The position numbers and the translations under genes were made by a program. The notes under the pieces were generated by a model that was not told the origin of the DNA, did no database searches, and was given only the letters and a program-made list of their open reading frames with translations. From Acidimicrobiia bacterium (lineage in GTDB: Bacteria > Actinomycetota > Acidimicrobiia > IMCC26256 > JAENVU01), in contig DASXYP010000047.1 of the NCBI GenBank assembly GCA_036502405.1, positions 10,432-74,431 of the forward strand: a stretch of DNA of 64,000 nucleotides, read 5' to 3'. How positions within the stretch are numbered: position 1 is the first letter of the stretch; the number at the start of each line of letters is the position of its first letter. Of the stretch, positions 1 through 64,000 are shown piece after piece.

Positions 1-794
1 GGGTCGCGGAACTCGACGTTCGCGCTCATCGCGTGGCCCACGTACACCGGGACCCGCACACACGTGCCCGTGACGCGCATCGCGTCGTCGTGGAGGATCT
101 TGCGGCTCTCGTGGACGAGCTTCCACTCCTCCGAGGTGTACCCCGCGTCCTTCACCGAGCCGGCGAGCGGGATCACGTTGCCGGCGATCGGCTTGGACCA
201 GACCGCGCCCGGCATGAGCAGCCCGTCCACCGTGGCGGCGCGTCGCAGCTGGTCGGTCGCACCGTCGAGCTTGGCCCACTGGCCCTCGAGCTCCTCGATC
301 CCGGCCACGCCCGCCCCGGACACCGACTGGTAGGTCGAGACCACGAGCCGCTCGATGCCCGCGGCGTGATGGAGCGGCCCGAGCGCGGTCACCAGGACCA
401 TCGTGGTGCAGTTCGGGCACGACGCGATCCCCTTCGGGAGGTCGCGCATGTCCTCGGGGTTCACCTCGGCGACGACGAGCGGCACGTCCCGATCCATCCG
501 GAACGCGGCGGAGTTGTCGATGACCTGCGCCCCGGCCGCGGCGGCGACGGGCGCCCACTCGAGCGCGATCGGGTCGTCGACGTCGACGATCACGAGGTCG
601 AGCCCTTCGAAGCAGCCCGGCGCCAGCACCTCACAGGTCACTTCGCCACCGGCGAAGGGCAGGCGACGGCCCTCGGACCGGGCGGACGCGTACACCCGCA
701 GACCGTCGAGCGGGAACGACCGCTCGGCGAGCAGGGTCAGCATCTCCTGGCCGACGAGACCCGTCGCGCCGATGACGCCGACGGCCACACTCAT
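1..794 (-). CDS. asd: Aspartate-semialdehyde dehydrogenase (partial, runs off window start)
   Basis: Manual translation from ATG at 794: MSVAVGVIGATGLVGQEMLTLLAERSFPLDGLRVYASARSEG, a typical Asd Rossmann N-terminus; directly downstream of aspartate kinase. Not in the supplied ORF track. Confidence 0.95.
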   Translation of the reverse strand, partial: MSVAVGVIGATGLVGQEMLTLLAERSFPLDGLRVYASARSEGRRLPFAGGEVTCEVLAPGCFEGLDLVIVDVDDPIALEWAPVAAAAGAQVIDNSAAFRMDRDVPLVVAEVNPEDMRDLPKGIASCPNCTTMVLVTALGPLHHAAGIERLVVSTYQSVSGAGVAGIEELEGQWAKLDGATDQLRRAATVDGLLMPGAVWSKPIAGNVIPLAGSVKDAGYTSEEWKLVHESRKILHDDAMRVTGTCVRVPVYVGHAMSANVEFRD

Positions 795-858
795 CGTTCC
801 CACTCCGCCGTTCGGGGCCGCTGCGCCCTCCGCACTGCGTGCCCGCTCCGGTCTGCGC

Positions 859-2079
859 TCATGACGCGTGCTCGAGCTCGAAGGCGGAGTGCAGTGCCCG
901 GACCGCAGCCTCGACGTCGGACTCCTGGACCACGCACGAGATCCGGATCGACGACGTGCTGATCATCTCGATGTTCACGCCCTCGTTCGACAGGACCTCG
1001 AACATCTTGGCGGCGACACCCGGGTTCGTCTTCATGCCCGCGCCGACCAGCGTGACCCGCGCGACCCCGGCGTCGTGCGTGACGCCGCTCGCCTCGATCT
1101 CGGCCGCGACCTTCTCCATCACGGTGAGGCCCCGGTGCAGGTCGTCGCGCGGGACCGTGAACGAGATGTCGGTGTGCCCGGCGGTCGAGACGTTCTGCAC
1201 GATCATGTCGACGTTCACCGACTCGTCGGCCAGCGCGCGGAACAGCGCCGCCGCGACCCCGGGCCGGTCGGCGACCTGCGAGATCGTGATCTTCGCCTCG
1301 GAGATGTCGTGGGTGACACCGGAGATGATCGCCTCTTCCATGGTGGGGTCCTCCTCGACCACCCAGGTCCCGGGCTCCCAGGTGAAGCTCGAGCGCACGT
1401 GGACGGGCACGTTGTAGTTGCGGGCGAACTCGACCGAGCGCAGCGCGAGCACCTTGCCGCCGGTCGCGGCCATCTCGAGCATCTCGTTGAAGGAGACGCG
1501 CGCGAGCTTGCGGGCCTCGGGAACGACGCGCGGGTCAGCGGTGAACACGCCGGACACGTCGGTGTAGATCTCGCAGACCTCGGCCCCGAGGGTGGCTGCG
1601 AGCGCCACCGCGGTGGTGTCCGACCCGCCCCGGCCGAGGGTGGTGATGTCGCGGGCGGTCGAGATGCCCTGGAACCCGGCGACGACGGCGACCGCACCGG
1701 CCGCGATCGTCTCTCGGATCCGGTCGCCCTTGACCTCGAGGATCTTGGCCTTGCCGTGGACCGTGTCGGTGACGATCCCGGCCTGCGACCCGGTGAAGCT
1801 CACGGCGTGGACCCCCTGGTCCATGATCGCCATGCAGAGCAGGGCCATCGAGATGCGCTCGCCGGCGGTCAGGAGCATGTCGAGCTCGCGCCCGTGCGGG
1901 TCCTGGGCGACGTCGTGGGCGAGCCGGACGAGGTCGTCGGTCGTCTTGCCCATGGCCGAGACGACCACGATGACCTGGTTCCCCTGGCGGTGGGTCCGCA
2001 CGATGTGCTCCGCGACCGCGCGGATGCGGTCCGGATCCGCGACCGACGTTCCGCCGAACTTCTGGACGACCACTGGCAC
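859..2079 (-). CDS. ask: Aspartate kinase with two C-terminal ACT domains
   Basis: [38 protein letters not shown] motifs; GTG start 6 nt after TACCCT. Confidence 0.97.
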
Positions 2080-2177
2080 GCGACAAGGGTAGGCGCGCCC
2101 CCTGGCCCGGCCCGCCGCTATTGGGCCTGCTGACGTCTGGCAGAATGCCCTGTCCGGTATTGGGGGGAGTGTTCAGA

Positions 2178-4481
2178 ATGCGCCGTACGCAGCTGGCGGC
2201 GTCGGGTCTCGCCGTCATCCTCGGGCTCGCGCTCCTGCCCGCACCTGGCGCCGCCGCCGCCACTCGGGCCACGACCACGCCCACGGACATGACCGTCCGG
2301 GGCAGCGTCCACCAGGTCGACGTCATCCAGGCCCCGCCCGCCACCGGCGTCGACCTTCGCCGCCGGGGACGGGTGCTCCAGTCGGGGACGACCGACGAGC
2401 TGGGCGGCTACCTGTTCCGCAACGTCGACGCGGGCGACGGCTACACGGTCTCGCTGCGGACCGACGGCCACCCGACGTCGGCACCGGTCCAGGTGATGGC
2501 CGCGTCCGAGACCCCACCGCAGTCCCTCTACTCCGGTCAGCGGCTCGCGGTGGACAACCTGACTCCGACCAGCGGCTACGGCTACCTGAAGACCCGGGAC
2601 GGCACGACGCTCTCGGTGCAGGTCGTGCTGCCGGGCCCGCCGGACAAGGGTCCGTACCCGAGCGTCGTCGAGTACTCGGGCTACGACCCGTCGAGCCCGA
2701 CCACGTCCCAGCCCCAGTACAAGCTGCTCGCGCCCCTGCTCGGGATGGCGTGGGTAGGCGTGAACATCCGCGGCACCGGTTGCTCGGGCGGTGCGTACAA
2801 CTTCTTCGAGAACCTGCAGTCGCTCGACGGCTACGACGCGATCGAGGCCGTCGCCGCGCAGCCGTGGTCGACCGGGCGCGTCGGCATGGTCGGCATCTCG
2901 TTCGCCGGGATCAGCCAGCTGTTCGTCGCCCGGTCGCGCCCGCCGCACCTCGACGCGATCACCCCGCTCTCGGTGATCGACGACACGTGGCGCGGAACGC
3001 TCTTCCCCGGCGGGATCTACAACGACGGCTTCGCGAAGGGCTGGGCGCAGGAGCGCCTCGACCAGAACAAGTGGCCCAACCCGAACGCGCCGGGCTGGGT
3101 GAAGACCCGCATCAGCGGCGGCGACACCGAGTGCGCGGACAACATGCTGCTGCGCGGCCAGAACGTCGACCTGCAGCAGCAGACCACACGGCACCCGTAC
3201 GTCTCCGCGCTCGATCCCGAGTTCAAGTACGACTTCCCGAACGGCGCGGATTCGCTCGCCCCCGAGGCGTTCGTGAAGGACATCACCGCGCCGGTGTTCA
3301 TCGCCGGGGCATGGCAGGACGAGCAGACCGGCGGCCACTGGGCGGACATGCTCAACCGCTTCGCCCCGACGACCAAGGTGCGCGCGGTGGGGCAGAACGG
3401 CGTCCACACGGAGTCGCTCGACCCTTCGGTCCTCGCCGAGATGCTCGAGTTCCTCGACTTCTACGTCGCGCAGAAGGTCCCGACGATCCCCGCGAGCGTG
3501 CGGGCCACCGCGCCGGCCATCTGGGCATCGATCACCGGCGTACCCGGCCTGACGATCCCCCCGGACCGCTTCTCGCCGTCGACCGACTTCGCGACCGCGC
3601 TCCACCAGTTCGAGTCCGATCCCCCGGTGCGCATCAACTGGGAGGTGGGCAACGCGCCCGGCGCGCCGGCGGGCGCGCCGGTCCCCAGCGCCGAGACGCG
3701 GTACCCGTCGTGGCCGATCCCCGACGTCACCCCGACGTCCTGGTACCTGCTGCCCGGTGGGGGTCTCGGCACGCAACCCGCGCGCGGGCACGACGCCGAG
3801 CGTGCTGACCGCTACCAGGGTGATCCGTCCGCGCGTCCCCGCACGAGCTACACCGGCTCGGGCGACGGCATCTGGGCCGCGAACCCGGCGTACAGCTGGG
3901 CCCCCGTGGTCGACGGGAAGTCGCTCTCGTACCTGTCGAGCGCACTCCCTCAGACCGTCTCGATGGCGGGCACGGGATCGGTCGACCTCTGGGTGAAGGC
4001 CAACCGCAGCGACGCGGACGTCCAGGTGACGCTGAGCGAGGTCCGGCCCGACGGCACCGAGCGCTACGTGCAGAACGGCTGGCTGCGGCTGAGCCACCGC
4101 GCGCTCGACCGGGCCCGCTCGACCGTGCTCGACCCGATCCACACCGACACCCGGGCCGACCTGCAGCGGGTCCCGCGCCACCGCTTCGTCAAGGCCCGGG
4201 TGCAGATCTTCCCGTTCGCCTACTCGTTCCGGGCCGGCAGCCGCATCCGCGTGACCGTCCAGGCGCCCGGCGGGGACCGCCCCCTCTGGACCTTCGACAC
4301 GCCGACCGGCGACCGCGCCGCCGCGGTCTCGGTCGCGCACGACCGGGGCCACGCCTCGAAGGTCGTCCTCCCGGTCCTGCCCGTGAACCCCGCGCTCGCC
4401 GCGGCCCCGGCGCCGTGCCCGTCGCTGCGGGCCGAGCCGTGCCGCACCTACGTCGCGCCCTCCGCTGCTGCCGGGCACTGA
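2178..4481 (+). CDS. Secreted CocE/NonD-family (S15-like) hydrolase with N-terminal Ig/carboxypeptidase-like domain
   Basis: Signal-peptide-like N-terminus (MRRTQLAASGLAVILGLALL), YSGY motif, GISFAG nucleophile elbow, PepX_C-like C-terminus; start chosen at ATG 2178 after GGGGGAG. Confidence 0.85.
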   Translation: MRRTQLAASGLAVILGLALLPAPGAAAATRATTTPTDMTVRGSVHQVDVIQAPPATGVDLRRRGRVLQSGTTDELGGYLFRNVDAGDGYTVSLRTDGHPTSAPVQVMAASETPPQSLYSGQRLAVDNLTPTSGYGYLKTRDGTTLSVQVVLPGPPDKGPYPSVVEYSGYDPSSPTTSQPQYKLLAPLLGMAWVGVNIRGTGCSGGAYNFFENLQSLDGYDAIEAVAAQPWSTGRVGMVGISFAGISQLFVARSRPPHLDAITPLSVIDDTWRGTLFPGGIYNDGFAKGWAQERLDQNKWPNPNAPGWVKTRISGGDTECADNMLLRGQNVDLQQQTTRHPYVSALDPEFKYDFPNGADSLAPEAFVKDITAPVFIAGAWQDEQTGGHWADMLNRFAPTTKVRAVGQNGVHTESLDPSVLAEMLEFLDFYVAQKVPTIPASVRATAPAIWASITGVPGLTIPPDRFSPSTDFATALHQFESDPPVRINWEVGNAPGAPAGAPVPSAETRYPSWPIPDVTPTSWYLLPGGGLGTQPARGHDAERADRYQGDPSARPRTSYTGSGDGIWAANPAYSWAPVVDGKSLSYLSSALPQTVSMAGTGSVDLWVKANRSDADVQVTLSEVRPDGTERYVQNGWLRLSHRALDRARSTVLDPIHTDTRADLQRVPRHRFVKARVQIFPFAYSFRAGSRIRVTVQAPGGDRPLWTFDTPTGDRAAAVSVAHDRGHASKVVLPVLPVNPALAAAPAPCPSLRAEPCRTYVAPSAAAGH

Positions 4482-4503
4482 CCGGGTCCTAGACTCCGCC
4501 CTC

Positions 4504-5262
4504 GTGTCCAAGGCAGACAAGCGCGAACGGCAACGTCAGAACCGCGAGCTCGCACGGCAGGAGCGCGAGCGATTGATGAAGCGGGACCGGAGGATGCGCA
4601 GTGCGCGCGGCCTCCTGTTCGTGCTCGTCCCGATCATCGCGGTCATCGTGATCTACTCGCTCGTGAAGGGCGACGACTCGTCGAGCGCGGCGACGAAGCA
4701 GAACGGCTGCACCAAGGTGACCTCGTCGAAGCTGCCGACGAAGGACACGTCGCAGAAGGCGCCTGCGATGACCATCGACCCCAACAAGACCTACACGGCG
4801 AAGATCGCCACGAGCTGCGGGACGATGACGGTCGACCTCGACGCCAAGACCGCGCCCATCGCGACGAACAACTTCGTGTCGCTCGCGAAGGAGGGCTTCT
4901 ATGACGGGCTGCCCTTCCACCGCGCGGCCAAGGACTTCGTGATCCAGGGCGGCGACCCGAAGGGCGACGGGTCGGGCGGTCCCGGGTACAGCGTGAAGGG
5001 CGAGGTCCCGACCGACCACTACCCGGTCGGGGCGCTCGCGGCGGCGAAGTCCGGTGGCGCCCCGGCCGGTGACTTCGGCTCGCAGTTCTTCATCGTGACC
5101 GGGGCGCAGGGGGCCACCCTGCCGAACGACTACGCGCGGTTCGGCAACGTGTCGAGCGGGATCAGCGTCGCGAAGAAGATCGGCTCGTTCGCCCCCTCGA
5201 ACGGCGACGGCCCGCCGACCCAGAAGGTGCTGATCGACAAGATCACGATCTCCGAGTCGTAG
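4504..5262 (+). CDS. Membrane-anchored cyclophilin-type peptidyl-prolyl isomerase
   Basis: Basic N-terminus plus one TM segment; FYDGLPFHR, QGGDP, GSQFFI motifs. Confidence 0.93.
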   Translation: MSKADKRERQRQNRELARQERERLMKRDRRMRSARGLLFVLVPIIAVIVIYSLVKGDDSSSAATKQNGCTKVTSSKLPTKDTSQKAPAMTIDPNKTYTAKIATSCGTMTVDLDAKTAPIATNNFVSLAKEGFYDGLPFHRAAKDFVIQGGDPKGDGSGGPGYSVKGEVPTDHYPVGALAAAKSGGAPAGDFGSQFFIVTGAQGATLPNDYARFGNVSSGISVAKKIGSFAPSNGDGPPTQKVLIDKITISES

Positions 5263-5274
5263 ACCCGCCCGGGA

Positions 5275-5979
5275 CTACGGGAGGTCGACGCCGGTCGATC
5301 CGCTCGCGAGGTTCGTCGGCTCCGCGCCGGCGTAGAGCGTCACGCCACCGGCTCCGGCGACCGACCAGCTCGGCCCGGGCCGGCGCAGGAGCGCGGTCTC
5401 CTCGTCGATGCCGGCCAGGACCGCGGCGGCGGGGAGCAGGTCGATCGAGCGCTCGCGCAGGTGGTCGGCCGCGCTGCCGTGGTACGGGAACACCGCGACA
5501 CCCACCACGACACCCAGACCGACGGTGTACGCGCCGCCGCGAGGATCGACCATCGGGTCGCAGAGCACGGTCGCACCGGCACCCGAGGCCGCGAGGACCG
5601 AGCCGCTGCGGTACGCGGCGAGCAGCGCCTCGAAGAGGCCCGACCCCTTGAGCACCGAGCGCAGGTGCAGGGGTGATCCGTCGGAGATGTAGACGAAGCG
5701 GGCGTCGCGCACCGTCTCCGCGATCTCCGCGCTCTCCGCCTCGGTGCGGTGCAGCACCGGCAGCTCGCGGACCTTCGCGCCGAGCTTGGCGAAGTGCGCG
5801 CCCGCGGCGTCGACGACCCGGTCCGGGTGCTCGTAGGCCGCCGCGGTCGGCAGGACCAGCACCTCGGTCCCGCCGCTCGCCTCCAGCAGTGCCGCGTCCA
5901 GGTCACGGGTGCCGTCGCGCCACTCGCCCCCGCCGACCAGCGCGAGCGTGCCGGCGACTTCGGTACCCGAGGAGGTCAT
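5275..5979 (-). CDS. Peptidase S51/cyanophycinase-like (type 1 glutamine amidotransferase fold) protein, possibly catalytically degenerate
   Basis: LVGGGE, VLPTAAA, YISDGSP motifs; elbow reads ASGAG and the His motif reads FPYH. Confidence 0.8.
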   Translation of the reverse strand: MTSSGTEVAGTLALVGGGEWRDGTRDLDAALLEASGGTEVLVLPTAAAYEHPDRVVDAAGAHFAKLGAKVRELPVLHRTEAESAEIAETVRDARFVYISDGSPLHLRSVLKGSGLFEALLAAYRSGSVLAASGAGATVLCDPMVDPRGGAYTVGLGVVVGVAVFPYHGSAADHLRERSIDLLPAAAVLAGIDEETALLRRPGPSWSVAGAGGVTLYAGAEPTNLASGSTGVDLP

Positions 5980-6085
5980 CGCCGGGCACCTTATCCAGCG
6001 GTTCGCGGGCCCGGCTCGCCTGGCGACCCGTCCTTACCGGCCGGTAACCTCTCCGGTTCCACACCGGCCGCAGGGGGAAGTCACG

Positions 6086-6943
6086 ATGAGCGTCAAGCGC
6101 TTGGGAGTCGTCGGTTCCGGCATCATGGGTTCCGGGATCGCAGAGGTCGCCGCGAAGGCAGGCATCGAGGTCGTCCTGCGGAGCCGGTCCCAGACCACCG
6201 CCGACGCGATGGTCGCGGGGCTCGAGAAGTCCCTCGCCAAGCAGGTCGAGCGGGGCAAGCTCGAAGCCGCGGAGCGCGACGCGGTGCTCGCCCGGGTGCG
6301 CGCGGTCAGCGACCTCGAGGAGCTCGCGGACTGCGATCTGGTGCTCGAGTCGATCGTCGAGGACCTCGCGGCGAAGAAGCACCTGTTCAGCGAGCTCGAC
6401 CGGATCGTGGCGGAGGGTGCGATCCTGGCGACGAACACGTCGACCCTGCCGGTCGTCGAGATGGCGATGGAGACCGGACGGCCCGAGCGCGTCTGCGGCA
6501 TCCACTTCTTCAACCCGGCGCCGATGATGCCGCTGGTCGAGGTGGTGCGGTCGATCACGACGAGCGACGAGACCGTCGCCGCGGCCCGGGCCTTCGCCGA
6601 CGCGTGCGGCAAGAACCCGGTCGAGGTCAGGGACCAGGCCGGGTTCATCGTCAACGCGCTGCTGTTCCCCTACCTCAACAACGCGGTGAAGCTGCTCGAC
6701 GCCGGCGTCGCGACCCGTGAGGACATCGACGCGGCGATGCAGGGCGGCTGCAACTTCCCGATGGGTCCGCTCGCCCTGCTCGACCTCGTGGGCCTCGACA
6801 CGAGCCTCGCGATCCTCGAGGCGCTCTACGCCGAGTTCAAGGACCCGAACTACGCGCCCGCACCCCTCCTGCGGCGGATGGTCAGCGCAGAGCGGTTGGG
6901 CCGCAAGAGCGGCCAGGGCTTCTTCGACTACCGCAAGAAGTAA
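6086..6943 (+). CDS. 3-hydroxybutyryl-CoA dehydrogenase
   Basis: GVVGSGIMGSGIA, ESIVE, TNTSTLP, HFFNP, GFIVN, PMGP motifs; SD AGGGGGAAG before ATG 6086. Confidence 0.93.
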   Translation: MSVKRLGVVGSGIMGSGIAEVAAKAGIEVVLRSRSQTTADAMVAGLEKSLAKQVERGKLEAAERDAVLARVRAVSDLEELADCDLVLESIVEDLAAKKHLFSELDRIVAEGAILATNTSTLPVVEMAMETGRPERVCGIHFFNPAPMMPLVEVVRSITTSDETVAAARAFADACGKNPVEVRDQAGFIVNALLFPYLNNAVKLLDAGVATREDIDAAMQGGCNFPMGPLALLDLVGLDTSLAILEALYAEFKDPNYAPAPLLRRMVSAERLGRKSGQGFFDYRKK

Positions 6944-6996
6944 TCGCCTTTCCGGTCACGCTCGCTGGGCTGCGGGGCAGAGAGCTTGCTCGTCCA

Positions 6997-7018
6997 CTGC
7001 TCGCCGCTCCGCGAGCAG
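6997..7018. terminator. GC-rich hairpin downstream of the 3-hydroxybutyryl-CoA dehydrogenase gene
   Basis: CTGCTCGC-(CGCTCC)-GCGAGCAG, perfect 8-bp stem. Confidence 0.45.
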
Positions 7019-7097
7019 CCGCGGCTCGCACGTGCGTTGTGCATCGGGCGTGCCGCGGCGATTGTGGTTTCCTCACTCGCGCGGGGACAATGGTGAC

Positions 7098-9113
7098 GTG
7101 ACGCAACGCGACCGGCCCTGGGTCATCCGCACGTACTCCGGCCACTCGTCGGCGAAGGCCTCGAACGAGCTCTACCGCGCGAACCTGGCGAAGGGGCAGA
7201 CCGGGCTGTCGGTTGCGTTCGACCTCCCGACCCAGACCGGGTACGACGCCGACCACGTGCTCGCCCGGGGCGAGGTCGGCAAGGTCGGCGTGCCGGTGCC
7301 GCACCTCGGTGAGATGCGGACGTTGTTCGACGGCATGCCGCTCGAGGACATGAACACGTCGATGACGATCAACGCGACCGCGATGTGGCTCCTCGCGCTC
7401 TACATCGCACTCGCCGAGGAGCGCGGCGTCGATCCTCACGTCCTCGCGGGCACGACGCAGAACGACATCGTGAAGGAGTTCCTCTCGCGCGGCACGTTCA
7501 TCTTCGGCCCGGAGCCGAGCCGCCGGCTCACCGTCGACGTCATCACCCACACCGTGAAGCACCTGCCCCGCTGGAACCCGATCAACGTCTGCCCGTACCA
7601 CCTGCAGGAGGCCGGCGCGACTCCGGTGCAGGAGCTCGCGTACGGGCTCGCGACGGCGGTCGGCGTCCTCGACGCGGTACGGGACTCGGGCCAGGTCGGC
7701 CCCGAGGACTTCCCCCAGGTGGTCGGCCGGATCTCGTTCTTCATCGACGCGGGGATCCGCTTCGTCGAGGAGATGTGCAAGATGCGCGCGTTCACCGCGC
7801 TGTGGGACCGCATCTGCCTCGAGCGCTACGGGGTGCAGGACGAGAAGCTCCGCCGCTTCCGCTACGGCGTGCAGGTCAACTCGCTCGGCCTCACCGAGGC
7901 TCAGCCCGAGAACAACGTCCAGCGGATCGTCCTCGAGATGCTCGGGGTGACCCTGTCGCGCGACGCGCGAGCCCGGGCCTTGCAGCTGCCGTGCTGGAAC
8001 GAGGCGCTCGGGCTCCCCCGTTCGTGGGACCAGCAGTGGTCGCTGCGCATGCAGCAGGTGCTCGCGTACGAGACCGACCTGCTCGAGTACGGCGACCTGT
8101 TCGAGGGCTCGAAGGTCGTCGAGGCGAAGGTCGAGGAGCTCTCGACCGCCGCGTGGGAAGAGCTGCAGTGGGTGCTCGACGGTGGCGGCGCGTTCGAGAT
8201 GATCGACGAGATCAAGGGCCGGCTCGTGCAGTCCAACGCGGAGCGGATCCGCCACATCGAGTCGGGCGCGACGACGGTGGTCGGCGTGAACTCCTTCACC
8301 GAGACCGAGGCGTCACCGCTCACCGCCGACCTCGAAGGCGAGTCGCACATCCTCGTGCTCGACCCGGCCGCCGAGGCCGAGCAGATCGCCCGCTTGGAGG
8401 AGTGGCGGCACGAACGTGACGCCGCGGCGGTGGACGTCGCGCTCAAGCGGCTGCGGGCGGCGGCCGCGACCGACGAGAACCTGATGGCGACGACCATCGA
8501 GCTGGCACGGGCCGGCGGCACGGTCGGCGAGTGGGCCGGCGCGCTGCGCGACGTGTTCGGGGAGTACCGCGCCCCGACCGGCGTCGGCGGCATCGCCGCG
8601 GGCGTGGCCGACGACATGCTGGCCGTGCGCACGCAGGTTCAGGCCGAGGCCAAGCAGCTCGGCGGCCCGCCCCGCATCCTCGTCGGCAAGCCCGGGCTCG
8701 ACGGCCACTCCAACGGGGCCGAGCAGATCGCGGTCGCGGCGCGCGACGCGGGCATGGAGGTCGTCTACCAAGGCATCCGCCTTACTCCGCTCCAGATCGC
8801 GACCGCCGCACGCGACGAGGACGTCGACGTCGTCGGCCTCTCGATCCTGTCTGGCTCGCACCTCGAGCTCGTGCCCGAGATCATCCGCCTGCTGCGATCG
8901 ATGGACGTCGACGCGCCGGTCGTGGTCGGCGGGATCATCCCCGAGCCGGACCAGGTCGTCCTGCGCAACGCCGGGGTCGCCGGGATCTACACGCCGAAGG
9001 ACTACCGATTTGCGCAGATCATGCGGGATGTCGCGGCCCTCGGTCTGGAACATCGCCGAAACCGCACAAAGCACTCCACCGCGGCGCGCGGTGAGCCGAT
9101 GGACTCCCCGTGA
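7098..9113 (+). CDS. ecm: Ethylmalonyl-CoA mutase (MeaA/Ecm), B12-dependent
   Basis: RDRPWVIRTYSGHS, KGQTGLSVAFDLPTQTGYD, MNTSMTINAT, C-terminal KPGLDGHSNGAEQIA B12-binding domain; near ccr and epimerase. Confidence 0.9.
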   Translation: MTQRDRPWVIRTYSGHSSAKASNELYRANLAKGQTGLSVAFDLPTQTGYDADHVLARGEVGKVGVPVPHLGEMRTLFDGMPLEDMNTSMTINATAMWLLALYIALAEERGVDPHVLAGTTQNDIVKEFLSRGTFIFGPEPSRRLTVDVITHTVKHLPRWNPINVCPYHLQEAGATPVQELAYGLATAVGVLDAVRDSGQVGPEDFPQVVGRISFFIDAGIRFVEEMCKMRAFTALWDRICLERYGVQDEKLRRFRYGVQVNSLGLTEAQPENNVQRIVLEMLGVTLSRDARARALQLPCWNEALGLPRSWDQQWSLRMQQVLAYETDLLEYGDLFEGSKVVEAKVEELSTAAWEELQWVLDGGGAFEMIDEIKGRLVQSNAERIRHIESGATTVVGVNSFTETEASPLTADLEGESHILVLDPAAEAEQIARLEEWRHERDAAAVDVALKRLRAAAATDENLMATTIELARAGGTVGEWAGALRDVFGEYRAPTGVGGIAAGVADDMLAVRTQVQAEAKQLGGPPRILVGKPGLDGHSNGAEQIAVAARDAGMEVVYQGIRLTPLQIATAARDEDVDVVGLSILSGSHLELVPEIIRLLRSMDVDAPVVVGGIIPEPDQVVLRNAGVAGIYTPKDYRFAQIMRDVAALGLEHRRNRTKHSTAARGEPMDSP

Positions 9114-9886
9114 TGGACCGCCGACTCGCGTTCTCGATCGGTGCCGGGTTCGCCTCGCTGGCGATCGGCATCGCAGTCGGAGTGCTGGGAATCCCCGAGC
9201 TCGCCGTGCTCAGTGGCTTGTTCGGGCTGCTCGCGGCCATCGCCGCGACCGCGCTGGGCGCCCGCACGCGAAGCGCCGAGGAGCAGCTCCACGAGATGAG
9301 CGTCGACCGGGCCCGGCTCCGCCGTGAGCTCGACGCGCTGGCGGCCATCTTCGCCGAGGAGGCGACCCGGCGGAGCTCCGCCGAGGAGTCCGCCGCCGAG
9401 CGCGCCGACTCGGAGCCGTTGGTCGATCCCATCTCGGGTCTGCTCGAGCAGCAGTTCTTCAAGGTCATCGTCCAGCAGCGGGTCGCGGCGGCCCGCCGCC
9501 AGCTCCAGCCGGTGTCCGTCGTCATCTTCGAGCTCGACGGCGTCGGCCGCTCGGACGCCGACACCCAGCACCAGGCGCTCGGCGTCCTCGGTGCGGTCGT
9601 GCGGCGCACGCTGCGCGAGTGCGACGCGGCCTGCCGCATCGGCGACACGATGGCCGCCGCGGTGCTCGAGGACACGGCCGAGGCCGGCGCGGTCTGGGCC
9701 GCCGAGCGCGTCCGCGGCACGTTGCACAGCAGCCCGGTCGGCGACTCCCTCACGATCTCGGCCGGCATCGCCTGCTACCCGAGCCACGCGCTCAACGCGC
9801 CCGAGCTCGTCGACCAGGCCGGCCGCGCCCTCGAGAGCGCCCGCGCCAGAGGCCGCGACCACGTAGAGATCGCCCAACCCGACTGA
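9110..9886 (+). CDS. Membrane-anchored degenerate GGDEF-domain protein
   Basis: Two N-terminal TM helices, coiled segment, VDPISGL, FELDGV, ISAGIACYP; signature motif reads IGDTM; GTGA/ATG overlap with ecm stop. Confidence 0.85.
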   Translation: MMDRRLAFSIGAGFASLAIGIAVGVLGIPELAVLSGLFGLLAAIAATALGARTRSAEEQLHEMSVDRARLRRELDALAAIFAEEATRRSSAEESAAERADSEPLVDPISGLLEQQFFKVIVQQRVAAARRQLQPVSVVIFELDGVGRSDADTQHQALGVLGAVVRRTLRECDAACRIGDTMAAAVLEDTAEAGAVWAAERVRGTLHSSPVGDSLTISAGIACYPSHALNAPELVDQAGRALESARARGRDHVEIAQPD

Positions 9887-9890
9887 CCTT

Positions 9891-10081
9891 CTCTTCAAGA
9901 TCTCTCGAGCGCACCTCCAGACCCGACGTCGCAAAAGGCGCTCGAGCGGCCCTCCCGAAGATCTCTGGAGCGCACCTCCGCACCCGCGTCTCCCACGGCG
10001 CTCCAGCGGCCCTCCCGAAGATCTCTGGAGCGCACCTCCAGACCCGAAGTCGCAAAAGGCGCTCCAGCGGCCCCACTCTTC
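9891..10081. repeat. Three tandem ~60-bp hairpin units plus a partial fourth (REP/BIME-like cluster)
   Basis: Units 9900-9960, 9961-10020, 10021-~10074, each with a 9-bp inverted repeat CTSGAGCGC...GCGCTSSAG around 24-25 nt. Confidence 0.9.
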
Positions 10082-10143
10082 TCCAGAGCGGCGAAGAAGG
10101 CGCGGGAGCACACAAGAGGACGTCAGTCGCGACTCGCAGCCCA

Positions 10144-10239
10144 GGCCTCGTGCGGGGTCGTGGCCACCGAGCGAGTTCTGCGAGCGCCCCTCAGCTCGCA
10201 GACTGTCCGAGCGAATGGCCATGCGCCCCGCACGAGGCC
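10144..10239. repeat. 96-nt nested hairpin, member 1 of a dispersed TGGCCA-bounded element family
   Basis: Outer 14-bp stem 10144-10157/10226-10239, TGGCCA/TGGCCA, inner 9-bp stem 10177-10185/10194-10202; loop sequences shared with 54430-54503. Confidence 0.85.
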
Positions 10240-10264
10240 GTGACCACTTGGGCAGGGACCGAGC

Positions 10265-12073
10265 TCACGCGTACAGAGACGAGATCTCCAGCGCATACTT
10301 CGCCGCAATCCCCCGGCGCTTCAACTTCATCGTCGGCGTCAGCTCCTCGGAGTCCGCGACCCACTCGTCGCAGAGGATCCTCACCTTCTTCACCCGCTCG
10401 GCCTGGTTGAACGACTCCATCGCGGCCGCGACCTCGCGGTCGACCTCGGCGACGACCTCGGGGTGGTCGGCGAGCTCGGCGATGCTGGTGGCGCGGATCC
10501 CGTGGCGGCTCGCCCACCCGGGCGCGACCTCGGGGTCGAGCACGACGAGCGCGGCGATGAACGGGCGGGCCTCGCCGATGACGCACGCCTGCCCGATGAG
10601 CTCCTGGGCCTTGAGCGCGGCCTCGAGGTTCGCGGGCGACACGTTCTTGCCGCCCGCGGTGATGATCAGCTCCTTCTTGCGGTCGACGATGCGCAGGTAG
10701 CCCTCGTCGTCGAACACCCCGATGTCACCCGAGTGCAGCCAGCCGTCGGCGTCGAGCGCGTCGGCGGTCTTCCCGGGGTCGTTCAGGTAGCCGCGGAAGA
10801 CGTTGCCACCGCGCGCGATCACCTCGCCGTCCTCGGCGAGGCGCACCTCGCTGCCGGGGATCGCGGGACCGACGGAGCCGGCCTTGATCCGGAACGGCTC
10901 CCAGGTCATCGGGCCCGACGACTCGCTCATCCCGTAGATCTCGGAGATCGGCACCCCGAGGGCCCGGAAGAAGTCGAAGACCTCGACCGAGATCGGCGCG
11001 GCGCCGCTGATCGCGGCGATGCACTCGTCGAGCCCGACGATCGACCGGACGAGTGCGAGGGTGTCGCGCTCGGCGGCCTCCCACTCGGCCCGGAGGTCGT
11101 CGGGCAGCTCCTCGTCGCGGGCACGGCAGTCCGACGCCTTGAGCCCGACGCCGAGCGCGGCCTCGAGCTGCTCCCGGCGCGCGGCGTCGGCCGCGGCGAT
11201 CGCCATGATCCCCGAGTGCATCTTCTCCCACACCCTCGGGACCGAGAAGAAGATCTCGGGCCGGACCTCGGGCAGGTACTGCGCGATCTGTCCGCCCTCC
11301 GGACACGTCGAGACCTCGTAGCCGAGCGCGACGCCCTGGTAGTGCGACGTCATCCGCTCCGCGATGTGTGCCATCGGGAGGTAGGACACGACGCGCCGCC
11401 CGGCCGTCGCGAGCTCGCCGAGGCAGAGCCGGAGGCTCTCGATCGTCCAGCAGATGTTCTCGTGGTCGAGCAGCACGCCCTTCGGGGGGCCGGTGGTCCC
11501 CGACGTGTAGATGACCGTCGCGATGTCGCTCGGCGCGGCGATCGCCGCGGCCTCGTCGAGGTCGAGCGGGACCGACTCGATCAGGTCACTCCACGCGAGG
11601 ACGCCGGCCGGACGGGCCGCCTTCGCCTCGATGGTGACGACGTGCGCCAGCTGCGGCAGCGCGTCGCGCACCTCGAGGAAGCGGCCGAGGTACCCGTCGT
11701 CCTCCAGGATCGCGACCGTCGCCTCGCAATGGCCCACGAGGTACTGGACCTGCTCGGGCGCCGAGGAGTTGTAGATCGAGATCGGCGTCGCCCCGAGCAG
11801 GAGCACCGCCATGTCGGCCACGTGGAACTCGGGCCGGTTCCGCATCATGAGGACGACCCGGTCGCCGCGGGACACGCCGAGCCCGCGCAGGCTGGCGGCG
11901 AGTCGGGTCGCCCGCTCCGCGTAGTCGGTCCAGGTCCAGTGCCGCCACGAGTCGCCGTCCTTCCAGCGCAGGGCGACCGCGTCGGGCCGGGCGCGGACGG
12001 TGGCGACGAAGCAGGCGGGCACGGTCCGGCCTCGGACCGCCTCCAACAGCTCTCGGTTCGTGATCCGACTCAC
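10265..12073 (-). CDS. Long-chain fatty acid-CoA ligase (AMP-binding family)
   Basis: IYTSGTTGPPKG, YGMSE, GWLHSGDIG, IVDRKKELII motifs; SD AAGGGGG before GTG 12073. Confidence 0.93.
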   Translation of the reverse strand: MSRITNRELLEAVRGRTVPACFVATVRARPDAVALRWKDGDSWRHWTWTDYAERATRLAASLRGLGVSRGDRVVLMMRNRPEFHVADMAVLLLGATPISIYNSSAPEQVQYLVGHCEATVAILEDDGYLGRFLEVRDALPQLAHVVTIEAKAARPAGVLAWSDLIESVPLDLDEAAAIAAPSDIATVIYTSGTTGPPKGVLLDHENICWTIESLRLCLGELATAGRRVVSYLPMAHIAERMTSHYQGVALGYEVSTCPEGGQIAQYLPEVRPEIFFSVPRVWEKMHSGIMAIAAADAARREQLEAALGVGLKASDCRARDEELPDDLRAEWEAAERDTLALVRSIVGLDECIAAISGAAPISVEVFDFFRALGVPISEIYGMSESSGPMTWEPFRIKAGSVGPAIPGSEVRLAEDGEVIARGGNVFRGYLNDPGKTADALDADGWLHSGDIGVFDDEGYLRIVDRKKELIITAGGKNVSPANLEAALKAQELIGQACVIGEARPFIAALVVLDPEVAPGWASRHGIRATSIAELADHPEVVAEVDREVAAAMESFNQAERVKKVRILCDEWVADSEELTPTMKLKRRGIAAKYALEISSLYA

Positions 12074-12268
12074 GAGGCCCCCTTGCCGGTCGATCGGCCA
12101 CAATTCGTAGCGCATCCGACGCGTGGGGGAAACGTCGCCGTCCCCATGCCGTCCCCGCACCGTCCACCGTCTGGCGCCGCCCCCCTTGGGGTCGGAAACC
12201 CGGCATACGCTGCCTGAAACGATCAAACCGGACAAGAAATTCTCGGGCTTCTCCCCAGATGGGGGGTC

Positions 12269-12289
12269 TCGTCCACACCCTTGTCCACA
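12269..12289 (+). promoter_or_regulatory. Pair of DnaA-box-like 9-mers
   Basis: TCGTCCACA (1 mismatch) at 12269-12277 and perfect actinobacterial TTGTCCACA at 12281-12289 in a less GC-rich intergenic stretch. Confidence 0.45.
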
Positions 12290-12380
12290 GCAGGCTCTGG
12301 AAAACCTCGAGGTGGTGGTGCACAATGCCCGCAGCGACGTCCCGAGGAGCCGTTGGGGCCCCCGCCGCAAGGTGAGGTCT

Positions 12381-13562
12381 CTACTCCGACACTCCTCGGG
12401 GCGTCTCGCGTCCGGGCCCGGTTCCGGGCCCGTCACTGCGGTCGGCCCACAGGTCCTCGGCCACGACCTGGGTGTCCGCGCCGAGCGGGCGTCCCGCATG
12501 GCGCACCTGGCCGGGCGTGCGGGACATCCGGGCGAGGAGCCCGGGCATGCGGACCCCGTCGACGTCCACGATCGCGCCCCGGGCGGCGATGTGGGGATCG
12601 GCCAGGAGGTCGGCCATGGAGTAGACGGGCGCGATCGCGGCCTCGGCGGCCTCGAACGCCGCGAGCACGTCTTCCGAGGTGCGGGCGCCGACCCAGTCGG
12701 CGACGATCCGGTCCAGCTCCGCGCGGTGCTCCACCCGACCTTCGAAGCTGACGAAGCGCGGGTCGTCGCCCACCCCGAGCAAGGCCATCACGCGGTGCGC
12801 GACCGACTCGGCGGACGTCGAGATCGCGATCCAACGTCCGTCCGCGCACTGGTACGTGCCGCGCGGGACCGTGTACGGGATCCCGCTGCCGAGCCGCGGC
12901 TGGAGGTAGCCGAGGTGCGCGTGCGCGCTCGGCAGCGCGCCCATCAGCTGCAGCATCGTCTCGAGCAGGTTCACGTCGACGACCTGGCCCTCGCCGGTGC
13001 GGTCGCGGTGGCGCAGCGCGACCATGACCGCGAACGCGCCGGCGAGCGCGGTCACCTCGTCGGTCAGCGCGATCGGCGGGAGCAGCGGCGCGCCGTCCGG
13101 CTCGCCGTTGATCGCGGCGAACCCGCTCATCGCCTCGGCCATCGTGGCGAACCCGGGCCGGCCCGAGTACGGGCCCTCCTGGCCGAACCCCGTGATCCGG
13201 AGGACGACGAGGCCCGGATTCCGCGCCAGCAGGTCCTCCGGCGCCAACCCCAGACGCTCGAGCGTGCCGGGCCGGAAGTTCTCGACCAGCACGTCCGCGG
13301 TGGCGAGCAGGCGCCGCATCGTGTCGAGCCCCGCGTCGGTCTTGAGGTCGAGCACCGCGGCCCGCTTCCCCCGCCCGAGCAGCTTCCACATGAACGACTC
13401 GCCGTCGCGGGGGTCGATCCAGCCCATGCGGCGCGTGCCGTCGCCCTCGGGGCTCTCGACCTTGACCACGTCGGCGCCGAAGTCCGCCAGGTAGCGGGCC
13501 ACCCCGGGCCCCGCCAACACGGTCGCCATGTCCACGACCCGGAGCCCCGCAAGTGCCTGCAC
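12381..13562 (-). CDS. CaiB/BaiF (family III) CoA-transferase
   Basis: LAGLRVVDMATVLAGP, GADVVKVESP, ENFRPG, ITGFGQEGPY motifs; leaderless GTG 7 nt after TATCCT. Confidence 0.94.
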   Translation of the reverse strand: MQALAGLRVVDMATVLAGPGVARYLADFGADVVKVESPEGDGTRRMGWIDPRDGESFMWKLLGRGKRAAVLDLKTDAGLDTMRRLLATADVLVENFRPGTLERLGLAPEDLLARNPGLVVLRITGFGQEGPYSGRPGFATMAEAMSGFAAINGEPDGAPLLPPIALTDEVTALAGAFAVMVALRHRDRTGEGQVVDVNLLETMLQLMGALPSAHAHLGYLQPRLGSGIPYTVPRGTYQCADGRWIAISTSAESVAHRVMALLGVGDDPRFVSFEGRVEHRAELDRIVADWVGARTSEDVLAAFEAAEAAIAPVYSMADLLADPHIAARGAIVDVDGVRMPGLLARMSRTPGQVRHAGRPLGADTQVVAEDLWADRSDGPGTGPGRETPRGVSE

Positions 13563-13588
13563 TCCCGACAGGATAGAAAGCCCATCGC

Positions 13589-15604
13589 ATGACCCCGCCG
13601 CCGGACCCCTCACCGTCGTTCCCGCACCTCTTCAGCCCGATGCGGATCGGGCCGGTCGAGGCGCGCAACCGGATCGTGGTGGGCGCGCACTTCACGCAGT
13701 TCACCGAGCCGACGACCCCGGGCGAGCCGGGGCACTACGGCGCCCGGTACGCGCGGTACCTCGGCGAGTTCGCGCGCGGTGGTGCCGGCACCGTGATCGG
13801 CGGCCAGGCCGCGGTGCACCCGACGACTGCGTACCAGATGCCGAACAACGCGAGCGCGTGGGATGCCGCCGCGGTGCCGGGTCTCACCGAGGTGGCCGAC
13901 GCGGTCCACGCGCACGGCTCGCTCGTGTTCCTCCAGCTCGCGCACAACGGCGGGGTCAACGGGGGCGCCTGGTCGAAGCTCCCCGCGTGGTCGCCCTCGC
14001 TCGTCGCGAACTACATGGAGCCGCCGAAGCCGATCGAGCACCACGAGATCGCGGCGGTGGTCGACGGCTTCGCCCGTTCAGCCGCGAACTGCGCGGCCGC
14101 CGGGCTCGACGGCGTGGAGATCCACGCCGCCCACGGCTACCTGATCCACGAGTTCCTGTCTCCACACAGCAACCACCGCACCGACGAGTACGGCGGCGAC
14201 CTCGACGGCCGGATGCGCTTCTGCATCGAGGTGCTCCGCGCGGTGCGCGCCGAGGTCGGCGACGCGATCGCGGTCGGCGTGCGGCTCGTCGGCGACGAGG
14301 AGACCCGCGACGGCTCGGGCCTGGGGCCTGAGGACGCAGCCGAGATCGCGGCGCGCCTCGAGGGCGCGGGTCTCGTCGACTTCGTGAACGTGAGCGTCGG
14401 CACCTCGGGGATGGGCATGGTCCGCCCGCTCTACTCACCGCACCTGCTGGGTGTCGCGGCGACCCGCACGGTGCGGGCCGCGCTCCAGGGCACCCCGGTC
14501 TTCGCGGTCCACCGGGTGCTCACGCCCGAGGAGGCCGAAGGGGTGATCGCCGAGGGCGCAGCCGACGCGGTCACGGTCGTGCGGGCGCTCATCGCCGACC
14601 CGTCGTGGCCGGACAAGGCCCGCACCGGTCGCGTCGACGAGATCCGGCACTGCACCGGGTGCAACCAGGGGTGCTACGGGAACCTCACCGCCGGGCTGCC
14701 GATCACCTGCGTCACGAACCCGGTCACCGGGCGCGAGTCGAGCCTCGGCGGGCCGCTCCCGCCGGCCGGGCGACGCAAGCGGGTCGTGGTCGTGGGCGGC
14801 GGACCCGGCGGGCTCGAGGCCGCGTGGGTCGCCGCGGCGCGCGGCCATGACGTGACGCTGCTCGAGCGCAACCACCGGCTCGGCGGCAAGATCCGCCTGG
14901 CGGCCGCGCTGCCGGGTCGGGAGGAGCTCGCGGACTTCGCCGACTGGCGCATGGCCGAGTGTGGTCGCCACGGCGTCGACATCCGGCTCGGAGTGGACGC
15001 GACGGGAGCCGCGGTGCTCGCGCTCGAGCCGGACGCGGTCGTCGTCGCGACCGGAGGACGCGCCACGACCGGCACCCCGAGCAAGTGGCACCCGTTGCCC
15101 GTCGCCGGCACGGACCAGCCCTGGGTCATCGACCACGAGCGCGCGCTGGCCGAAGTCCTCGCCGACCCGGGCGCGCTCGGCGAGCGGGTCGTGATGCTCG
15201 ACGCGGTCGGCGACATCGCGGCGATCGGGATCGGCCACGCGCTGGCTCTCGCCGGCAAGCAGATCACGACGGTCACGCCCCTGCCGAGCCCAATCCTGAT
15301 CGACAACGAGACGAACTCCCGCGCGCTGCCGCGGGCTGCGCGCGCCGGGATGGTGTGGCGACCGAACACCGCGATGGTCCAGATCGGTGACCACACCGTC
15401 ACGGTCGCCGACGCGCTCACCTACGAGCTGTCGACGCTCGACGCCGACACCGTGGTGATCCGGACCCATGGAGAGCCGTGCGCCGACCTGTATTTCGCGC
15501 TGCAGGGCGCGGTCGACGACGTCGTGCGGATCGGGGACGCGGTCGCGGTGCGCTGGGCCGACCGGGCGATCTTCGACGGCCACACCGCCGCCCGCGCCCT
15601 CTAG
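13589..15604 (+). CDS. FadH-like Old Yellow Enzyme/NADH:flavin oxidoreductase with Fe-S and FAD domains
   Basis: NRIV, QLAHNG, EIHAAHGYLIHEFLS, NHRTDEYGG, CTGCNQGC..C Fe-S motif, VVVVGGGPGGLEAA. Confidence 0.92.
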   Translation: MTPPPDPSPSFPHLFSPMRIGPVEARNRIVVGAHFTQFTEPTTPGEPGHYGARYARYLGEFARGGAGTVIGGQAAVHPTTAYQMPNNASAWDAAAVPGLTEVADAVHAHGSLVFLQLAHNGGVNGGAWSKLPAWSPSLVANYMEPPKPIEHHEIAAVVDGFARSAANCAAAGLDGVEIHAAHGYLIHEFLSPHSNHRTDEYGGDLDGRMRFCIEVLRAVRAEVGDAIAVGVRLVGDEETRDGSGLGPEDAAEIAARLEGAGLVDFVNVSVGTSGMGMVRPLYSPHLLGVAATRTVRAALQGTPVFAVHRVLTPEEAEGVIAEGAADAVTVVRALIADPSWPDKARTGRVDEIRHCTGCNQGCYGNLTAGLPITCVTNPVTGRESSLGGPLPPAGRRKRVVVVGGGPGGLEAAWVAAARGHDVTLLERNHRLGGKIRLAAALPGREELADFADWRMAECGRHGVDIRLGVDATGAAVLALEPDAVVVATGGRATTGTPSKWHPLPVAGTDQPWVIDHERALAEVLADPGALGERVVMLDAVGDIAAIGIGHALALAGKQITTVTPLPSPILIDNETNSRALPRAARAGMVWRPNTAMVQIGDHTVTVADALTYELSTLDADTVVIRTHGEPCADLYFALQGAVDDVVRIGDAVAVRWADRAIFDGHTAARAL

Positions 15605-15612
15605 AGCACGCC

Positions 15613-15654
15613 TTGGCGTCGCGTACCCCCCTCTACGGTGGGTAAGCGACGCCA
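15613..15654. terminator. Long hairpin between convergent genes (bidirectional terminator candidate)
   Basis: TTGGCGTCGC / GCGACGCCAA perfect 10-bp stem plus inner TACCC/GGGTA. Confidence 0.65.
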
Positions 15655-15673
15655 AAGCGCCGGGGTGGGCCGG

Positions 15674-16789
15674 CTACCAGGTCTCGGTGAAGCAGCGGTG
15701 GTCGAGCCGGCCGAGCGCGTAGGCGCGGTAGAGGCCGGCGAACATCGGGCGCGTGCGCTCGGTCCACTCGAGTGCGGCCGGCGCGCTGATGCGCCGGACG
15801 ACCTGCGTGAACCCGTGCTCGTACACCCGGTACTCGGCCCACACGCCGGGGTAGTCCTTGGTCGCGCTCACCTCGGTGAACGGGACGCGGCGAGCCCGCG
15901 CCGAGCGGCGGACGCGATTGCGGTGCGTGTGGCCGGCGAAGTAGCCGACGATGTTCTCGCGGGCGCAGACGACCGCGCCGAGCGCTTCGCTGTCGTCGGA
16001 GCTGATGCCGAAGTACTCCGTGCTGCGCTCCGCCGCGTCGAGGTCCCACGGGTGGTGGTGGCCGAAGACGAGCACCGGCCCGGTGACGGTCGCGGCCAGA
16101 TCGTCGAGCCAGTGCAGCTGCTCGGGAGTCAGCTGCCCGCGGTCGATGCCCGGCTGCACGGTGTCGAGCACCGCGAGCGTGACGCCACCGACGTCCAGCG
16201 CGTACGGCGCGCCCTCGAGGGCCATCGACGCGTCGAGCATCGCGTCGTGGTTCCCGCGCACATGGTGCATCCGTCCGCCGAGCCGGCCGTACGCGGCGAG
16301 GAACGCGGCGTACTCCTCGTCGGTGCCGAGGTTCGTGAGGTCGCCCTTCACCAGGACGACGTCCGGGTCCAGCGCCTCCATCTCGGCGATCGCCGCCCGG
16401 TTCATCGTCTCGGGGTACGGCGGCTCGCCCGGGAGCGCCCGGAGCACCGGCCCGAGCTCCTCCTCCATCACACTGTCGATCCGGCCGCACTCGGTCTCGC
16501 CGAAGTGGACGTCGTTGACGGTCGCGATCGTGGCCAGCGGCCGTCCGGCCGGCACCTCGAGCGTGGTCACGGAGCCCGGGAGGAACTCGTCCGCCACCGC
16601 GCCCTCGACCGCCACGTCGTAGGTGGTGCCGGGCAGCAGGCCCTCGAAGCGCGCGACGTGGTGCGGTCCCTCCGTCACGACCTCGGTGTCGCCCACCCGC
16701 GACGTCACCGGCGCGTCCGGTTCGGTCACGAACGTGACCACGACCTCGTCGGGCCCGACGGTCATGACCTCCGCGTCGCGGACGGTCAC
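15674..16789 (-). CDS. Calcineurin-like metallophosphoesterase with N-terminal FN3/PAP-like domain
   Basis: NDVHFG, KGDLT, RGNHD, GHHH, FAGHTH motifs; GTG start overlaps the epsilon-subunit stop (GTGA). Confidence 0.88.
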   Translation of the reverse strand: MTVRDAEVMTVGPDEVVVTFVTEPDAPVTSRVGDTEVVTEGPHHVARFEGLLPGTTYDVAVEGAVADEFLPGSVTTLEVPAGRPLATIATVNDVHFGETECGRIDSVMEEELGPVLRALPGEPPYPETMNRAAIAEMEALDPDVVLVKGDLTNLGTDEEYAAFLAAYGRLGGRMHHVRGNHDAMLDASMALEGAPYALDVGGVTLAVLDTVQPGIDRGQLTPEQLHWLDDLAATVTGPVLVFGHHHPWDLDAAERSTEYFGISSDDSEALGAVVCARENIVGYFAGHTHRNRVRRSARARRVPFTEVSATKDYPGVWAEYRVYEHGFTQVVRRISAPAALEWTERTRPMFAGLYRAYALGRLDHRCFTETW

Positions 16790-17034
16790 GCGCGGCTGCG
16801 GCGGCCGAGGCGGCCGGACAGCCGCCACTCGCCGCGGGTGTAGGAGCCGCGCCGACCGGTGAGCCGGGCCGCCTGCACCCAGCGCGAGCTCTCGTCGTCC
16901 GGGCCGCCGACCGCCGCGACGCTGGACCCCGACGCCGTCGAGGCCGCGATCGCCGCGGTGATCGCCGCGACCTCCTCCGGCGTGGCGTCCGGCGAGATCG
17001 ACCGCAGCCGGACCCGGCCCGGGCGTGCGGCCAC
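16786..17034 (-). CDS. Acyl-CoA carboxylase epsilon subunit
   Basis: DATPEEVAAITAAI and SRW motifs, immediately downstream of the beta subunit. Confidence 0.8.
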   Translation of the reverse strand: MAARPGRVRLRSISPDATPEEVAAITAAIAASTASGSSVAAVGGPDDESSRWVQAARLTGRRGSYTRGEWRLSGRLGRRSRA

Positions 17035-18653
17035 TAGAGCGGCACGTTCCCGTGCTTGCGCTGGGGCAGCTGCTCCTTCTTCGAGCGGAGCATCTCGAGC
17101 GACTCGACCAGCACGCGACGGGTGTCACGCGGATCGATCACGTCGTCCACGTAGCCGCGCTCGCCCGCGTTGTACGGGTTGGCGAACCGTTCGGAGTACT
17201 GCTCGACGAGCTCCGCCTTCTTGGCGACGGGGTCCTCGGCAGCGTCGATCTCACGCCGGAAGATGATGTTGGCGGCGCCGTTCGCGTCCATCACCGCGAT
17301 CTCGGCCGACGGCCAGGCGAACGCGAGGTCCGCGCCGATCGACTTGGAGTTCATGACGACGAACGCGCCGCCGTAGCCCTTGCGGGTGATGATCTGAACC
17401 CGCGGGACGGTCGCCTCGCAGTAGGCGTAGAGCAGCTTCGCCCCGTGCCGGATGATCCCGTCGTACTCCTGGTTGGTGCCGGGCAGGAACCCGGGGACGT
17501 CGACGAACGTGACCAGCGGGATGTTGAACGCGTCGCAGGTCCGCACGAAGCGCGCCGCCTTCTCGGACGCGTCGATGTCCAGGCAGCCCGCGAGCACCTG
17601 GGGCTGGTTGCCGACGACGCCCACGACGTGCCCGTCGACCCGGCCGAAGCCGCACACGATGTTCATCGCCCACAGCGCGTTGACCTCGAAGAACTCCCCG
17701 TCGTCGACGACCTCGGCGATGACCTTCTTCATGTCGTACGGCTTGTTCGGCGCGTCCGGGATGAGCTCCAGGATCCCGTCGCACCGACGGGCCGGATCGT
17801 CGTCCGGCTCGAAGTACGGGGCGTCCTCGAGGTTGTTGGACGGCAGGAACGAGAGCAGGTAGCGCACCTGCTCGAGGCACGTCTGCTCGTCGTCGAACAC
17901 GAAGTGCGAGACGCCCGACTTGGTCGCGTGGGTCATCGCGCCGCCGAGCTCCTGCTGGGTGACGTCCTCGCCGGTGGCCGCCTTCACGACGTCCGGTCCG
18001 GTGATGAACATGTACGACGTGTCCTTCACCATGAAGATGAAGTCGGTCATCGCGGGTGAGTAGACCGCACCGCCGGCGCACGGGCCGAGCACGACGCTGA
18101 TCTGCGGGATGACGCCCGACGCCCGGACGTTGCGGTAGAAGATCCCGCCGTACGACGCGAGCGAGACGACGCCCTCCTGGATGCGCGCGCCGGCGCCGTC
18201 GTTGAGGCCGATGAACGGCGCGCCGACGGACTCCGCGAGGTCCATCACCTTGTGGATCTTCTCGGCGAACACCTCGCCGAGCGCGCCGCCGAAGACGGTG
18301 AAGTCCTGGGCGAACACGAAGACCTTGCGACCGTCGATCGTGCCCCAGCCGGTGATCACGCCGTCGGTGAGCGGACGGCTGTTCTCGATGCCGAAGCCGT
18401 GGGCCCGGTGCCTCGCGAGCATGTCGAGCTCGACGAACGACTCCGGGTCGAGGAGCAGCTCGAGGCGCTCCCGCACCGTGAGCTTTCCCCGCTGGTGCTG
18501 GCGCTCGACCGCGGCCGGGCTCCCGGCGTGGAGGGCCTCTTCGCGCAGCTCGGCGAGGTGGGCGAGGCGCTCCTCGATCGGATGGGGAACCGGAGCGACG
18601 GGCGCGGCAGCGCCGGCGCCCTCGCCCTGGATGTGCTCCTCTTCGACGGCCAT
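17034..18653 (-). CDS. pccB: Acyl-CoA (propionyl-CoA) carboxylase carboxyltransferase beta subunit
   Basis: [50 protein letters not shown] motifs. Confidence 0.95.
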
Positions 18654-18660
18654 CCCGCCA

Positions 18661-18733
18661 GGCTACTGGTGCGTCCGGTGATGGACGGAGTGTGGCGCGG
18701 GGCCCGAGCGGCCCGGCGAGCAGTCGCCGGGCG
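18661..18733 (+). repeat. CGTC-tagged dispersed element, copy 1
   Basis: 18667-18692 matches 57183-57208 at 23/26 nt; right end is a CCGGCGA-GCAG-TCGCCGG hairpin; left end overlaps the pccB -10. Confidence 0.65.
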
Positions 18734-18753
18734 CGTGAGTCAGGACGCCGGGA

Positions 18754-19533
18754 TCAGCGACTCGGAGCGCAGAGCATGACCAGGCCGCCGCCGAAGGTCA
18801 CGAGCACGCCGTAGTCCACGAGGTCCCACACGTTCAGCCCGGTGCCGAGGCCGCGGTCGCTCGTCGTCAGGAGGTCCTGGGTCTGCAGGACGTACACGAC
18901 GCAGATGATCATCAGCGCGAGCCCGAGCACCCTGCGCACGATCCCGCCACCCGACACGAGGGACACGACCGCGCCCACCCCGGCGAGGATCACGATCAGC
19001 AGGCCGAGCTCGAACCCACCCTTGAGCGCGTGGTCCCAACCGCTCAGGACGTTGACCGCCAGGCCGAACGCGTCGACCTGGTCCAGCTTGCCGACCGTCT
19101 GCACCCACGGGAGCACGGTCCCGACGATCGCCAGGATCCCGGCGAGCGCGCCGAGCACCGGGCCGGTGCCGAGGCGCATCCGGCTCCGTTGCTTCTCGAC
19201 GACCTTCGGAGCCGTGAGCGACGACGCGCCGGGCGACCCTTCGGGACCCGGGTGCGCCGCGACGGGCGCCGCGCCGACTGCGATCCCGGCCAGCTCCGTG
19301 CCGTCGACCCAGCCGTCGAGACCGTCGGCGGCTCGGATGTGGACCCACGGCGGGCGGCGACCGGCGACGCTGACCTCTTCTCCGGCCGTGAGCTCGCGGA
19401 TCGGCGGACCGCGGCGGTCCGGTCGCTCGAAGACGAGGATCCCGCCGGCGGGGACGTGGTGGACCTCGACGTGCCGGGCGGGGACGGCGCCTTCGCCCTC
19501 GGGCGCTGCAGTGCTGGTGGGCTCCTCCGGCAT
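18754..19533 (-). CDS. Membrane protein with N-terminal SH3b-like domain and several TM helices
   Basis: ELTAGEEVSV..WVHIRAADGLDGWV resembles bacterial SH3; hydrophobic C-terminal half with LPW motif. Confidence 0.7.
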   Translation of the reverse strand: MPEEPTSTAAPEGEGAVPARHVEVHHVPAGGILVFERPDRRGPPIRELTAGEEVSVAGRRPPWVHIRAADGLDGWVDGTELAGIAVGAAPVAAHPGPEGSPGASSLTAPKVVEKQRSRMRLGTGPVLGALAGILAIVGTVLPWVQTVGKLDQVDAFGLAVNVLSGWDHALKGGFELGLLIVILAGVGAVVSLVSGGGIVRRVLGLALMIICVVYVLQTQDLLTTSDRGLGTGLNVWDLVDYGVLVTFGGGLVMLCAPSR

Positions 19534-19553
19534 GGAGAAGGTATCGGCAGCCC

Positions 19554-19961
19554 TCAGTGCTCCTGAACCAGCTCGATGAGCGTGCCGAACGCGGTCTTCG
19601 GATGGACGAATGCGACCGTCGTGCCCCGGCTCCCCGGCCGGGGCGCGTCGTCGATGACGCGATGGCCCTCGGCCTTGACCCGGGCCAGCGCCGCGGCGCA
19701 GTCGTCGACCCGGTAGCCCACGTGGTGGAGCCCCTCACCCTTGGTCGCGAGGTACTTGGCGACCGGCGAGTCGTCCCGGACGGGGGTGAGCAGCTGCACG
19801 TAGGAGTCGGCCACCGCGAGCAGCGCCTCCTCCACCCCGTCCTTCTCCACCACTTCCCGGTGGGCCACGGTGCAGTCGAAGGTCTTCGCGTAGTACTCGA
19901 TGGCCGCATCCAGGTCGTTGACGGCGATCGCGATGTGGTCGATCTCGGTCAGCTCGCTCAT
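19554..19961 (-). CDS. mce: Methylmalonyl-CoA/ethylmalonyl-CoA epimerase
   Basis: IDHIAIAV, QLLTP, EGLHHVGYRV, FVHPK, LIELVQ motifs. Confidence 0.95.
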   Translation of the reverse strand: MSELTEIDHIAIAVNDLDAAIEYYAKTFDCTVAHREVVEKDGVEEALLAVADSYVQLLTPVRDDSPVAKYLATKGEGLHHVGYRVDDCAAALARVKAEGHRVIDDAPRPGSRGTTVAFVHPKTAFGTLIELVQEH

Positions 19962-20031
19962 CGCGCTCAGCGTAGGTCGGAGCGGGCCGCGTCGCTCAAG
20001 CCCGCCGCGGCCGGCGCCGACAACCCCCCGC

Positions 20032-20343
20032 ATGGGAACGCCGGGATGCCGCCACTACCTCGTCGTGACGGTCGCGGGTGAGCACCGCGATCGCGGCGCG
20101 ACCAGCCAGGAGATCGCCGACGCGTTCGAGACCGCGTGCACCGGGGTCACCGAGGTGCGCGAGATCAGGGTGGAGCGCAACCGGGTCTCCGGACCGGGAC
20201 AGGCCGACCTGATCGTCGCCACCGCGTACGACACCGCCGAGGACCTCGTGCGCGTCCGGGGGACGGTGTTGCGCGAATGCATCGAGAAGCTGCGCCAGCA
20301 GGTCGCGGACTTCGAGATCCGCGAGCTCAGCGCGATGGCCTGA
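20032..20343 (+). CDS. Small hypothetical protein, possibly Dabb-like ferredoxin fold
   Basis: GC3-rich ORF filling the gap between mce and ccr; pattern HYLVV...ERN...DLIV..YDTAEDL resembles Dabb; start uncertain. Confidence 0.55.
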   Translation: MGTPGCRHYLVVTVAGEHRDRGATSQEIADAFETACTGVTEVREIRVERNRVSGPGQADLIVATAYDTAEDLVRVRGTVLRECIEKLRQQVADFEIRELSAMA

Positions 20344-20346
20344 CCC

Positions 20347-21693
20347 TCAGGCGTACTTCCTGAACAGCGTGATCTGCGGGAGCAGGCGCTCGCGCATCTC
20401 GCCGTCGGTCACGCCGAGTCCTTCCTCGGGCGCGAGGCAGAGGATGCCGAGCTTGCCCTCGTGCTGGTTGTGGTGCACCTGGTACGCGGCCTCGCCGGTG
20501 TCCTCGAGCGCGAACGTCTTCGAGATGGTCGGGAAGATCTTGCCCTCGGCGATGAGCCGGTTGGCCTCCCACGCCTCGCGGTAGTTCGCGAAGTGGCAGC
20601 CCTTCAGCGTCTTCAGGTTCATCCAGAGGTAGCGGTTGTCGTACTCGATCATGAAGCCGCTCGTCGCCGCGCAGGTGATGATCATCCCGCCGCGCTTCGC
20701 GACGAACACCGACGCGCCCATCGTCTGACGACCGGGATGCTCGAACACGATGTCGGGGTCGGTGCCGACGAGCTCCCGGATCTTCTTGCCGAAGCGCCGC
20801 CACTCGGCCGGGTCCTGCTGGCCCTCGTCGTTCCAGAACCGGTAGCCCTCGGCCTTGCGGTCGATGACTGCCTCGACGCCGAGCTCGTGCAGCAGCGCCG
20901 CGCGTTCGGGTGACGAGACGACACCGACCGGGGTGCCGCCGCCGTTCAGCACGTACTGGCACGCGTACGCGCCGATGCCGCCGCTCGCGCCCCAGATCAG
21001 GACCGTCTGACCCTGGGTCATCTGCGAGCCGTTCGGGCTCACGATCATGCGGTAGCTGGTGGAGTTGGTCAGGGCGTTGACCGCGGCCTCCTCCCACGTC
21101 AGGTGCGCCGGCTTGGGCATCAGCTGGTTGGCCCGCACGATGCTCAGGTCCGCGAGCCCGCCGAAGTTCGACTCGAAGCCCCAGATCCGCTGGTTCGCGG
21201 CGAGCATCGCGTCGTCGTGGCTCGACGGGTCCTGGTCGTCGACGTAGTTGCAGTGGACGGTCACCTCGTCGCCGGGCTTCCAGTTGCGCACCGCGGACCC
21301 GACCCGCAGCACGACCCCCGACGCGTCGCTGCCCATCACGTGGAACGGCTGGTCGTGGCGCGCGCCCCACACGCTCTCCTTGCCCAGCCGCCTGAGGAAC
21401 CCGAAGGTCGGCAGTGGCTCGAAGATCGAGGTCCACACCGTGTTGAAGTTGATCGAGCTCGCCATCACCGCGATGACCGCCTCGTCGGGCGCGATCTCCG
21501 GGAGCGGGAAGTCCTCGACCCGCGTGGACTTGCGGGGGTCCTTCTCCTCCGACGGCAGCCCGTCGAACATGTTCTGGTCCTCGACCCGAACCAGCGCGCC
21601 CCGGGCCGACTCGGGCAGCGGGAGCGCGCCGAGCTCCTCGCCGGGCGCGCCTTCGAGGATCGCGGTGCGGATGGCGTCGATCGCAGTCGTCAT
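20347..21693 (-). CDS. ccrA: Crotonyl-CoA carboxylase/reductase
   Basis: ASSINFNTVW, GSDASGVV, IWGFESNFGGLA, IWGASGGIG, FEHPGRQT, HFANYRE motifs. Confidence 0.96.
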   Translation of the reverse strand: MTTAIDAIRTAILEGAPGEELGALPLPESARGALVRVEDQNMFDGLPSEEKDPRKSTRVEDFPLPEIAPDEAVIAVMASSINFNTVWTSIFEPLPTFGFLRRLGKESVWGARHDQPFHVMGSDASGVVLRVGSAVRNWKPGDEVTVHCNYVDDQDPSSHDDAMLAANQRIWGFESNFGGLADLSIVRANQLMPKPAHLTWEEAAVNALTNSTSYRMIVSPNGSQMTQGQTVLIWGASGGIGAYACQYVLNGGGTPVGVVSSPERAALLHELGVEAVIDRKAEGYRFWNDEGQQDPAEWRRFGKKIRELVGTDPDIVFEHPGRQTMGASVFVAKRGGMIITCAATSGFMIEYDNRYLWMNLKTLKGCHFANYREAWEANRLIAEGKIFPTISKTFALEDTGEAAYQVHHNQHEGKLGILCLAPEEGLGVTDGEMRERLLPQITLFRKYA

Positions 21694-21837
21694 GGGCGGC
21701 GACCGTAGCGAAGGGTGCGGCACCCTCGCACCCCGCCGCCGGCACCGCGGATCCGTCGCCACGGCCTGGACGGAAGGTCGGGGAGGAGGGCTACCATCCC
21801 AAGTGACCAGCGAGTAACCAGCCTTCGGGAGTCAGCC

Positions 21838-23022
21838 ATGCCCGGTTCCGTGATCGTCTCCACCGCTCGCACGCCGATCGGGAAGCTCTCGGGTGCGTTC
21901 GCGTCCCTCAGCGCGATGGACCTCGGCGGCGTCGCCATCCGCGCTGCGCTCGAGCGCGGCGGGGTGGGGCCCGACCAGGTGGACTACGTGATCATGGGCC
22001 ACGTCCTGCAGGCCGGGCAGGGCCAGATCACCGCGCGCCAGGCCGCGGTGAAGGGCGGGATCCCGATGACGGTCCCCGCGAACACGATCAACAAGGTGTG
22101 CCTCTCGGGCATCAACGCCCTCTACCTCGCCGACCAGATGGTGCAGTCCGGTGACGCCGAGGTCGTGGTGGCCGGCGGCATGGAGTCGATGACGAACGCG
22201 CCCTACCTGCTGCAGAACGCACGGTCGGGCTACCGGATGGGCAACGGCGAGCTGACCGACTCCCTGATCCACGACGGTCTGTGGTGCGCGTTCGACGCGA
22301 TGCACATGGGTGAGGGCACCGACAAGTACACCGCGAGCTTCGGGGGGCTCACCCGCGAGCTGCAGGACGAGTTCGCGGCCCGCAGCCACGACCGCGCCGC
22401 CTCCGCGATGAAGGAGGGCCGCTTCGCCGACGAGATCGTCCCGGTGCCGGTCCCGCAGCGCAAGGGTGACCCGGTGCTGGTCGAGGAGGACGAGGGCGTG
22501 CGGCCCGGCACCACGGTCGAGTCGCTGGGCAAGCTCCGCCCGGCCTTCACGAAGGACGGCACCATCACCGCGGGCAACGCCTCCCAGATCTCGGATGGCG
22601 CGGCGGCGATGATCGTCACCAGCTCCGAGAAGGCGGCCGAGCTCGGGCTCACGCCGATCGCCGAGCTCGTCGGCTACGGGATGGTGGCCGGTCCGGACAC
22701 GTCGCTGCTGACCCAGCCGTCACGCGCGATCAAGCAGGCGCTCGATGCCGCGAACCTCCCGCTCGCGTCGGTCGACCTGTTCGAGCTCAACGAGGCCTTC
22801 GCGGGCGTCGGGCTCGCGAGCGCACGGGACCTCGGCATCAGCGAGGACATCGTCAACGTCAACGGCGGCGCGATCGCGCTGGGCCACCCCGTCGGCATGT
22901 CCGGCTCGCGCGTCGTCCTGACGCTCATCAACGAGCTCAAGCGGCGTGGCGGCGGCATCGGCGCGGCGGCCCTCTGCGGCGGCGGCGGCCAGGGCGACGC
23001 GGCGATCCTCCGCACCCTGTAG
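21838..23022 (+). CDS. Acetyl-CoA C-acetyltransferase (thiolase)
   Basis: NKVCLSG, GGMESM, TAGNASQISDGAA, NEAFA, GGAIALGHPVG, CGGGGQG motifs. Confidence 0.96.
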   Translation: MPGSVIVSTARTPIGKLSGAFASLSAMDLGGVAIRAALERGGVGPDQVDYVIMGHVLQAGQGQITARQAAVKGGIPMTVPANTINKVCLSGINALYLADQMVQSGDAEVVVAGGMESMTNAPYLLQNARSGYRMGNGELTDSLIHDGLWCAFDAMHMGEGTDKYTASFGGLTRELQDEFAARSHDRAASAMKEGRFADEIVPVPVPQRKGDPVLVEEDEGVRPGTTVESLGKLRPAFTKDGTITAGNASQISDGAAAMIVTSSEKAAELGLTPIAELVGYGMVAGPDTSLLTQPSRAIKQALDAANLPLASVDLFELNEAFAGVGLASARDLGISEDIVNVNGGAIALGHPVGMSGSRVVLTLINELKRRGGGIGAAALCGGGGQGDAAILRTL

Positions 23023-23028
23023 CCCGCT

Positions 23029-23044
23029 CACCCCGGGCGGGGTG
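23029..23044 (+). terminator. Short hairpin after thiolase stop
   Basis: CACCCC-GGGC-GGGGTG, 6 nt after the stop. Confidence 0.45.
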
Positions 23045-23250
23045 GCTCCCGGCTCCGAGAAGACCTCGAGGACGCGTCCGATCCGGCCGCATCCCTCGTC
23101 GAAGACGCCCTCAGCAGGGCGGCAGCGCCGACGAGGTCCGTGGGCGCGGGCCGCGGCCCTGCCGATAGCCCCTGAAGGATTGCCGCGTTCCGGCCGACAA
23201 CCATCGCTAACGTCGATCAGTCCGCCGCTCTCCCTGAAAGGGGCGCACCC

Positions 23251-23964
23251 ATGTCCCAGGCTCCGCCACCACCTCCGCCGCCGCCTCCCCCGCCCCCGCC
23301 CCCGCCGGCCGGCGGGATGCCCATGCAGGCCCCGGGCGGGGCGTCCCGGTTCAGCGTCGGCGACGCGGTCGGCTACGGGTGGAACGCGTACTGGAAGAAC
23401 ATCGGCCCCATGCTGGTCATCACGATCGTGGTGATCGCGGTCCAGGTGATCCTGAACCTGATCGGCTCGGCCACGGGCAACTTCTTCCTCAGCGTGATCC
23501 TCTCGATCATCGCCTTCATCGTCGCGATGATCCTGACCATGGGCCTGTTCCGGGCCTCCCTCGCGGTGGTCAAGGGCCAGACGCCCGAGGTCAGCATGCT
23601 GTTCGAGACCGAGGGCCTGGCCAACTTCGTCGTCGCCGCGATCCTCTTCGGCCTGATGGTCTGGGTCGGCCTGATCCTGTGCATCGTGCCCGGGATCATC
23701 CTGTTCATCGTGTTCATGTTCTACGGGTTCGTGATCGTGGAGAACCCGAACATCGGCGCGATCGACGCCCTGAAGAAGAGCCAGGAGATGACCAAGGGCC
23801 GCCTCGGCGAGCTGTTCGTGTTCGGCCTCGCCATCGTCGGCATCAACATCGTCGGGCTGCTGCTCTGCGGCATCGGGCTGCTGTTCACCTATGGCATCTC
23901 GTACATCGCGGTGGCCTACGCCTACCGGACCCTCCGGGGCGAGCCGGTGGCCCAGCTGGTCTGA
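23251..23964 (+). CDS. Integral membrane protein with poly-Pro N-terminus (DUF975-like)
   Basis: Poly-Pro tract, FSVGDAVGYGW, GLILCIVPGI, AIDALKKSQEMTKG. Confidence 0.82.
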   Translation: MSQAPPPPPPPPPPPPPPPAGGMPMQAPGGASRFSVGDAVGYGWNAYWKNIGPMLVITIVVIAVQVILNLIGSATGNFFLSVILSIIAFIVAMILTMGLFRASLAVVKGQTPEVSMLFETEGLANFVVAAILFGLMVWVGLILCIVPGIILFIVFMFYGFVIVENPNIGAIDALKKSQEMTKGRLGELFVFGLAIVGINIVGLLLCGIGLLFTYGISYIAVAYAYRTLRGEPVAQLV

Positions 23965-23990
23965 CCTGCGGGTTCGCGACCCTTCGCTGC

Positions 23991-24018
23991 ACGGGAGCGG
24001 CCTGCGGGCCGCTCCCGT
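23991..24018. terminator. Perfect 12-bp hairpin between convergent genes
   Basis: ACGGGAGCGGCC-TGCG-GGCCGCTCCCGT. Confidence 0.7.
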
Positions 24019-24029
24019 CGCGTCCGGGC

Positions 24030-24449
24030 CTAGGAGCCGGTACCCAGCCAGTTGAACGGGGCGATCGGCAGGTTGCGCACGACCCAGAACACCACCACCG
24101 TGACCAGCGCGACCCGGGTCCAGGTCGGTGAGAAGGAGAACGCCCGCCAGCGGGGCCCGCCGAGCATCGCTGTGAGCGATACGAAGAGGCCCCAGAGGAT
24201 GAAGGGCATCGCCACGACCGCGAGCACGTTGTAGCTGAGCGCGGCGCCGAGATGCCCCGTGAGCAGCTGGTGGGCGGCCCGGGTGCCGCCGCAGCCCGGG
24301 CAGTCGAGGCCGGTCACCGCCTTGAACGGGCACACCGGCGGACCGTGGGTCGGGTCGACCAGCGCCAGCGTCACGCAGCCGCCGAGCAGCAGGCCGCCCG
24401 CGATCAACGGCGCCGCCCTCGAGCGCGCCGCCAAGGTGGTCGCCGTCAC
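24030..24449 (-). CDS. DUF2752-like membrane protein
   Basis: CPFKAVTGLDCPGCGGTRA, WVVRNLP motifs; leaderless GTG 7 nt after TAGCGT. Confidence 0.88.
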   Translation of the reverse strand: MTATTLAARSRAAPLIAGGLLLGGCVTLALVDPTHGPPVCPFKAVTGLDCPGCGGTRAAHQLLTGHLGAALSYNVLAVVAMPFILWGLFVSLTAMLGGPRWRAFSFSPTWTRVALVTVVVFWVVRNLPIAPFNWLGTGS

Positions 24450-24542
24450 GGCGTGAACGCTAGCGCTCCGTCCGGGAGCGATGGCCACGTCCCGGCCGGC
24501 GGGAACGCGCCTGACATCGCCGGTCGGGCCACCCGACGCCGC

Positions 24543-24950
24543 TCAGACGTGCGTACCTCCGGTCGCTTCCCAGCGGGCGTTCATCGCGTTCTGGCACTTG
24601 ACCACCCAGATGATCCATCCGACGATCGGGATCAGGTTCCAGAACCCCGTCAGTCCGGTCACGGGCTTCTCGAGCCCTTCCTGGGCGTACATGTTCCCGA
24701 TCTCGGCCGGCAGCAGGAAGACGTTCACGATGCCGATGCAGAGTCCGAGGATCAGGCCCACGACGCCGCCGACCCCGTTGCCGGTGCGCAGCTTCAGGTC
24801 CTCGAACACCCGGTAGTACCAGAAGAGCCCGTAGATCCCGAGCGTCACGATGCTGAGCAGGATCACCGTGACCGGTGAGCGCATCTGTCCGGGCGGACCG
24901 ACCGGGGACGTCACGCCCGAGGGCGTGGGCGCAACAGGGATGTTTGTCAT
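24543..24950 (-). CDS. DUF4234-like membrane protein
   Basis: RSPVTVILLSIVTLGIYGLFWYY, Q..MN motifs. Confidence 0.82.
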   Translation of the reverse strand: MTNIPVAPTPSGVTSPVGPPGQMRSPVTVILLSIVTLGIYGLFWYYRVFEDLKLRTGNGVGGVVGLILGLCIGIVNVFLLPAEIGNMYAQEGLEKPVTGLTGFWNLIPIVGWIIWVVKCQNAMNARWEATGGTHV

Positions 24951-24971
24951 GTCGGCATCATGGGGGTCGCG

Positions 24972-26376
<1,405 letters not shown>

Positions 26377-26382
26377 GGAACG

Positions 26383-26436
26383 CGTCCGGCAATCACTGCG
26401 GGTGGGCACGGCGACTACCAGACGCATCACTAGCCT
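26383..26436 (-). repeat. CGTC-tagged dispersed element, copy 2 (internally shortened, opposite orientation)
   Basis: CGTCCGGCAATCACTGC (26383-26399) is the exact reverse complement of 57319-57335; 26418-26435 matches the reverse complement of 57177-57194 at 16/18; 15-mer 26400-26414 is identical to 57204-57218. Confidence 0.85.
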
Positions 26437-26445
26437 GATGGGCGC

Positions 26446-27594
26446 ATGACGGCCGCGCCAGTCGTTCCGGTCACCGGCGCCTGGCGGGAGGGCGATCCGC
26501 CGGGACACCGGCAGTTCGCCACCCTGTTCGAGCCGCGGGGCCACGTCCTGGAGGCCGGCGGTCGGCTCGGACCGGTGACGGTCGCGTACGAGACCTGGGG
26601 GACGCTCAGCCCGGCTCGCGACAACGCCGTGCTCGTGCTCCACGCGCTCACCGGCGACAGCCACGCCGCCGGACCCGCGGGCCCCGGCCATCGGGAGACC
26701 GGCTGGTGGAGCGAGATCATCGGGCGCGGGAAGGCGATCGACCCCGACCGCCACTTCGTGATCTGTCCCAACGTGCTCGGCGGGTGCCAGGGCACGACCG
26801 GGCCTGCTTCCACGGATCCGGTCACCGGCCGGCCCTACGGGTCGCGGTTTCCGACGGTGACGATCCGGGACCAGGTGGTGGTGGAGGCCGCGCTCGCAAA
26901 CCGGCTCGGCATCGAACGCTGGGCTGCGGTGGTCGGCGGCTCGATGGGCGGTCAGCGCGCGCTCGAGTGGGCGGTCTCGTTCCCCGACCGCGTCCCGCGC
27001 GTCGTCGTCATGGCGTGCGGCGCCCGCGCGACGGCCGAGGAGATCGCGCTGTGCTCGCTGCAGATCCGCGCGATCGAGTCCGACCCCCGCTTCGCCGGCG
27101 GCGACTACTACGACGCCGAGCCCGGCGAGGGCCCGTGGCGGGGCATGAGCCTCGCCCGCGGCATCGGGCAGGTCGGCTACCGCTCCGAGGAGGAGTTCGA
27201 CGAGCGCTTCGGGCGCGGCCGCCAGGGCCACGAGGACCCGCTGTCCGGCGGGCGGTACGCGGTCGAGTCGTACCTCGAGTACCACGGCGAGAAGCTGGCC
27301 TGGCGCTTCGACGCGAACACCTACATCGTCCTGTCACGCGCGATGAACCATCACGACGTCGGCCGGGGTCGCGGCGGGATCGCGGCCGCGCTGGCGCGCA
27401 TCACCGGCGAGGTGACGATCGCGGGCATCTCGTCGGACCGGCTCTACCCACTCCGGCTGCAGCACGAGCTCGCGGTGCGCATCCCCCGGAACTCGGGCGT
27501 CGAGGTGATCCAGTCGATCTCGGGTCACGACGGCTTCCTCACCGAGGCCGAGGCCGTCGGCAAGGTCGTCGCCCGCGCGCTCGCCGACGCCTGA
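26446..27594 (+). CDS. metX: Homoserine O-acetyltransferase
   Basis: VLHALTGDSH, NVLGGCQGTTGP, GGSMGG, FDANTY, GHDGFL motifs. Confidence 0.95.
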   Translation: MTAAPVVPVTGAWREGDPPGHRQFATLFEPRGHVLEAGGRLGPVTVAYETWGTLSPARDNAVLVLHALTGDSHAAGPAGPGHRETGWWSEIIGRGKAIDPDRHFVICPNVLGGCQGTTGPASTDPVTGRPYGSRFPTVTIRDQVVVEAALANRLGIERWAAVVGGSMGGQRALEWAVSFPDRVPRVVVMACGARATAEEIALCSLQIRAIESDPRFAGGDYYDAEPGEGPWRGMSLARGIGQVGYRSEEEFDERFGRGRQGHEDPLSGGRYAVESYLEYHGEKLAWRFDANTYIVLSRAMNHHDVGRGRGGIAAALARITGEVTIAGISSDRLYPLRLQHELAVRIPRNSGVEVIQSISGHDGFLTEAEAVGKVVARALADA

Positions 27595-27616
27595 GCGAAC
27601 GCTCACGTTCGCTCAG
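27591..27616. terminator. Perfect 11-bp hairpin between convergent transcription units
   Basis: CTGAGCGAACG-CTCA-CGTTCGCTCAG. Confidence 0.7.
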
Positions 27617-27663
27617 CCGGGCTCGTCGACGGTGACGAACTCGGACACGATGAGCCGGCGCAT
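27613..27663 (-). pseudogene. 16-codon N-terminal relic of a DHFR/RibD-C-terminal family gene
   Basis: GGAGG SD, then ATG; translates MRRLIVSEFVTVDEPG*, resembling the MRKLIVSEFVxLDG start of RibD_C proteins. Confidence 0.6.
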
Positions 27664-27738
27664 GGCGGCGACCTCCGGGTGAACGGTTTCGGTGCGGTAG
27701 ACCCGGCGCCGGCACGCAGCTCATCGGTCGCGGCGAGA

Positions 27739-28347
27739 TCAGCCGTCGACGGCGCGCCGGCCTTCGAGAGCACGGCCGAGCGTGACCTCGTCGGCGTACT
27801 CGAGGTCGCCGCCGACCGGCAGGCCGCTCGCGATGCGGGTGACCTTCACGCCGAGCGGGGTCAGCACCTTGGCCAGGTACATCGCGGTGACCTCGCCGTC
27901 GGTGTTCGGGTTCGTCGCGAGGATCGTCTCCTCGACGCCCTCCGCGGGTATCCGCACGAGCAGCTCCTTGACCCGCAGCTGGTCGGGGCCGATGCCCTCG
28001 ATCGGCGAGATCGTCCCCTGCAGGACGTGATAGCGGCCGCGGAACTCCTGGGTCCGCTCGATCGCCACGATGTCGCGCGGCTCCTCGACGACGCAGAGCA
28101 GCGTCGTGTCGCGGCGCGGGTCGCGACAGATGCTGCACTCCTCGCCCTCGGCGATGTTGAAGCACCGCCGGCACCACGAGATCTTCTCCTTGACCTCGAC
28201 GATCGCGGCCGCGAGCCGGCGCGCGTCCTCGGGCGCGACCTTCAACAGGTAGTAGGCGATCCGCTGCGCGGACTTCGGCCCGATGCCCGGGAGCCGGCCG
28301 AGCTCGTCGACGAGCCGCTGGACCGGTCCCTCGTAGAAGGACGCCAC
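27739..28347 (-). CDS. recR: Recombination mediator RecR
   Basis: [11 protein letters not shown], CxxC-CxxC Zn finger, YHVL.G.ISP, EGE-like [14 protein letters not shown]. Confidence 0.97.
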
Positions 28348-28357
28348 CCGTCAGCGA

Positions 28358-28687
28358 CTAGCCGAGGCCGAACGCGCTGAGGTCCAGGCCGCCGGTGACC
28401 GGGCCCATCTGCTCGGACTGCAGCTCCTGGGACGCGCGCATCGCCTCGGCGACTGCTGCGACGACGAGGTCCTCGAGCATCTCGATGTCGTCGGGGTCGA
28501 CGACGTCCGCCGAGATCGACACCGAGCGCAGCTCCCCGGACCCGGTCACGACCGCCTTCACCATGCCGCCGCCCGCGCTGCCCTCGACCTCCATGGTCGC
28601 GAGCGCCTGCTGGGCCGCGAGCATGTCGGCCTGCATCTTCTGGACCTGCTTCATCATGTTGTTGTTCTGCGGCTTCTGCTTCGCCAC
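28358..28687 (-). CDS. ybaB: YbaB/EbfC nucleoid-associated protein
   Basis: EGSAGGGMVKAVV, DIEMLEDLVVAAV; between dnaX and recR. Confidence 0.95.
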   Translation of the reverse strand: MAKQKPQNNNMMKQVQKMQADMLAAQQALATMEVEGSAGGGMVKAVVTGSGELRSVSISADVVDPDDIEMLEDLVVAAVAEAMRASQELQSEQMGPVTGGLDLSAFGLG

Positions 28688-28696
28688 GGCAGGCTC

Positions 28697-30589
28697 CTAC
28701 GTGCGGGGGACTTCCTCGATGACGGTCGCGCCGAAGGCGTCCTCGAGGCGGGAGACCGAATCTACCGCCGCCCCCGCGCCCTTGGGTGCGTCGACGAGCT
28801 CGTTCGGGTCCACGAGGTCGATGATCGTGTCGTCCTCCGGTGGTGGCGGACCCGGGTCACCCGCGTCGACGTCAGCGGGCTCGAGCGTCGGACCGGTTCG
28901 CGGCGGACGGTCGCGACCGCCGTTCGTCCCGGTCCAGCTGTGCACCGTGAATTTGAACTTGGGCGGCGACCCGAGCTGCTCGATGAACTTCTCGCGGATC
29001 GCGTGGGCTTCCTTCTGGAAGCGCGGCTTCACGTTGTCGATCTGGGTCCGTGAGACGCCGAAGGTGATGACGTTGCCGTCGACCCGCAGCGGCTGCGCCT
29101 CCTGGATCGCGGAGCGCAGCGAGCGCGGCACCGCGTCGAGCACCGCGCTCCACGCGACGATCACGTCGTCGAGGTCCAGCACCACCTCGTCCGCCGGTGC
29201 GGGTGCGGCGGACGCGGATGGCGCCGGCTCCGCGTCGGGGGGCGCCGGGTCCGCAGACGCCGACGGCGGGTCGGCCTCCGCCGTGGACTCGGATTCGGGC
29301 GGGGTCGCGGGCTTGGGCGCCTGCTTGAACGCGCCGAGCGCGCGCTTCTTGGCCGGCGGCGCCGGCGGGTCGTCCGCGGCGGCCTTCGGAGCTTTGGACG
29401 CCGGTGCCGGTGCCGGTGCAACGCTCCCGCCGTCCGCGAGCCGTTGCTCGAGCCGGTCGACCCGGTCCGAGAGGACCTGCAGCGGACCGCCGGTGTCGCG
29501 CCGGCAGAGCCGGACGAGCGCGATCTCGAGCACGAGCCGTGGATCGGCCGCGTCGGTGCCGCGCATGTCGACGACCGCCTGCCCCAACGTCTCGAGGCCG
29601 CGTACGACGAGCGCGTTGCCGAGCACCTCGCCGACCGCGCTCAGCCGCTCGCGCTCGTCCTCGGGCGCGTCGACGTGCACCTGGCCGCGTCCCGCGGTCA
29701 GGAGGAACGCGTCGCGCAGCGAGCGCAGGAGGTCCTCGGCCACGCGCCGGGCATCGTGGCCCGACTCCAGCAGCCCCGCGAGCGCGGTGAGCCCGCCGGC
29801 CACGTCCTCCGCGGCGATCGCGTCCAGGATCGTGAGGCGGGCGTCGAACGGTGACCCGCCGAGCACCGACTCGACCCCGGCCGCGGTGAGCGTCCCGGTG
29901 GCGTGCGCCAGGGCCTGGTCGAGCAGCGATTCCGCATCCCGGGCCGACCCTCCCGCCGCGCGGGCGATCGACGTCAGCGCGTCGGGCTCGAACTCGACGC
30001 CCTCTCGTTCGAGCACCGACGCGAGCAGGCCGGTGATCTGCTCGATCGACAGCAGCGTGAGCTCGAAGTGCTGGGTCCGTGACCGGATCGTCGGCAGCAC
30101 CCGCTCCGGATTGGTCGTCGCGAGCACGAACACGACGTGACCGGGCGGCTCCTCGAGCGTCTTCAGCAGCGCGTTCGAAGCCGCGTTGCTGAGCATGTGC
30201 ACCTCGTCGATCAGGTACACCTTGACCTTGGAGGTCGCGCCGATGCCGAGGCTGACCCGCTCGACGAGGTCACGGATCGCATCGACGCCGTTGTTCGACG
30301 CGGCGTCCATCTCCACGAGGTCGTTGAAGGTACCGGCGGCGATGGCGACGCAGTTCTCGCAGGTGCCGTCGGGCTCGCCGTCCGCGCCGAGGTCGAGGCA
30401 GTTGAGCGCCTTGGCCAGGATGCGCCCGGTCGTCGTCTTTCCGGTGCCGCGCGGGCCGGAGAAGAGGTACGCGTGGCCGACCCGGCCCTCGCGCACGGCG
30501 TTGCGCAGCGCGGTCGTGACGTGCTCCTGGCCGACGAGCTCGTCGAAGCGCTGCGGTCGGTACTTCCGGTACAGGGACTGAAACGGCAC
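28697..30589 (-). CDS. dnaX: DNA polymerase III subunit gamma/tau
   Basis: LYRKYRPQ, GPRGTGKTT, EMDAASN, DEVHML, LKTLEEPP, SR motifs. Confidence 0.97.
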   Translation of the reverse strand: MPFQSLYRKYRPQRFDELVGQEHVTTALRNAVREGRVGHAYLFSGPRGTGKTTTGRILAKALNCLDLGADGEPDGTCENCVAIAAGTFNDLVEMDAASNNGVDAIRDLVERVSLGIGATSKVKVYLIDEVHMLSNAASNALLKTLEEPPGHVVFVLATTNPERVLPTIRSRTQHFELTLLSIEQITGLLASVLEREGVEFEPDALTSIARAAGGSARDAESLLDQALAHATGTLTAAGVESVLGGSPFDARLTILDAIAAEDVAGGLTALAGLLESGHDARRVAEDLLRSLRDAFLLTAGRGQVHVDAPEDERERLSAVGEVLGNALVVRGLETLGQAVVDMRGTDAADPRLVLEIALVRLCRRDTGGPLQVLSDRVDRLEQRLADGGSVAPAPAPASKAPKAAADDPPAPPAKKRALGAFKQAPKPATPPESESTAEADPPSASADPAPPDAEPAPSASAAPAPADEVVLDLDDVIVAWSAVLDAVPRSLRSAIQEAQPLRVDGNVITFGVSRTQIDNVKPRFQKEAHAIREKFIEQLGSPPKFKFTVHSWTGTNGGRDRPPRTGPTLEPADVDAGDPGPPPPEDDTIIDLVDPNELVDAPKGAGAAVDSVSRLEDAFGATVIEEVPRT

Positions 30590-30753
30590 CGCTCGACCTT
30601 AGCCAGCCGACACCCCCGACCGAGGAGGTGCGCCCGACGCGCAGGAGCGGAGGCCGGAGCGAGCACGGAGGCGGAGTGCAGGCGGAAGCGGGCACGCAGT
30701 GCGCCGCCGGAACGACCCGCAGTCGCGCAGGCCGCAGCGACCCGAAGAGAGAT

Positions 30754-31031
30754 GCGGACCGTGCACCCGCTGTCGACCCGACACCGAAGGGCGCGCCGCT
30801 CGCTGCCGGCTCAGGCCAGGCGACCCTGCGGCACACGGGAGGGCCCGCTGAGAGCTGCTTCCTTCCGGACCTGACTCGTTTCACGAGATCCCGTTGCGCA
30901 GGACCCGACCATCTACACCACTGGCGAGTCGCCTTCCCAACGGCGGCTCGGGCCTCGAACGGGGATTCGGCCCCCCATGACGTGGATTTGGGGTACAGGG
31001 CACCACGGGCTCCCCGCTTAGCACGGTCCGC
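30754..31031 (-). ncRNA. ffs: Signal recognition particle RNA, large (Alu-domain) type
   Basis: Reverse strand has GCCGTGCTAAGCGGGGAG-like 5' Alu start, GGTCCTGCGCAA, TCAGGTCCGGAAGGAAGCAGC helix 8, and terminal pairing 30755-30764/31021-31030; TACCCT -10 at 31038-31043. Confidence 0.95.
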
Positions 31032-31110
31032 GTCGGCAGGGTAGCAGGGGCGTCACCGCTACGATCCACGGCTCGCGCGTCCGGCGGACACCGATGTCGG
31101 CCGCGCGTAC

Positions 31111-31198
31111 GGAGGGATGCGAGAGCGGCCGAATCGGCACGCTTGGAAAGCGTGTGTGGGGCAACTCACCGTGGGTTCGAATCCCACTCCCTCCGCCA
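31111..31198 (+). tRNA. tRNA-Ser(GGA)
   Basis: Acceptor GGAGGGA/TCCCTCC, anticodon arm CACGC-TTGGAAA-GCGTG, long variable arm, TTCGAAT, encoded CCA. Confidence 0.97.
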
Positions 31199-31214
31199 AC
31201 CTCGGCTCCCGGGC

Positions 31215-32027
31215 TCACCGGTCGACCGACACCCGCAGGAACGTGGCCGGGATGTCGGTCGTGCCGGGGTCCGTGCTCGTGTTCTGGAGGTTGAAGAGCG
31301 CGTCCATCTCCGCCGCCAGCTCGGCGGTGCGCCCGCTCGCCTCGGCCGCGTCGAACGCGTTCATCGTCGGGCCGTAGTAGGCGCGGAACTCCGCCAGCAG
31401 CTCCGACGGGGGCGCCGGGTGCACGAAGTGATACGTGTCCCGGGCGAACGACACCCGGTCCCCCGGAACCCCCGCCGCGTCGAAGCGGTCCAGGACGTCG
31501 GATTCGATTCCCCAGCTCATCGGGCTGACGACGCCCTCGGGCGGCGGCGGCGAGTAGGCGCCGCTGATCCTCAGGATCTGCGCGACGAGCGTCGGATCGC
31601 CGGGGATCCAGTTGCCCATCACGATCCTCCCGCCGGGACGCGTAACGCGCACCATCTCCTTGGCGACGTCACACGGCTCGGGCGCGAACATCGCGCCGAA
31701 GACGCTCACGACGAGGTCGAACGACTCGTCGTCGAGCTCGTACAGATCGGACGCGTCGCCCTGCTGGAAGCGGCAGCGCGTCAGTCCCTCGGCCTCGGCC
31801 CGACGGCTGCCGGCCTCGACGAGGTTGGCCGCGATGTCGACGCCGGTGACGTCGGCGCCCAACCGCGCGGCAGGGAGCGCCGTCGTCCCGTCGCCGCACC
31901 CGAGGTCGAGGACCTCGAGCCCGTTGGTGATCCCGAGGGTCTTGACGATCTCCTCGCCGCTGCCGCGCATGCTCGCCGCGATGCGCGTGAAGTCGCCCTT
32001 CTCCCAGAGTGCGCGGTTCGCGTTCAT
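31215..32027 (-). CDS. Class I SAM-dependent methyltransferase
   Basis: VLDLGCGDG, GVDIAANLV, GDA, FDLVVSVFGAMFAP motifs. Confidence 0.92.
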   Translation of the reverse strand: MNANRALWEKGDFTRIAASMRGSGEEIVKTLGITNGLEVLDLGCGDGTTALPAARLGADVTGVDIAANLVEAGSRRAEAEGLTRCRFQQGDASDLYELDDESFDLVVSVFGAMFAPEPCDVAKEMVRVTRPGGRIVMGNWIPGDPTLVAQILRISGAYSPPPPEGVVSPMSWGIESDVLDRFDAAGVPGDRVSFARDTYHFVHPAPPSELLAEFRAYYGPTMNAFDAAEASGRTAELAAEMDALFNLQNTSTDPGTTDIPATFLRVSVDR

Positions 32028-32079
32028 CGTTGCCGTCCCTTTCGTTTGAGAGCTCGTGTCGTCGGTGGCTGCCGGTCGC

Positions 32080-32490
32080 TCACTGATCGGGGTGCTCCTT
32101 CCAGAACCCCGAGCAGAGCAACGAGATGTGGCGGACGCGGCCGGTCGGACCCGTCGACGCGAACGCGTGCTGCTCGACGACCATCGACGCGTCGTCGAAC
32201 CGCGCGGCCTCGAGCCGGAAGCGCCAGCGCAGCTCGAGCAGCGAGCCGATGTGGCCCACCGACGCGTCGACGACCTCGAAGCGCCGGGCCTGGCCGAACC
32301 AGCGCTCGAATGCGGCGCCGATGTCCGGGGCGCCGCTCCACTCCCGGAACCCGCCGGGCAGCAGGGCCGACATCGTCGCGTCGGGGTCGAGCGCCGCCTC
32401 GAGCTGTCGGAAGTCGTGCGCCGTCAGCGCCTCGAGCAGCGCGCCGGCTGCCATGAAGTGCAGCGACTCGGGAGGAGCGTCGTGGTCCAT
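32080..32490 (-). CDS. Hypothetical SnoaL/NTF2-like protein
   Basis: ALTAHDF..L..ALDP, ALLP, LLCSGF pattern; upstream of the methyltransferase in one unit. Confidence 0.7.
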   Translation of the reverse strand: MDHDAPPESLHFMAAGALLEALTAHDFRQLEAALDPDATMSALLPGGFREWSGAPDIGAAFERWFGQARRFEVVDASVGHIGSLLELRWRFRLEAARFDDASMVVEQHAFASTGPTGRVRHISLLCSGFWKEHPDQ

Positions 32491-32521
32491 GCCCGTGTTG
32501 TACGTCGGTCGGGCCCGCGCC

Positions 32522-32543
32522 ACATCGGGCAGCTGCCCGATGT
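32522..32543. promoter_or_regulatory. Perfect 22-bp palindrome, candidate activator site for the HD-GYP/LuxR protein
   Basis: ACATCGGGCAGCTGCCCGATGT, 19 nt upstream of TACAAC (32497-32502), which lies 6 nt before ATG 32490. Confidence 0.75.
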
Positions 32544-32605
32544 TTCGGCCGCCGGCCCGCGCGCACGCGGAGGACCCCGGGTCGCGAGATGTCAGAATCG
32601 CATGC

Positions 32606-34165
32606 GTGCAGACGTCGCCGGCCGTGAAGCTGTCGGAGCTGGTCGCGACCTTGTCGCTGCTGTCCGATCTCGGGATGGGGCGACCCGTCGAACGGGTGCT
32701 GCGCCAGACGGTGATCGCGATGCGCCTGGCCGACCTCGCGGAGGTCGGCGACGACGCCCGCGCTGCGACCTACTACACGTCGCTGCTGACCTGGGTCGGC
32801 TGCGCGACCGACACGAGCGACCTTGCGGCGCTGTTCGGCGACGAGATGGCTCTCTTCGCCGACACGCACGACGGCGACCTCGCCGGTGTGAGCCTCGCGA
32901 CCTTCATGCTCCGTCACCTCGGGCGGGGCAGCACACCGGTACGCCGGCTCACGATGGCGAGCGAGTTCCTCGCGACGGGGGGCCGGTCGGTGCAGGCCAC
33001 GATGGAGTCGCACTGTCAGTCGACCGGGGAGCTCGCGCACCGGCTGGGGCTCGGCGAAGACGTGTGTGCGCCGCTCGTCCAGGCGTTCGAGCGCTGGGAC
33101 GGTCGCGGTGTCCCGGGCGCAGTCGGAGAGCACCGCCTCGCGATGGTCGCCCGCATCGTCCACCTCGCCGACTGCATCGAGTGGTTCAACGCGTCCGCAG
33201 GTGCGGATGCCGCGCTCGCGGTCGCCCGCGAGCGCAGTGGCACGCAGTTCGATCCCACCCTCGTCGAGCTCTTCGCCCGTCACTGCGACGAGGTGCTGGC
33301 CGGCATCGACGCGATCTCCGCGTGGGACGAGGTGATCGCGCTCGACCCGCGGCTCGGCGACGAGCTCGACGACGATGAGCTCGACCGCGCGCTCGAGGCC
33401 CTCGCGGACTTCACCGACCTGAAGTCACCGTGTCGGACCGGGCACTCCCGCGCCGTGGCGCACACCGCCGCGGCCGCGGGGACGACCCTCGGTATGCCGC
33501 CGGACGAGGTCCGGATGCTTCGCCGCGCCGCGCTCGTCCACGACGTCGGGATGATCGGCGTGCCGAGTGGAGTCTGGGAAGAGCCCAAGCCCTGGACGCT
33601 GAGCCAACGCGAGCGCGCCCGCACGCACCCGTATCTGCTCGAGCGCATGCTCACGCGTACGCCACTGCTCTCCCAGATCGCGCACTGTGCCGCACTGCAC
33701 CACGAGCGCCTCGACGGGTCTGGCTATCCGCGCGGGCTGCGCGGCGACGCGATCCCCTTCCCGGCGCGCGTCCTCGCCGTCGCGGACGTCCACCAGGCAC
33801 TCGGGCAAACCCGTCCCCACCGCGACGCGTTCGACCCGCCCGCGATCGCGGCCATGCTCCGCGACGAGGCCCGCGCCGGTCGCCTCGACGGTGAGGCGGT
33901 CAACGCGGTGCTTCGCGCGGGCGGGCAGCGCGTACGCCGGCGCGCCGACCTTCCCGGAGGGCTGACGAGGCGCGAAGTGGAGGTGCTCATGTGCCTCGCC
34001 CGCGGCCGATCCAACCCGGAGATCGCGGCCGACCTGTCGATCTCGCGCAAGACGGTGTCCTCGCACCTCGAGCACATCTACGCCAAGCTCCGCATCTCGA
34101 CCCGCACCGAGGCGGCGCTGTTCGCCATGCGGAACGGGTTCACGGAGCTCGATCCTGCGAACTGA
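32606..34165 (+). CDS. HD-GYP domain protein with C-terminal LuxR-type HTH
   Basis: FERWDGRG, HDVGMIG, HHERLDGSGYPRG, LTRREVEVL..LARGRSN.EIA motifs. Confidence 0.92.
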   Translation: MQTSPAVKLSELVATLSLLSDLGMGRPVERVLRQTVIAMRLADLAEVGDDARAATYYTSLLTWVGCATDTSDLAALFGDEMALFADTHDGDLAGVSLATFMLRHLGRGSTPVRRLTMASEFLATGGRSVQATMESHCQSTGELAHRLGLGEDVCAPLVQAFERWDGRGVPGAVGEHRLAMVARIVHLADCIEWFNASAGADAALAVARERSGTQFDPTLVELFARHCDEVLAGIDAISAWDEVIALDPRLGDELDDDELDRALEALADFTDLKSPCRTGHSRAVAHTAAAAGTTLGMPPDEVRMLRRAALVHDVGMIGVPSGVWEEPKPWTLSQRERARTHPYLLERMLTRTPLLSQIAHCAALHHERLDGSGYPRGLRGDAIPFPARVLAVADVHQALGQTRPHRDAFDPPAIAAMLRDEARAGRLDGEAVNAVLRAGGQRVRRRADLPGGLTRREVEVLMCLARGRSNPEIAADLSISRKTVSSHLEHIYAKLRISTRTEAALFAMRNGFTELDPAN

Positions 34166-34172
34166 CCGAAAG

Positions 34173-34190
34173 ATCGGGCAGACGCCCGAT
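34173..34190. promoter_or_regulatory. Second copy of the ATCGGGC-N4-GCCCGAT palindrome
   Basis: ATCGGGC-AGAC-GCCCGAT, 7 nt after the regulator stop codon. Confidence 0.7.
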
Positions 34191-34261
34191 TCGCCGGCGG
34201 CGTCGCGCGCCCGGACCGCACCGAAGAGCGGGAACGGTCGTCGCGGTCGTCGAAGGGGGGC

Positions 34262-35350
34262 TCAGTGGGGTCGGCGGGTGAGGGACTCGCGGAGGCGGCC
34301 GACCTGCCGCAGGCTCTCGCGCACAGTGCGACGCAGCTCGGGGCGGTCGAGGACGTACGCGCGCGCGGCGGCGATCGGCGCGTGCGCGGCCTGGAACGCG
34401 ACGGCGCGTGCGGACGGGCGGGACACGACGCCGGTCGCGACCATCGCGTTCCCGGTCTTCAGCGAGTCCTTGTAGCCCTCGTCGCCGCGCGAGAGGTCCA
34501 GTGCGACCACCCCGAGGTCGAACGCGGCCTCGACGGTCCGCAGCGTGCGGATCGCACCCGGCGACACCCGGGACCACTCCGGGTCGTGGGCGGCGAACCA
34601 GCCCGCGAACACCGTCTCGGAAGTGAGGCTCAGGTCGGTGGCCACAAGCTGCCCGTCGATCCGCAGCGACGAGCCGACCGCGTCCAGACCGACCTCGGAG
34701 TTGGACGCAAGGACGTCGAGGAGCTCGGTCACGCCGCGACGCGCGAACGGGTCCGGCCACCCGCTGCGCCGGTACTGCTGGGACTTCCACGCCACCAGCT
34801 GCCGGAGCTGCGCGCAGTCCTTGGCCGGGCCGGACTCGAACAGCACGTCGTCGAACTCGCGTCTGAGCTTGCGCTCCTTGTACAGGGTGGTCTTGATGTT
34901 CTTGCTGGACTTCACCCGTGCCAGGTACTCGTCCCACCCGGGGGCGGTCTCGATGACCGGCGCGTGGAACTCCTCGAGCGACGCGCGGTCGTCCGACTGG
35001 AAGTCGACCAGGTCACTCACCTGGAGCACGTCCAGGCTCACCGTGTCGAGGAGCTGGGGCCACGACCAGGGCAGTCCGGGCTCGTGGACGAACCCCTGGC
35101 GGGTGTTGAGCTTGCGCCCGATCGCGGTGGCGATGCCGCGGACGCGCTCCTCGAACGGGAGGAAGCCGACCACGGTCGGGCCGTCCTCGAACACCGCCAC
35201 CCGCGCCCGGTCGGACACCGCGTCGACGGCGCGCGCGAACCCGCCCGAAAGGAACGGGTGCTGCAGCTCGAGGCGTGCGGCCTGGAAGTCGCGCCAGCGC
35301 GAGAGCTCGGACTGGCCGAGCTCCCGGGGTCGCACGACCGAAGCCCTCAC
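34262..35350 (-). CDS. GNAT acetyltransferase, CelD/BcsL-like (Acetyltransf_6)
   Basis: HPFLS..FARAV, SPG.IL-like motif, LDLSRGDEGYK. Confidence 0.85.
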   Translation of the reverse strand: MRASVVRPRELGQSELSRWRDFQAARLELQHPFLSGGFARAVDAVSDRARVAVFEDGPTVVGFLPFEERVRGIATAIGRKLNTRQGFVHEPGLPWSWPQLLDTVSLDVLQVSDLVDFQSDDRASLEEFHAPVIETAPGWDEYLARVKSSKNIKTTLYKERKLRREFDDVLFESGPAKDCAQLRQLVAWKSQQYRRSGWPDPFARRGVTELLDVLASNSEVGLDAVGSSLRIDGQLVATDLSLTSETVFAGWFAAHDPEWSRVSPGAIRTLRTVEAAFDLGVVALDLSRGDEGYKDSLKTGNAMVATGVVSRPSARAVAFQAAHAPIAAARAYVLDRPELRRTVRESLRQVGRLRESLTRRPH

Positions 35351-35603
35351 CGATGTCCACTCCTCCGTGACTCCCGGCGTCGCCGCCTTCGTCGCTCCTG
35401 CTCCGACGGTGTGCCGCCTCCACGGGCGCTCGGACCGTACCGATGGTGCTTGCGGAAAGGTTCCCGGTGACCACGCCCGCGAACCCTCGGACTTCGACGT
35501 CTCGACGGTGCCGGCGGGCCCTCGATCGCGCGGGGTCGGCCGTGACCCCCGATCGGCGCTCCTGGGTCAAGATGCGTGCTCCTCATTCGCGACGGGAGCA
35601 TCG

Positions 35604-36089
35604 ATGGATGACGGGCCCATCACCGAACGGGACCGGGAACGCACCGAGGGGCTGATGGCCGCCGCGCTCGACGAGGCGCGCGCCGCGCTCGGCCACGGCG
35701 ACGTGCCGATCGGGGCCGTCGTCGCCCGCCTCGACACGGGCGAGGTCATCGCCCGCCGCCACAACGAGCGCGAGCTCCAGTCCGACCCGACCGCGCACGC
35801 GGAGGTGCTCGCGCTGCGGGACGCCGCCGCGACGCTGGGCCGGTGGCGCCTCGACGACTGCGCTCTGGTCGTCACGTTGGAGCCGTGCCCGATGTGCGCC
35901 GGCGCGGCGATCAACGGCCGGATCGGTCTCATCGTCTTCGGTGCCGCCGACCCGAAGGCCGGCGCGGCCGGGACGCTCTACAACCTCGCCGCCGACCCGA
36001 GGCTGAACCACGAGACGCCGGTCGTCGCGGGCGTGCAGTCCGAGGCGTCGGCGGCGCTGCTGCGCGCGTTCTTCGCCGAACGGCGCTGA
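35604..36089 (+). CDS. tadA: tRNA adenosine deaminase / nucleoside deaminase
   Basis: DVPIGAVV, DPTAHAE, VTLEPCPMCAGA, DPKAGA motifs; adjacent to tRNA-Ser(CGA). Confidence 0.93.
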   Translation: MDDGPITERDRERTEGLMAAALDEARAALGHGDVPIGAVVARLDTGEVIARRHNERELQSDPTAHAEVLALRDAAATLGRWRLDDCALVVTLEPCPMCAGAAINGRIGLIVFGAADPKAGAAGTLYNLAADPRLNHETPVVAGVQSEASAALLRAFFAERR

Positions 36090-36161
36090 GCCCGGCCGGC
36101 CGAGCGCGTACACTCACGCCCCGCTCGGCGTTGCTCTCCGGAGGAGCGCCTCGCGACCCTC

Positions 36162-36249
36162 GGAGGGGTGCGAGAGCGGCCGAATCGGATGGTCTCGAAA
36201 ACCATTGTGGCGCAAGTCACCGTGGGTTCAAATCCCACCCCCTCCGCCA
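36162..36249 (+). tRNA. tRNA-Ser(CGA)
   Basis: Acceptor GGAGGGG/CCCCTCC, anticodon arm ATGGT-CTCGAAA-ACCAT, long variable arm, TTCAAAT, encoded CCA. Confidence 0.97.
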
Positions 36250-36263
36250 GATGCTCCACGAAG

Positions 36264-36288
36264 CAGGGCCGGGCCTCGCCCGGCCCTG
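36264..36288 (+). terminator. tRNA-Ser(CGA) terminator hairpin
   Basis: CAGGGCCGGG-CCTCG-CCCGGCCCTG, perfect 10-bp stem. Confidence 0.7.
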
Positions 36289-36351
36289 ATCGCGCTCGCG
36301 GCGCGCCGCGCCTATGGTTCGCCGACCTTGCATCCGACCGGGGGGTTGAGG

Positions 36352-37692
36352 ATGGGAGTCCGCACGGGCAGGACGTCGACACCATGCCGGTGGTACGTCG
36401 CGGCACTGCTGACGGTGGTGGTGCTCGCCGGCCTCATGGCACCGGTCGCGCCGGCGGGCGCCGCAACCGGGGTCGGCGTGACCGCGAAGAAGGTCAAAGT
36501 CGGGATCGCGCTCGTCAACTACGACTGCATCAAGACCTTCACCGACTCGATCCGACTGCACCAGAACGCGGTGTACCAGGCGTTCATCGACGACCTCAAC
36601 GCCAAGGGCGGCGTCAACGGGCGCAAGATCGAGCCCGTCTACGCCGACTACTGCCCGCTCGGCAGCGCGCCCGCGCTCGCGGCGTGCACCAAGCTCACCG
36701 ACGACGACAAGGTCTTCGCGGTGATGGGCACGATGATCGACTTCTCGGGCGACGCGCAGGCCTGCGTCTCGAACCAGCACCACACGGTGCTGATGTCGTA
36801 CAACCTCACTCAGGCGATCATGGACAAGGCGCCGCCCGGGCTCATGATCTATCCGGGCGCGACCGACGAACGCCGCGTGCGCGTGATGCTGGACCTGCTC
36901 CAGCAGCAGCACACGCTGAAGGGCCACAAGATCGCGGTGCTCGGCGGCAACAACGAGGCCGCCATGGTGCACAAGGTGATCGTGCCCGGCCTGAAGAAGG
37001 CGCACGTGCCGATGGGCTCGACCGCGGTGCTCTCGATCGACCCCACCGGTGACCTCACCGCCGCGCAGGCCCAGCTCGACAGCTTCCTCGAGAAGTGGAA
37101 GGGCGAGCACGTCGACGCGCTGTTCCTCTCTGGTGACGTCGTCTCCTCCAAGGCCTTCGTGACGAAGATCAGGCAGAAGCTGCCGCACACGCTGCTGCTC
37201 GTCGACACCCAGGACGTCAAGGACGCGGCGCATCAGATCACCGCGTCGGGCGAGAAGGACAACCCGTACGACGGGATCCTCACCGCGGGCGGAGTCACCG
37301 GGGCCGAGTACGCCAAGAGCAAGAACTGGAAGCACTGCACCGCGATCTACCGCAAGCAGACGGGCAAGCACGCGCCCGGTCCGCTCGAGGTGGTGCCGGG
37401 TCCGGACGGCAAGACGCTCGACACCTACGGCGCGATCACCGACGCCTGCCAGATCACGACGATGTTCCGCGACATCGCGGCGCGCGCGGGCAAGGACCTC
37501 AACACCAAGTCCTGGCTCGCGAGCGTCAACCACTATGGCCACATCGTCCCGCTCTCCTCCGGCCAGTTCGGCTCGCTCGGCAAAGGCAAGTACGACGCCG
37601 ACGACGACTTCCGGCTCGTCGCGTGGGACTCGTCGATCGGCGCCGGCGGGGAGTGGCACGCGATCACCCCGGTGCGGAACCTGACCGGCTGA
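36352..37692 (+). CDS. Secreted type-I periplasmic-binding-fold (ABC substrate-binding-like) protein
   Basis: Signal peptide, GVTAKKVKVG, LNAKGGVNGRKI motifs; no permease or ATPase genes adjacent. Confidence 0.8.
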   Translation: MGVRTGRTSTPCRWYVAALLTVVVLAGLMAPVAPAGAATGVGVTAKKVKVGIALVNYDCIKTFTDSIRLHQNAVYQAFIDDLNAKGGVNGRKIEPVYADYCPLGSAPALAACTKLTDDDKVFAVMGTMIDFSGDAQACVSNQHHTVLMSYNLTQAIMDKAPPGLMIYPGATDERRVRVMLDLLQQQHTLKGHKIAVLGGNNEAAMVHKVIVPGLKKAHVPMGSTAVLSIDPTGDLTAAQAQLDSFLEKWKGEHVDALFLSGDVVSSKAFVTKIRQKLPHTLLLVDTQDVKDAAHQITASGEKDNPYDGILTAGGVTGAEYAKSKNWKHCTAIYRKQTGKHAPGPLEVVPGPDGKTLDTYGAITDACQITTMFRDIAARAGKDLNTKSWLASVNHYGHIVPLSSGQFGSLGKGKYDADDDFRLVAWDSSIGAGGEWHAITPVRNLTG

Positions 37693-37716
37693 GCCCGCGG
37701 CCTCAGGTCGGCCGGC

Positions 37717-38307
37717 TCAGGTGGGCCGGGGGAGCACCAGGTCGACGATGCGGCCGAGAAGCGCGTCGTCCATCGGGAGGTTGTAGATCGCGTGGTGCCA
37801 GATGAAGGCACCGGGCGCCTCGGCGATGAGGTCCGCGTCGGAGTCGGCCGGGAGGTCACCACGCTGGATCGCGGACCGGACGAGATGCCGGATGTGCTCG
37901 CGCTTCTTGCCGATCACCGAGCGGTCGAACTCCTCGGCCAGCTCGGGCTCACGCAACCGCTCGACCGCGAACGTGATCAGCACCTTGGCGTCGTTACCCC
38001 GCAGCCGGTCGAGCAGCGGGCGCATCATGCTGATGAGGTCGGCCCGCAGATCCCCGGTGTCCGGGAGCCGGTCCTCCAGCTGCACACCGCAGCGCACCGC
38101 CTCGACGACCAGCTCGGCCTTGCTCGAGTACCGGCGGTAGATCGTGGCCTTGCCCACACCGGCGCGGGCGGCCACGCCGTCCATGCTGACGCCGCCGTAT
38201 CCGTGCTCCGCGAAGAGATCGAGCGTGGCCTGGAGGATCGCCGCATCACACGCCGGGTCGCGCGGCCGTCCCGCGCGGACGCGGATGTCTTCCTCGGAGA
38301 TCGCCAT
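37717..38307 (-). CDS. TetR/AcrR transcriptional regulator
   Basis: GRPRD, MDGVAARAGVGKATIYRR HTH; start overlaps the MFS stop. Confidence 0.93.
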   Translation of the reverse strand: MAISEEDIRVRAGRPRDPACDAAILQATLDLFAEHGYGGVSMDGVAARAGVGKATIYRRYSSKAELVVEAVRCGVQLEDRLPDTGDLRADLISMMRPLLDRLRGNDAKVLITFAVERLREPELAEEFDRSVIGKKREHIRHLVRSAIQRGDLPADSDADLIAEAPGAFIWHHAIYNLPMDDALLGRIVDLVLPRPT

Positions 38308-39911
38308 CAGACCGCTCCCACCGGCTCCGGCTCGGGCTCCGCGCCGACCGCGGGGACCGGCTCGTTGTCACGAGCGCGGGCGGGCAGGAACAGCGCCACG
38401 CCGATTGCGGCGAACACGGTGATGGCCGCCGCGACGAGGCCGATCTGGTGCAGGCCGCTGACGAAGGTGTCGTGGGCGGCGGTGATGATCGTGTTCGAGT
38501 ACGGGCGCGCCGCCGGCGACTGCTTGGCGATGCCAACCGCGGTGCCGACGTTGTCCCGTACCTGGGCGAACAGCGAGCCGGGGACCCGCGACCCGATCTT
38601 GTGCTGGATCGTCGAGTGGAAGTGGCTGGCCATCAGCGAGCCGAACACCGCGACGCCCACCGCGCCACCCATCTGCCGGGTGGTGTCGTTCACCGCCGAG
38701 CCGACGCCTGCCTTCGCCCGCGGCAGCGATCCCATGATCGAGTCGGTGCAGGGTGCGAGGACGTTCGCCATCCCGAGGCCCATCAGCGCGGTCACCGCGA
38801 TCACCGTGCCGACCCCCGTGCTCGCGTCCCAGGTGAGGAAGAGCACGAAGGACGCCGCGACGAGGAGCAGCCCGACCGCCACGACGAGCTTGTTCCCGAA
38901 CTTCTGCACCCAGACGTTGGAGAGCGGGGCGAAGATCATGAGGATCGCGGCCTGGGGAAGCAGCACCGCGCCGGCCTCGACCGTCGAGTAGCCGAGCACC
39001 GACTGCAGGTACTGGGTGAGCAGGAACAGCGTCCCGAACAGCGACAGGAACACGAGGGTGATGGCACCGCTCGCCGCGCTGAAGCGCGGGTTCTCGAAGA
39101 AGCGCATGTCGAGCATCGGGTGGCTGGACCGCAGCTCCCACGTGAGGAAGATCCCGAGCACCACGAACCCGAAGACGAACCCGGCGATGATCTCCGGCGC
39201 GCCCCAACCATGTGCCGGCGCCTCGATGACGGCCCACAGGATCGAGCCGAGGGCAACGATCGACAACACAGCCCCGACGGGGTCGAGGGCGGAGTGCGAC
39301 GGGTCGCTCGACTCGGGCACGAGCATGAAGCCGAGCACGAGACCGATGATCACGATCGGCACGTTCACGATGAAGATCGAACCCCACCAGAAGTGCTCGA
39401 GCAGGAACCCACCGGTGATCGGACCCAGGCCGATGCCGAGTGCGGAGACCCCGGCCCAGACGCCGATGGCCTTGCCCCGTTCCGCCGGGTTGGTGAAGAC
39501 GTTGGTGATGATCGACAGCGTCGACGGCATGATGAACGCGGCGCCGATGCCCATCAGCGCACGGGTCCCGATCAGCGCGTTGGCCGACGGCGCGAACGCC
39601 GAGAGCAACGAGCCGATGCCGAAGATCGACAGGCCGATCGCGAGGAAGCGGTAGCGACCGAAGCGGTCGCCCAGGCTCCCTGCGGTGAGCAGGAGGCCGG
39701 CGAACACGAGCGTGTACGCGTCGACGATCCACTGGAGCTGGCTGGCCGTCGCACCGAGCCCGCCCTGGCTCTTGGTGTGCGCGAGCGTCGGGATCGCGAC
39801 GTTGAGGATCGTGTTGTCGAGCGTGATCACGATCAGGCTGATGCAGAGGACGAGCAGCGTCAGCCACCGGCGCTGGTAGACGAGGTCAGGGTTCTTCAGG
39901 GCACTGCGCAT
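38307..39911 (-). CDS. DHA2 (EmrB/QacA) MFS efflux transporter
   Basis: LDNTILNVAIP, WIVDAYTLVFAGLLL, GDRFGR, WGSIFIVNVP motifs. Confidence 0.94.
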   Translation of the reverse strand: MRSALKNPDLVYQRRWLTLLVLCISLIVITLDNTILNVAIPTLAHTKSQGGLGATASQLQWIVDAYTLVFAGLLLTAGSLGDRFGRYRFLAIGLSIFGIGSLLSAFAPSANALIGTRALMGIGAAFIMPSTLSIITNVFTNPAERGKAIGVWAGVSALGIGLGPITGGFLLEHFWWGSIFIVNVPIVIIGLVLGFMLVPESSDPSHSALDPVGAVLSIVALGSILWAVIEAPAHGWGAPEIIAGFVFGFVVLGIFLTWELRSSHPMLDMRFFENPRFSAASGAITLVFLSLFGTLFLLTQYLQSVLGYSTVEAGAVLLPQAAILMIFAPLSNVWVQKFGNKLVVAVGLLLVAASFVLFLTWDASTGVGTVIAVTALMGLGMANVLAPCTDSIMGSLPRAKAGVGSAVNDTTRQMGGAVGVAVFGSLMASHFHSTIQHKIGSRVPGSLFAQVRDNVGTAVGIAKQSPAARPYSNTIITAAHDTFVSGLHQIGLVAAAITVFAAIGVALFLPARARDNEPVPAVGAEPEPEPVGAV

Positions 39912-40057
39912 GCCGGGGCAACCTAGACGGCTCCGTATCGAAACGCAACCGTGCCGTATGTCACGCCCAGGATCAGGCGCCCCGGTCGGCTCACGATTCC
40001 TTGATCGCGGTCTCATGGAAATCCCCGGTTGCCCACGCGAGGTTGTCCGACGTGCCG

Positions 40058-41218
40058 ATGATCCCGACCTCACCCCGGGCCCGCGTCACCGCCCTCGCCC
40101 TCGCCGCCACGCTGGTCGTGAGCGCGTGCTCGGGCGGCGGGTCGAGCACCGCGACCCCGGCGACGACACGCACACCGCGCGCGCCGGTGCCGGGGACGAC
40201 CTGGTCCACCACGAGCCCCGGCGCCGTCGGGCTGGACGCACAGAAGCTCGACGAGATCGGGCAGGTGGCCGAGCAGGGGAAGTCCAACTGCTTCGTGGTG
40301 GTACGAGACGGCAAGGTCGCGCACGAGCAGTACTTCCGGGGGACGAACGCCGCCAGCGCGCAGGACATCTACTCGGCGACGAAGTCGATCACCAGCACGC
40401 TCGTCGGGATCGCCGCCGACGACGGCAGGCTGCGGATCGACGACTCCGCGTCCAAGTGGATCCCGGAGTGGAAGGGAACGCCGGCGGCCGCGGTGACCGT
40501 CCGTGACCTGTTGAGCAACGACTCGGGTCGGGAGTGGAGCCCGACGATCGACTACGTGCAGCTGCTGCGCGCGAGTGACCGCACGGCCTTCGCGATCGGT
40601 CTGCCGCAGGCCCACCCGCCCGGCCAGGTCTGGGCGTACAACAACTCGGCGATCCAGACGCTGCAACGCGTCCTGCAGCAGGCCACCGGTACCGACGTCG
40701 TCACCTACGCCAAGCAGCGCCTGTTCGATCCGCTCGGCATGACCGACACGATGATGACCACCGACCGCGCCGGCAACGCGCAGACGTTCGAGGGAGTGCG
40801 GTCGACGTGTCGTGACCTCGCTCGCTTCGGCGTGATGATGCTCGATGGCGGCCGGTGGGGTGACCGCCGGATCGTCTCCACCCGCTGGGTGCACGAGGCG
40901 ACCGGTCGGTCGTCCACCAAGCTGAACGCGGCGTACGGCTATCTGTGGTGGCTCAACCGCAAGGGCGTCATCGGGAGCCCGCTCGTCGCGACGGACGTGT
41001 CGGCCGCGGCGAACCCGACGACGACGCGGGGTCGCCTCGTGCCGGACGCGCCGCACGACATCTACTGGGCGCTGGGCCTCGGCAACCAGATCGTCCAGGT
41101 CGATCCCGGATCCCGGACGGTGGTGGTTCGGCTCGGGACGGGCGAGCCCCGTCCGAAGCCACCCACGTTCGGGCCGGCCGAGGCGAGCCGCGTCGTCACC
41201 GAGGCCGTCACCCGGTAG
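40058..41218 (+). CDS. Serine hydrolase (beta-lactamase/AmpC-like) lipoprotein
   Basis: Lipobox VSAC, SATK (SxxK), YNN (YxN), LFDPLGM motifs. Confidence 0.88.
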   Translation: MIPTSPRARVTALALAATLVVSACSGGGSSTATPATTRTPRAPVPGTTWSTTSPGAVGLDAQKLDEIGQVAEQGKSNCFVVVRDGKVAHEQYFRGTNAASAQDIYSATKSITSTLVGIAADDGRLRIDDSASKWIPEWKGTPAAAVTVRDLLSNDSGREWSPTIDYVQLLRASDRTAFAIGLPQAHPPGQVWAYNNSAIQTLQRVLQQATGTDVVTYAKQRLFDPLGMTDTMMTTDRAGNAQTFEGVRSTCRDLARFGVMMLDGGRWGDRRIVSTRWVHEATGRSSTKLNAAYGYLWWLNRKGVIGSPLVATDVSAAANPTTTRGRLVPDAPHDIYWALGLGNQIVQVDPGSRTVVVRLGTGEPRPKPPTFGPAEASRVVTEAVTR

Positions 41219-42620
41219 GGCGCGGCGCGACGGGGAGCTCGTCCCCGACCGGCTCCGCCCCGACCGGGGGCTCGGGGGCCTCGAGCGCGGCCAAGTCGAT
41301 CACCCGGTCGTCCTCTGTCCCGGCGCGCGCGGTGCGGCGGCGCGCGAACCAGCGCGCGAGCGCGTCGATCGCCACCGCGGCGAGCAGCACGACCGCGACC
41401 TCCGCGGGTGAGCGGTAGCGCGTCTGGGCGAACGTGATCGCGACCGAGACGAAGACGATCGCGGGCAGCGCGAGGAGCGGCCAGACCGGCGTCGCGCGCC
41501 GGCGGAGCACGACCACCCCCGCGGCGGCGAGCACCGCGAAGATCCAGAAGCTCCAGACGATCGAGTACCCGACCGTCCACTCCTGCTGCAGCACCGCCTT
41601 GTCGTACCGGACCTCCTGGAAGGGCCGGTACACGCCCAGGATCCGGCCCCAGCGCGCCGCAACCACCACCGGGACGCGGCTCAGGTGCGCCTTGACGTAT
41701 CTCTCGGCTTCGGTCTGCACCGCGGCGTCCTGTTGGGCCTCGTCCCGCTGGTTCCAACGCGGGTCGTGGCGTCGTGCCGTGTTCCACGCCCGCAAGGCGC
41801 AGCCGTAGTCCTTGAACCCGAGGAGATCGCCGGAGTAGGTGGACCGGCAGTTGGCGGCGGAGACCGTGCCGCCCGAGTTCGTCGACAGGTACACCGGCGT
41901 GTCGAAGCGGCTCATGTTGTACGCGACCCACGGCGTGATCACCACGAGCGCGACCGCACTCCCGGCCACCGCCCACCCGACCTTCGTGCGGGTCCCGATG
42001 CCGCGCGCGAGCACCACGACCGGCACGAGCACGAACGGGACCACGAGCAGCAGCTCCGAGCGAGCGAGTGCGGCCAGACCACACGCGACGCCGAGCCAGA
42101 GCAGGCGCGGCAGGGTCGGCCGATGCAGGAACCGGTAGGACAGCAGCAGGATCAGCGCGACCACGAAGATCGCCGCGGACTCGGCGCGCAGCATGCCGTC
42201 CTGCACCCAAAGGTTCGGGTAGACCGCGGCGAGCGCGGCTGCGATCAGCCCGACCCGGCGCCCGGCGATCTCACGCCCGGCGAGGCCGACGACCACCACG
42301 GTCCCCGTGCCGAGCACGCAGGTCCAGACCAGGTCGACGAGCTGGGTCGCCTGGTGGTTCCAGACCAGCGACGGGATCGCGAGCCACAGCAGGTAGAGCG
42401 GCGGGTGGCTCGCCGACTGGTGGAAGACCCCCAGCGCGACCGGCTTGACGAACCCGTGCCCGCCGGCGAGCAGGTCCGCACCGGTCGTGTAGTAGCCGGG
42501 GTCCCCGCCGAACGGGATGTGGGGCTCGCGCAGCACCAGCACGTAGGCGAGCCGGAGCAGGAAGCCGGCCAGCGCGACGAGCGCCAGCCACCCCCCGAAG
42601 CCGAACCCCCGCCGCTTCAC
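41208..42620 (-). CDS. GT-C fold glycosyltransferase (family 39/ArnT-like)
   Basis: Multi-TM; GDPGYY, HPPLY, AAVYPNLW, ESAAI, RYRSP motifs. Confidence 0.82.
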   Translation of the reverse strand: MKRRGFGFGGWLALVALAGFLLRLAYVLVLREPHIPFGGDPGYYTTGADLLAGGHGFVKPVALGVFHQSASHPPLYLLWLAIPSLVWNHQATQLVDLVWTCVLGTGTVVVVGLAGREIAGRRVGLIAAALAAVYPNLWVQDGMLRAESAAIFVVALILLLSYRFLHRPTLPRLLWLGVACGLAALARSELLLVVPFVLVPVVVLARGIGTRTKVGWAVAGSAVALVVITPWVAYNMSRFDTPVYLSTNSGGTVSAANCRSTYSGDLLGFKDYGCALRAWNTARRHDPRWNQRDEAQQDAAVQTEAERYVKAHLSRVPVVVAARWGRILGVYRPFQEVRYDKAVLQQEWTVGYSIVWSFWIFAVLAAAGVVVLRRRATPVWPLLALPAIVFVSVAITFAQTRYRSPAEVAVVLLAAVAIDALARWFARRRTARAGTEDDRVIDLAALEAPEPPVGAEPVGDELPVAPRPTG

Positions 42621-42700
42621 TCATCGACGCTACCGGGACCGCGTCGGGCTCAAACCCCCGGAGCGGCCCGGCACGCGCCCGGCCCGGCGACGGGGCGGGG

Positions 42701-44908
42701 TCAGCTGGACGCGCCGACGAGCTCGGGCTCCTCGACCGGCTCCGGCTCGCCGGCCGGTGCACCCTCGAGATCGAGGTGGGGCAGCCAGCGCAGCCACCGG
42801 GGCAACCACCAGTTCGCGTCGCCGAGCAGCTCCATGGTCGCGGGCACGAGGACCAGGCGAATGATCGTCGCGTCGACGAAGACCGCGGTCGCGAGACCGA
42901 GCCCCATCATCTTCACCGTCGGCTCGTCGACCAGCACGAAGCTGAGGAACACGCAGATCATGATCAGCGCGGCCGAGGTGATGACCCGGGCGGTCGCGGC
43001 GAGCCCGGCCGGGACGCTCGCCCGCGCGTCGCCACTGCGCAGCCACTCCTCCCGGACCCGGGACAGGAGGAACACCTCGTAGTCCATCGAGAGCCCGAAC
43101 AGGATCGCGAACATCATCATCGGGATGAAGCTGACGATCGGCAGGCTCTCCTGCACGCCGAACAGGCCGCGGAACCACCCCCACTGGAACACCGCCACGA
43201 TGACGCCGTACGCCGCGCCGATCGAGAGCACGTTCATCACCGCGGCCTTGAGCGGCACGAGCACCGACCGGAACACGACCATCAGCAGCAGGAAGCTCAA
43301 CGCGATCACCGAGCCGATGAACCAGGGCAGCCGCGACGCGATGCGGTCCGAGATGTCGATGAACGACGCGGTCGAGCCGCCGACCGAGACCTTCACGCCG
43401 GTGCCGGCGGTGGCGGCCGGAATCACGTCGCCGCGCAGGCGTGACACCAGATCGCTCGTCGCGGACGCCTGCGGCGACGACTTCGGCAGCACGCGGATCA
43501 CCGCGGTGTTCCCGTCGGGGTTGACGCGCGGGACCCCCACCGCCGCGACGTCGGCGTCGCGGCCGATGGCCTCGACGACGGGCTGCAGCGTCGCGGCGCC
43601 GCCGGACGGCACGTCGGCCACGAGGAGCAACGGGCCGTTGAAGCCCTTGCCGAAGCCGGTCCCGAGCAGGTCGTACGCCCGGCGCTGCGTCGACGCGGTC
43701 GAGAGCGTGCCGGCGTCGGTCTGGCCCAGGCGCATCGAGAGCGCGGGCGCCGCCAACGCGAGCAGCACGACCAGGCTGGCGATCAGGTAGCGCCACGGAC
43801 GGTCGGCGACGTGACGGGCCCAGCGGACCCACATCCCGTGCCTCACCTGGTCCGGGTGCATCTCCGCCTCGACCTGGCTGCGCTTGACCCAGGGCAGGCG
43901 CAGGCTGTTGATCTTCCTGCCGGCCAGCCCGAGCAGCGCGGGGAGCAGCGAGATCGCCGCGAGCACCGACACCGCGACCACGACCGCGGAGGCGAAGCCC
44001 ATCGTGGTGACCGTCGGGATGCCGGCGACCACGAGGCCGCAGATCGCGATCACGACGGTCGTACCGGCGAAGACGACGGCCATGCCGGAGGTCCCATTGG
44101 CGTGGCCGGCCGAGTCGGCGACCGACATCCCCGTCGCGAGCTGCTCACGGTGCCGGGTGACGACGAACAGGGCGTAGTCGATGCCGACGCCGAGCCCGAT
44201 CATCGTCGCGATCGTCGTGGCGATGGACGAGATGTCGAAGAAGTTCGTGAGGAAGGTGACCGTCGAGAGCCCGACGAGCAGGCCGACGAGTGCAGTGCCG
44301 ATCGGCACGCCCATGGCGACGACCGATCCGAATGCGAAGAGGAGCACGATCATCGCGGCGATGAGCCCGTAGATCTCGGTGCTTCCGAGATCGGGTCGCT
44401 CGCCCGCGCGCGCGACCTCGCCGCCGAACTCGACCTGCAGACCCGCCGCGCGCGCGGGCTGCATCGCGGCAACAAGTCGGTCGAGGTCCTCGGGCTTGAT
44501 CTGGTTCCCGGTCTTCTCGTAGTTGACGACCGCGTAGCCGATGTCACCTTGCTTCGAGATGCCGTTCGCGCCGGCCTCGGTCGGGCTGACGACGCCGGTG
44601 ACGCCGGGCAGCTTCGCGACACCCGCGAGCGCCTTGTCGATCGCGGCCGCGTTCTCGGGGTTCGTGAGCGCGCCGGAACGGCTGTGCAGGACGACCTGCG
44701 CGGTCGCGCCGGCCTGGGCCGGGAACCTCTCCTTGAGCAGGTCGGTCGCGTGCTGGCTCTCGGTGCCGGGGATGGTGAAGTTGTCGCTGTAGCCCTTGGC
44801 GCTGCCGGCGAGGCCACCGACGACGATCGCGAGCAGGACCCAGGCGCCGATCGTGCGCCAGGGGTGGCGGGCGCACCAGCGCCCGAGTCGTTCCAGGAAG
44901 CCCGACAT
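42701..44908 (-). CDS. MMPL/RND family transporter
   Basis: GLGVGIDYALF, AVVFAG.TV, FGLSMDYEVFLLSR.RE, RVITSAALIM motifs. Confidence 0.95.
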   Translation of the reverse strand: MSGFLERLGRWCARHPWRTIGAWVLLAIVVGGLAGSAKGYSDNFTIPGTESQHATDLLKERFPAQAGATAQVVLHSRSGALTNPENAAAIDKALAGVAKLPGVTGVVSPTEAGANGISKQGDIGYAVVNYEKTGNQIKPEDLDRLVAAMQPARAAGLQVEFGGEVARAGERPDLGSTEIYGLIAAMIVLLFAFGSVVAMGVPIGTALVGLLVGLSTVTFLTNFFDISSIATTIATMIGLGVGIDYALFVVTRHREQLATGMSVADSAGHANGTSGMAVVFAGTTVVIAICGLVVAGIPTVTTMGFASAVVVAVSVLAAISLLPALLGLAGRKINSLRLPWVKRSQVEAEMHPDQVRHGMWVRWARHVADRPWRYLIASLVVLLALAAPALSMRLGQTDAGTLSTASTQRRAYDLLGTGFGKGFNGPLLLVADVPSGGAATLQPVVEAIGRDADVAAVGVPRVNPDGNTAVIRVLPKSSPQASATSDLVSRLRGDVIPAATAGTGVKVSVGGSTASFIDISDRIASRLPWFIGSVIALSFLLLMVVFRSVLVPLKAAVMNVLSIGAAYGVIVAVFQWGWFRGLFGVQESLPIVSFIPMMMFAILFGLSMDYEVFLLSRVREEWLRSGDARASVPAGLAATARVITSAALIMICVFLSFVLVDEPTVKMMGLGLATAVFVDATIIRLVLVPATMELLGDANWWLPRWLRWLPHLDLEGAPAGEPEPVEEPELVGASS

Positions 44909-45073
44909 GTCCCGCTCCTTGTCCCCGGTGGTGTGCTCCGTGCGGAGCGTGGCGGCGGCCCCCCGATCCCCCACCGTGACCCTACCGAGAAGTGACACAG
45001 CATGCCAGATAGACATTGCGTGCCTCTTGTCACACTACGCCACCGGGGCCCGGTTCCATGGCACCCTGGGGAC

Positions 45074-45754
45074 ATGGCCGGTACCGTGCGCGCCGTGAGC
45101 CCTCCCCGTGTGCCGGTGAGGCGCGAGGCCGACGAGGTGGAGCACGCCCCGGCCGGCGCGACCCGGGGGCTGCGCGAACGCAACAAGCTGCGCACTCGCG
45201 AGGAGATCGCCTCGGCGACGATCCGACTGGCCGCCGACCGGGGACTCGAGCACGTGACGGTCGAGCAGATCGCGGCCGAGGCGGACGTCGCGCCGCGCAC
45301 GTTCTTCCGCTACTTCGATTCCAAGGAGGAGGCGCTGTTCGCGGACCACCCCGAGCGGCTCCAGCTCCTCCGGGACAACCTCCGTCGCCGCCCGGCCTCC
45401 GAGGGCCCGCTCACCGCGGTGCGCGGCGCGATCCTCGACGTCGCCGGCGACCTCGAGGAGCACCGCGACGTCATGCTCTGCAAGATCCGTCTCATCGAGG
45501 ACAACGCGACGTTGCGCGGTCGCAGCCTCGAGAAGATGGGCGACCTCGAGCGCATGATCGCGGAAGCGCTCGCCGAGCGCACCGGGGTGGACCTCGACAC
45601 GGACTTCCGCCCGCTGGTCATCGCGGGGGCCGTCTGCACCGCGATGCGCGTGGCGATCGACCGTTGGGGCGCGACCGGCGGCGACGGCGACCTGATCTCG
45701 ATGGTGGAGACCGCGCTGGACCTGCTCGACGGCGGACTCGACCACTCGATCTGA
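45074..45754 (+). CDS. TetR family regulator divergent from MMPL
   Basis: GLRERNK..TR, TVEQIAAEADVAPRTFFRYFDSKE. Confidence 0.92.
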   Translation: MAGTVRAVSPPRVPVRREADEVEHAPAGATRGLRERNKLRTREEIASATIRLAADRGLEHVTVEQIAAEADVAPRTFFRYFDSKEEALFADHPERLQLLRDNLRRRPASEGPLTAVRGAILDVAGDLEEHRDVMLCKIRLIEDNATLRGRSLEKMGDLERMIAEALAERTGVDLDTDFRPLVIAGAVCTAMRVAIDRWGATGGDGDLISMVETALDLLDGGLDHSI

Positions 45755-45782
45755 GCGCGCGGCTTCACGCGCGCCGACCTGC

Positions 45783-46544
45783 TCAGCTCACCGCGGCGCT
45801 CCCACCGTCGATCATCAAGGTCTGCCCGGTGACGAAGCGCGCGTCGTCGCCGAGCAGGAAGCGCACTGCCACCCCGATGTCGTCGGTCGCGTCGCCGAGG
45901 CGGCCGAGCGGGATGCGACGCATCACCCTCGCCTCCATCGTCGGGTCGGAGACGAACGCGCGCGCCATGGCCGGTGAGCCCGCGAGCGGCGCGACCGCGT
46001 TCACGCGTACCCCGGCCGGACCCCACTCCCGGGCCAGCACCGAGACCATCGCCCGCTGCTGGGCCTTGACCATCGCGTAGGCCGCGAGCAGGCGCTTCCC
46101 CTCGAGGGCTGCTTCGGACGTCGTCACGACCACCGAGCCACGGGCCGCGGCGAGGAGCGGGAACGCGGCCCGGGCGACCAGGTACAACCCGCGGGTCGCG
46201 ACCCGGACATGGTCTTCGAGGTCGGCGACGGTCACGTCCGTGATCGGCCCCGACTGCGAGGACCGTCCACTCGTCGCGTTGTGCACCAGGCCGTCCAGGC
46301 GACCGGCGGCACCGGCGATCGCGTCGAGGAGCGCGCGCACCGATTCCTCGTCACCGACGTCGCACACGATGGCGCGGCCGCGGCCGCCCGCGGCAGTGAC
46401 CTCGTCTGCGACCGCCGCACCCTCGACCTCGCGGCGCGCGGCGATCCAGACGTCCCAACCCGACGCGCCACACGCGAGTGCGATGCCGCGGCCGACGCCG
46501 CCCGACGCGCCCGTCACCAGCACGCAACGCCCGGTGGCGCTCAC
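45783..46544 (-). CDS. SDR family oxidoreductase
   Basis: TGASGGVG, NA-type motif, YAMVK catalytic motif, GQTLMIDGG. Confidence 0.92.
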   Translation of the reverse strand: MSATGRCVLVTGASGGVGRGIALACGASGWDVWIAARREVEGAAVADEVTAAGGRGRAIVCDVGDEESVRALLDAIAGAAGRLDGLVHNATSGRSSQSGPITDVTVADLEDHVRVATRGLYLVARAAFPLLAAARGSVVVTTSEAALEGKRLLAAYAMVKAQQRAMVSVLAREWGPAGVRVNAVAPLAGSPAMARAFVSDPTMEARVMRRIPLGRLGDATDDIGVAVRFLLGDDARFVTGQTLMIDGGSAAVS

Positions 46545-47182
46545 GGGTGTCCTCCGGTCGCGGGGAGCACGGTGCCGGTGAGGCCCGCACCGTCGTCGGA
46601 GAGCAGCATCCGGACCGCGCCCGCGATCTCGACGTCGACCCGACCGGGAGAGGTCGTCAGCGGCGTCGGCGAGCCCGCCAGGTCGCGTGGCGCGACCGGG
46701 CGCGCGCTGAGGACCGCGTTGACGCGCACACCCCGCCCGCCCTCGGTTGCGGCGAGCGACCGTACGAGATTGACCACGCCGTCGCCGACCGTCACCGCCG
46801 CGCCGTGCCCGGGCGCGTCGAGCGGCGCGGGTCGGTCGACGACCACCACGATCGCGCCTCCGTCCCGGCACCGACCGGTGGCGACCGCGAGGGTCGTGAA
46901 CCACAGCGCGGTCGGCCATTCGACCTCGCGCCGCCACCGGACCGGACCGAGCTCGAGCAGCTCGACCCGCGGGGCCGGATCGGGCCACGTGCAGACGACC
47001 ACCTGGTCGGCCGCGGGCAGCGCCGCGACCTCGCTCCGCCAGCCGGTCAGCAGCCCGCGCCAGTCCCAGTCCCACGTCGCGGCCGCCGGCGGCTCCGGGC
47101 TGGTGGCGGACGGCGCGGCGCCGAGCGCCAACGCCAGCGTCCCGGCGTCGGCCGAGCCGGTCCCGATGAACGTCGTGGGCAC
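46541..47182 (-). CDS. Degenerate SDR-like protein
   Basis: GGAIVVV, LVRSLA, GVRVNAV, AVRMLLS...LTGTVL resemble an SDR C-half, but TGxxxGxG and YxxxK are absent; stop overlaps the SDR start (GTGA). Confidence 0.65.
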   Translation of the reverse strand: MPTTFIGTGSADAGTLALALGAAPSATSPEPPAAATWDWDWRGLLTGWRSEVAALPAADQVVVCTWPDPAPRVELLELGPVRWRREVEWPTALWFTTLAVATGRCRDGGAIVVVVDRPAPLDAPGHGAAVTVGDGVVNLVRSLAATEGGRGVRVNAVLSARPVAPRDLAGSPTPLTTSPGRVDVEIAGAVRMLLSDDGAGLTGTVLPATGGHP

Positions 47183-47204
47183 CGGCCCATTGAAGCCGAC
47201 GGGG

Positions 47205-47597
47205 TCAGTCCGGTTCGTCCGGCGACGCAGCCTCGGGACGGCGGCCGATCTCGACCGGGCGGGGCTTCGGCGGCGCGACCGCGTTGCGCAGGAGCTTGCG
47301 GGCCTGCGTGACCTCGTCCGTGGCCGGACCGCCGGCGCCCGCGCCCAGATGCGCCGCGGCCGCATCCTCGACGACGCAGACGATCGCGTCCCAGTCCGCA
47401 TCGGGCTCGCGGGTGACGGTGACGAAGTCGTTCACGCCGAAGACCGACGCGACGCCGTCGGCCGCCAGGACCTCTCGCGCGAACTCCGAGTCGGCGCCTT
47501 CGCCGCGCGTCGTGTCGATCCGCTCCTCGAGCGTCACGTCGAGCGTGAACTTCATCGCGTTCGGATTCGGCGTGGTGGACGGTCGCACGGTGGCCAC
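47205..47597 (-). CDS. NifU/Nfu N-terminal (scaffold) domain protein
   Basis: TPNPNAMKF, GVASVF.VNDFVTVT..PDADW motifs; no CxxC NifU domain. Confidence 0.85.
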   Translation of the reverse strand: MATVRPSTTPNPNAMKFTLDVTLEERIDTTRGEGADSEFAREVLAADGVASVFGVNDFVTVTREPDADWDAIVCVVEDAAAAHLGAGAGGPATDEVTQARKLLRNAVAPPKPRPVEIGRRPEAASPDEPD

Positions 47598-47607
47598 GCC
47601 CCCGAGG

Positions 47608-48066
47608 CTACGCAGACGCTGCACGCTCCGCTGCCTCGGCGGCATGGGCAGCGAGACCGTCGACGCAGCGCTGCAGGAACCGGCTGAAGAACCGTCGGAG
47701 CACGCCGCCGGTCGCCGGGTACTTCGCGTGGAAGCGGCTCTGCCACCGGATCGTGGTCCCGCCGTCGTGCGGCTCGAGGTCGATGTCGGCGCGGTACCCG
47801 CGCATCGGCAGGCCGTGCAGGAGCGAGTAGCTGAAGCGGCGGTCCGGCACCAGCTCGACGATCTCCTCCCGGCTGGTGACCCGGCCGGTGTGGAAGAGCC
47901 GGATCGCGCCGAGGCCCTCCTCGCCGTCGGGCCCGGTGCGCTCGAGCTCGAACGAGTCGATCGGCGACCACGTCGGCCAGGTCACGCCCGACCGCAGGAG
48001 CCGGTAGACGAGGGCCGGCGGCGCCGGGGTCCACGCCGTGGCGACGATCTGCTGCTCTGCCATCAC
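47608..48066 (-). CDS. SRPBCC/START (polyketide cyclase-like) protein
   Basis: WPTWSP, GLGAIRLF, SREEIVE, FSYSLL.GLPMRGY. Confidence 0.88.
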   Translation of the reverse strand: MMAEQQIVATAWTPAPPALVYRLLRSGVTWPTWSPIDSFELERTGPDGEEGLGAIRLFHTGRVTSREEIVELVPDRRFSYSLLHGLPMRGYRADIDLEPHDGGTTIRWQSRFHAKYPATGGVLRRFFSRFLQRCVDGLAAHAAEAAERAASA

Positions 48067-48085
48067 GCACCTCCGGGGAGCTCAC

Positions 48086-48116
48086 GTACCAATCGGTACA
48101 TGTACCAGATGGTACA
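48086..48116. promoter_or_regulatory. Tandem TetR operator pair
   Basis: GTACC-AATC-GGTAC (48086-48099) and GTACC-AGAT-GGTAC (48102-48115), overlapping TACACT -10 (48113-48118) between divergent genes. Confidence 0.8.
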
Positions 48117-48127
48117 CTGGTCGCACG

Positions 48128-48709
48128 ATGCGCGCCACCGCGAACCCGACCGACGAGGCGACCGACGACCCGCGCGCCCGGCTGCTGGACGCCGCCGTGG
48201 AGCACGTCCTGGCCCACGGGTTGAGCGACCTGAGCCTGCGCGAGCTCGCGACGGCCATCGGCACCAGCCACCGGATGCTCATCTACCACTTCGGCTCGAA
48301 GTCGGGCCTGATCGTCGCGGTCATCCGGAGGGTCGAGGAGGACCAGCGCCACGCCCTCGACGATCTCGACCCCGCGTCGCGCCCGCCGGCCGAGACCCTG
48401 CGGTTGATGTGGCGGCGGTTCACCTCGCCCGCGCTCGCGCCGCACGAGCGGCTGTTCTTCGAGATCTACGGCCAGGCGCTGCAAGGCCGTCCGGGCGCGG
48501 TGGACCTGCTCGACGGCATCATCGAGAGCTGGGTCGCGCCCAGCGCGCAGTACGCGATCGACCGCGGTGCGGATCCCGAGATCGCCCGCGCCGACGCGCG
48601 GCTCGGGGTCGCGGTCACCCGCGGGCTGCTGCTCGACTGGCTCGCCACCGGTGACCGGGCCGGCGTCGACGCCGCGTTCGAGCGCTACGTCACGCGTGTC
48701 GCGAGATGA
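48128..48709 (+). CDS. TetR family regulator
   Basis: LSLRELATAIGTSHRMLIYHFGSK HTH. Confidence 0.92.
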   Translation: MRATANPTDEATDDPRARLLDAAVEHVLAHGLSDLSLRELATAIGTSHRMLIYHFGSKSGLIVAVIRRVEEDQRHALDDLDPASRPPAETLRLMWRRFTSPALAPHERLFFEIYGQALQGRPGAVDLLDGIIESWVAPSAQYAIDRGADPEIARADARLGVAVTRGLLLDWLATGDRAGVDAAFERYVTRVAR

Positions 48710-49179
48710 GCCAGGTCGGAGTGGCCCTCCGCCCGGCGAAGGTCGACGAGGCGCCGGCGTTGAGCGAGCTCGCGCTCCGATCCAAGGCGCACTGGGGCTA
48801 CGACGAGGCATTTCTCGAAGCATGTCGGGACGAGCTCACGGTCCGTCCCGAGCACGTCGCCGGGGGCCGGGTGGTCGTCGCCACGTCCGGGGCGCGCGTC
48901 GTCGGCTTCTCGATCCTCCTCGGCGGACCGCCCCGCGCGGAGCTCGAGATGCTCTTCGTCGAGCCCGACGCCATCGGCACCAGGGTGGGATCGGTCCTGC
49001 TCGCGCGCCTGCGAGCCGACTCGCTCGCCCTCGGCTGCCGCGCGCTGCGCATCGAAGCCGACCCGCACGCGGTCGGCTTCTACGAGCATCACGGGGCGGT
49101 GCGGGTCGGCGACGAGCCGTCCGCGACGTTCCCGGGCCGCACCCTGCCGATCCTCGAGCTCGACCTCCGCCCGGCGTAG
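48706..49179 (+). CDS. GNAT N-acetyltransferase
   Basis: RSKAHWGYD, LFVEPDAIGT.VG, ADPHAVGFY motifs; ATGA overlap with TetR. Confidence 0.9.
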   Translation: MSQVGVALRPAKVDEAPALSELALRSKAHWGYDEAFLEACRDELTVRPEHVAGGRVVVATSGARVVGFSILLGGPPRAELEMLFVEPDAIGTRVGSVLLARLRADSLALGCRALRIEADPHAVGFYEHHGAVRVGDEPSATFPGRTLPILELDLRPA

Positions 49180-49188
49180 CGGGCACCG

Positions 49189-49665
49189 TTACCGGCCGGC
49201 GTCGCCGTCCACCAGCTCGCGCAGGATGTCCGCGTGACCCGCGTGCCGGCCGGTCTCCTCGAGCAGGTGCATGAGCACCCAGCGGAGGTTCACCGGAGGC
49301 AGGTCGCCGACCTCCCGGCACTCGTCGTCGAGCTGCGCGGACGCGACGATCGCGTCGACGACCGGCCACGCCGCCCGGTACGCGTCGACCGCCGCCCCGA
49401 TGGTGTCCGAGGGCTGCACCGAATCCGACGGGACGACATCGGCGGGCTCGCCGGCGAAGCGGTGGACGATCCAAAGGGACTCGGCGGTCGCCATGTGCTT
49501 CGCGAGCCAGAGCAGGGAGGTCCCGCTCGCCACCGGCGACGAGCGCGCCGCGGCGTCGTCGACGCCCTCGACCTTCCGAGCGAACGACTCGCGCTGGTAT
49601 TGCAGCAGGGCGAGCAGCGTCGCGCGCTCATCGGCGACGAGCCTCGGCGGCTTGCGGTCGACCAC
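49189..49665 (-). CDS. DinB/DUF664 family protein
   Basis: SLLWLAKHM, LRWVLMHLLEETGRHAGHADILRE. Confidence 0.88.
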   Translation of the reverse strand: MVDRKPPRLVADERATLLALLQYQRESFARKVEGVDDAAARSSPVASGTSLLWLAKHMATAESLWIVHRFAGEPADVVPSDSVQPSDTIGAAVDAYRAAWPVVDAIVASAQLDDECREVGDLPPVNLRWVLMHLLEETGRHAGHADILRELVDGDAGR

Positions 49666-49667
49666 GC

Positions 49668-50642
49668 TCAGCCCGAGAGCTCGGCCCGGGCCCGCGCGAA
49701 GAAGTCCAACGCGGCCCCGCGTTGGTCCGCGTGGTCGGCGAAGGCGGCAAGTCCCAGTGCCGCGAACGACCCCTCGTTCCAGAAGGTCTCCGAGTGCGGC
49801 GTCCACGGGGACACGTACACGTACGGCTCGGGGTGCTCCGCGTCTCCGGGTGACGCACCGTACGTGGCGCGTCGGCCGGCGGCTTCGTCGCCGAAGTCGA
49901 ACGAGAGGTCGAAGTGCTCGGGCCAGAGCTGCACCCGCGCGGGACTCAGGTTCCCCGCGTCGGCGCGCAGGGCTTCGAGCACGGAGGCGGCGAACCCGAA
50001 CCAGTCGGCGAGGAACCGCGCGGCCGCACCAACGACGAGCAGGGGAGCATCGGGCTCGAGGGGCGTCGTCGGGGTGTACACGTCGGTCGGCGCGCCGGTC
50101 TGGATTCCCAGCGCGTCGGCCGCGGCGCGGACGGTCGTGAGCGGGTGGAGCGTGGCCGCGCCCGCAACGACGTGGGTCAGGCCATCGACTCCGACGCGGA
50201 CCTGCTCGTCGGCGCCGAAGAACGGCGTGCCGAACCCGCCGCGCGTGAAGCGCAGCCCGATCTTGCCGTTCGCCCGGTAGCGCGCCGGCGCGACGACGTG
50301 CTCGGCCAGCGTGTGCCACGAAGTTCGCGTCGCCACGAGCGCGTCACGGTCCGGGGGCAGCACCAGCGGCCGCCACGCGCCGAGCCACCGGTCCGCGCAC
50401 CAGGGCGCGAGGTCCGGCTCGTCGTGAGCCAGGTCGTCCCACGTCGTTGCGGCGCCCACAACCGGCACCGGAGCAAGCACCGGGCGCTCGGAGCCGTCGG
50501 AGTCCTGGACGGGATCGTCGGCGAAGAGCGGTGGCGCGGTCGAGGCGGGTGGCGACGGCTCCAGCACCCGGACGTCGAAGCGGTCACCCGTTCGTTCCCG
50601 GGCCTCGCGCCGCGGGTCCACGGAGGAGCCGTCAGTGCTCAT
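49668..50642 (-). CDS. Hypothetical protein (DUF5996-like)
   Basis: GFGTP, QLWPEHFDL, GASPGD..HPEPY.YV motifs. Confidence 0.7.
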   Translation of the reverse strand: MSTDGSSVDPRREARERTGDRFDVRVLEPSPPASTAPPLFADDPVQDSDGSERPVLAPVPVVGAATTWDDLAHDEPDLAPWCADRWLGAWRPLVLPPDRDALVATRTSWHTLAEHVVAPARYRANGKIGLRFTRGGFGTPFFGADEQVRVGVDGLTHVVAGAATLHPLTTVRAAADALGIQTGAPTDVYTPTTPLEPDAPLLVVGAAARFLADWFGFAASVLEALRADAGNLSPARVQLWPEHFDLSFDFGDEAAGRRATYGASPGDAEHPEPYVYVSPWTPHSETFWNEGSFAALGLAAFADHADQRGAALDFFARARAELSG

Positions 50643-50824
50643 CGGCTGCCCACCCTACGACCGGCATCGGGCCGGGCCGCTCGCCGTGGCCCTCGCCCTT
50701 CGGTCCGTGAGGTTCACGATGATCTCGCCGATTGGGAATCCCCGGCGGCCGGTCGGCCGTTCCTCCCCGGGTGTGACGGACGCCCGGCATGGATAGCGTT
50801 CGTGGGCGATCGAAAGGAGCTCCC

Positions 50825-50911
50825 GTGCTACGACATGCGCTCTCTCATCACATCTACCTCGCCTCGATCCGCGACGAGGACTGGGTCGCCGCCCAGTTCG
50901 GCTACCGGTAG
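50825..50911 (+). CDS. Putative 28-aa leader peptide/uORF MLRHALSHHIYLASIRDEDWVAAQFGYR
   Basis: TAGCGT -10 at 50794, SD GAAAGGAG at 50812-50819, GTG 50825, TAG directly abutting the egtA ATG. Confidence 0.7.
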   Translation: MLRHALSHHIYLASIRDEDWVAAQFGYR

Positions 50912-52183
50912 ATGCCGACGCCGACGCAGGACCTCACCCTCGGCCACGCTCGACGCGTCGTCGCCGAGCACGGCTTTCTGACCTCCGCCCCCTCCCGCCC
51001 CGCCCCCACCTCCCCCGGCGCCGCCCGGCTCGGCATCGAGATCGAGTGGCACACGGTTCGCACCGACGACCCCGAACGCGCGGTGCCGTTCGACCGGCTC
51101 GAGTCGATCGCAAGGTCGATCCCCCTGCCGGGTCGCAGCCGCCTGACCTTCGAGCCCGGTGGCCAGGTCGAGCTGAGCTCGCAACCGCTCCCCCACTTCG
51201 ACGCGTGTCGCGTGATCCGCTCCGACGCCGCCGCGCTCACGACCGGGCTCGCGGCGGAGGGCATCGGGCTCGTCGGCGTCGGGCTGCTGCCCGGGCCTCG
51301 CACGCGCGTGCTGCGATCACCGCGGTACGACGCGATGGAGGCGCATTTCGATGCGCTCGGTGACGCCGGGCGCACGATGATGCGCCAGACCGCGGCCGTC
51401 CAGGTGAACGTCGACCTTGGTCCGGACCAGCAGTCGCCGAGCCGGTGGCAGAGCGCGCACGCGCTCGGTCCGCTGCTCGCCGCGGTCTTCGCGAACTCGC
51501 CGTTCGCGGCGTCGGGGCCGTCGGGCTGGAGCTCGACCCGGCTCGCGGTCTGGCTGGCGCTCGAGGGCGGCCGCTCGGCCCCCGTCGGCACCAACGGCGG
51601 CGCCGGCTCCGCGTGGGCCGAGTACGCGCTGCGGGCGCCCGTGATGTGCATCCGGGTGTCGGACGACGAGTTCGTTCCCGTCTGCGAGCCGCTGACGTTC
51701 GCGGACTGGATCGTCGACGGCCACGAGCTCGGCTGGCCGACCGAGGACGACCTCACCTACCACCTCACGACGTTGTTCCCACCGATCCGGCCGCGCGGCT
51801 GGCTCGAGCTCCGGATGATCGATGCGCTCCCGTCCGAGTGGTTCACGGTGCCGGCGATCCTGACCGCCGCGCTCCTCGAGGATTCCGAGGCGTCCGTGCA
51901 GATCGCGCGCGGACTGGCCCCCCTCGCCGGCCGTTGGGCCGATGCCGCGCGCGACGGTCTGCGTGACGCCGACTTCGCCGCGGCGGCGAAGGACTGCTTC
52001 GGCGCGGCGCGCCGCGCGCTCGGACGCCTCGGCGCACGGCGCGACATCACCGACATCCTCGAGCTCTACCGCGAGCGGTACGTCGATCGCGGCCGTTGTC
52101 CGGCCGACGATCTCCTCGAGTCGTGGCAGACGACGGGCCGTCTGACCCCGATGCCGGAGAGCGCGCCCGCACCCGTCGACTGA
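50912..52183 (+). CDS. egtA: Glutamate-cysteine ligase GCS2 family, EgtA-like
   Basis: LGIEIEWH, TFEPGGQVELSS, MMRQTAAVQVN, FANSP, HLTTLFPPIRPRGWLELRMIDA; egtB/C/D absent from the window. Confidence 0.82.
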   Translation: MPTPTQDLTLGHARRVVAEHGFLTSAPSRPAPTSPGAARLGIEIEWHTVRTDDPERAVPFDRLESIARSIPLPGRSRLTFEPGGQVELSSQPLPHFDACRVIRSDAAALTTGLAAEGIGLVGVGLLPGPRTRVLRSPRYDAMEAHFDALGDAGRTMMRQTAAVQVNVDLGPDQQSPSRWQSAHALGPLLAAVFANSPFAASGPSGWSSTRLAVWLALEGGRSAPVGTNGGAGSAWAEYALRAPVMCIRVSDDEFVPVCEPLTFADWIVDGHELGWPTEDDLTYHLTTLFPPIRPRGWLELRMIDALPSEWFTVPAILTAALLEDSEASVQIARGLAPLAGRWADAARDGLRDADFAAAAKDCFGAARRALGRLGARRDITDILELYRERYVDRGRCPADDLLESWQTTGRLTPMPESAPAPVD

Positions 52184-52247
52184 CCGGGGAGCCGGTCGTC
52201 GGCGCGCCCGCTCGACACCTCCACTCCGTCGCGGGCACTGTGGGCCG

Positions 52248-52985
52248 ATGACAGCCGCGGTCGTGCTCGTCCACGGAGCCTGGCACGGGGCGTGGTGCTT
52301 CGAGCCGGTGCTCGAACGCCTCGCGGGCACGGGCGTCGAAGCCTTCGCGGTCGACCTCCCCGGCCACGGCGCCGACCGGGGCCCGCTCGGCGACCTGCAC
52401 GCCGATGCGGCACGCGTGCGCGAGGTGCTGGACGGCATCGACCGGGACTGCGTGCTGCTCGGCCACTCGTACGGCGGCGCGGTGATCACCGAGGCGGGCA
52501 TCCACCCTGCGGTGCGCCACCTGGTCTACCTGGCGGCGTTCGCGCTCGACGCCGGCGAGTCCTGCATGGCCGCCGCGATCGCCGAGTCGCAGGCGATGCA
52601 GCTCGCGTACGACGGGCCGAACCTCGCGGACGCCTTCGTCCCCCACGAGGACGGGACCATCACCGTCGAGCCCGGCGGCGCGGTGGAGCTCCTCTTCCAG
52701 GACTGCGATCCGGCGACCGCGGCATGGGCCGTCGATCGGCTCGGACCGCAGCCGAGCGTGACGCTCGGGGACGTCCCGACCGCAGTTGCCTGGCGCGAGC
52801 GGCCTTCGACCTACGTCGTGTGCACCGAGGACCGGGGCGTGCACCCCGACCTCCAGCGCGCGCTCGCACGCCGATGTGACGAGCAGGTGGAATGGCCGAC
52901 GAGCCACTCGCCGTTCCTGTCCGCGCCGGATCGGGTGGCCGACCTCGTCGCGGGCATCGCGCGCTCGCTCCTGCCGCGGGGCTAG
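52248..52985 (+). CDS. Alpha/beta hydrolase (Abhydrolase_6-like)
   Basis: LVHGAWHG, GHSYGG, SHSPFL motifs. Confidence 0.9.
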   Translation: MTAAVVLVHGAWHGAWCFEPVLERLAGTGVEAFAVDLPGHGADRGPLGDLHADAARVREVLDGIDRDCVLLGHSYGGAVITEAGIHPAVRHLVYLAAFALDAGESCMAAAIAESQAMQLAYDGPNLADAFVPHEDGTITVEPGGAVELLFQDCDPATAAWAVDRLGPQPSVTLGDVPTAVAWRERPSTYVVCTEDRGVHPDLQRALARRCDEQVEWPTSHSPFLSAPDRVADLVAGIARSLLPRG

Positions 52986-53839
52986 GGCGCGACCAGTCCC
53001 AGGTTCTCGTAGATCTGCCGGGTCGCGGTCGACCGGTTCAGCGTGTAGAAGTGCAAGCCCGGCGCGCCGCCGTCGATCAACGAACGCGCGAGGTTCGTGG
53101 CCTCCTCGACCCCGACCGCGAACACTGCGTCAGGGTCATCCGCGACTGCCTCGAGCTTGTCCGCGAGCCAGCGCGGGAACTCCGAGCCCTGGAGCTGGGA
53201 CATGCGCTTGATGCTGCCGATCGTCGTCGCGGGCATGATGCCGGGGATCACCGGCTTGTCGACCCCGTGACTACGGAGGCTCTCGACGAGGTCGAAGTAG
53301 TGCTCGGCGTCGAAGAAGAACTGGGTGATCGCGAAGTCGGCAGCCGCGAGCTTGCGGGCGGTGTGGAGCCGGTCGCTCTCGCGGTTCGGCGAGCGCGGGT
53401 GCGGCTCCGGGTGCGCGGCGACCCCGACCGAGAAGTCGCCGATGCCGCGGACGAGGTGGACGAGGTCCACGGCGTGCTCGAGCTCCCCACGCGGCAGGTC
53501 GACGTCCGGCGGCGGGTCGCCACCGAGGGCGAGGATGTTCTCGATCCCGGAGTCGCCGTAGCGGGCGACGATCTCCTCGAGCTGCGCGCGCGTATGGCCG
53601 ACGCAGGTGAGGTGCGCCATCGGCGTCATCTGCGTCTCGCGCAGGATCCCGGTGACGATCTCGTGGGTCTTCTCGCGCGTCGAGCCGCCCGCGCCGTAGG
53701 TCACCGACACGTACGACGGCCCGAGCGGCTCCAGCTCCTCGAGCGCGGCGGTCAGCGCGAGCTCGGCCGCCGGCGTCCGCGGCGGGAAGAACTCGAACGA
53801 GTAGCTCGGGCCACGAGCCAGGATGTCTGCGATCTTCAT
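52982..53839 (-). CDS. metF: 5,10-methylenetetrahydrofolate reductase
   Basis: SFEFFPP, SVTYGAGG, AHLTCVG, ALGGD, ITQFFF, LHFYTLN motifs. Confidence 0.96.
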   Translation of the reverse strand: MKIADILARGPSYSFEFFPPRTPAAELALTAALEELEPLGPSYVSVTYGAGGSTREKTHEIVTGILRETQMTPMAHLTCVGHTRAQLEEIVARYGDSGIENILALGGDPPPDVDLPRGELEHAVDLVHLVRGIGDFSVGVAAHPEPHPRSPNRESDRLHTARKLAAADFAITQFFFDAEHYFDLVESLRSHGVDKPVIPGIMPATTIGSIKRMSQLQGSEFPRWLADKLEAVADDPDAVFAVGVEEATNLARSLIDGGAPGLHFYTLNRSTATRQIYENLGLVAP

Positions 53840-53895
53840 AAGTGACAAAAGGGTACGCGAGCGGTCGAGCCCCTTCGCCTACGTTCTCCGTCGAC

Positions 53896-54384
53896 GTGGA
53901 CTTCACCCTGACCCAGGATGTTCCGGCGACTGTCGATGCCGTGGATGCGGCGCTGGTGGACCCTGCCTTCCTGGTGCGCATGAGCGAGCTGCCGAAGCTC
54001 GGGTCGGCCGAGGTGGTCGCCGACGAGCGCGATGGTGACGTCGTCGCGCTCCAGGTGCGCTACCTCTTCCAGGCCGAGCTCTCGGCGGCGGTCACGCGCG
54101 TCGTGGACCCGAGCAAGCTCACCTGGGTCGAGGACTCGACCTGCGACCTCGCCGCGCACCATACGACGTGCGTCATCCGGCCCGACAACTACGCGAACCT
54201 GCTCGAGGGCAGCTACGAGGCGACGATCGTGGCCGCGGCGTCGGGGTGCACGCGGACGGTCACCGGTCGGATCAAGGTGCACGTGCCGTTGCTCGGGGGC
54301 AAGGTTGAGAAGGCGATCGTCGGCGGGCTCGCCGAGAACGCTTCGGCCCAGGTGGCTCTCTTGGCGGACTTCATCAGCTCGTAG
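53896..54384 (+). CDS. DUF2505-like (START-fold) protein
   Basis: KVHVPLLGGKVEKAIV C-terminal motif; start uncertain. Confidence 0.75.
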   Translation: MDFTLTQDVPATVDAVDAALVDPAFLVRMSELPKLGSAEVVADERDGDVVALQVRYLFQAELSAAVTRVVDPSKLTWVEDSTCDLAAHHTTCVIRPDNYANLLEGSYEATIVAAASGCTRTVTGRIKVHVPLLGGKVEKAIVGGLAENASAQVALLADFISS

Positions 54385-54421
54385 CTGCCGCGCTTTCCGT
54401 CGGATCGTTGGCCGGTCGGGG

Positions 54422-54510
54422 CGGGCATGTGGCCATTCGCTCAGACAGTGGTCTCTGCGCTCGCTGGCGCTCGCTCCGCGACCACAACTCGCTCGGTGGC
54501 CACACGCCCG
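54422..54510. repeat. TGGCCA-bounded hairpin element, member 2
   Basis: TGGCCATTCGCTCAGACAGT (54430-54449) and AACTCGCTCGGTGGCCAC (54486-54503) match the reverse complement of the 10144-10239 element; stems differ. Confidence 0.85.
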
Positions 54511-54580
54511 TCCCTTCCATGCCCGCGGTCGTTGATACGTCGGGCGCGGTTGTGTCTTGTGTCGGCACGGTGATCGATCG

Positions 54581-56821
54581 TCAGGGGTGGTGGGGGGTGA
54601 AGCGGCGGAGTCTGAGGGAGTTGGTGACGACGAAGACGCTGGAGAAGCCCATGGCGGCGGCGGCGATGATCGGGTTGAGGAGGCCGAGCGCGGCGAGGGG
54701 GATCGCCGCGACGTTGTAGGCGAAGGCCCAGAACAGGTTGCCGCGGATCGTCGTCAACGTCCGGCGGGAGAGCGCGATGGCGTCCGCCGCGGCGCGCAGG
54801 TCGCCCGACACGAGCGTGAGGTCGCTGGCCTCGATCGCGACGTCGGTCCCGGTCCCGATCGCGATGCCGAGATCGGACTGGGCGAGCGCGGGCGCGTCGT
54901 TCACGCCGTCGCCGACCACTGCGACGTCGTGCCCTGCGGCCTGGAGCTCGCGAACCACGTCGACCTTCTCGCCCGGCAGGACGTCCGCGACCACGCGGTC
55001 GACGCCGACCGCGATCGCCACGGCCTCGGCGGTCGCCCGGCGGTCGCCGGTGACCATCACCGTCTCGATCCCGAGCCCGTGCAGGGCCGCGACCGCGTCC
55101 CGCGACGTCGGCTTGATGGTGTCCGCGACCACGAACGCGGCACGGACCTGTCCGGCCCACCCGGCGAAGACCGTGGTGCGTCCGACCCGGGCCGCGGCGT
55201 CGGCCACCGCGCGCAGTGCGTCGGGGACCGGTTCGTCGGCCGGGGCCGCCCAGTCGAGCCGGCCCACCCGGACCTCGACGCCGTCGACCACCGCGCCGAC
55301 ACCCCGGCCCGGCTCGTTCGTGAAGTGCGCCGGTGGCGTCGGTGCCACGCCCCGGGTCCGGAGTCCGTCGGCGACCGCACGCGCGATCGGGTGCTCGGAG
55401 GCGTCCTCGGCGGACGCGGCGAGAACGAGCGTGCGTGCTTCGTCCTCACCCGGCGCGACGGCGACTTCCACCAGCTCCATCCGGCCCGAGGTGATGGTCC
55501 CCGTCTTGTCGAGCACCGCGGTGTCGACCCGACGCGTCGCCTCCAGCACTTCGCCACCCTTGATGACGATGCCGAGCTGGGCGCCGCGCCCCGTGCCGAC
55601 CATGATCGCGGTCGGCGTCGCCAGCCCGAGCGCGCACGGGCAGGCGATGATCAGCACCGCGACCGCGGCCGTGAACGCTTCGTTCGCCGAGTGCCCGGTC
55701 AGGAGCCAGATCGCGAGCGTGCCGAGCGCGATCGCGATCACGACCGGCACGAAGATGCTCGAGATCCGGTCGGCGAGTCGTTGCACCGGCGCCTTCGAGC
55801 CCTGGGCCTCGGCGACCAGACGGCCGATCTGCGCGAGAGCGGTCTCACTGCCGACGTGCGTCGCGCGCACGACCAGCCGACCGGAGGTGTTGATCGTCGC
55901 GCCGAAGACGGTGTCGCCCACCCCGACGTCGACCGGCACCGGTTCACCGGTGAGCATCGAGACGTCGACCGCCGACGCGCCGTCGACGACATTCCCATCC
56001 GTCGCGATCTTCTCGCCCGGCCGCACGACGAACCGGTCGCCGACCGCGAGCTGCTCGATCGGGACCTCCTCGCCGGTCTCGAGCCGGGCCGACTTCACGC
56101 CGAGCTCGAGGAGCGCGTGCATCGCGTCGCCCGAGCGGCGTCGCGCCCGGGCCTCGAAGTACTTCCCGAGCAGCAGCAGGGTGATGATCGCGGCCGCGGT
56201 CTCGAAGTAGACGTGCGCATCGTTGTCACCACTCATGGCCGACGACGCCGCATCCAGGAACACGAGGGCGACCACGGACCAGAGCCACGCCGCGGTGGTG
56301 CCGAGCGACACGAGCGTGTCCATCGTGACCGCGCCGTGGCGCAGGTTCACGAGCGTCGCCCGGTGGAACTGCCACCCGGCCCAGAAGATGACGGGGGTGG
56401 AGAGCACGAGGGCGATCCACTGCCAGCCGTCGACCATCAACGCCGGCACCATCGAGACGAGGAGCACCGGCACGGTGAGGACCGCCGCGACGATCAGCCG
56501 CGCCAGGACGGTCCGCTCGTCCCCGTGGTCGTGCCCGTGCGCACTGCCGGGCTCGGGCACCGAGTAGCCGAGGTCCGCGACCTTCGCCTTGAAGTGGTCG
56601 GGTCCCGTGACCGATTCGTCGTAGAGGACGGTCGCGGTCTCCGTGGCCAGGTTGACCCGGCATTCGCGAACACCGTCCAGCCCTCCGAGTGCGTGCTCGA
56701 CCCGGCCCACGCAGGATGCGCAGGTCATGCCGGCCACCGGGAGATCGATGCGACGTGTCTCCTCGGGCGCGGGCGCCTGCCGGTCGGTCGATTCGGCGCC
56801 TGCGTGCGTTCGGGTCGTCAT
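54581..56821 (-). CDS. copA: Cu(I)-translocating P1B-type ATPase
   Basis: GMTCASC HMA domain, [29 protein letters not shown] motifs. Confidence 0.95.
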
Positions 56822-56851
56822 CGCTTGCTCCTCGGCTCCCTGCTCGGTAGC

Positions 56852-56868
56852 ATACCCCCCTACCCTAT
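56852..56868. promoter_or_regulatory. Candidate CsoR operator (imperfect)
   Basis: ATACCCCCCTACCCTAT, a TAC plus C-tract motif between divergent copA and csoR. Confidence 0.5.
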
Positions 56869-56892
56869 CTACGACAACTGCGGAGCATTCCC

Positions 56893-57174
56893 GTGCGCGG
56901 CTACTCGATGCACAAGGACGACTACCGACGGCGCCTGGCCCGGATCGAAGGTCAGGTGCGCGGGTTGGCCCGCATGATCGACGAGGACCAGTACTGCATC
57001 GACGTGCTGACCCAGATCGCGTCGGTGACGCGGGCGCTGCAGGGGGTCGGGCTCGGGCTGCTCGACGAGCACCTCGGCCACTGCGTGCGGGAGGCGACCG
57101 AGCGCGACCCGGACGAGGGCGACGCGAAGATCACCGAGGCGATGGCCGCGGTCGAGCGCCTGCTCCGAGCCTGA
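56893..57174 (+). CDS. csoR: Copper-sensing repressor CsoR
   Basis: [25 protein letters not shown] (C-H-C ligands); divergent from copA. Confidence 0.94.
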
Positions 57175-57176
57175 GG

Positions 57177-57335
57177 GGCTGGTGGTGCGTCTGGTGATCG
57201 ACGGGGTGGGCACGGCGAGGTGGGCGGTGCTCGCCAGGACGCAGGACGAAGGCGCCGTGGGCTTCTGCGTCGAGGACGAGGACGCCACGAGCGCCGTCAC
57301 CGACCGGCCTGACCCCCGGCAGTGATTGCCGGACG
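57177..57335 (+). repeat. CGTC-tagged dispersed element, copy 3 (longest)
   Basis: Left end 57177-57218 and right end CCGGCA-GTGAT-TGCCGG-ACG shared with 18661-18733 and 26383-26436. Confidence 0.85.
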
Positions 57336-57340
57336 TACCA

Positions 57341-57718
57341 CTAGGCGACGAGCGAGCGCACCATCGAGCTCGACGACGAGTCGTTCGCCACGAGCGCGAT
57401 CGCGGCGCCGATCATGATCAGGGTGAACAGCACGATGTGGATCCAGGCGATGATCTGGGCCGCGCGCACGAGGCCGGTGCCGCTGAGCCGACCCCCGGAC
57501 GCATCGATCTTGTTGCCCGCGACGTGCGCGAGGACGAGTGCGACCACCGCCGCGACGATCGGGCAGAGCACCCAGGACACGATCGACAGCACGAGCGCGG
57601 CCACCGCGGTCCCGTCCGTGCGAGGCGCAACGTAGGCCCCGGCGCCGGGCGCGGCCGGGGGTCCCCAGCCCGGGGCCGGCTGCGGGGGCGGAGGCGGAGG
57701 AGGCGGGGCGTAGGACAT
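57341..57718 (-). CDS. DUF4190-like membrane protein with Pro-rich N-terminus
   Basis: TDGTAVAALVLSI, IDASGG.LSGTGL..AA.II. Confidence 0.85.
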   Translation of the reverse strand: MSYAPPPPPPPPQPAPGWGPPAAPGAGAYVAPRTDGTAVAALVLSIVSWVLCPIVAAVVALVLAHVAGNKIDASGGRLSGTGLVRAAQIIAWIHIVLFTLIMIGAAIALVANDSSSSSMVRSLVA

Positions 57719-57727
57719 CGTCGACTC

Positions 57728-58189
57728 CTAATTCATCGCGACGTAGGCGGCGATGAAGATGAGGTTCAGCGCGATCGCGACGACCGCGATCACCCGGGCC
57801 GCGGTGACCATCCCGGTGCCGGTCAGCCGGCCGCCCGATTCCGCGATCTTGCGCTGGGCCTGGCTCGCGAGGACCAGCGCGACGATCCCGGCAAAGACCC
57901 CACAGACGAAGACGCCGACGATCGCGACGACCAGCGCCGCTACCGCGAGGCCCTCGGAGCGCGGGCCGTCGAAGCCGTACCCGGGCGCGGCGTACCCCGG
58001 TGCGCCGTACCCCGGCGCACCGTAGGCAGGCGGTGACGGGGGCGGGGGCGCGTACCCCGGTGACGTCGCCGGAGGTGGCGCGTACCCGGGCGGAGGAGGC
58101 GGGGGCGGTGGCGTCGCGGCCGGCGGCGTCGCGGCCGGCGGCGTCGCGGCCGGCGGTTCCGGCGGCTGCGCCGGGACGTCGTCGTCCAT
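57728..58189 (-). CDS. DUF4190-like membrane protein (tandem paralog)
   Basis: PPAAT x3 and GY-P repeats, SEGLAVAALV, IAESGG.LTGTG. Confidence 0.85.
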   Translation of the reverse strand: MDDDVPAQPPEPPAATPPAATPPAATPPPPPPPPGYAPPPATSPGYAPPPPSPPAYGAPGYGAPGYAAPGYGFDGPRSEGLAVAALVVAIVGVFVCGVFAGIVALVLASQAQRKIAESGGRLTGTGMVTAARVIAVVAIALNLIFIAAYVAMN

Positions 58190-58266
58190 CGCGCCAATGT
58201 AGGCCGGTGAGCCGCCGCGCCCGCGCTCTCTTCGCCCCTTGCGCGGCCTCGTGACAGACTCGTCGG

Positions 58267-59385
58267 ATGCCGCCCGAGAAGCTCTCCTGGAAGCACCTCT
58301 ACGACGAGGTGGTCACGTCTGGGCTGTGCACGGGATGCGCCGGTTGCGTCATCGCGTGCCCGCACGACGTCCTGTCGTACAAGGACACCGAGGGCACCTA
58401 CAAGCCGTTCCAGATCGAGGACTACGGCGGGCCCGGGGACTGCTCCCACGGCGACAAGAACTGCACGTCCTGCACCCGCGCGTGCCCGAGGTTCCGGGCC
58501 TGGGAGCCCGACGTGGACGAGTTCCTCTTCGGCCGCGTCCGCGAGCCCGACGAGCTCTCGGGGATCTACAAGGACATCGTGCTCGCCAAGGCCTCGGACC
58601 CGGTGCTGCACGAGGTCGGCCAGGACGGCGGGCTCGTCTCCGCGATCCTCCTGTACTGCCTCGAGCAGAACATCATCGACGCCGCCCTGGTCTCGTACCT
58701 CGAGGGCGACGGTTCGACGTGGAAGGCGATCCCCGGTGTCGCCCGGACCAAGGAGGACATCATCGCCTCGGCCGGCAGCCGCTACACGTACTCCGCGAAC
58801 CCGATGGCGTACGCCGAAGCCGTCGAGGCGGGCGCCGAGCGCATCGCGCTGGTGGGCATGAGCTGCCAGAGCTCGATGCCGCCGGTGATGAAGCAGCGCA
58901 AGGCCGGCAAGGTCGCCCGGCGTCTCTCGCTGAACATCGGCCTGCTGTGCTCGAAGACCTTCGACGACGCGATCTTCGAGGAGCTGTTCGAGGCGAAGTA
59001 CGGGCTCCACAAGGCCGACATCAAGAAGATGAACATCAAGGGCGTGTTCCAGATCTGGATGCACAACGGCGACTACCACGAGGTGCCGCTGAAGGAGTGC
59101 CACGCGTGGACCCGGGAAGGCTGCAAGTCCTGCCCGGACTTCGCGGCCGAGCACGCCGACATCTCCACCGGCGGCATCGGCAAGTTCAACGACTGGACGC
59201 TGACGATCGTCCGCACCGACCTCGGCCGCGAGATCATGGCCGGGCTCCAGTCGGAGGGGTGGATCGACGTCCGGCCGGGCGACGACGACCCTGACGCGAT
59301 CGAGCTGATGCACAAGCTCTCGAAGCGCTCGCGCAAGCGCTGGCCCGAGTTCGCCATCCCCGAGCCCCGGCTGATCGGCACCTGA
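58267..59385 (+). CDS. Coenzyme F420 hydrogenase/dehydrogenase beta-subunit (FrhB/FdhB) family protein with 2x[4Fe-4S] domain
   Basis: CTGCAGCVIACP, CTSCTRACP, QDGGLVS, GSRYTYS, GMSCQ, GLLCSKTF, CKSCPDF..E.ADISTG. Confidence 0.92.
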   Translation: MPPEKLSWKHLYDEVVTSGLCTGCAGCVIACPHDVLSYKDTEGTYKPFQIEDYGGPGDCSHGDKNCTSCTRACPRFRAWEPDVDEFLFGRVREPDELSGIYKDIVLAKASDPVLHEVGQDGGLVSAILLYCLEQNIIDAALVSYLEGDGSTWKAIPGVARTKEDIIASAGSRYTYSANPMAYAEAVEAGAERIALVGMSCQSSMPPVMKQRKAGKVARRLSLNIGLLCSKTFDDAIFEELFEAKYGLHKADIKKMNIKGVFQIWMHNGDYHEVPLKECHAWTREGCKSCPDFAAEHADISTGGIGKFNDWTLTIVRTDLGREIMAGLQSEGWIDVRPGDDDPDAIELMHKLSKRSRKRWPEFAIPEPRLIGT

Positions 59386-59418
59386 GGGACATCGCCCGCC
59401 CGACAGAAGAGGTCCCTG

Positions 59419-59886
59419 ATGCAACCGAACGCCAACGTGCTGAAGGCCCTGGAGGACGTGCTCCAGGCAGAGATCGCGGCGATCAACAGCTACTTCATCC
59501 ACGCCAAGCTGCTCGGCAACTGGGGCTACACGAAGCTCTCGACCAAGGCCTACGACGAGTCGATGGACGAGATGCGCCACACCGAGCAGCTCGTGGACCG
59601 GATCGTCTACTTCGACGCCATCCCCAACCTGAACAAGATCGGCCGGGTCCGGGTGGGAAAGACCGTCCGCGAGCAGTTCGAGCTCGCGCTGGAGCTCGAG
59701 ACCGCGCAGGTCGCCCGGATCAACGCCGCCATCGTGACCTGCAACGGTGCGAAGGACGACGGGACCCGTCTGGTGCTGGAGCCGATGGTCACTGCGGGGG
59801 AAGCCTCGATCGACTGGCTCGAGACCCAGCTCGCCGCGCTCGACGCGCTCGGCGACAGCGCGTACCTGGCGCAGCAGCTCGACTGA
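59419..59886 (+). CDS. bfr: Bacterioferritin-like subunit, heme-Met retained, ferroxidase centre incomplete
   Basis: E18, Y25, E51, M52, H54, E94 conserved; positions 127 and 130 are G and S; IDWLETQL. Confidence 0.88.
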   Translation: MQPNANVLKALEDVLQAEIAAINSYFIHAKLLGNWGYTKLSTKAYDESMDEMRHTEQLVDRIVYFDAIPNLNKIGRVRVGKTVREQFELALELETAQVARINAAIVTCNGAKDDGTRLVLEPMVTAGEASIDWLETQLAALDALGDSAYLAQQLD

Positions 59887-60017
59887 GCTGCCGCCCTTCG
59901 ATCGGGCCGCCCCGTCGACCCCACGCCGATCGACACGCGATACCGGTGGGCAGAACCCCCGAATTGGTGCGCGTGAGCGCGTAACCTCCTCGCATCCCCC
60001 GGAGGTCGAACCCACCG

Positions 60018-61703
60018 ATGCCTGACGCCCTTTCCACCCTCGTCCCGCGCCTCGAGGCCGCCGCGCAGCGCAAGCGCGCGATCACCTTCGTCACCGGCGA
60101 CACGGACAGCGCCGCCTACAGCACCGAGCCGGTCGAGTGGGCCCGGATCCATGACGACGCCCGGGCCATGGCCGCCGAGCTCCAGGCCCGCGGGGTCGAG
60201 CCCGGCCACTCGGTGTCGGTCATCGGACCGACCTCCCGGGACCTCGTCACGGCCATCCAGGCGGTCTGGCTCGCCGGCGGCTGCCTGGTGATGCTCCCGC
60301 TGCCGATGCGGATGGGCTCGATCGAGGAGTTCGTCGAGCAGACCCGGGCCCGGATCTCGAATGCCGAGAGCCGGATCGTGATCGCCGACGGGCAGCTGCT
60401 CGCGTTCATGACGCCCGAGCCGACCGACCCGCCGATGATCACGCTCGACGAGCTCCGCGCCGCCGTCGCGACGCGTGGGAGCGACGCCTACCTCCGGGTC
60501 CCCGACGATCCGAACGCACTCGCGATCCTGCAGTTCACCAGCGGGAGCACCGCGGATCCCAAGGGCGTCATGCTGCCGCAACGGTGCGTGACCGCGAACA
60601 TCGACGCGATCGACGAGGCGCTGGTCATCGACTACGACCTCGACCGCGCCGCGTCGTGGCTGCCGCTCTACCACGACATGGGGCTCATCGGCATGCTGAC
60701 CATCCCGATGACCACCGGCACGGACCTCGTGCTCGCCGGCCCGCAGGACTTCCTCGCCGCGCCGGCTCGCTGGGCCCAGTGGATCTCGGACTTCCACTGC
60801 AGCATCACCGCCGGGCCGAACTTCTCGTACGCGCTCTCCGCCCGGGCCATGCGCCGCGGCGGCGACCTGGATCTGAGCCAATGGCGCGTCGCGCTCAACG
60901 GCGCGGAGCCCATCGAGCCGAGCGCGGTCGAGGACTGGCTGGCGGCCGGCGCACGGCACGGCCTCCGCGTGGGTACCGCGTTCTGCGCCTACGGCATGGC
61001 CGAGTCCACGGTGGGCATCACCTTCCCGGAGCCGGGCAAGGGCATGTTCGTCGACGCGGTCGACGCCCGGGTCCTCGAGACCGACCGCTACGCGGCGCCG
61101 CTCGACCACTCCGCGCCCGGCGCCCGCCGCCTCCCCTGCCTGGGCCGGGCGATACGCGGCCTGGAGCTGCGCGTGGTCGACCCCGAGACCGGCGTCCCGC
61201 TTCGCGACCGCGAGGCAGGCGAGCTCGAGGTGCGCGGCACCTCGGTCACGCCGGGCTACTTCCGCAACGAGCGCGCGACCGCCGAGGTGTTCCACGACGA
61301 CTGGCTGCGCACGGGCGACCTCGGGTACCTGTTCGACGGCGAGCTGGTGATCTGTGGCCGGCTCAAGGACGTGATCATCGTCGGCGGCCGCAACGTGTTC
61401 CCCGAGGACATCGAGCGCGCCGCGGCCGGCGTCGAGGGAGTGCGCGCGGGCAACGTCATCGCGTTCGGCAGCCCCGGGAGACGCGGCCGCGAGTCCGTCG
61501 TGGTCGTGGCCGAGACCCGTGCGGACGACGCCACCACCGTGCGCGACGCAGTTGCCGCGTCCGTGACCGACGCGGTCGGGGTCGCCGCGGAGGTCGTGCT
61601 CGTCCGTCCGGGGTCGCTGCCCAAGACGTCCTCGGGCAAGCTCCAACGTTCCCTCTGCAAGACGCGCTACCTCGACGACATCCTCGAACCGGTCGCGCAG
61701 TAG
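60018..61703 (+). CDS. Fatty acyl-AMP ligase (FAAL)
   Basis: QFTSGSTADPKG, WLPLYHDMGLIG, NGAEP, YGMAE, LRTGDLG, LPKTSSGKLQR. Confidence 0.92.
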   Translation: MPDALSTLVPRLEAAAQRKRAITFVTGDTDSAAYSTEPVEWARIHDDARAMAAELQARGVEPGHSVSVIGPTSRDLVTAIQAVWLAGGCLVMLPLPMRMGSIEEFVEQTRARISNAESRIVIADGQLLAFMTPEPTDPPMITLDELRAAVATRGSDAYLRVPDDPNALAILQFTSGSTADPKGVMLPQRCVTANIDAIDEALVIDYDLDRAASWLPLYHDMGLIGMLTIPMTTGTDLVLAGPQDFLAAPARWAQWISDFHCSITAGPNFSYALSARAMRRGGDLDLSQWRVALNGAEPIEPSAVEDWLAAGARHGLRVGTAFCAYGMAESTVGITFPEPGKGMFVDAVDARVLETDRYAAPLDHSAPGARRLPCLGRAIRGLELRVVDPETGVPLRDREAGELEVRGTSVTPGYFRNERATAEVFHDDWLRTGDLGYLFDGELVICGRLKDVIIVGGRNVFPEDIERAAAGVEGVRAGNVIAFGSPGRRGRESVVVVAETRADDATTVRDAVAASVTDAVGVAAEVVLVRPGSLPKTSSGKLQRSLCKTRYLDDILEPVAQ

Positions 61704-61710
61704 CACGCGC

Positions 61711-62442
61711 GTGCGCGTGCTCCTGGTCTCGGATCTGCACTACGTCCTCCCGCAGCTCGACTGGGTCGTGTCCGTCGCGTCCGACTACGACCTCGTCGTC
61801 GTCGCCGGCGACCATCTCGACATCAGCTCGCTCGTGGAGCCCGACGCACAGATCGCGGTCGTGCTCGAATACCTCTCGTTGCTGGCGACGAAGACGACGG
61901 TCGTGGCCTGCTCCGGGAACCACGACCTCGACTCCCGCAACGCGGACGGCGAGCGCAGCGCGACCTGGCTGGAAGACGCGCGTGGTTCGGGTGTCCTCAC
62001 CGACGGGATGCACCTGGAGACCGACGACCTGATGGTCACCGTGTGCCCCTGGTGGGACGGGCCCCTCACCCGCGAGGTCGTCGAGGTGCAGCTCGCGGAC
62101 GCCGCAGGCCGGGTCGGCGACCGCCGGTGGATCTGGGCGCACCACGCGCCGCCCGCGGACTCGCCGACCAGCTGGACCGGACGGCGCCACTACGGCGACG
62201 AGGAGCTCGTGCGCTGGATCGAGCGCTTCCGCCCCGACCTCGTGCTGTCCGGCCACGTGCACCCGTCGCCCTTCGTGCCCGCCGGGGCGTGGATCGACCG
62301 CATCGGCTCGACGCTCGTGCTCAACCCCGGCCGCCAGCCGGGACCCGTCCCGAGCCACATCGAGATCGACACCGGGACGGATCTCGCGCGCTGGATCTCC
62401 TACGAGGGCGTCGCCGAGCTCACGCTCGCCGAGGTCTCCTGA
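61711..62442 (+). CDS. Metallophosphoesterase (class III phosphodiesterase-like)
   Basis: SDLH, AGDH, SGNHD, HHAPP, SGHVH motifs. Confidence 0.9.
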   Translation: MRVLLVSDLHYVLPQLDWVVSVASDYDLVVVAGDHLDISSLVEPDAQIAVVLEYLSLLATKTTVVACSGNHDLDSRNADGERSATWLEDARGSGVLTDGMHLETDDLMVTVCPWWDGPLTREVVEVQLADAAGRVGDRRWIWAHHAPPADSPTSWTGRRHYGDEELVRWIERFRPDLVLSGHVHPSPFVPAGAWIDRIGSTLVLNPGRQPGPVPSHIEIDTGTDLARWISYEGVAELTLAEVS

Positions 62443-62445
62443 GGG

Positions 62446-62931
62446 TCAGTACTCGGGATCGGGATCCCGGTCCGACCCGAGCTGCCGGCGCGGTCCGGGA
62501 CTCGCGGACAGCGTGGAGAGCACGGTGTCGATCATCCCGAGTCCACCCTCGTGGCCTGCGTACTGCCGCTTGAGGTCGGCGAGGTAGGTCGTCATCACCT
62601 GCAGCCGGCGCGCCAGCATCTGCGCGAGCGCGAGGGGCAGGTCGGGGCCGCGTTCGAGCATCGCGCCGGCATCGGCGATCACCGCGAGCGTCGACCGCTC
62701 GGTGACCACGACGTCCGCGGTCGCGGCCACCCCGAGCAGGATCGACATCTCGCCGACGCACGTCCCGGGGTCGGTGACCGTCGCGATCGGCACCCCGCCC
62801 TTCTCGACCCGGAGCGCGCCGTCGACCAGGACGAAGAGCGAATCGACCACTTCGCCGTCGGTCAGCAGCACCTCGCCCCGTTCGACCGTCCGCCGCGGCG
62901 CGCCGTCGGCCAGCGTGAGGAGGTCGACCAC
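62446..62931 (-). CDS. Stand-alone cyclic-nucleotide-binding domain protein
   Basis: LLTDGE, LFVLVDGALRV, PG.CVGEMSILL, TADV; no Crp HTH. Confidence 0.88.
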   Translation of the reverse strand: MVDLLTLADGAPRRTVERGEVLLTDGEVVDSLFVLVDGALRVEKGGVPIATVTDPGTCVGEMSILLGVAATADVVVTERSTLAVIADAGAMLERGPDLPLALAQMLARRLQVMTTYLADLKRQYAGHEGGLGMIDTVLSTLSASPGPRRQLGSDRDPDPEY

Positions 62932-62990
62932 CGGCGCAGTCTCGCACGGTGCACCCGGATGCCCACGGAGCGGTCAGGTGTCCGACAGGC

Positions 62991-63587
62991 TCAGCGGTCG
63001 GTACGGTCGAGCAGCTTGTCGGCGGACACCGGCACCCAGCGCTCGAGCGCATCGAGCAGCGCGTCGGGGTCCGGCTCGACGATCACCAGCCCGCGATGCG
63101 CCGGACGGATGAAGCCCTCGTGCGCTGCGTGCCCGAGCAGCGCGGCGAGTGCGTCGTAGAAGCCGTCGACGTTGAGCACGCCGCACGCCTTGGTGTGGAT
63201 GCCGAGCTGCGTCCACGTGACCGCCTCGAAGAACTCGTCCAGCGTCCCGTAGCCACCCGGCAGCATGACGAACGCGTCGGCCCGTTCGGACATCCTCGCC
63301 TTGCGCTCGTGCATCGTCTCGACGACTTGGAGCGAGGTCAGGCGTTCGTGCGCGACCTCGCGCTCGGCGAGGGTCCGGGTGATGACACCGTGCGCCTCGC
63401 CGCCGGCCGCGAGGACCGCGTCCGCAAGCACGCCCATCAGCCCGACGTGGCCGCCGCCGTAGACGAGCCCGATGCCGCGCGCCACGAGCACCCGACCCAG
63501 CGCCGAGGCGGCGTCCGCGAACGCCGGGTCGTCCCCGGTGCTCGAGCCGCAGTAGACGCAGAGCGTCGACAACCGCGCCGGGACCAC
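62991..63587 (-). CDS. LOG family (TIGR00730) nucleotide phosphoribohydrolase
   Basis: CVYCGSS, LVYGGG.VGLMG, MHERK, PGGYGTLDE motifs. Confidence 0.95.
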   Translation of the reverse strand: MVPARLSTLCVYCGSSTGDDPAFADAASALGRVLVARGIGLVYGGGHVGLMGVLADAVLAAGGEAHGVITRTLAEREVAHERLTSLQVVETMHERKARMSERADAFVMLPGGYGTLDEFFEAVTWTQLGIHTKACGVLNVDGFYDALAALLGHAAHEGFIRPAHRGLVIVEPDPDALLDALERWVPVSADKLLDRTDR

Positions 63588-63590
63588 GCG

Positions 63591-64000
63591 CTACACCAGG
63601 GGCCAGGGCACGGAGTGGTAGCCCTCGTCCGGCACGGGGTACCGGCCCCGGCGCAGGAGGGTGCGCGCCCGGTCGCCGACCGCCGCGACCTCCGACGGGG
63701 CGAGGAGCTCGCCGAGCCGGTGGCCGAACGGGCCGTCGAGGTCCTCGAGGACGCACTCGACGGTCGCGAGGATCGGCGGGGGCACCGGCTCACCGGCGAA
63801 GTCCCAGATCACGGTGCGCAGCTTGTCGGCCACGTGGAACGTGAGGCCGTGGTCGATGCCCCACACGTGCCCGTCGGCCAGCCCGGCCAGGCAGTGGCCA
63901 CCCTTGCGGTCGGCGTTGTTCGCGAGCACGTCGAACACCGCGAAGCGCTTGAAGTCGTCGGGGTGCGCCTCGAGCAGCGTGAAGTAGTGCTCCTCGGGGT
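63591..64000 (-). CDS. SCO1664-family PI3/4-kinase-like protein (partial, 5' end outside window)
   Basis: FDVLANNADRKGGH, WGIDHGLTFH, KLRTVIWDFAG. Confidence 0.88.
   Translation of the reverse strand, partial: PEEHYFTLLEAHPDDFKRFAVFDVLANNADRKGGHCLAGLADGHVWGIDHGLTFHVADKLRTVIWDFAGEPVPPPILATVECVLEDLDGPFGHRLGELLAPSEVAAVGDRARTLLRRGRYPVPDEGYHSVPWPLV

Follow-up and report, generated by a model that had tools for sequence, protein, structure and literature searches.

Two long hairpins, near 10.2 kb and near 54.4 kb of a 64-kb stretch of Acidimicrobiia DNA (the window; 71% GC, of even composition), carry almost the same inner sequence inside stems that differ from one copy to the other. The question is what such an element is, and what has kept it at its two places. 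A sequence-only reading had described the pair as a dispersed family with fixed loops and stems conserved in structure alone, either a non-coding RNA motif or an element mobilised by an HUH enzyme.

Direct reading bore out the two copies, with their near-identical loops and their differing yet pairing stems. As shown in Table 1, each is a composite hairpin in which an outer helix (P1), an inner helix (P2), an internal loop and an apical stem (P3) follow one another. Read on the minus strand, copy 1 runs GGCCTCGTGCGGGG-CGCA-TGGCCA-TTCGCTCGGACAG-TCTGCGAGC-tgaggggc-GCTCGCAGA-ACTCGCTCGG-TGGCCA-CGA-CCCCGCACGAGGCC. On the plus strand, copy 2 runs GGGGCGGGCATG-TGGCCA-TTCGCTCAGACAG-TGGTC-(26 nt)-GACCA-CA-ACTCGCTCGG-TGGCCA-CACGCCCGTCCC. 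The part common to both is exact, TGGCCA-TTCGCTC[G/A]GACAG...ACTCGCTCGG-TGGCCA, while the outer and apical stems differ. The 19-mer TGGCCATTCGCTCRGACAG occurred twice with 0 mismatches, 0.07 occurrences being expected at ≤3 mismatches, and the 16-mer ACTCGCTCGGTGGCCA also occurred twice with 0 mismatches. The 14-bp outer stem of copy 1 was perfect as first described; that of copy 2, at first counted as 13 of 14, proved to have 12 pairs (10 Watson-Crick, 1 G-T and 1 A-C) stacked on the 6-bp TGGCCA helix. The 26 apical nucleotides of copy 2 contain a 10-nt tandem duplication, GCGCTCGCT, which adds one extra CGCTC(G/A) motif.

Table 1. Positions of the parts of the two hairpins and of neighbouring features in the window.
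Feature	Position	Strand	Basis
Copy 1, entire composite hairpin P1-J-P2-loop-P3-loop-P2-J-P1	10144..10239	-	Fold; covariance model, 101 bits
Copy 1, P1 5' arm GGCCTCGTGCGGGG	10226..10239	-	14 perfect pairs with 10144-10157
Copy 1, junction CGCA (10222-10225) and P2 5' arm TGGCCA (10216-10221)	10216..10225	-	Alignment
Copy 1, 5' loop strand TTCGCTCGGACAG, fixed sequence	10203..10215	-	Motif scan, alignment, four-fold comparison
Copy 1, apical stem-loop P3 TCTGCGAGC / tgaggggc / GCTCGCAGA	10177..10202	-	Fold; invariant GCGCTC in 3' half
Copy 1, GCGCTC of apical stem	10177-10185	minus reading	Alignment
Copy 1, 3' loop strand ACTCGCTCGG	10167..10176	-	Invariant, 8/8 distinct sequences
Copy 1, P2 3' arm TGGCCA (10161-10166) and junction CGA (10158-10160)	10158..10166	-	Alignment
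Copy 1, P1 3' arm CCCCGCACGAGGCC	10144..10157	-	Fold and alignment
Copy 1, tentative outermost helix P0, 3' arm GGCTGC	10136..10141	-	Partner GTGGTC 10242-10247
Copy 2, entire composite hairpin	54418..54514	+	Fold; covariance model, 86 bits
Copy 2, P1 5' arm GGGGCGGGCATG and P2 5' arm TGGCCA	54418..54435	+	Compensatory changes in L006, L008
Copy 2, 5' loop strand TTCGCTCAGACAG	54436..54448	+	Motif scan and alignment
Copy 2, apical region, P3 TGGTC/GACCA around 26 nt, then CA	54449..54486	+	Fold and alignment
Copy 2, GCGCTC of apical stem	54470-54478		Alignment
Copy 2, 3' loop strand ACTCGCTCGG	54487..54496	+	Motif scan and alignment
Copy 2, P2 3' arm TGGCCA and P1 3' arm CACGCCCGTCCC	54497..54514	+	Alignment
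GGDEF protein gene, beside copy 1	9110-9886	+	Gene calls (Pfam, GC3)
Array of 60-nt units, beside copy 1	9897-10073		2.9 tandem copies
Acyl-CoA synthetase gene, beside copy 1	10265-12499	-	Gene calls (Pfam, GC3)
Plain hairpin, other convergent pair	15609-15659		
Plain hairpin, other convergent pair	~23989-24018		
Bacterial large SRP RNA	30759-31026	-	Rfam, 178 bits
tRNA	36162-36246	+	Rfam
DUF2505 gene, beside copy 2	53842-54384	+	Gene calls (Pfam, GC3)
Copper P-type ATPase gene (copA), beside copy 2	54581-56821	-	Gene calls (Pfam, GC3)
93-aa ORF, divergently upstream of copA	56893-57174	+	Synteny with L006

Copy 1 folded at -75.3 kcal/mol (z = -6.2 against shuffled controls) and copy 2 at -60.7 (z = -3.9) and -65.9 kcal/mol (z = -4.9) on its two strands. 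A long hairpin formed on all 4 strands of the two copies, with z from -3.9 to -6.6 against shuffles. Around copy 1 a further helix, P0, is tentative; it has three G-U pairs on the minus-strand RNA and was conserved without covariation in RNAalifold. The short flanks of copy 1, GTGGTCAC and TGGGCTsCGAGTC, were conserved as far as the relative L012 (described below). An alternative fold of copy 1, in which an arm of P3 pairs with the loop (GCUCG/CGAGC), was rejected, being absent from copy 2.

Both copies lie between convergent genes, as had been proposed; the placement rests on Pfam- and GC3-based gene calls. Copy 1 starts 25 nt past the stop codon of the acyl-CoA synthetase gene, with which it shares a strand, and faces the gene of a GGDEF protein. 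Beside it lies a tandem array whose 60-nt unit is itself a hairpin, CT[C/G]GAGCGC - 25 nt - GCGCTC[G/C]AG, with a compensatory C-G to G-C change between unit 1 and units 2-3. The array was absent from the orthologous spacer of L001, L002 and L012, and no further copy of it was found in 226 kb of related loci. In relatives free of the array, copy 1 ends about 60-70 nt before the opposite stop codon. Copy 2 starts 34 nt past the DUF2505 stop and ends 66 nt short of the copA stop on the opposite strand. The 93-aa ORF divergently upstream of copA is syntenic to the gene of a CsoR-type repressor (PF02583) in L006, so that a csoR-copA copper-efflux unit has copy 2 at its 3' end. One contig of soil-metagenome run X7 fuses position 54508 to 54586, a 77-nt spacer deletion that runs from the copy 2 hairpin to the copA stop in some strain. 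Paralogy of the two ~745-aa neighbours was considered and rejected, acyl-CoA synthetase and P-type ATPase showing no similarity. The ~50 ORFs of the window, scanned against Pfam, are ordinary housekeeping genes, and no transposase, RAYT, integrase or HUH domain was found among them.

Gene ends of this kind also occur with simpler hairpins. In L011, a relative that lacks the element, the spacer equivalent to that of copy 1 holds a plain bidirectional terminator-type hairpin, TTTCGGCGTGA...TCACGCCGAAA. At two other convergent pairs in the window there are plain GC-rich hairpins without a T-tract, one with a 23-nt arm at 87% complementarity and the other with a 12-bp perfect stem. A hairpin without a U-tract thus looks like the local norm for gene ends, and the plain hairpins in equivalent spacers indicate that such sites need a hairpin. 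Since a plain hairpin is enough elsewhere, termination alone leaves the fixed loop unexplained.

Comparison with orthologues separated the parts held by sequence from those held by pairing. The nearest public genome is an uncultured soil Acidimicrobiia MAG with ~92% identity over the copy 1 neighbourhood. Orthologues of copy 1 were taken from this MAG (L001), from a JGI soil contig (L002) and from three NCBI MAGs (L012-L014), whose synthetase is 84% identical to that of the window. MAGs that carry the element are CAWFYL01 / MFD05442.bin.1.317, GCA_054327175.1, GCA_054327035.1 and GCA_054326995.1. Orthologues of copy 2 were L003-L005, from the same species, and L006 and L008, in which the flanking protein is 91% and 89% identical, respectively. 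In two other contigs, L007 (ENA ERZ25039533 contig_20645) and L015 (ERZ25039495 contig_39592), many genes that are intact in the window (among them those of the P-type ATPase, the acyl-CoA synthetase and the methylmalonyl-CoA mutase) were called as 2-3 fragments, which looks like assembly frameshift errors.

All three helices showed compensatory double changes. P1 of copy 1 is GGCCTCGTGCGGGG/CCCCGCACGAGGCC in the window and GGGGCACGAACGGGG/CCCCGTTCGTGCCCC in L012, four double substitutions that leave the pairing unbroken, and other compensatory pairs separate the window from L001. P1 of copy 2 showed a compensatory G-C to A-T change in L006. P2 changed from TGGCCA/TGGCCA in the window to TCTCCG/CGGAGA in L012 and GTCCA/TGGAC in L008. 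Because P2 turns over with its pairing kept, TGGCCA is a helix and not a recognition word, which corrects the sequence-only reading. P3 occurred in four different forms. In RNAalifold, two-sided changes were found at 11 of the 40 pairs in the copy 1 set and at 6 of the 32 in the copy 2 set; in a model-based alignment of the 8 distinct sequences, P2 changed on both sides in 4/6 pairs. None of 500 whole-structure shuffles attained the observed covariation score, and when the stem partners were slid against each other the paired cells fell from 95% to 25-62%.

The loops behaved differently. Identity at four-fold degenerate sites was 0.59 between the window and L012 and 0.62 between the window and L008, which is close to saturation with GC3 near 0.9. 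Across the same distances, 21 (L012) and 22 (L008) of the 23 loop bases were identical to the window. The 3' loop strand ACTCGCTCGG did not change in any of the 8 distinct sequences, and the junction CGCA/CGA of copy 1 was unchanged in L012. The sole recurrent loop change was G to A in TCGCTCGG, seen in three lineages; the last base of GACAG was also variable. The GCGCTC in the 3' half of the apical stem was invariant in 8/8 distinct sequences as well, though its pairing partner changes. The contrast between sequence-fixed loops and structure-only stems, drawn at first from two copies, is therefore repeated among the orthologues. The element is a hairpin held at its position beside genes, inherited vertically, and under selection both on pairing and on loop sequence. 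Read from sequence, its compensating stems and fixed inner loop mark a functional, undescribed RNA or single-stranded DNA element.

The internal loop between P2 and P3 carries the octamer UCGCUCGG on both strands, with GACAG added on one side and AC on the other. The two facing octamers (TCGCTCGG) are able to form pairs at 6 of their 8 positions, on either side of a CU/UC mismatch; in RNAfold the own-strand duplex reads U-G, C-G, G-C, C/U, U/C, C-G, G-C, G-U. With an identical octamer on its facing strands, the internal loop is nearly two-fold symmetric and partly paired, so that of the first description of the loops as near-identical and unpaired only the near-identity held. As judged by hand, two tandem G-A pairs flanking a GC step could arise in the loop of the opposite strand, GAGCGA/GAGCGA. 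Kink-turn and loop-E folds of that strand were also tried by hand and rejected, since the extra A adjoins P2 and AGUA/GAA is out of register. Along the DNA the octamers are 37 to 49 nt apart, and with a spacing so variable only the folded form brings the two together. Each element thus has three same-strand CGCTC(G/A) motifs, namely the two loop octamers and the apical GCGCTC.

Either strand could be the acting one. The loop variant with G changed to A (TCGCTCAG) remains paired only when read on the opposite strand. On that strand alone, the A-C and C-A mismatches of copy 2, like this loop change, become G-U; P0 works on the element's own strand only. Counts of G-U against A-C gave no clear strand preference in either copy set, and in both sets the stem pairs were almost all Watson-Crick, with few wobbles. 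Such a near-absence of wobbles is expected if the transcripts of both strands must fold, and it also fits DNA; the element could be read as RNA or as single-stranded DNA.

The known family is small. A covariance model of P2 and the loop, run over the 64-kb window with filters off, returned only copies 1 and 2, and the next-best match, at 17.7 bits, lay on the other strand of copy 2. Neither the covariance model with default filters nor a fuzzy regular expression found a copy beyond the known orthologues in 226 kb of related loci. Pattern scans of public genome contigs and of metagenome contigs gave one match each, both of them orthologues of copy 1. These scans undercount the family because the patterns demanded TGGCCA, a covarying stem, so that copies of the L006, L008 and L012 types would have been missed. 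The element had no match in plasmids, in phages or in viral contigs, the last searched with two patterns.

Soil-metagenome contigs (runs X1, X2 and X3) matching 10130-10255 and 54400-54530 showed the core joined to foreign flanks. One further locus reads ...GCGTGCGTCG, core, CGACGTATGCC... and occurs in two variants, with P2 as CGTCGA/TCGACG or, by compensatory change, as CGCCCA/TGGGCG; a second reads ...GGGAGGGGCCGCCCGACC, core, CAGCGGGCGGCCCTCCC.... Judged from 30-nt flanks, these indicate at least two more loci in the same soils. The term dispersed family is therefore weakly true: the soil contigs hint at two or more additional loci, whereas the 64 kb hold two copies and the 226 kb none elsewhere. 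The distribution known so far is one narrow clade of soil Acidimicrobiia, with two to four loci.

Copies 1 and 2 resemble each other beyond the loops. P3 of copy 2 in L006 matches that of copy 1 at 17 of 26 positions, and the inner-P1 sequence CGGGGCG...CCCCG is common to both copies, which points to a common origin by duplication of a unit at least ~62-90 nt long. Relatives that lack the element have a 21-58-nt spacer or overlapping gene ends in its place, and by pairwise distances one gain or one loss per locus accounts for presence and absence among the relatives. On this comparative evidence both copies appear to be old and vertically inherited at fixed loci.

No known family accounted for the element, as had been anticipated. 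At the gathering score, Rfam 15 matched only the SRP RNA and one tRNA in the whole window, and neither copy. At E ≤ 10 the two copies gave only spurious matches, to eukaryotic or viral microRNA-precursor models and one snoRNA, with 8-20 bits against cut-offs of 40-106. A full-text search of the literature for the loop sequences returned nothing relevant. A terminator consensus scan of both strands over 9850-10320 and 54340-54640 found 0 terminator-like sites and no T/U-tract after the hairpin, and a scan for promoters of the sigma-70-type consensus found no promoter-like site near either copy. Inspection revealed no target-site duplication or flanking direct repeat at either copy. Contig depth over both copies was zero in three soil/rhizosphere metatranscriptomes, in which the organism is too rare for depth to count.

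The closest likeness is to TRIT, the Tuberculosis Rho-independent terminator motif of Mycobacterium (Gardner et al. 2011, PMC3152330). [quoted passage not shown] The TRIT consensus is given in PMC3152330 only as a figure, and the two were set apart by description. Like TRIT, the present element is an actinobacterial, lineage-restricted palindromic hairpin of conserved sequence at gene ends. Unlike TRIT, it is known from 2-4 loci, starts 25-34 nt past the stop codon, has variable stems around a fixed internal loop and belongs to Acidimicrobiia.

Other systems share single traits. REP, BIME and REPIN elements are palindromes outside genes, in many cases between convergent ones; they can stabilise the upstream mRNA, and proteins recognise them when folded. 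REPs measure 20-40 nt, keep their stem sequence and a 5' tetranucleotide of the GTAG type, and occur in tens to hundreds of copies in genomes with a RAYT gene. The element resembles them as a folded extragenic palindrome between convergent genes, but its P1 is unrelated between the copies, its P2 and P3 turn over among orthologues and are different again at the soil loci, the foot of the hairpin has no GTAG-type motif, its density is low and the window ORFs scanned include no RAYT. It differs from a MITE in that the outer arms are not alike in the two copies and flanking direct repeats are absent. The recurrent intergenic RNase III signals of phage T7 are hairpins in which a conserved internal loop between two stems directs recognition and which set mRNA 3' ends. 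A conserved-sequence internal loop between an upper and a lower stem is also found here; however, the T7 signals are phage-encoded, of another host group and another sequence, and RNase III would be pure conjecture for the present element. Integron attC sites are recognised in the form of a folded single strand that has extrahelical or unpaired bases; they depend on R''/R' core sites (RYYYAAC / GTTRRRY) together with an integron integrase and arrays of cassettes. The element, like attC, keeps its structure while its sequence varies; unlike attC, it has no R''/R' core sites, integrase or cassette array, and its neighbours are housekeeping genes. With canonical intrinsic terminators it shares a GC-rich hairpin just 3' of a stop codon, where one palindrome can serve both directions; it differs in having no U-tract on either strand and in its ~30 pairs with a fixed loop, which go beyond the needs of termination. 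A palindromic structured repeat at gene ends is thus of a known kind. What is new is the combination of variable stems around a fixed, two-fold symmetric loop with low copy number.

Intrinsic termination by the RNA polymerase of mycobacteria is reported to depend on a U-tract (PMC3993855). The missing U-tract therefore makes simple intrinsic termination doubtful, and factor-assisted termination or a role in processing or stabilisation is more plausible than plain intrinsic termination. We consider the best explanation to be a hairpin that the host maintains at the 3' ends of convergent transcripts, with a loop on which a protein docks, an analogue of the mycobacterial TRIT, and give this reading a probability of roughly 0.45. 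On that reading one or both convergent mRNAs would carry the transcribed element at their 3' end, and the GC-rich hairpin would set or protect that end, by termination, by processing or by blocking 3' exonucleases. It would also insulate one convergent unit from the other. The fixed symmetric loop may be the docking site of a protein, for example a dimeric double-stranded-RNA-binding factor or a nuclease. Thus the active form would be RNA, its action would be on 3' ends, and its loop would be read by a protein. For so small a set of sequences the signs of selection are unusually clean, but the function is inferred. A more specific form, which we regard as possible but doubtful, is that the element, as structured RNA or as folded single-stranded DNA, represents an undescribed motif for protein recognition, and that a dedicated dimeric factor reads its two-fold symmetric UCGCUCGG loop to define or process mRNA 3' ends in Acidimicrobiia.

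Four other explanations, given here in falling order of credibility, have to be set against the 3'-end hairpin. The element may be a non-autonomous mobile element, REP/REPIN- or MITE-like and possibly moved by an HUH enzyme, with the folded strand as substrate and the loop as transposase site. This would account for the same core at several loci with different flanks (copies 1 and 2 and two or more soil loci), for a duplicated unit that reaches beyond the loops, and for relatives whose spacers lack the element. HUH mobilisation nevertheless found no backing: the ~50 window ORFs scanned encode no transposase, RAYT or integrase domain, target-site duplications are missing, the terminal repeats are not conserved between the copies, two copies in 64 kb with none elsewhere in 226 kb is a low density, and plasmids, phages and viral contigs gave no matches. 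Moreover, the same loci have been kept past synonymous saturation under purifying and compensatory selection. We consider this reading unlikely, and such an element would now be at most domesticated. Slightly less credible is an independently transcribed small non-coding RNA with two or more paralogous copies, the helix being its body and the loop its functional or protein-binding site. Conserved loops within covarying stems are typical of structured non-coding RNAs, and the flanks of copy 1 conserved to L012 would fit a transcript of its own. The start of each copy, only 25-34 nt past a stop codon, however leaves no room for a promoter of its own on that strand, the sigma-70-type consensus scan found none nearby, Rfam holds no relative, and RNA reads were lacking in the three metatranscriptomes, where the rarity of the organism keeps this from counting.

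We consider it improbable that the element acts as DNA, as a cruciform or a fold of the lagging-strand template on which a DNA-binding protein (a recombinase, a nucleoid protein or a replication or repair factor) reads the repeated CGCTCG. The wobble pairs without strand bias and the nearly all Watson-Crick stems would suit such a site, as would three same-strand CGCTC(G/A) motifs per element, including the invariant apical GCGCTC, and octamers that folding alone brings together over their variable spacing. No precedent matched, however, no associated gene was found, and restriction to the 3' ends of genes is more naturally a property of transcripts. Least credible, and very improbable, is the explanation that these are ordinary terminator hairpins whose core is shared through past duplication or gene conversion, the loop sequence having no function. 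Few loci are known, CGCTCG-like words are abundant in high-GC genomes, and concerted evolution could hold the cores alike. But gene conversion would homogenise P2 and P3 too, and these differ; the loops are 21-22/23 identical in separate lineages at both loci despite four-fold identity of ~60% and turnover of the adjacent stems; and loop conservation with independent stem turnover is already seen in 5 lineages.

The practical importance of the element is modest, its known distribution being one narrow clade and a handful of loci. Canonical U-tract terminators are few in high-GC Actinobacteria, and the way in which these bacteria set their mRNA 3' ends is under debate (PMC3152330, PMC3993855). 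In an uncultured class, the element is a concrete candidate for a 3'-end signal that a factor assists, and may serve as a small model for the recognition of an internal loop by a protein. If it is instead a domesticated palindromic repeat, it would show such repeats coming under host selection. If its loop is indeed read by a dimeric factor, it would represent a new type of termination or processing signal for U-tract-poor Actinobacteria.

Follow-up and report, generated by a model that had tools for sequence, protein, structure and literature searches.

Three related intergenic segments and a weaker fourth site in the window (the whole 64-kb stretch of DNA analysed here) are copies of a family of small, non-coding, hairpin-forming mobile elements with at least two subfamilies, and these elements joined promoter boxes and stop codons that were already in place and did not import promoters of their own. 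Because the insertions are polymorphic and relatives carry copies at loci that are empty in the window, we assign the element to the MITE/REPIN class as a small, non-autonomous mobile hairpin element that occurs in short (approximately 50-60 nt) and long (approximately 160-170 nt) forms. The family has recently been active in insertion within one genus-level clade of uncultured Acidimicrobiia.

Copies of the element and their empty sites

The 18-mer GGCTNNTGRTGCGTCYGG was found at 18661(+), 26435(-), and 57177(+), and a fourth, inverted match with two mismatches, which the first-pass annotation had overlooked, is located at 57329-57346(-). These four matches compare with 0.43 expected; none of 100 shuffles reached four, and any further match to the consensus within the window has at least four mismatches. 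Four inverted-repeat ends of one family are present at three sites. A 21-mer common to copies 1 and 3 was found two times where 0.06 occurrences are expected. The sequence features quoted in the first-pass annotation were all recovered at their positions, among them two exact matches: the 17-mer GCAGTGATTGCCGGACG, which is identical in c2 and c3 and contains in c3 a CCGGCA-N5-TGCCGG palindrome, and a 15-mer at 26400-26414 and 57204-57218, which lies in opposite orientation relative to the ends. The weak site that it had pointed out before the DUF2752 gene (24457-24475) is a genuine but diverged family member, c4. Its third segment has the features described for it, but had to be redrawn as a copy with an inverted end on either side, the whole of which folds into a single hairpin of approximately 165 nt (Table 1).

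Table 1. Positions in the window of the element copies, their parts, and associated sites.
Feature	Position	Strand	Remarks
c1, old decayed family-1 copy, 77-nt insert	18667-18743	+ (hairpin-forming A→B strand)	empty site in relatives
TAGCCT, -10-like hexamer, pre-existing	18660-18665	-	6 nt before pccB ATG
c4, decayed subfamily 2 copy, 72 nt	24464-24535	+	directly 3' of CTAG (24460-24463)
TAGCGT, -10-like hexamer, pre-existing	24457-24462	-	7 nt before DUF2752 GTG (24449)
c2, young short form, 57 nt	26373-26429	-	metY-metX spacer; absent from relatives
TAGCCT hexamer	26431-26436	+	9 nt before metX ATG; ancestral as TAACCT, TAACGT or TAGCGT
MTHFR / DUF2505 divergent spacer, empty in window	53840-53896		hexamer present: TACGTT-N10-GTG
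c3, young long form, ~162-166 nt	57179-57344	+	absent from relatives
Apical core of long form	57236-57286	+	50/51 nt invariant in window c3, L153, and L187 long copy
B-end 17-mer	57319-57335	+	exact at 26383-26399(-)

Comparison with the orthologous loci of close relatives (83-97% protein identity) identified the segments as insertions. An empty orthologous site was found for every copy, and paralogous copies occur elsewhere (L153, L187), in agreement with the REPIN/MITE-like mobility that had been proposed. c1 is located between pccB (17034-18653, -) and an SH3-like gene (18754-19533, -); the latter, and not a longer ORF ending at 18740, is the gene upstream of pccB, which corrects the earlier assignment. 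In L185 and L198 (83-84% relatives), CAGGCTAC is directly followed by GACAGGA without the insert, and the c1 junction reads CAGGCTAC / insert / GAC, both flanks being the empty site base for base. c1 is common only to the window and the closest MAG, L129, which retains a 33-35-nt remnant of the A-end at the same point, and fold analysis found no long-range hairpin left in c1. c4, which lies between the DUF2752 gene (24030-24449, -) and a DUF4234 gene (24543-24950, -), is absent from three relatives, and its ends, GCTCCGTCCGG and ATCGCCGGTCGGGCCAC, match those of the L187 element. The empty sites in L184 and L198 read CTAG, then ACCCGGA or ACGGCG, and then TCAGACG, without an insert; the c4 junction is CTAG / insert / ACG, again with both flanks equal to the empty site base for base. 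L186 carries a different, third-family hairpin element at the same CTAG.

The young copies c2 and c3 are missing from every relative compared. The metY-metX spacer is only 12 nt and insert-free in seven relatives (81-95% MetX identity), and an insert identical to c2 is present in metagenome contig L001. c3 separates the convergent csoR-like (56893-57174, +) and DUF4190 (57341-57718, -) genes, between which six relatives (91-97% CsoR identity) have a spacer of 6-15 nt without an insert. Copies also occupy other loci in relatives: one is located directly after the crotonase stop codon in L153, where L196 and L197 are empty, and the MTHFR / DUF2505 spacer, which is empty in the window, holds a long and a short subfamily-2 element in tandem in the closest relative, L187, and one degenerate short element in L188. 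About nine copies are known in all. The 64-kb window has four of them, compared with only three elements in approximately 170 kb from relatives; when genome and metagenome collections were scanned for exact patterns, L129 and L153 were the only finds.

Promoter boxes, stop codons, and target sites

The first-pass annotation had placed TAGCCT shortly before the start codons of pccB and metX, which is correct (Table 1), and had taken the element end as the source of these -10 promoters. This second claim was not upheld by the comparison of orthologous spacers with and without the element, in which the -10 hexamer was independent of element presence. For each of pccB, metX, and the DUF2752 gene, element-free relatives have a T-A-n-n-n-T hexamer equally far from the start codon: pccB keeps GTAGCCT-N6-ATG in L185 and L198, seven relatives have TAACCT, TAACGT or TAGCGT, each followed by N9-ATG, at metX, and TAGCGT of the DUF2752 gene is conserved in L184, L186, and L198 whether an element is present or absent. 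At metX, the hexamer departs from that of the closest empty site in its third base alone. The DUF2505 site is the reverse case, since the window is empty there yet has the hexamer. The -10 hexamers are therefore pre-existing target-side sequence and not element-borne. Their first two bases survive insertion, so that the element replaces all that lies upstream of the -10 box without supplying the box, and the coincidence of element and -10 box is explained by where the element inserts. Such boxes are general in the window: TAnnnT is found 4-10 nt before the start codon of 20 of the 52 genes versus none of 794 internal start-like codons, and the leaderless-type pattern thus applies to about 40% of genes.

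The copies occupy very short spacers and appear to sit exactly at CTAG-like tetranucleotides (CTAG, CTAC, and TTAC), which belong to stop codons or open the TAnnnT -10 boxes of leaderless genes. The empty sites are CTAG (crotonase, DUF2752), CTAC (pccB, DUF2505), and TTAC (metX), and the tetranucleotides at the 5' foot are GTAG (L153), CTAG (c2, c4, L129), CTAC (c1), CTGG (c3), and CGAG (L187). CTAG is 16-fold depleted in the window (10 occurrences versus 167 expected) and survives mainly in stop codons and -10 boxes; three of the ten are element junctions. Stop codons are also supplied by the elements, namely the metY TGA (26374-26376) by the B-end of c2 and that of the DUF4190 gene (CTA at 57341-57343) by the right end of c3. 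On their right side, c2 and c3 agree with insertion 3' of a tetranucleotide without duplication; on the left, the flanking tetranucleotide is not that of the closest empty site (TTAC to CTAG at c2, CTCAG to CTGG at c3), and these junctions therefore fit no simple model without extra changes.

Hairpin asymmetry and possible modes of movement

Fold energies differ between the two strands of element copies. c2 has a 21-bp stem with seven G.U pairs that forms on the minus strand only, and its RNA fold gave -36.1 kcal/mol (z -4.7) on the minus strand versus -22.5 (z +0.4) on the plus strand; the values for c3 were -102.2 kcal/mol (z -4.1) on the plus strand versus -75.2 (z -1.1) on the minus strand. 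DNA parameters, by contrast, gave only a weak hairpin for c2 (-12.1 kcal/mol, z -0.6). Other spacers of the window with G skew commonly show an MFE strand asymmetry as well. Where the two arms differ by a transition, the mismatch falls as G.T on the A→B strand versus the other strand at ratios of 6:0 in c3, 7:1 in c2, 7:2 in the long and 2:0 in the short copy of L187, giving 22:3 for A→B over four copies that are not all independent. Pairing holds in 88% of the cells of the stem alignment; both partners have changed in five pairs, and two U.G pairs are retained in four of the five copies; the covariation score was 0.379 versus 0.239 in shuffles, and one of 500 shuffles reached it. The arms of the long form are only about 65-75% alike, in contrast to the apical core, the region of which gave blastn identities of 93-95% over 66-72 nt. 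Three copies are oriented on the plus strand and one on the minus strand, a pattern that is not clearly related to the GC skew, which is weakly negative.

The best explanation, which we regard as reasonably likely, is that hairpin elements at pre-existing CTAG-like sites moved as one single strand in an HUH-like manner. One specific strand would be mobilized and inserted immediately 3' of the tetranucleotide without target duplication, in the way that IS200/IS605 TnpA or RAYT (HUH tyrosine) transposases act on ssDNA hairpins, and the short forms probably arose from long ones by internal deletion. The gene for the enzyme would lie in another part of the genome; no Y1/HUH or other transposase gene was found in the window or in the roughly 170 kb examined at loci of relatives. 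Also counting against this model are the small number of known copies (about nine), the altered left tetranucleotides at c2 and c3, the weak c2 hairpin under DNA parameters, the lack of a clear relation between copy orientation and GC skew, and an apical core that is better conserved than the ends, contrary to REPINs. A somewhat unlikely alternative is a double-strand cut-and-paste MITE of the IS630/Tc1-mariner type, in which a DDE transposase binds the TIRs and the TA of CTAG is duplicated. The inverted ends of 18-21 nt, the targets centred on TA in CTAG-like tetranucleotides, the third-family element of L186 (flanked CTAG...CTAG versus empty CTAG in L184), and the right junction of c3 (CAC-TA-GG) all suit it, and IS630 reportedly prefers TA within 5'-CTAG-3' (Tenzen & Ohtsubo, 1991, as cited in PMC2170065), although this is not a defining feature of the family. 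However, a second TA is missing at the right junctions of c1 (GAG-TCAG-GAC) and c4 (CCAC-CCG-ACG), that of c2 is TCAG and not TA, and neither the window nor the relatives' loci examined contain an IS630-like gene. A double-strand reading of the ends also gives no reason why about 20 of 23 transitions between the arms should be wobble-compatible on the same strand. Some features fit HUH-type movement better, namely the lack of a clear target duplication, the wobble bias toward one strand, and the covarying arms around an invariant apical core.

The covarying arms around an almost invariant 51-nt core are also the usual signature of a functional RNA, and the A→B strand could be a structured RNA module, either a mobile terminator or stabilizer hairpin or an RNA-mediated (retro-type) element. 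G.U-rich stems, the c2 fold that is strong with RNA and weak with DNA parameters, and the sense orientation of c3 and the L153 copy directly after stop codons agree with this, but we consider it quite improbable: in c1, c2, and c4 the hairpin strand runs antisense to the genes on either side, and in L187 it lies upstream of the -10 box, no Rfam family matched at E <= 1, no reverse transcriptase was seen nearby, and the MFE asymmetry is shared with other spacers. A portable, Correia-like promoter, in which the element end carries the -10 box for pccB, metX, and other genes, is very improbable. It would account for element ends that adjoin TAGCCT or TAGCGT at leaderless distance before three start codons and for the change of TAACCT to TAGCCT upon insertion at metX; against it, element-free relatives have hexamers at the same positions, the element ends supply no -35-like hexamer and received no sigma-70-type call, and c3 and the L153 copy lie at stop codons with degenerate outward hexamers. 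That the shared motif of about 18 nt, which adjoins metabolic-gene promoters, is a non-mobile operator or transcription-factor site of a regulon is hardly credible, as this reading is contradicted by the presence/absence polymorphism: the motif is absent from the orthologous promoters of close relatives (spacers of 6-23 nt), and the copies are insertions of 57-166 nt, one of them between convergent stop codons. Returning to single-strand movement, a bolder version that we think unlikely is that the family is an undescribed kind of hairpin element in Actinomycetota, namely a rod of approximately 160 nt with G.U-rich, fast-covarying arms and an invariant 51-nt core, which homes to CTAG on the upstream edge of leaderless -10 boxes and to TAG stops and is moved by an unrecognized HUH or other ssDNA enzyme or through an RNA intermediate. 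If so, the recognition or functional role would fall to the core, an architecture inverse to that of REPINs.

Comparison with known systems

The elements, which the first-pass annotation had called CGTC-tagged, are not members of the CGTC-tagged REPs. These REPs, known mostly from Alphaproteobacteria, have an unpaired CGTC tag, an 8-9 bp stem with A/T pairs at positions 1-2, loops of 4-5 nt, and a CCA tail (Di Nocera et al., 2013; PMC3733652). The present elements likewise contain CGTC and are palindromic and extragenic, but in c2 and c3 the CGTC is part of the stem, where GACG is its partner; the stem measures at least 19-21 bp and encloses either a loop of 6 nt or an inner hairpin of approximately 120 nt, and there is no CCA tail. 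The supposed link of CGTC REPs to RAYT transposases also needs revision, since they have no dedicated transposase and RAYTs accompany GTAG REPs (PMC3733652).

Resemblance to the REPIN/RAYT system is closer. The elements are short, non-coding, and extragenic, two inverted ends and a spacer form a long single-strand hairpin with compensatory changes, by which REPIN hairpins are also kept (Bertels & Rainey, 2011; PMC3116915), their ends can supply TAG stops, a tetranucleotide stands at the 5' foot (GTAG in L153, CTAG or CTAC elsewhere), and target duplication is not evident. Unlike REPINs, however, they are most conserved in the core and least at the ends, and the tetranucleotide is mostly CTAG and partly in the stem, whereas the REPIN 5' foot is GT[AG]G. 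A REPIN system has a single-copy RAYT flanked by repeats and tens to hundreds of copies per genome; no RAYT was found in the 64-kb window or in the retrieved loci of relatives, including their Pfam lists. The host is actinomycetotal, while the defining papers concern mainly Proteobacteria and Cyanobacteria.

In HUH logic, the target tetranucleotide flanks the left end, the right end closes with a tetranucleotide, and hairpins are involved (Quentin et al., 2018; PMC6006769). As in the IS200/IS605 family, insertion here appears to be directly 3' of a short sequence (TTAC in IS608; CTAG, CTAC or TTAC here) without duplication, the right end closes with a related tetranucleotide (TCAG or CTAG), and secondary structure is strand-specific. 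The differences are that one hairpin joins both ends in place of the canonical separate subterminal hairpins, that no tnpA/tnpB is present in the examined loci, and that the left tetranucleotide is altered at c2 and c3. IS630/Tc1-mariner MITEs share the TIRs, the preference for TA in CTAG, the small size, and the intergenic location, but TA duplication is lacking at c1 and c4 and equivocal at c2 and c3, the L186 element is compatible with it, and the strand-biased wobble is not accounted for by a double-strand mechanism. The Correia elements (CREE/NEMIS) of Neisseria are hairpin MITEs at TA sites beside genes, whose ends can coincide with -10 boxes; there, the element end together with the duplicated TA creates the -10 box. 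In the present family, by contrast, the -10 box precedes the insertion and is not made by the element.

Copies of the element and their empty sites

The end motif GGCTNNTGRTGCGTCYGG occurs exactly at 18661(+), 26435(-) and 57177(+), and a fourth, inverted end with two mismatches lies at 57329-57346(-), so that the copy between csoR and DUF4190 (c3) is bounded by inverted ends. These four matches compare with 0.43 expected; none of 100 shuffles gave four, and the next-best consensus matches in the window carry at least four mismatches each. A 17-mer and a 15-mer are both exactly duplicated within the window, and the three related segments of the first-pass annotation, with every identity quoted there, were all located. 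The weak fourth site that it had proposed does belong to the family (c4), and its ends match a second subfamily seen in the relative's locus L187. The copies are flanked by genes for a pccB-like carboxyltransferase, by metY and metX, by DUF4190, DUF2752 and DUF4234 genes, and by a csoR-like repressor gene that adjoins a copper P-type ATPase gene. Beside pccB, a mechanically called 389-aa ORF is not the gene; an SH3_3-like protein is favoured by GC3 and by relatives, which shifts the end of the pccB spacer.

Protein searches, followed by look-ups of the contigs, yielded orthologous loci in relatives whose proteins are 81-97% identical. In the closest relative, the empty metY-metX spacer reads GCGCG TAACCT GATCGGCGC ATG, and the metagenome contig L001 matches the window without a difference at c2; the strain is present in JGI sample 3300036773. 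At pccB, L185 and L198 read TGA...CCTGTCG TAGCCT GGCC(C)GC ATG and carry no family-1 element, and L129 has a 33-35-nt remnant at the very position of c1. It follows that c1 predates c2 and c3; its long hairpin is no longer formed. Further copies lie elsewhere in relatives. The spacer between the MTHFR and DUF2505 genes is empty in the window and holds a long and a short element in tandem in L187, and in L153 a long element directly follows a crotonase stop codon, a site that is vacant in L196 and L197. The two L187 elements, in direct tandem, share an identical 32-nt start; a degenerate short copy is all that L188 has there. L186 has a member of a third hairpin family (CCGGAGGGCG...CGCCCTCCGG), which looks unrelated, at the CTAG by DUF2752, and L198 has one in the spacer of pccB; several hairpin families accumulate in intergenic spacers of this clade. 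With empty sites for the copies and extra copies elsewhere, the comparison of orthologous spacers bears out the proposed mobile, REPIN/MITE-like nature of the element and shows that the copies are mobile.

Element copies and other features (positions in the window unless a locus is named; folds as RNA in kcal/mol)
Feature	Position	Extra sequence or remark	A-to-B strand	Other strand
c1, pccB	18661(+), end motif	77-nt insert		
c2, metY-metX	26373-26429	57 extra nt against a 12-nt spacer in 7 relatives	-36.1, z -4.7	-22.5, z +0.4
c3, csoR/DUF4190		~162 extra nt against 6-15 nt between both stop codons in 6 relatives	-102.2, z -4.1	-75.2, z -1.1
c3 apical core	57236-57286	51 nt		
c4, DUF2752		72-nt insert immediately 3' of CTAG, not in L184 or L198		
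Subfamily-2 tandem pair	L187:6774-6994	long (168 nt) and short (49-nt hairpin)	-150.4, z -6.6	-109.1, z -2.4
Third hairpin family	L186:8071-8159; L198:2145-2215			
389-aa ORF	18740-19909(-)	mechanical call		
SH3_3-like gene	18754-19533(-)	favoured		
Tandem array	9897-10073	2.9 copies of a 60-nt unit, 85% matches		
SRP RNA gene	30759-31026(-)			
tRNA-Ser genes	31111-31198; 36162-36249	anticodons GGA, CGA; 83% identity		
Spacer before gene at 60018	59887-60017	+45 nt against L191		

Searches for more copies gave few true matches. A 22-nt pattern run against 185,579 species genomes, the source genome not among them, returned 28 single matches, of which one was true, namely L129, from an uncultured Acidimicrobiia MAG (MFD05442.bin.1.317), which shares ~92% identity with the window across 8 kb and has the end motif upstream of its own pccB; the remainder came from unrelated taxa by chance. 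L153 (Ga0105238_10508228) was the sole true match among 34 in a scan of metagenome contigs, the others being coincidences in coding sequence, largely in one human-gut gene. The matches listed by an 18-mer scan of a viral collection were single and attributable to chance, and stricter patterns were used thereafter; viral scans with the core and with the subfamily-2 end gave no matches, and c3 had no blastn match among plasmids and phages. Rfam returned nothing for c2 and c3 at the gathering threshold or at E <= 1, and in the window it found only the SRP RNA and a tRNA. The L153 contig breaks off within its long element, as would happen with a repeat that interrupts short-read assembly, and copy numbers derived from MAGs may therefore be underestimates.

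Hairpin structure

The strand read from the A-end (GGCTAGTGGTGCGTC...) to the B-end (...GCAGTGATTGCCGGACG) folds into long hairpins as RNA; under DNA parameters, the c2 hairpin reaches just -12.1 kcal/mol (z -0.6). Strand asymmetry in minimum free energy was rejected as a lone criterion, since it is also found in several unrelated G-skewed spacers, and the orientation of arm mismatches was used in its place. When each arm was compared with the reverse complement of its partner, transitions giving G.T on the A-to-B strand outnumbered the opposite kind by 6:0, 7:1, 7:2 and 2:0. In an alignment of five copies, registered by hand to the structure and hence biased in its favour, 88% of cells in the outer 19 pairs are paired, five pairs have changed on both sides, two U.G pairs are retained in four of the five copies, and covariation is 0.379 against 0.239 in shuffles (1/500), with slid registers at or below 0.17.

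Among the long copies c3, L153 and L187, the apical core is invariant at 50 of 51 positions and the arms are only ~65-75% alike. The long form contains a small ORF (MGFCVEDEDA...) that gave no coding evidence, as only its invariant-core part is common between copies. The c2 copy looks like an internal deletion of the long form, since its 15-mer, complementary at every base to the c3 left-arm 15-mer, stands at the right-arm place.

Another repeat in the window, the tandem array in the table, has an inverted repeat (CTGGAGCGC...GCGCTCCAG) in each unit; the 378-nt spacer around it is bordered by a GGDEF gene and by a convergent one. The spacer at 59887-60017 folds much better antisense (-68 vs -48 kcal/mol); it was rejected as a further antisense hairpin, being mostly a conserved TAACCT / GGAGG promoter/5'-UTR region common to L191.

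Target sites and leaderless-type promoters

CTAG is found 10 times in the 64 kb against 167 expected (~16-fold depleted); the majority are TAG stops and three are element junctions. Window-wide, there is a more than 10-fold shortage of both TTAC and GTAA and a ~2.7-fold shortage of TA, and GATC is enriched 3.5-fold. The empty sites carry CTAG (crotonase stop, DUF2752 -10), CTAC (pccB and DUF2505 -10) or TTAC (metY stop/metX -10). At 71% G+C and with CTAG nearly purged, an element needing CTAG/TA would be limited to stop codons and the TA of -10 boxes, and its association with them arises because the target survives almost nowhere else in this genome.

The first-pass annotation had read the element as a mobile promoter, and this reading fails. 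The hexamers at pccB, metX and DUF2752 occur in element-free relatives, so that the -10 was not brought by the element, which inserted at its upstream edge; a sigma-70 consensus scan called no site at the element ends, and no -35-like hexamer is contributed. At DUF2505, the element-free window has TACGTT and the element-bearing L187 and L188 have TAGGTT. T1, A2 and T6 of the hexamer are fixed and the middle varies (TAGCCT, TAACCT, TAACGT, TAGCGT, TACGTT, TAGGTT). The comparison shows the putative -10 boxes to be older than the insertions, and the seeming mobile promoter is an effect of the target site. TAnnnT stands 4-10 nt before the in-frame start codon of 20 of the 52 window genes and is missing at all 794 internal start-like codons; boxes of this type are thus normal in the window, which suggests that ~40% of its genes have no leader or almost none. 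TAGCCT-N6-ATG at pccB is one such box. In this way the element repeatedly rewires what lies immediately 5' of core-gene leaderless promoters (pccB, metX) and leaves the -10 intact, and natural strain pairs with and without the element offer a test of how much the sequence upstream of the -10 contributes in leaderless actinobacterial promoters.

Mode of movement and relation to known elements

On the hairpin strand, the junctions of c1 read CAGGCTAC / insert...TCAG / GAC and those of c4 CTAG / insert / ACG. The CTAG/TA target makes an IS630-type MITE a serious, though less likely, rival. At c1 and c4 both flanks equal the empty sites, with no duplicated TA. At c2 and c3 the right flank is kept, the tetranucleotide to the left is not that of the closest empty site (TTAC to CTAG, CTCAG to CTGG), and the L186 element has CTAG at each flank. 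On balance, the junctions favour insertion 3' of the tetranucleotide without duplication over TA duplication, in a small sample whose cleanly fitting copies, c1 and c4, are old ones. An RNA-level role or an RNA intermediate seems improbable; three of the four copies in the window have their hairpin strand antisense to the genes that flank them. Copy orientation relative to replication, with four copies and a weak skew, has no discriminating power.

We conclude that the copies represent a real family of small mobile hairpin elements that has been active recently in a clade of uncultured Acidimicrobiia. The family, uncharacterised so far, adds a member to the MITE/REPIN class and has some unusual traits (conserved core, CTAG homing, one-strand signature). 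Its single-strand signature is clear, and the class of uncultured bacteria from which it comes has been little studied. The element does not fit the published definition of the CGTC-tagged REPs with which it had been grouped, and no transposase or RAYT was found among the window ORFs or in the relatives' loci. If an enzyme is found, REPIN/RAYT-like or IS200-like biology could extend to Acidimicrobiia. Movement probably follows the logic of HUH tyrosine transposases (IS200/IS605 TnpA, RAYT), which the element resembles in its strand-specific, wobble-tolerant hairpin, its apparent lack of target duplication and its related left-flank and right-end tetranucleotides (PMC6006769, PMC3116915).

Follow-up and report, generated by a model that had tools for sequence, protein, structure and literature searches.

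The window, i.e. the whole 64-kb stretch of DNA analysed here, encodes an egtA-like glutamate-cysteine ligase that is immediately preceded on the same strand by a short leader ORF (uORF). The following features were delineated at this locus:

50794..50799, + strand: probable -10 element TAGCGT, of the TANNNT type
50812..50819, + strand: Shine-Dalgarno sequence (SD) of the leader ORF, GAAAGGAG, 5 nt before GTG 50825
50825..50911, + strand: leader ORF (uORF) of 28 codons plus TAG, start GTG 50825, encoding the peptide MLRHALSHHIYLASIRDEDWVAAQFGYR
50858..50908, + strand: stop-anchored conserved block at the C-terminus of the leader peptide, LASIRDEDWVAAQFGYR, made up of the last 17 codons
50909..50911, + strand: UAG that ends the leader ORF; the egtA start follows without a gap
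50912..52183, + strand: egtA-like glutamate-cysteine ligase of 423 aa, without an SD of its own (TIGR03444, PF04107)
52248..52985, + strand: alpha/beta-hydrolase gene 3' of the orphan egtA (PF12697, E = 8e-35)

The TAGCGT hexamer, the SD, the GTG and the 28-codon ORF had all been described in an earlier note on this DNA, as had the TAG that abuts an in-frame, SD-less egtA ATG, and each is present where that note placed it. As a generic sigma-70 scan finds no site at 50794-50799, the assignment of the -10 element is based on conservation and position only; the pattern TA..GT is kept in 5/5 close relatives (TAGCGT, TAGCGT, TACGGT, TACCGT and TACGGT).

The ligase scores only marginally above the cut-off of TIGR03444 (372.4 bits against 370.8) and matches the GCS2 family PF04107 with E = 1.6e-46. 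ATG 50912 is its true start, because it is the first possible start after an in-frame stop and opens the conserved EgtA N-terminus (M-x-x-P...L8...A13...G21-F22, kept in 25 homologues). A misannotated start, or an N-terminal extension of EgtA reaching into the leader, is ruled out by the same alignment and by the preceding in-frame stop. The 16 nt preceding this ATG contain nothing resembling an SD. The earlier description of the gene as an orphan egtA is correct for the window, as no egtB, egtC, egtD or egtE is found within its 64 kb; none is found in the close relatives L161, L162 and L163 either. In these three relatives egtA is likewise followed by the alpha/beta-hydrolase gene, which is a possible operon partner. 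Relatives at ~50% identity that possess the same uORF contain egtABCD(E) operons. The uORF heads an orphan egtA in 8 loci and full egt operons in 34, and one variant lies directly before egtB-egtD with egtA absent. The uORF tracks the head of the operon rather than the EgtA protein.

Upstream of egtA orthologues the uORF is conserved, and it is conserved as a peptide. A homologous leader ORF lies ahead of egtA in 68 non-redundant loci (HMM E = 1e-9 to 1e-16) from Acidimicrobiia-type MAGs and soil or sediment metagenomes, and it usually heads an egtA-B-C-D(-E) operon. Most of these loci were retrieved through EgtA similarity, a sampling that is partly offset by peptide-first look-ups, which found egtA downstream in seven cases and egtB in one. 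The close relatives of the window locus were retrieved one by one, and scans of contig collections from genomes and metagenomes gave a best value of ~54% among the matches listed. Homologues of the leader ORF fall into 241 database clusters, with 96 representatives at 50% identity. The peptides are mostly 24 or 27 aa long, with 28 aa in the window.

Their shared feature across the 68 loci is the motif R-[DN]-x-x-W-V-x-A-x-[FY]-G-[HY]-R, which is always flush with the stop codon. Trp(-9) and Gly(-3) never vary, and there is hardly any variation at Arg(-13), Val(-8), Ala(-6) and Arg(-1). No locus (0/68) has an insertion or deletion between Trp(-9) and the stop, and in nearly all of the 96 representatives the match ends at the last residue of the peptide; the N-terminus is variable in both length and sequence. 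At the nucleotide level the invariant glycine is encoded by GGG, GGC, GGA or GGT and Arg(-13) by CGC, CGG, CGA or CGT. The entropies of the three codon positions over the last 17 codons are 0.60, 0.44 and 1.11 (68 loci), and the ~70% relatives show synonymous changes that leave the C-terminal residues unaltered. The last 10 residues of the leader are better conserved than EgtA itself (mean identities of 100% versus 77%, and 70.5% versus 50.2%). An antisense gene as the cause of this conservation is ruled out, since of the six frames only that of the uORF (+0) is open in 68/68 loci and the codon periodicity fits it. Taken at the level of comparative sequence analysis, these patterns show the leader ORF to be under peptide-level selection, and the copy in the window is a genuine ORF, more than a chance occurrence, that bears the signature of translation.

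The peptide has no match in Pfam or NCBIfam even at E-values up to 10, and a profile search against PDB chains, a set that should include ribosome-bound arrest peptides of at least 20 aa, recovered only a chance antibody match (E = 0.14); similarity to a described arrest peptide was found in none of these three collections. An Rfam search of the leader gave no match better than E = 2.5, and a known RNA family or riboswitch is accordingly rejected. Full-text literature searches, in which the chelator 'EGTA' swamps 'egtA', did not turn up any account of a leader peptide or uORF for egt genes. The family is thus new with respect to Pfam, NCBIfam, Rfam, PDB and the papers found. Streptomyces-type egtA loci contain no homologous uORF. 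Recurrent peptide words upstream of egtA at those loci were considered as a uORF and rejected, as they are the N-terminus of EgtA itself.

The translation signals around the junction are conserved as well. The uORF has an SD-like match of 4 nt or more ahead of it in 68/68 loci (at least 5 nt in 57), as against only 2/68 egtA starts, none of which has a match of 5 nt or more. The distance from the uORF stop to the egtA start is -1 to +9 nt in all 68 loci, with a mode of 2 and a value of 0 in the window, and the egtA start codon is ATG in 35 and GTG in 33. The uORFs terminate with UAG (39), UAA (23) or UGA (6), whereas the neighbouring egt genes use UGA 127 times, UAG 28 times and UAA 5 times; UAG or UAA thus ends 62/68 uORFs versus 33/160 neighbouring genes (Fisher p = 2e-24, uncorrected for phylogeny). 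Among egtA loci with no detected uORF an SD-like match is present in 8/12, although a single redundant sequence makes up four of these eight, and the 12 include a truncated uORF at a contig end. The coupling architecture, as read from the aligned loci, is shown to be conserved, and we infer that egtA depends on translation of the uORF. Obligatory coupling had been listed in the earlier note as one alternative among several, and it fits the comparative data very well.

The most likely role of the leader is to deliver ribosomes to egtA, and perhaps to meter them as well, through its peptide rather than through histidine codons or an RNA helix. The reading we prefer, at about even confidence, is that the leader ORF is an obligatory, translationally coupled element whose nascent peptide probably modulates termination-reinitiation at egtA. 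Ribosomes would load at the strong SD of the leader ORF and synthesize a peptide short enough to sit wholly in the exit tunnel. They would then terminate at the UAG or UAA lying close to or against the SD-less egtA start and reinitiate there. The stop-anchored C-terminus would most likely act in cis on the ribosome that made it, slowing or blocking peptide release. A ribosome parked on the uORF stop would cover the egtA start, and therefore the peptide would set the amount of EgtA and possibly tie it to a metabolite or redox signal; such control would extend, in most relatives, to the whole egtABCD(E) operon. The stalling, the direction of its effect and any ligand are speculative, and it is from the geometry only that repression or activation can be read. 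A more specific version is that the peptide is a metabolite- or redox-sensing arrest peptide, with ergothioneine, hercynine, cysteine/gamma-Glu-Cys or a related thiol sensed in the exit tunnel, so that RF1-type termination at UAG/UAA is blocked and the abutting egtA start gated. We put this forward tentatively, as a possibility with the odds against it.

Peptide-level selection and constant adjacency to the egt genes would also be expected if the uORF were simply the first cistron of a coupled pair and its product, once released, worked in trans. Such a 24-28-aa microprotein might bind or regulate an Egt enzyme or do some other job, with no programmed stalling. The peptide is soluble, charged and not membrane-like, and nearly every position of its last 13 residues is constrained, as if buried in a partner. 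On the other hand, a free microprotein would not predict a conserved block that invariably runs up to the stop and, in the 68 loci and nearly all of the 96 representatives, is neither extended C-terminally nor interrupted by an indel, next to an N-terminus that is free to vary. It also offers no obvious explanation for the bias toward UAG and UAA. Furthermore, no single partner enzyme is always adjacent, because the uORF persists at orphan egtA genes and, once, before an egtB-egtD pair lacking egtA. We regard a trans-acting role as having perhaps one chance in a few.

A different possibility is that the codons of the uORF, rather than its product, sense amino-acid supply. As the uORF ends at the egtA start, a pause at His (or Trp or Arg) codons under scarce charged tRNA would lower egtA translation with no RNA switch. 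Histidine is the precursor of ergothioneine, and the family is rich in the relevant residues (His 8.5% and Trp 7.8% of uORF residues). Moreover, His occurs at -5 and -2 in 44-45 of the 68 loci, near enough that a ribosome pausing there could overlie the egtA start. The earlier note had called the peptide His-rich, and this is true of the window copy, with His at positions 4, 8 and 9, and of the family composition, but the positions are not conserved. His(-2) alternates with Tyr in 23/68 loci and His(-5) with Gln, Ser or Arg, and the window's own clade has non-His residues at both sites. At most one His is present in 22/57 distinct leader peptides, two adjacent His in only 7/57, and a conserved run of consecutive His codons is absent across the 57. 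The proposal that His codons act as the sensor is not supported by this comparison. Non-His residues are conserved equally strongly, which codon sensing leaves unexplained. Supply sensing through codons is improbable.

The explanation originally offered for this locus fares worse still. It held that CATCTACC (50851-50858) pairs with GGTAGATG (50907-50914) and hides the egtA start, with a ribosome on His codons 8-11 opening or closing the helix. The complementarity itself is real: CATCTACC is the exact reverse complement of GGTAGATG, and GGACUGGG / CCCAGUUC (50878-50885 / 50892-50899) can form an inner 8-bp hairpin that includes one G-U pair. The minimum-free-energy fold of the window leader contains both helices. 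However, this fold is not above chance, since dinucleotide shuffling yields comparable stability (z = -0.62; 60/200 shuffles equal or exceed it), and neither helix is conserved. In L161, a 90%-identical relative, the 5' arm of the start-sequestering helix carries two uncompensated mismatches, and each of the five closest relatives adopts a fold of its own (z from -0.62 to +1.03). Paired cells across the 68 leaders amount to 60.6% versus 60.5% in shuffles (237/500), these pair counts being uncorrected for shared ancestry. The same leaders show no excess covariation for either helix, and RNAalifold finds no consensus structure in them (-1.4 kcal/mol). No terminator-like site was found at the leader. 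The helix model is thus already contradicted by comparison of the leader sequences, and we consider it very unlikely to hold.

Equally little credence attaches to a precursor or scaffold peptide of the PqqA/MftA type (a substrate of the GCS2 ligase or of another enzyme) or to a readthrough extension of EgtA, both ligase substrate and amber readthrough having been listed in the earlier note. Cofactor-precursor peptides also show C-terminally anchored conservation, and the leader is a small ORF that heads a biosynthetic operon and has a strictly conserved C-terminus. Nevertheless, these peptides have no Cys and almost no Glu, and one uORF stands at a locus with no ligase. In seven loci the Pfam content comprises only egt genes and unrelated neighbours; maturase genes, whether of the radical-SAM, RRE, peptidase or another type, are absent, and the free-histidine pathway leaves no egt gene unexplained. 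Readthrough would suit the window, where the uORF is in frame with egtA, but only 20/68 loci share this phase (48/68 are out of frame), and there are no uORF-EgtA fusion proteins among the 96 representatives; on both counts amber readthrough is rejected.

The coupled leader with a modulating peptide, which we favour, has functional parallels in several systems. The fungal arginine attenuator peptide (the arg-2/CPA1 uORF), of ~24 aa, stalls at its own stop codon with a pathway metabolite and so lowers downstream initiation. Plant conserved-peptide uORFs have been recognised by the same comparative signature as used here (PMC2075485, PMC5587730). Both belong to eukaryotic scanning systems and show no homology to the egtA leader, and the likeness is one of functional analogy only.

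Closer in setting is SpeFL, the leader of speF in γ-proteobacteria, a short ORF conserved at the amino-acid level, which senses a pathway metabolite and stalls when Arg34 occupies the P-site and UAG the A-site (10.1101/604074). The egtA leader peptide is likewise conserved as amino acids and ends in Arg followed by a stop, mostly UAG or UAA, though its stalling is putative. The two share no sequence homology. SpeFL is 34 aa long, lies 257 nt upstream of speF and acts through Rho-dependent termination, whereas the egtA leader has a spacer of -1 to +9 nt before an SD-less gene. With so short a spacer and no downstream SD, any effect of the egtA leader would have to be direct, on reinitiation or on occlusion of the start site.

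TnaC, MsrDL and PepNL block release factors (PMC11890864); they are 14-24 aa long, act inside the tunnel and depend on conserved residues whose spacing from the stop is fixed (PMC11890864, PMC8450073). The egtA leader resembles these termination-arrest peptides in having its conserved block at a fixed distance from the stop and within tunnel length, which makes it a candidate member of the arrest class. It differs from them in sequence, host lineage and downstream logic, theirs being Rho or SD unmasking. In addition, TnaC and PepNL act on RF2 at UGA, a stop codon that the egtA leader family avoids.

As regards coupling, a precedent comes from Mycobacterium tuberculosis, in which the SD-less PPE2 strictly depends on termination-reinitiation from the uORF uPPE2 (PMC11260477). 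In both actinobacterial pairs the uORF has its own SD, its stop lies tight against the downstream start, and the downstream gene lacks an SD. uPPE2 is under B12 riboswitch control and has an AUGA overlap; the egtA leader, in contrast, has no conserved RNA structure, a junction that is mostly a 2-4 nt gap after UAG/UAA, and a strongly conserved peptide sequence. With classical attenuators (hisL and trpL; actinobacterial examples in PMC1262725) the egtA leader shares a short translated ORF before a biosynthetic operon. Those attenuators combine runs of regulatory codons with alternative RNA hairpins and leave the peptide otherwise free, whereas the egtA leader lacks codon runs, conserved hairpins and a terminator, and has a conserved peptide.

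To our knowledge, little is known about translational regulation of ergothioneine synthesis in bacteria. With a conserved leader at the head of egt operons, a large and mostly uncultured class of actinobacteria offers a concrete and testable control point, and at ~90 nt the element can be transferred into reporter constructs. The leader family is currently unannotated, with members either labelled 'hypothetical protein' or uncalled, and could be added to annotation resources. If the peptide does mediate metabolite-responsive stalling, it would be a new sensor beside the few known nascent-peptide sensors such as TnaC and SpeFL. Its output logic would be unusual, gating termination-reinitiation directly through start-site occlusion instead of through Rho or RNA remodelling. 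It would also be the first cis-acting sensor known to serve a low-molecular-weight-thiol pathway, and the Acidimicrobiia would have their first arrest peptide.

Every leader feature described in the earlier note was present at its coordinates when 50400-51300 was read.

Features of the leader and of egtA in the window
50794-50799, putative -10 element TAGCGT, read from the sequence
50812-50819, Shine-Dalgarno (SD) sequence GAAAGGAG of the uORF, 5 nt upstream of GTG 50825
50825 onward, uORF of 28 codons, start GTG, MLRHALSHHIYLASIRDEDWVAAQFGYR, by sequence reading
50851-50858 and 50907-50914, exact 8-nt complements CATCTACC and GGTAGATG, by sequence reading
50878-50885 and 50892-50899, inner hairpin of 8 bp, by sequence reading
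50909-50911, uORF stop TAG, abutting the in-frame ATG 50912
50912-52183, egtA-like GCS2-family ligase of 423 aa (TIGR03444, PF04107)

The 423-aa product matches PF04107 (E = 1.6e-46) and barely clears the EgtA equivalog cut-off (TIGR03444, 372.4 versus 370.8 bits). Judged from the sequence, ATG 50912 is its true start: no earlier start follows the in-frame stop, and conservation of the N-terminus extends over 25 homologues. The genes egtB, C, D and E are all missing from the 64-kb window, and "orphan" is therefore correct at that scale. In the window's clade an alpha/beta-hydrolase gene (52248-52985, confirmed in the window) comes next after the orphan egtA, with a DUF2505 gene farther downstream (stretch considered to ~57000) and, by synteny with the closest relative, L161 (EgtA 90% identical), an antisense MTHFR-like gene, a heavy-metal P-type ATPase and a CsoR-type repressor. 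Divergent from the uORF-egtA unit lies a 324-aa ORF (49668-50642, minus strand) that is syntenic in L161-L163; neither it (Pfam, NCBIfam) nor its counterparts of 232-325 aa (Pfam) gave a match. The divergent intergenic region contains an imperfect 10-bp palindrome, GGGAATCCCC (50734-50743), ~50 nt 5' of the putative -10, which is kept in the relatives L161, L162, L163 and L151 and may be a regulator binding site.

The same uORF is present in L162 and L163 (EgtA ~70% identical) and L151 (66%), where GSIRDEDWV[AN]AQFGYR-stop is constant despite synonymous changes (ATC/ATT, GCC/GCG/GCA, CGG/CGC/CGA). Of 164 egtA loci fetched, a profile built from uORF peptides of close relatives recovered it in 72 (68 non-redundant), always on the egtA strand and directly upstream of egtA. 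The loci come from MAGs (Acidimicrobiia, Acidimicrobiales or unclassified Actinomycetota) and from metagenome contigs of soil or sediment, and none of ~70 Streptomyces-type egtA loci has the uORF. The uORF-less loci L009-L080 (Streptomyces, Actinacidiphila and similar) share, at ~5850-6000, an acidic EgtA N-terminus, MVESQEDPDMSD, with conserved DNA upstream of it.

The C-terminal consensus is R-[DN]-x-x-W-V-x-A-x-[FY]-G-[HY]-R-stop. Counting back from the stop, Trp(-9) and Gly(-3) are invariant, with all four Gly codons in use at -3, and Arg(-13), Val(-8), Ala(-6) and Arg(-1) nearly so; the stretch from Trp to stop has no indels in 68 loci, and the N-terminal part varies by subclade in length and sequence. 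The last 10 residues exceed EgtA in identity (100% versus 77%, and 70.5% versus 50.2%). Entropies at codon positions 1, 2 and 3 are 0.60, 0.44 and 1.11 over the last 17 codons, and the uORF frame is the sole frame open in 68/68 loci; together with the synonymous codon use, these form the signature of a translated uORF with a product under purifying selection. A divergent copy in an Acidimicrobiales MAG (L004, 5900-6010, MTHLIHLRHLALAAIFNPRWVGATTGHR), 12 nt upstream of the egtA GTG, keeps W-V-x-A-x-x-G-H-R-stop alone and helps to define the minimal motif.

Large-database searches yielded 241 peptide clusters and, at 50% identity, 96 representatives, the homologues being all unnamed or "hypothetical", without a Pfam domain or fusion to EgtA, and in nearly all the match runs to the last residue, whatever N-terminal extension the gene caller made. 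The matches include two unrelated repeat proteins and one frameshifted copy. No relatives of the peptide or leader turned up in Pfam, NCBIfam, Rfam or PDB.

An SD-like sequence precedes 68/68 uORFs (at least 5 nt matching in 57) and only 2/68 egtA starts (ATG 35, GTG 33). The distance from uORF stop to egtA start is -1 to +9 nt, most commonly 2 nt, and the peptide has 24 aa in 31 loci and 27 aa in 19. The uORFs end in UAG 39, UAA 23 and UGA 6 times, versus UGA 127, UAG 28 and UAA 5 for neighbouring egtA-D and six intervening ABC-transporter genes (Fisher p = 2e-24, phylogeny ignored). These uORFs are very probably linked to egtA by termination-reinitiation: ribosomes would load at the uORF SD, make a peptide short enough to remain within the exit tunnel, terminate at UAG/UAA and reinitiate at the adjacent SD-less start. 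The likewise SD-less PPE2 of M. tuberculosis is a demonstrated case of such reinitiation (PMC11260477), and coupling and ribosome occlusion are reported in S. meliloti (PMC13285730). SD-like matches in 8/12 egtA loci with no uORF detected may lend this slight support, as a single redundant sequence accounts for four of the eight and L089, among the twelve, has a uORF truncated at the contig end.

The stop-anchored, all-round amino-acid conservation fits the pattern expected when a nascent peptide acts on the release factor or the peptidyl-transferase centre, as TnaC, SpeFL, MsrDL and PepNL do (PMC11890864); in SpeFL stalling, Arg occupies the P-site and UAG the A-site (10.1101/604074). If a ribosome did stall at the uORF stop, it would, judging by geometry, occlude the egtA start, which lies within its footprint. 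Coupling combined with such action at termination strikes us as evenly balanced between true and false.

The main rival, a released microprotein acting in trans, is possible and clearly less likely. Where a uORF locus extends 1.5 kb or more downstream, egtB follows in 34 cases, with egtC and egtD in nearly all and egtE in five, and egtA stands alone in eight (the window's clade and one other). In peptide-first look-ups a GCS2 gene is next in seven, five running on into egtB and egtD and two on contigs that stop inside egtA; at one locus the uORF is a variant with a changed C-terminus (...FGKLDL) that overlaps the egtB-egtD start, egtA being absent. Since egtABCD operons, orphan egtA and egtB-egtD without egtA all carry it, the uORF goes with the first gene of the egt transcription unit and not with the EgtA protein, which argues against a dedicated EgtA partner and a ligase substrate. 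The variant (P0292, JGI 3300056388 contig, ending APVRNLDWVAACFGKLDL) lies directly downstream of an ABC-transporter ATPase gene whose CBS-domain match, of the OpuA-type-transporter kind, is no more than faint; similar ATPase ORFs extend in frame into the uORF at P0245 and P0272. Gene fusion or a missed stop may explain the single products called across egtA-egtB (L164, 8159-10408, 749 aa, GCS2 + DinB_2 + FGE-sulfatase) and egtC-egtD (L168, 10720-12486, 588 aa, GATase_4 + Methyltransf_33).

The earlier note had taken the His codons as a sensor. His and Trp are indeed enriched (8.5% and 7.8%); of 57 distinct peptides, 22 have at most one His and only 7 have adjacent His codons, and Gln, Ser, Arg or Tyr can replace His at the usual positions -5 and -2, in the window too. 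This rules out a his-type attenuator and leaves codon-based amino-acid sensing improbable. The helix proposed to sequester the egtA start fares worse and is hardly credible as written. The predicted window fold includes both helices, with no gain in stability over dinucleotide shuffles (z = -0.62); L161 has two uncompensated mismatches, the 5' arm being changed to CCTCCACC and the 3' arm unchanged, and each of the five closest relatives has a fold of its own (z -0.62 to +1.03). Across 68 aligned leaders the structure pairs 60.6% of cells versus 60.5% when shuffled (237/500 shuffles reach 60.6%), without excess covariation and with essentially no RNAalifold consensus (-1.4 kcal/mol); neither a terminator-like site nor an Rfam family was detected at the leader. 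Precursor-peptide or readthrough models are just as remote: only 20/68 loci have uORF and egtA in one frame, which rules out amber readthrough as the general function, one uORF has no egtA downstream, and the peptides lack Cys and rarely contain Glu, contrary to the proposed ligase substrate.

Full-text searches found no paper describing an egt leader peptide. Conserved-peptide coupled leader ORFs are already known as a kind; newly described here is one translationally coupled to egtA. If arrest is borne out, the output logic would be one seldom seen in bacteria, as reinitiation would be gated directly and not via Rho or RNA remodelling.
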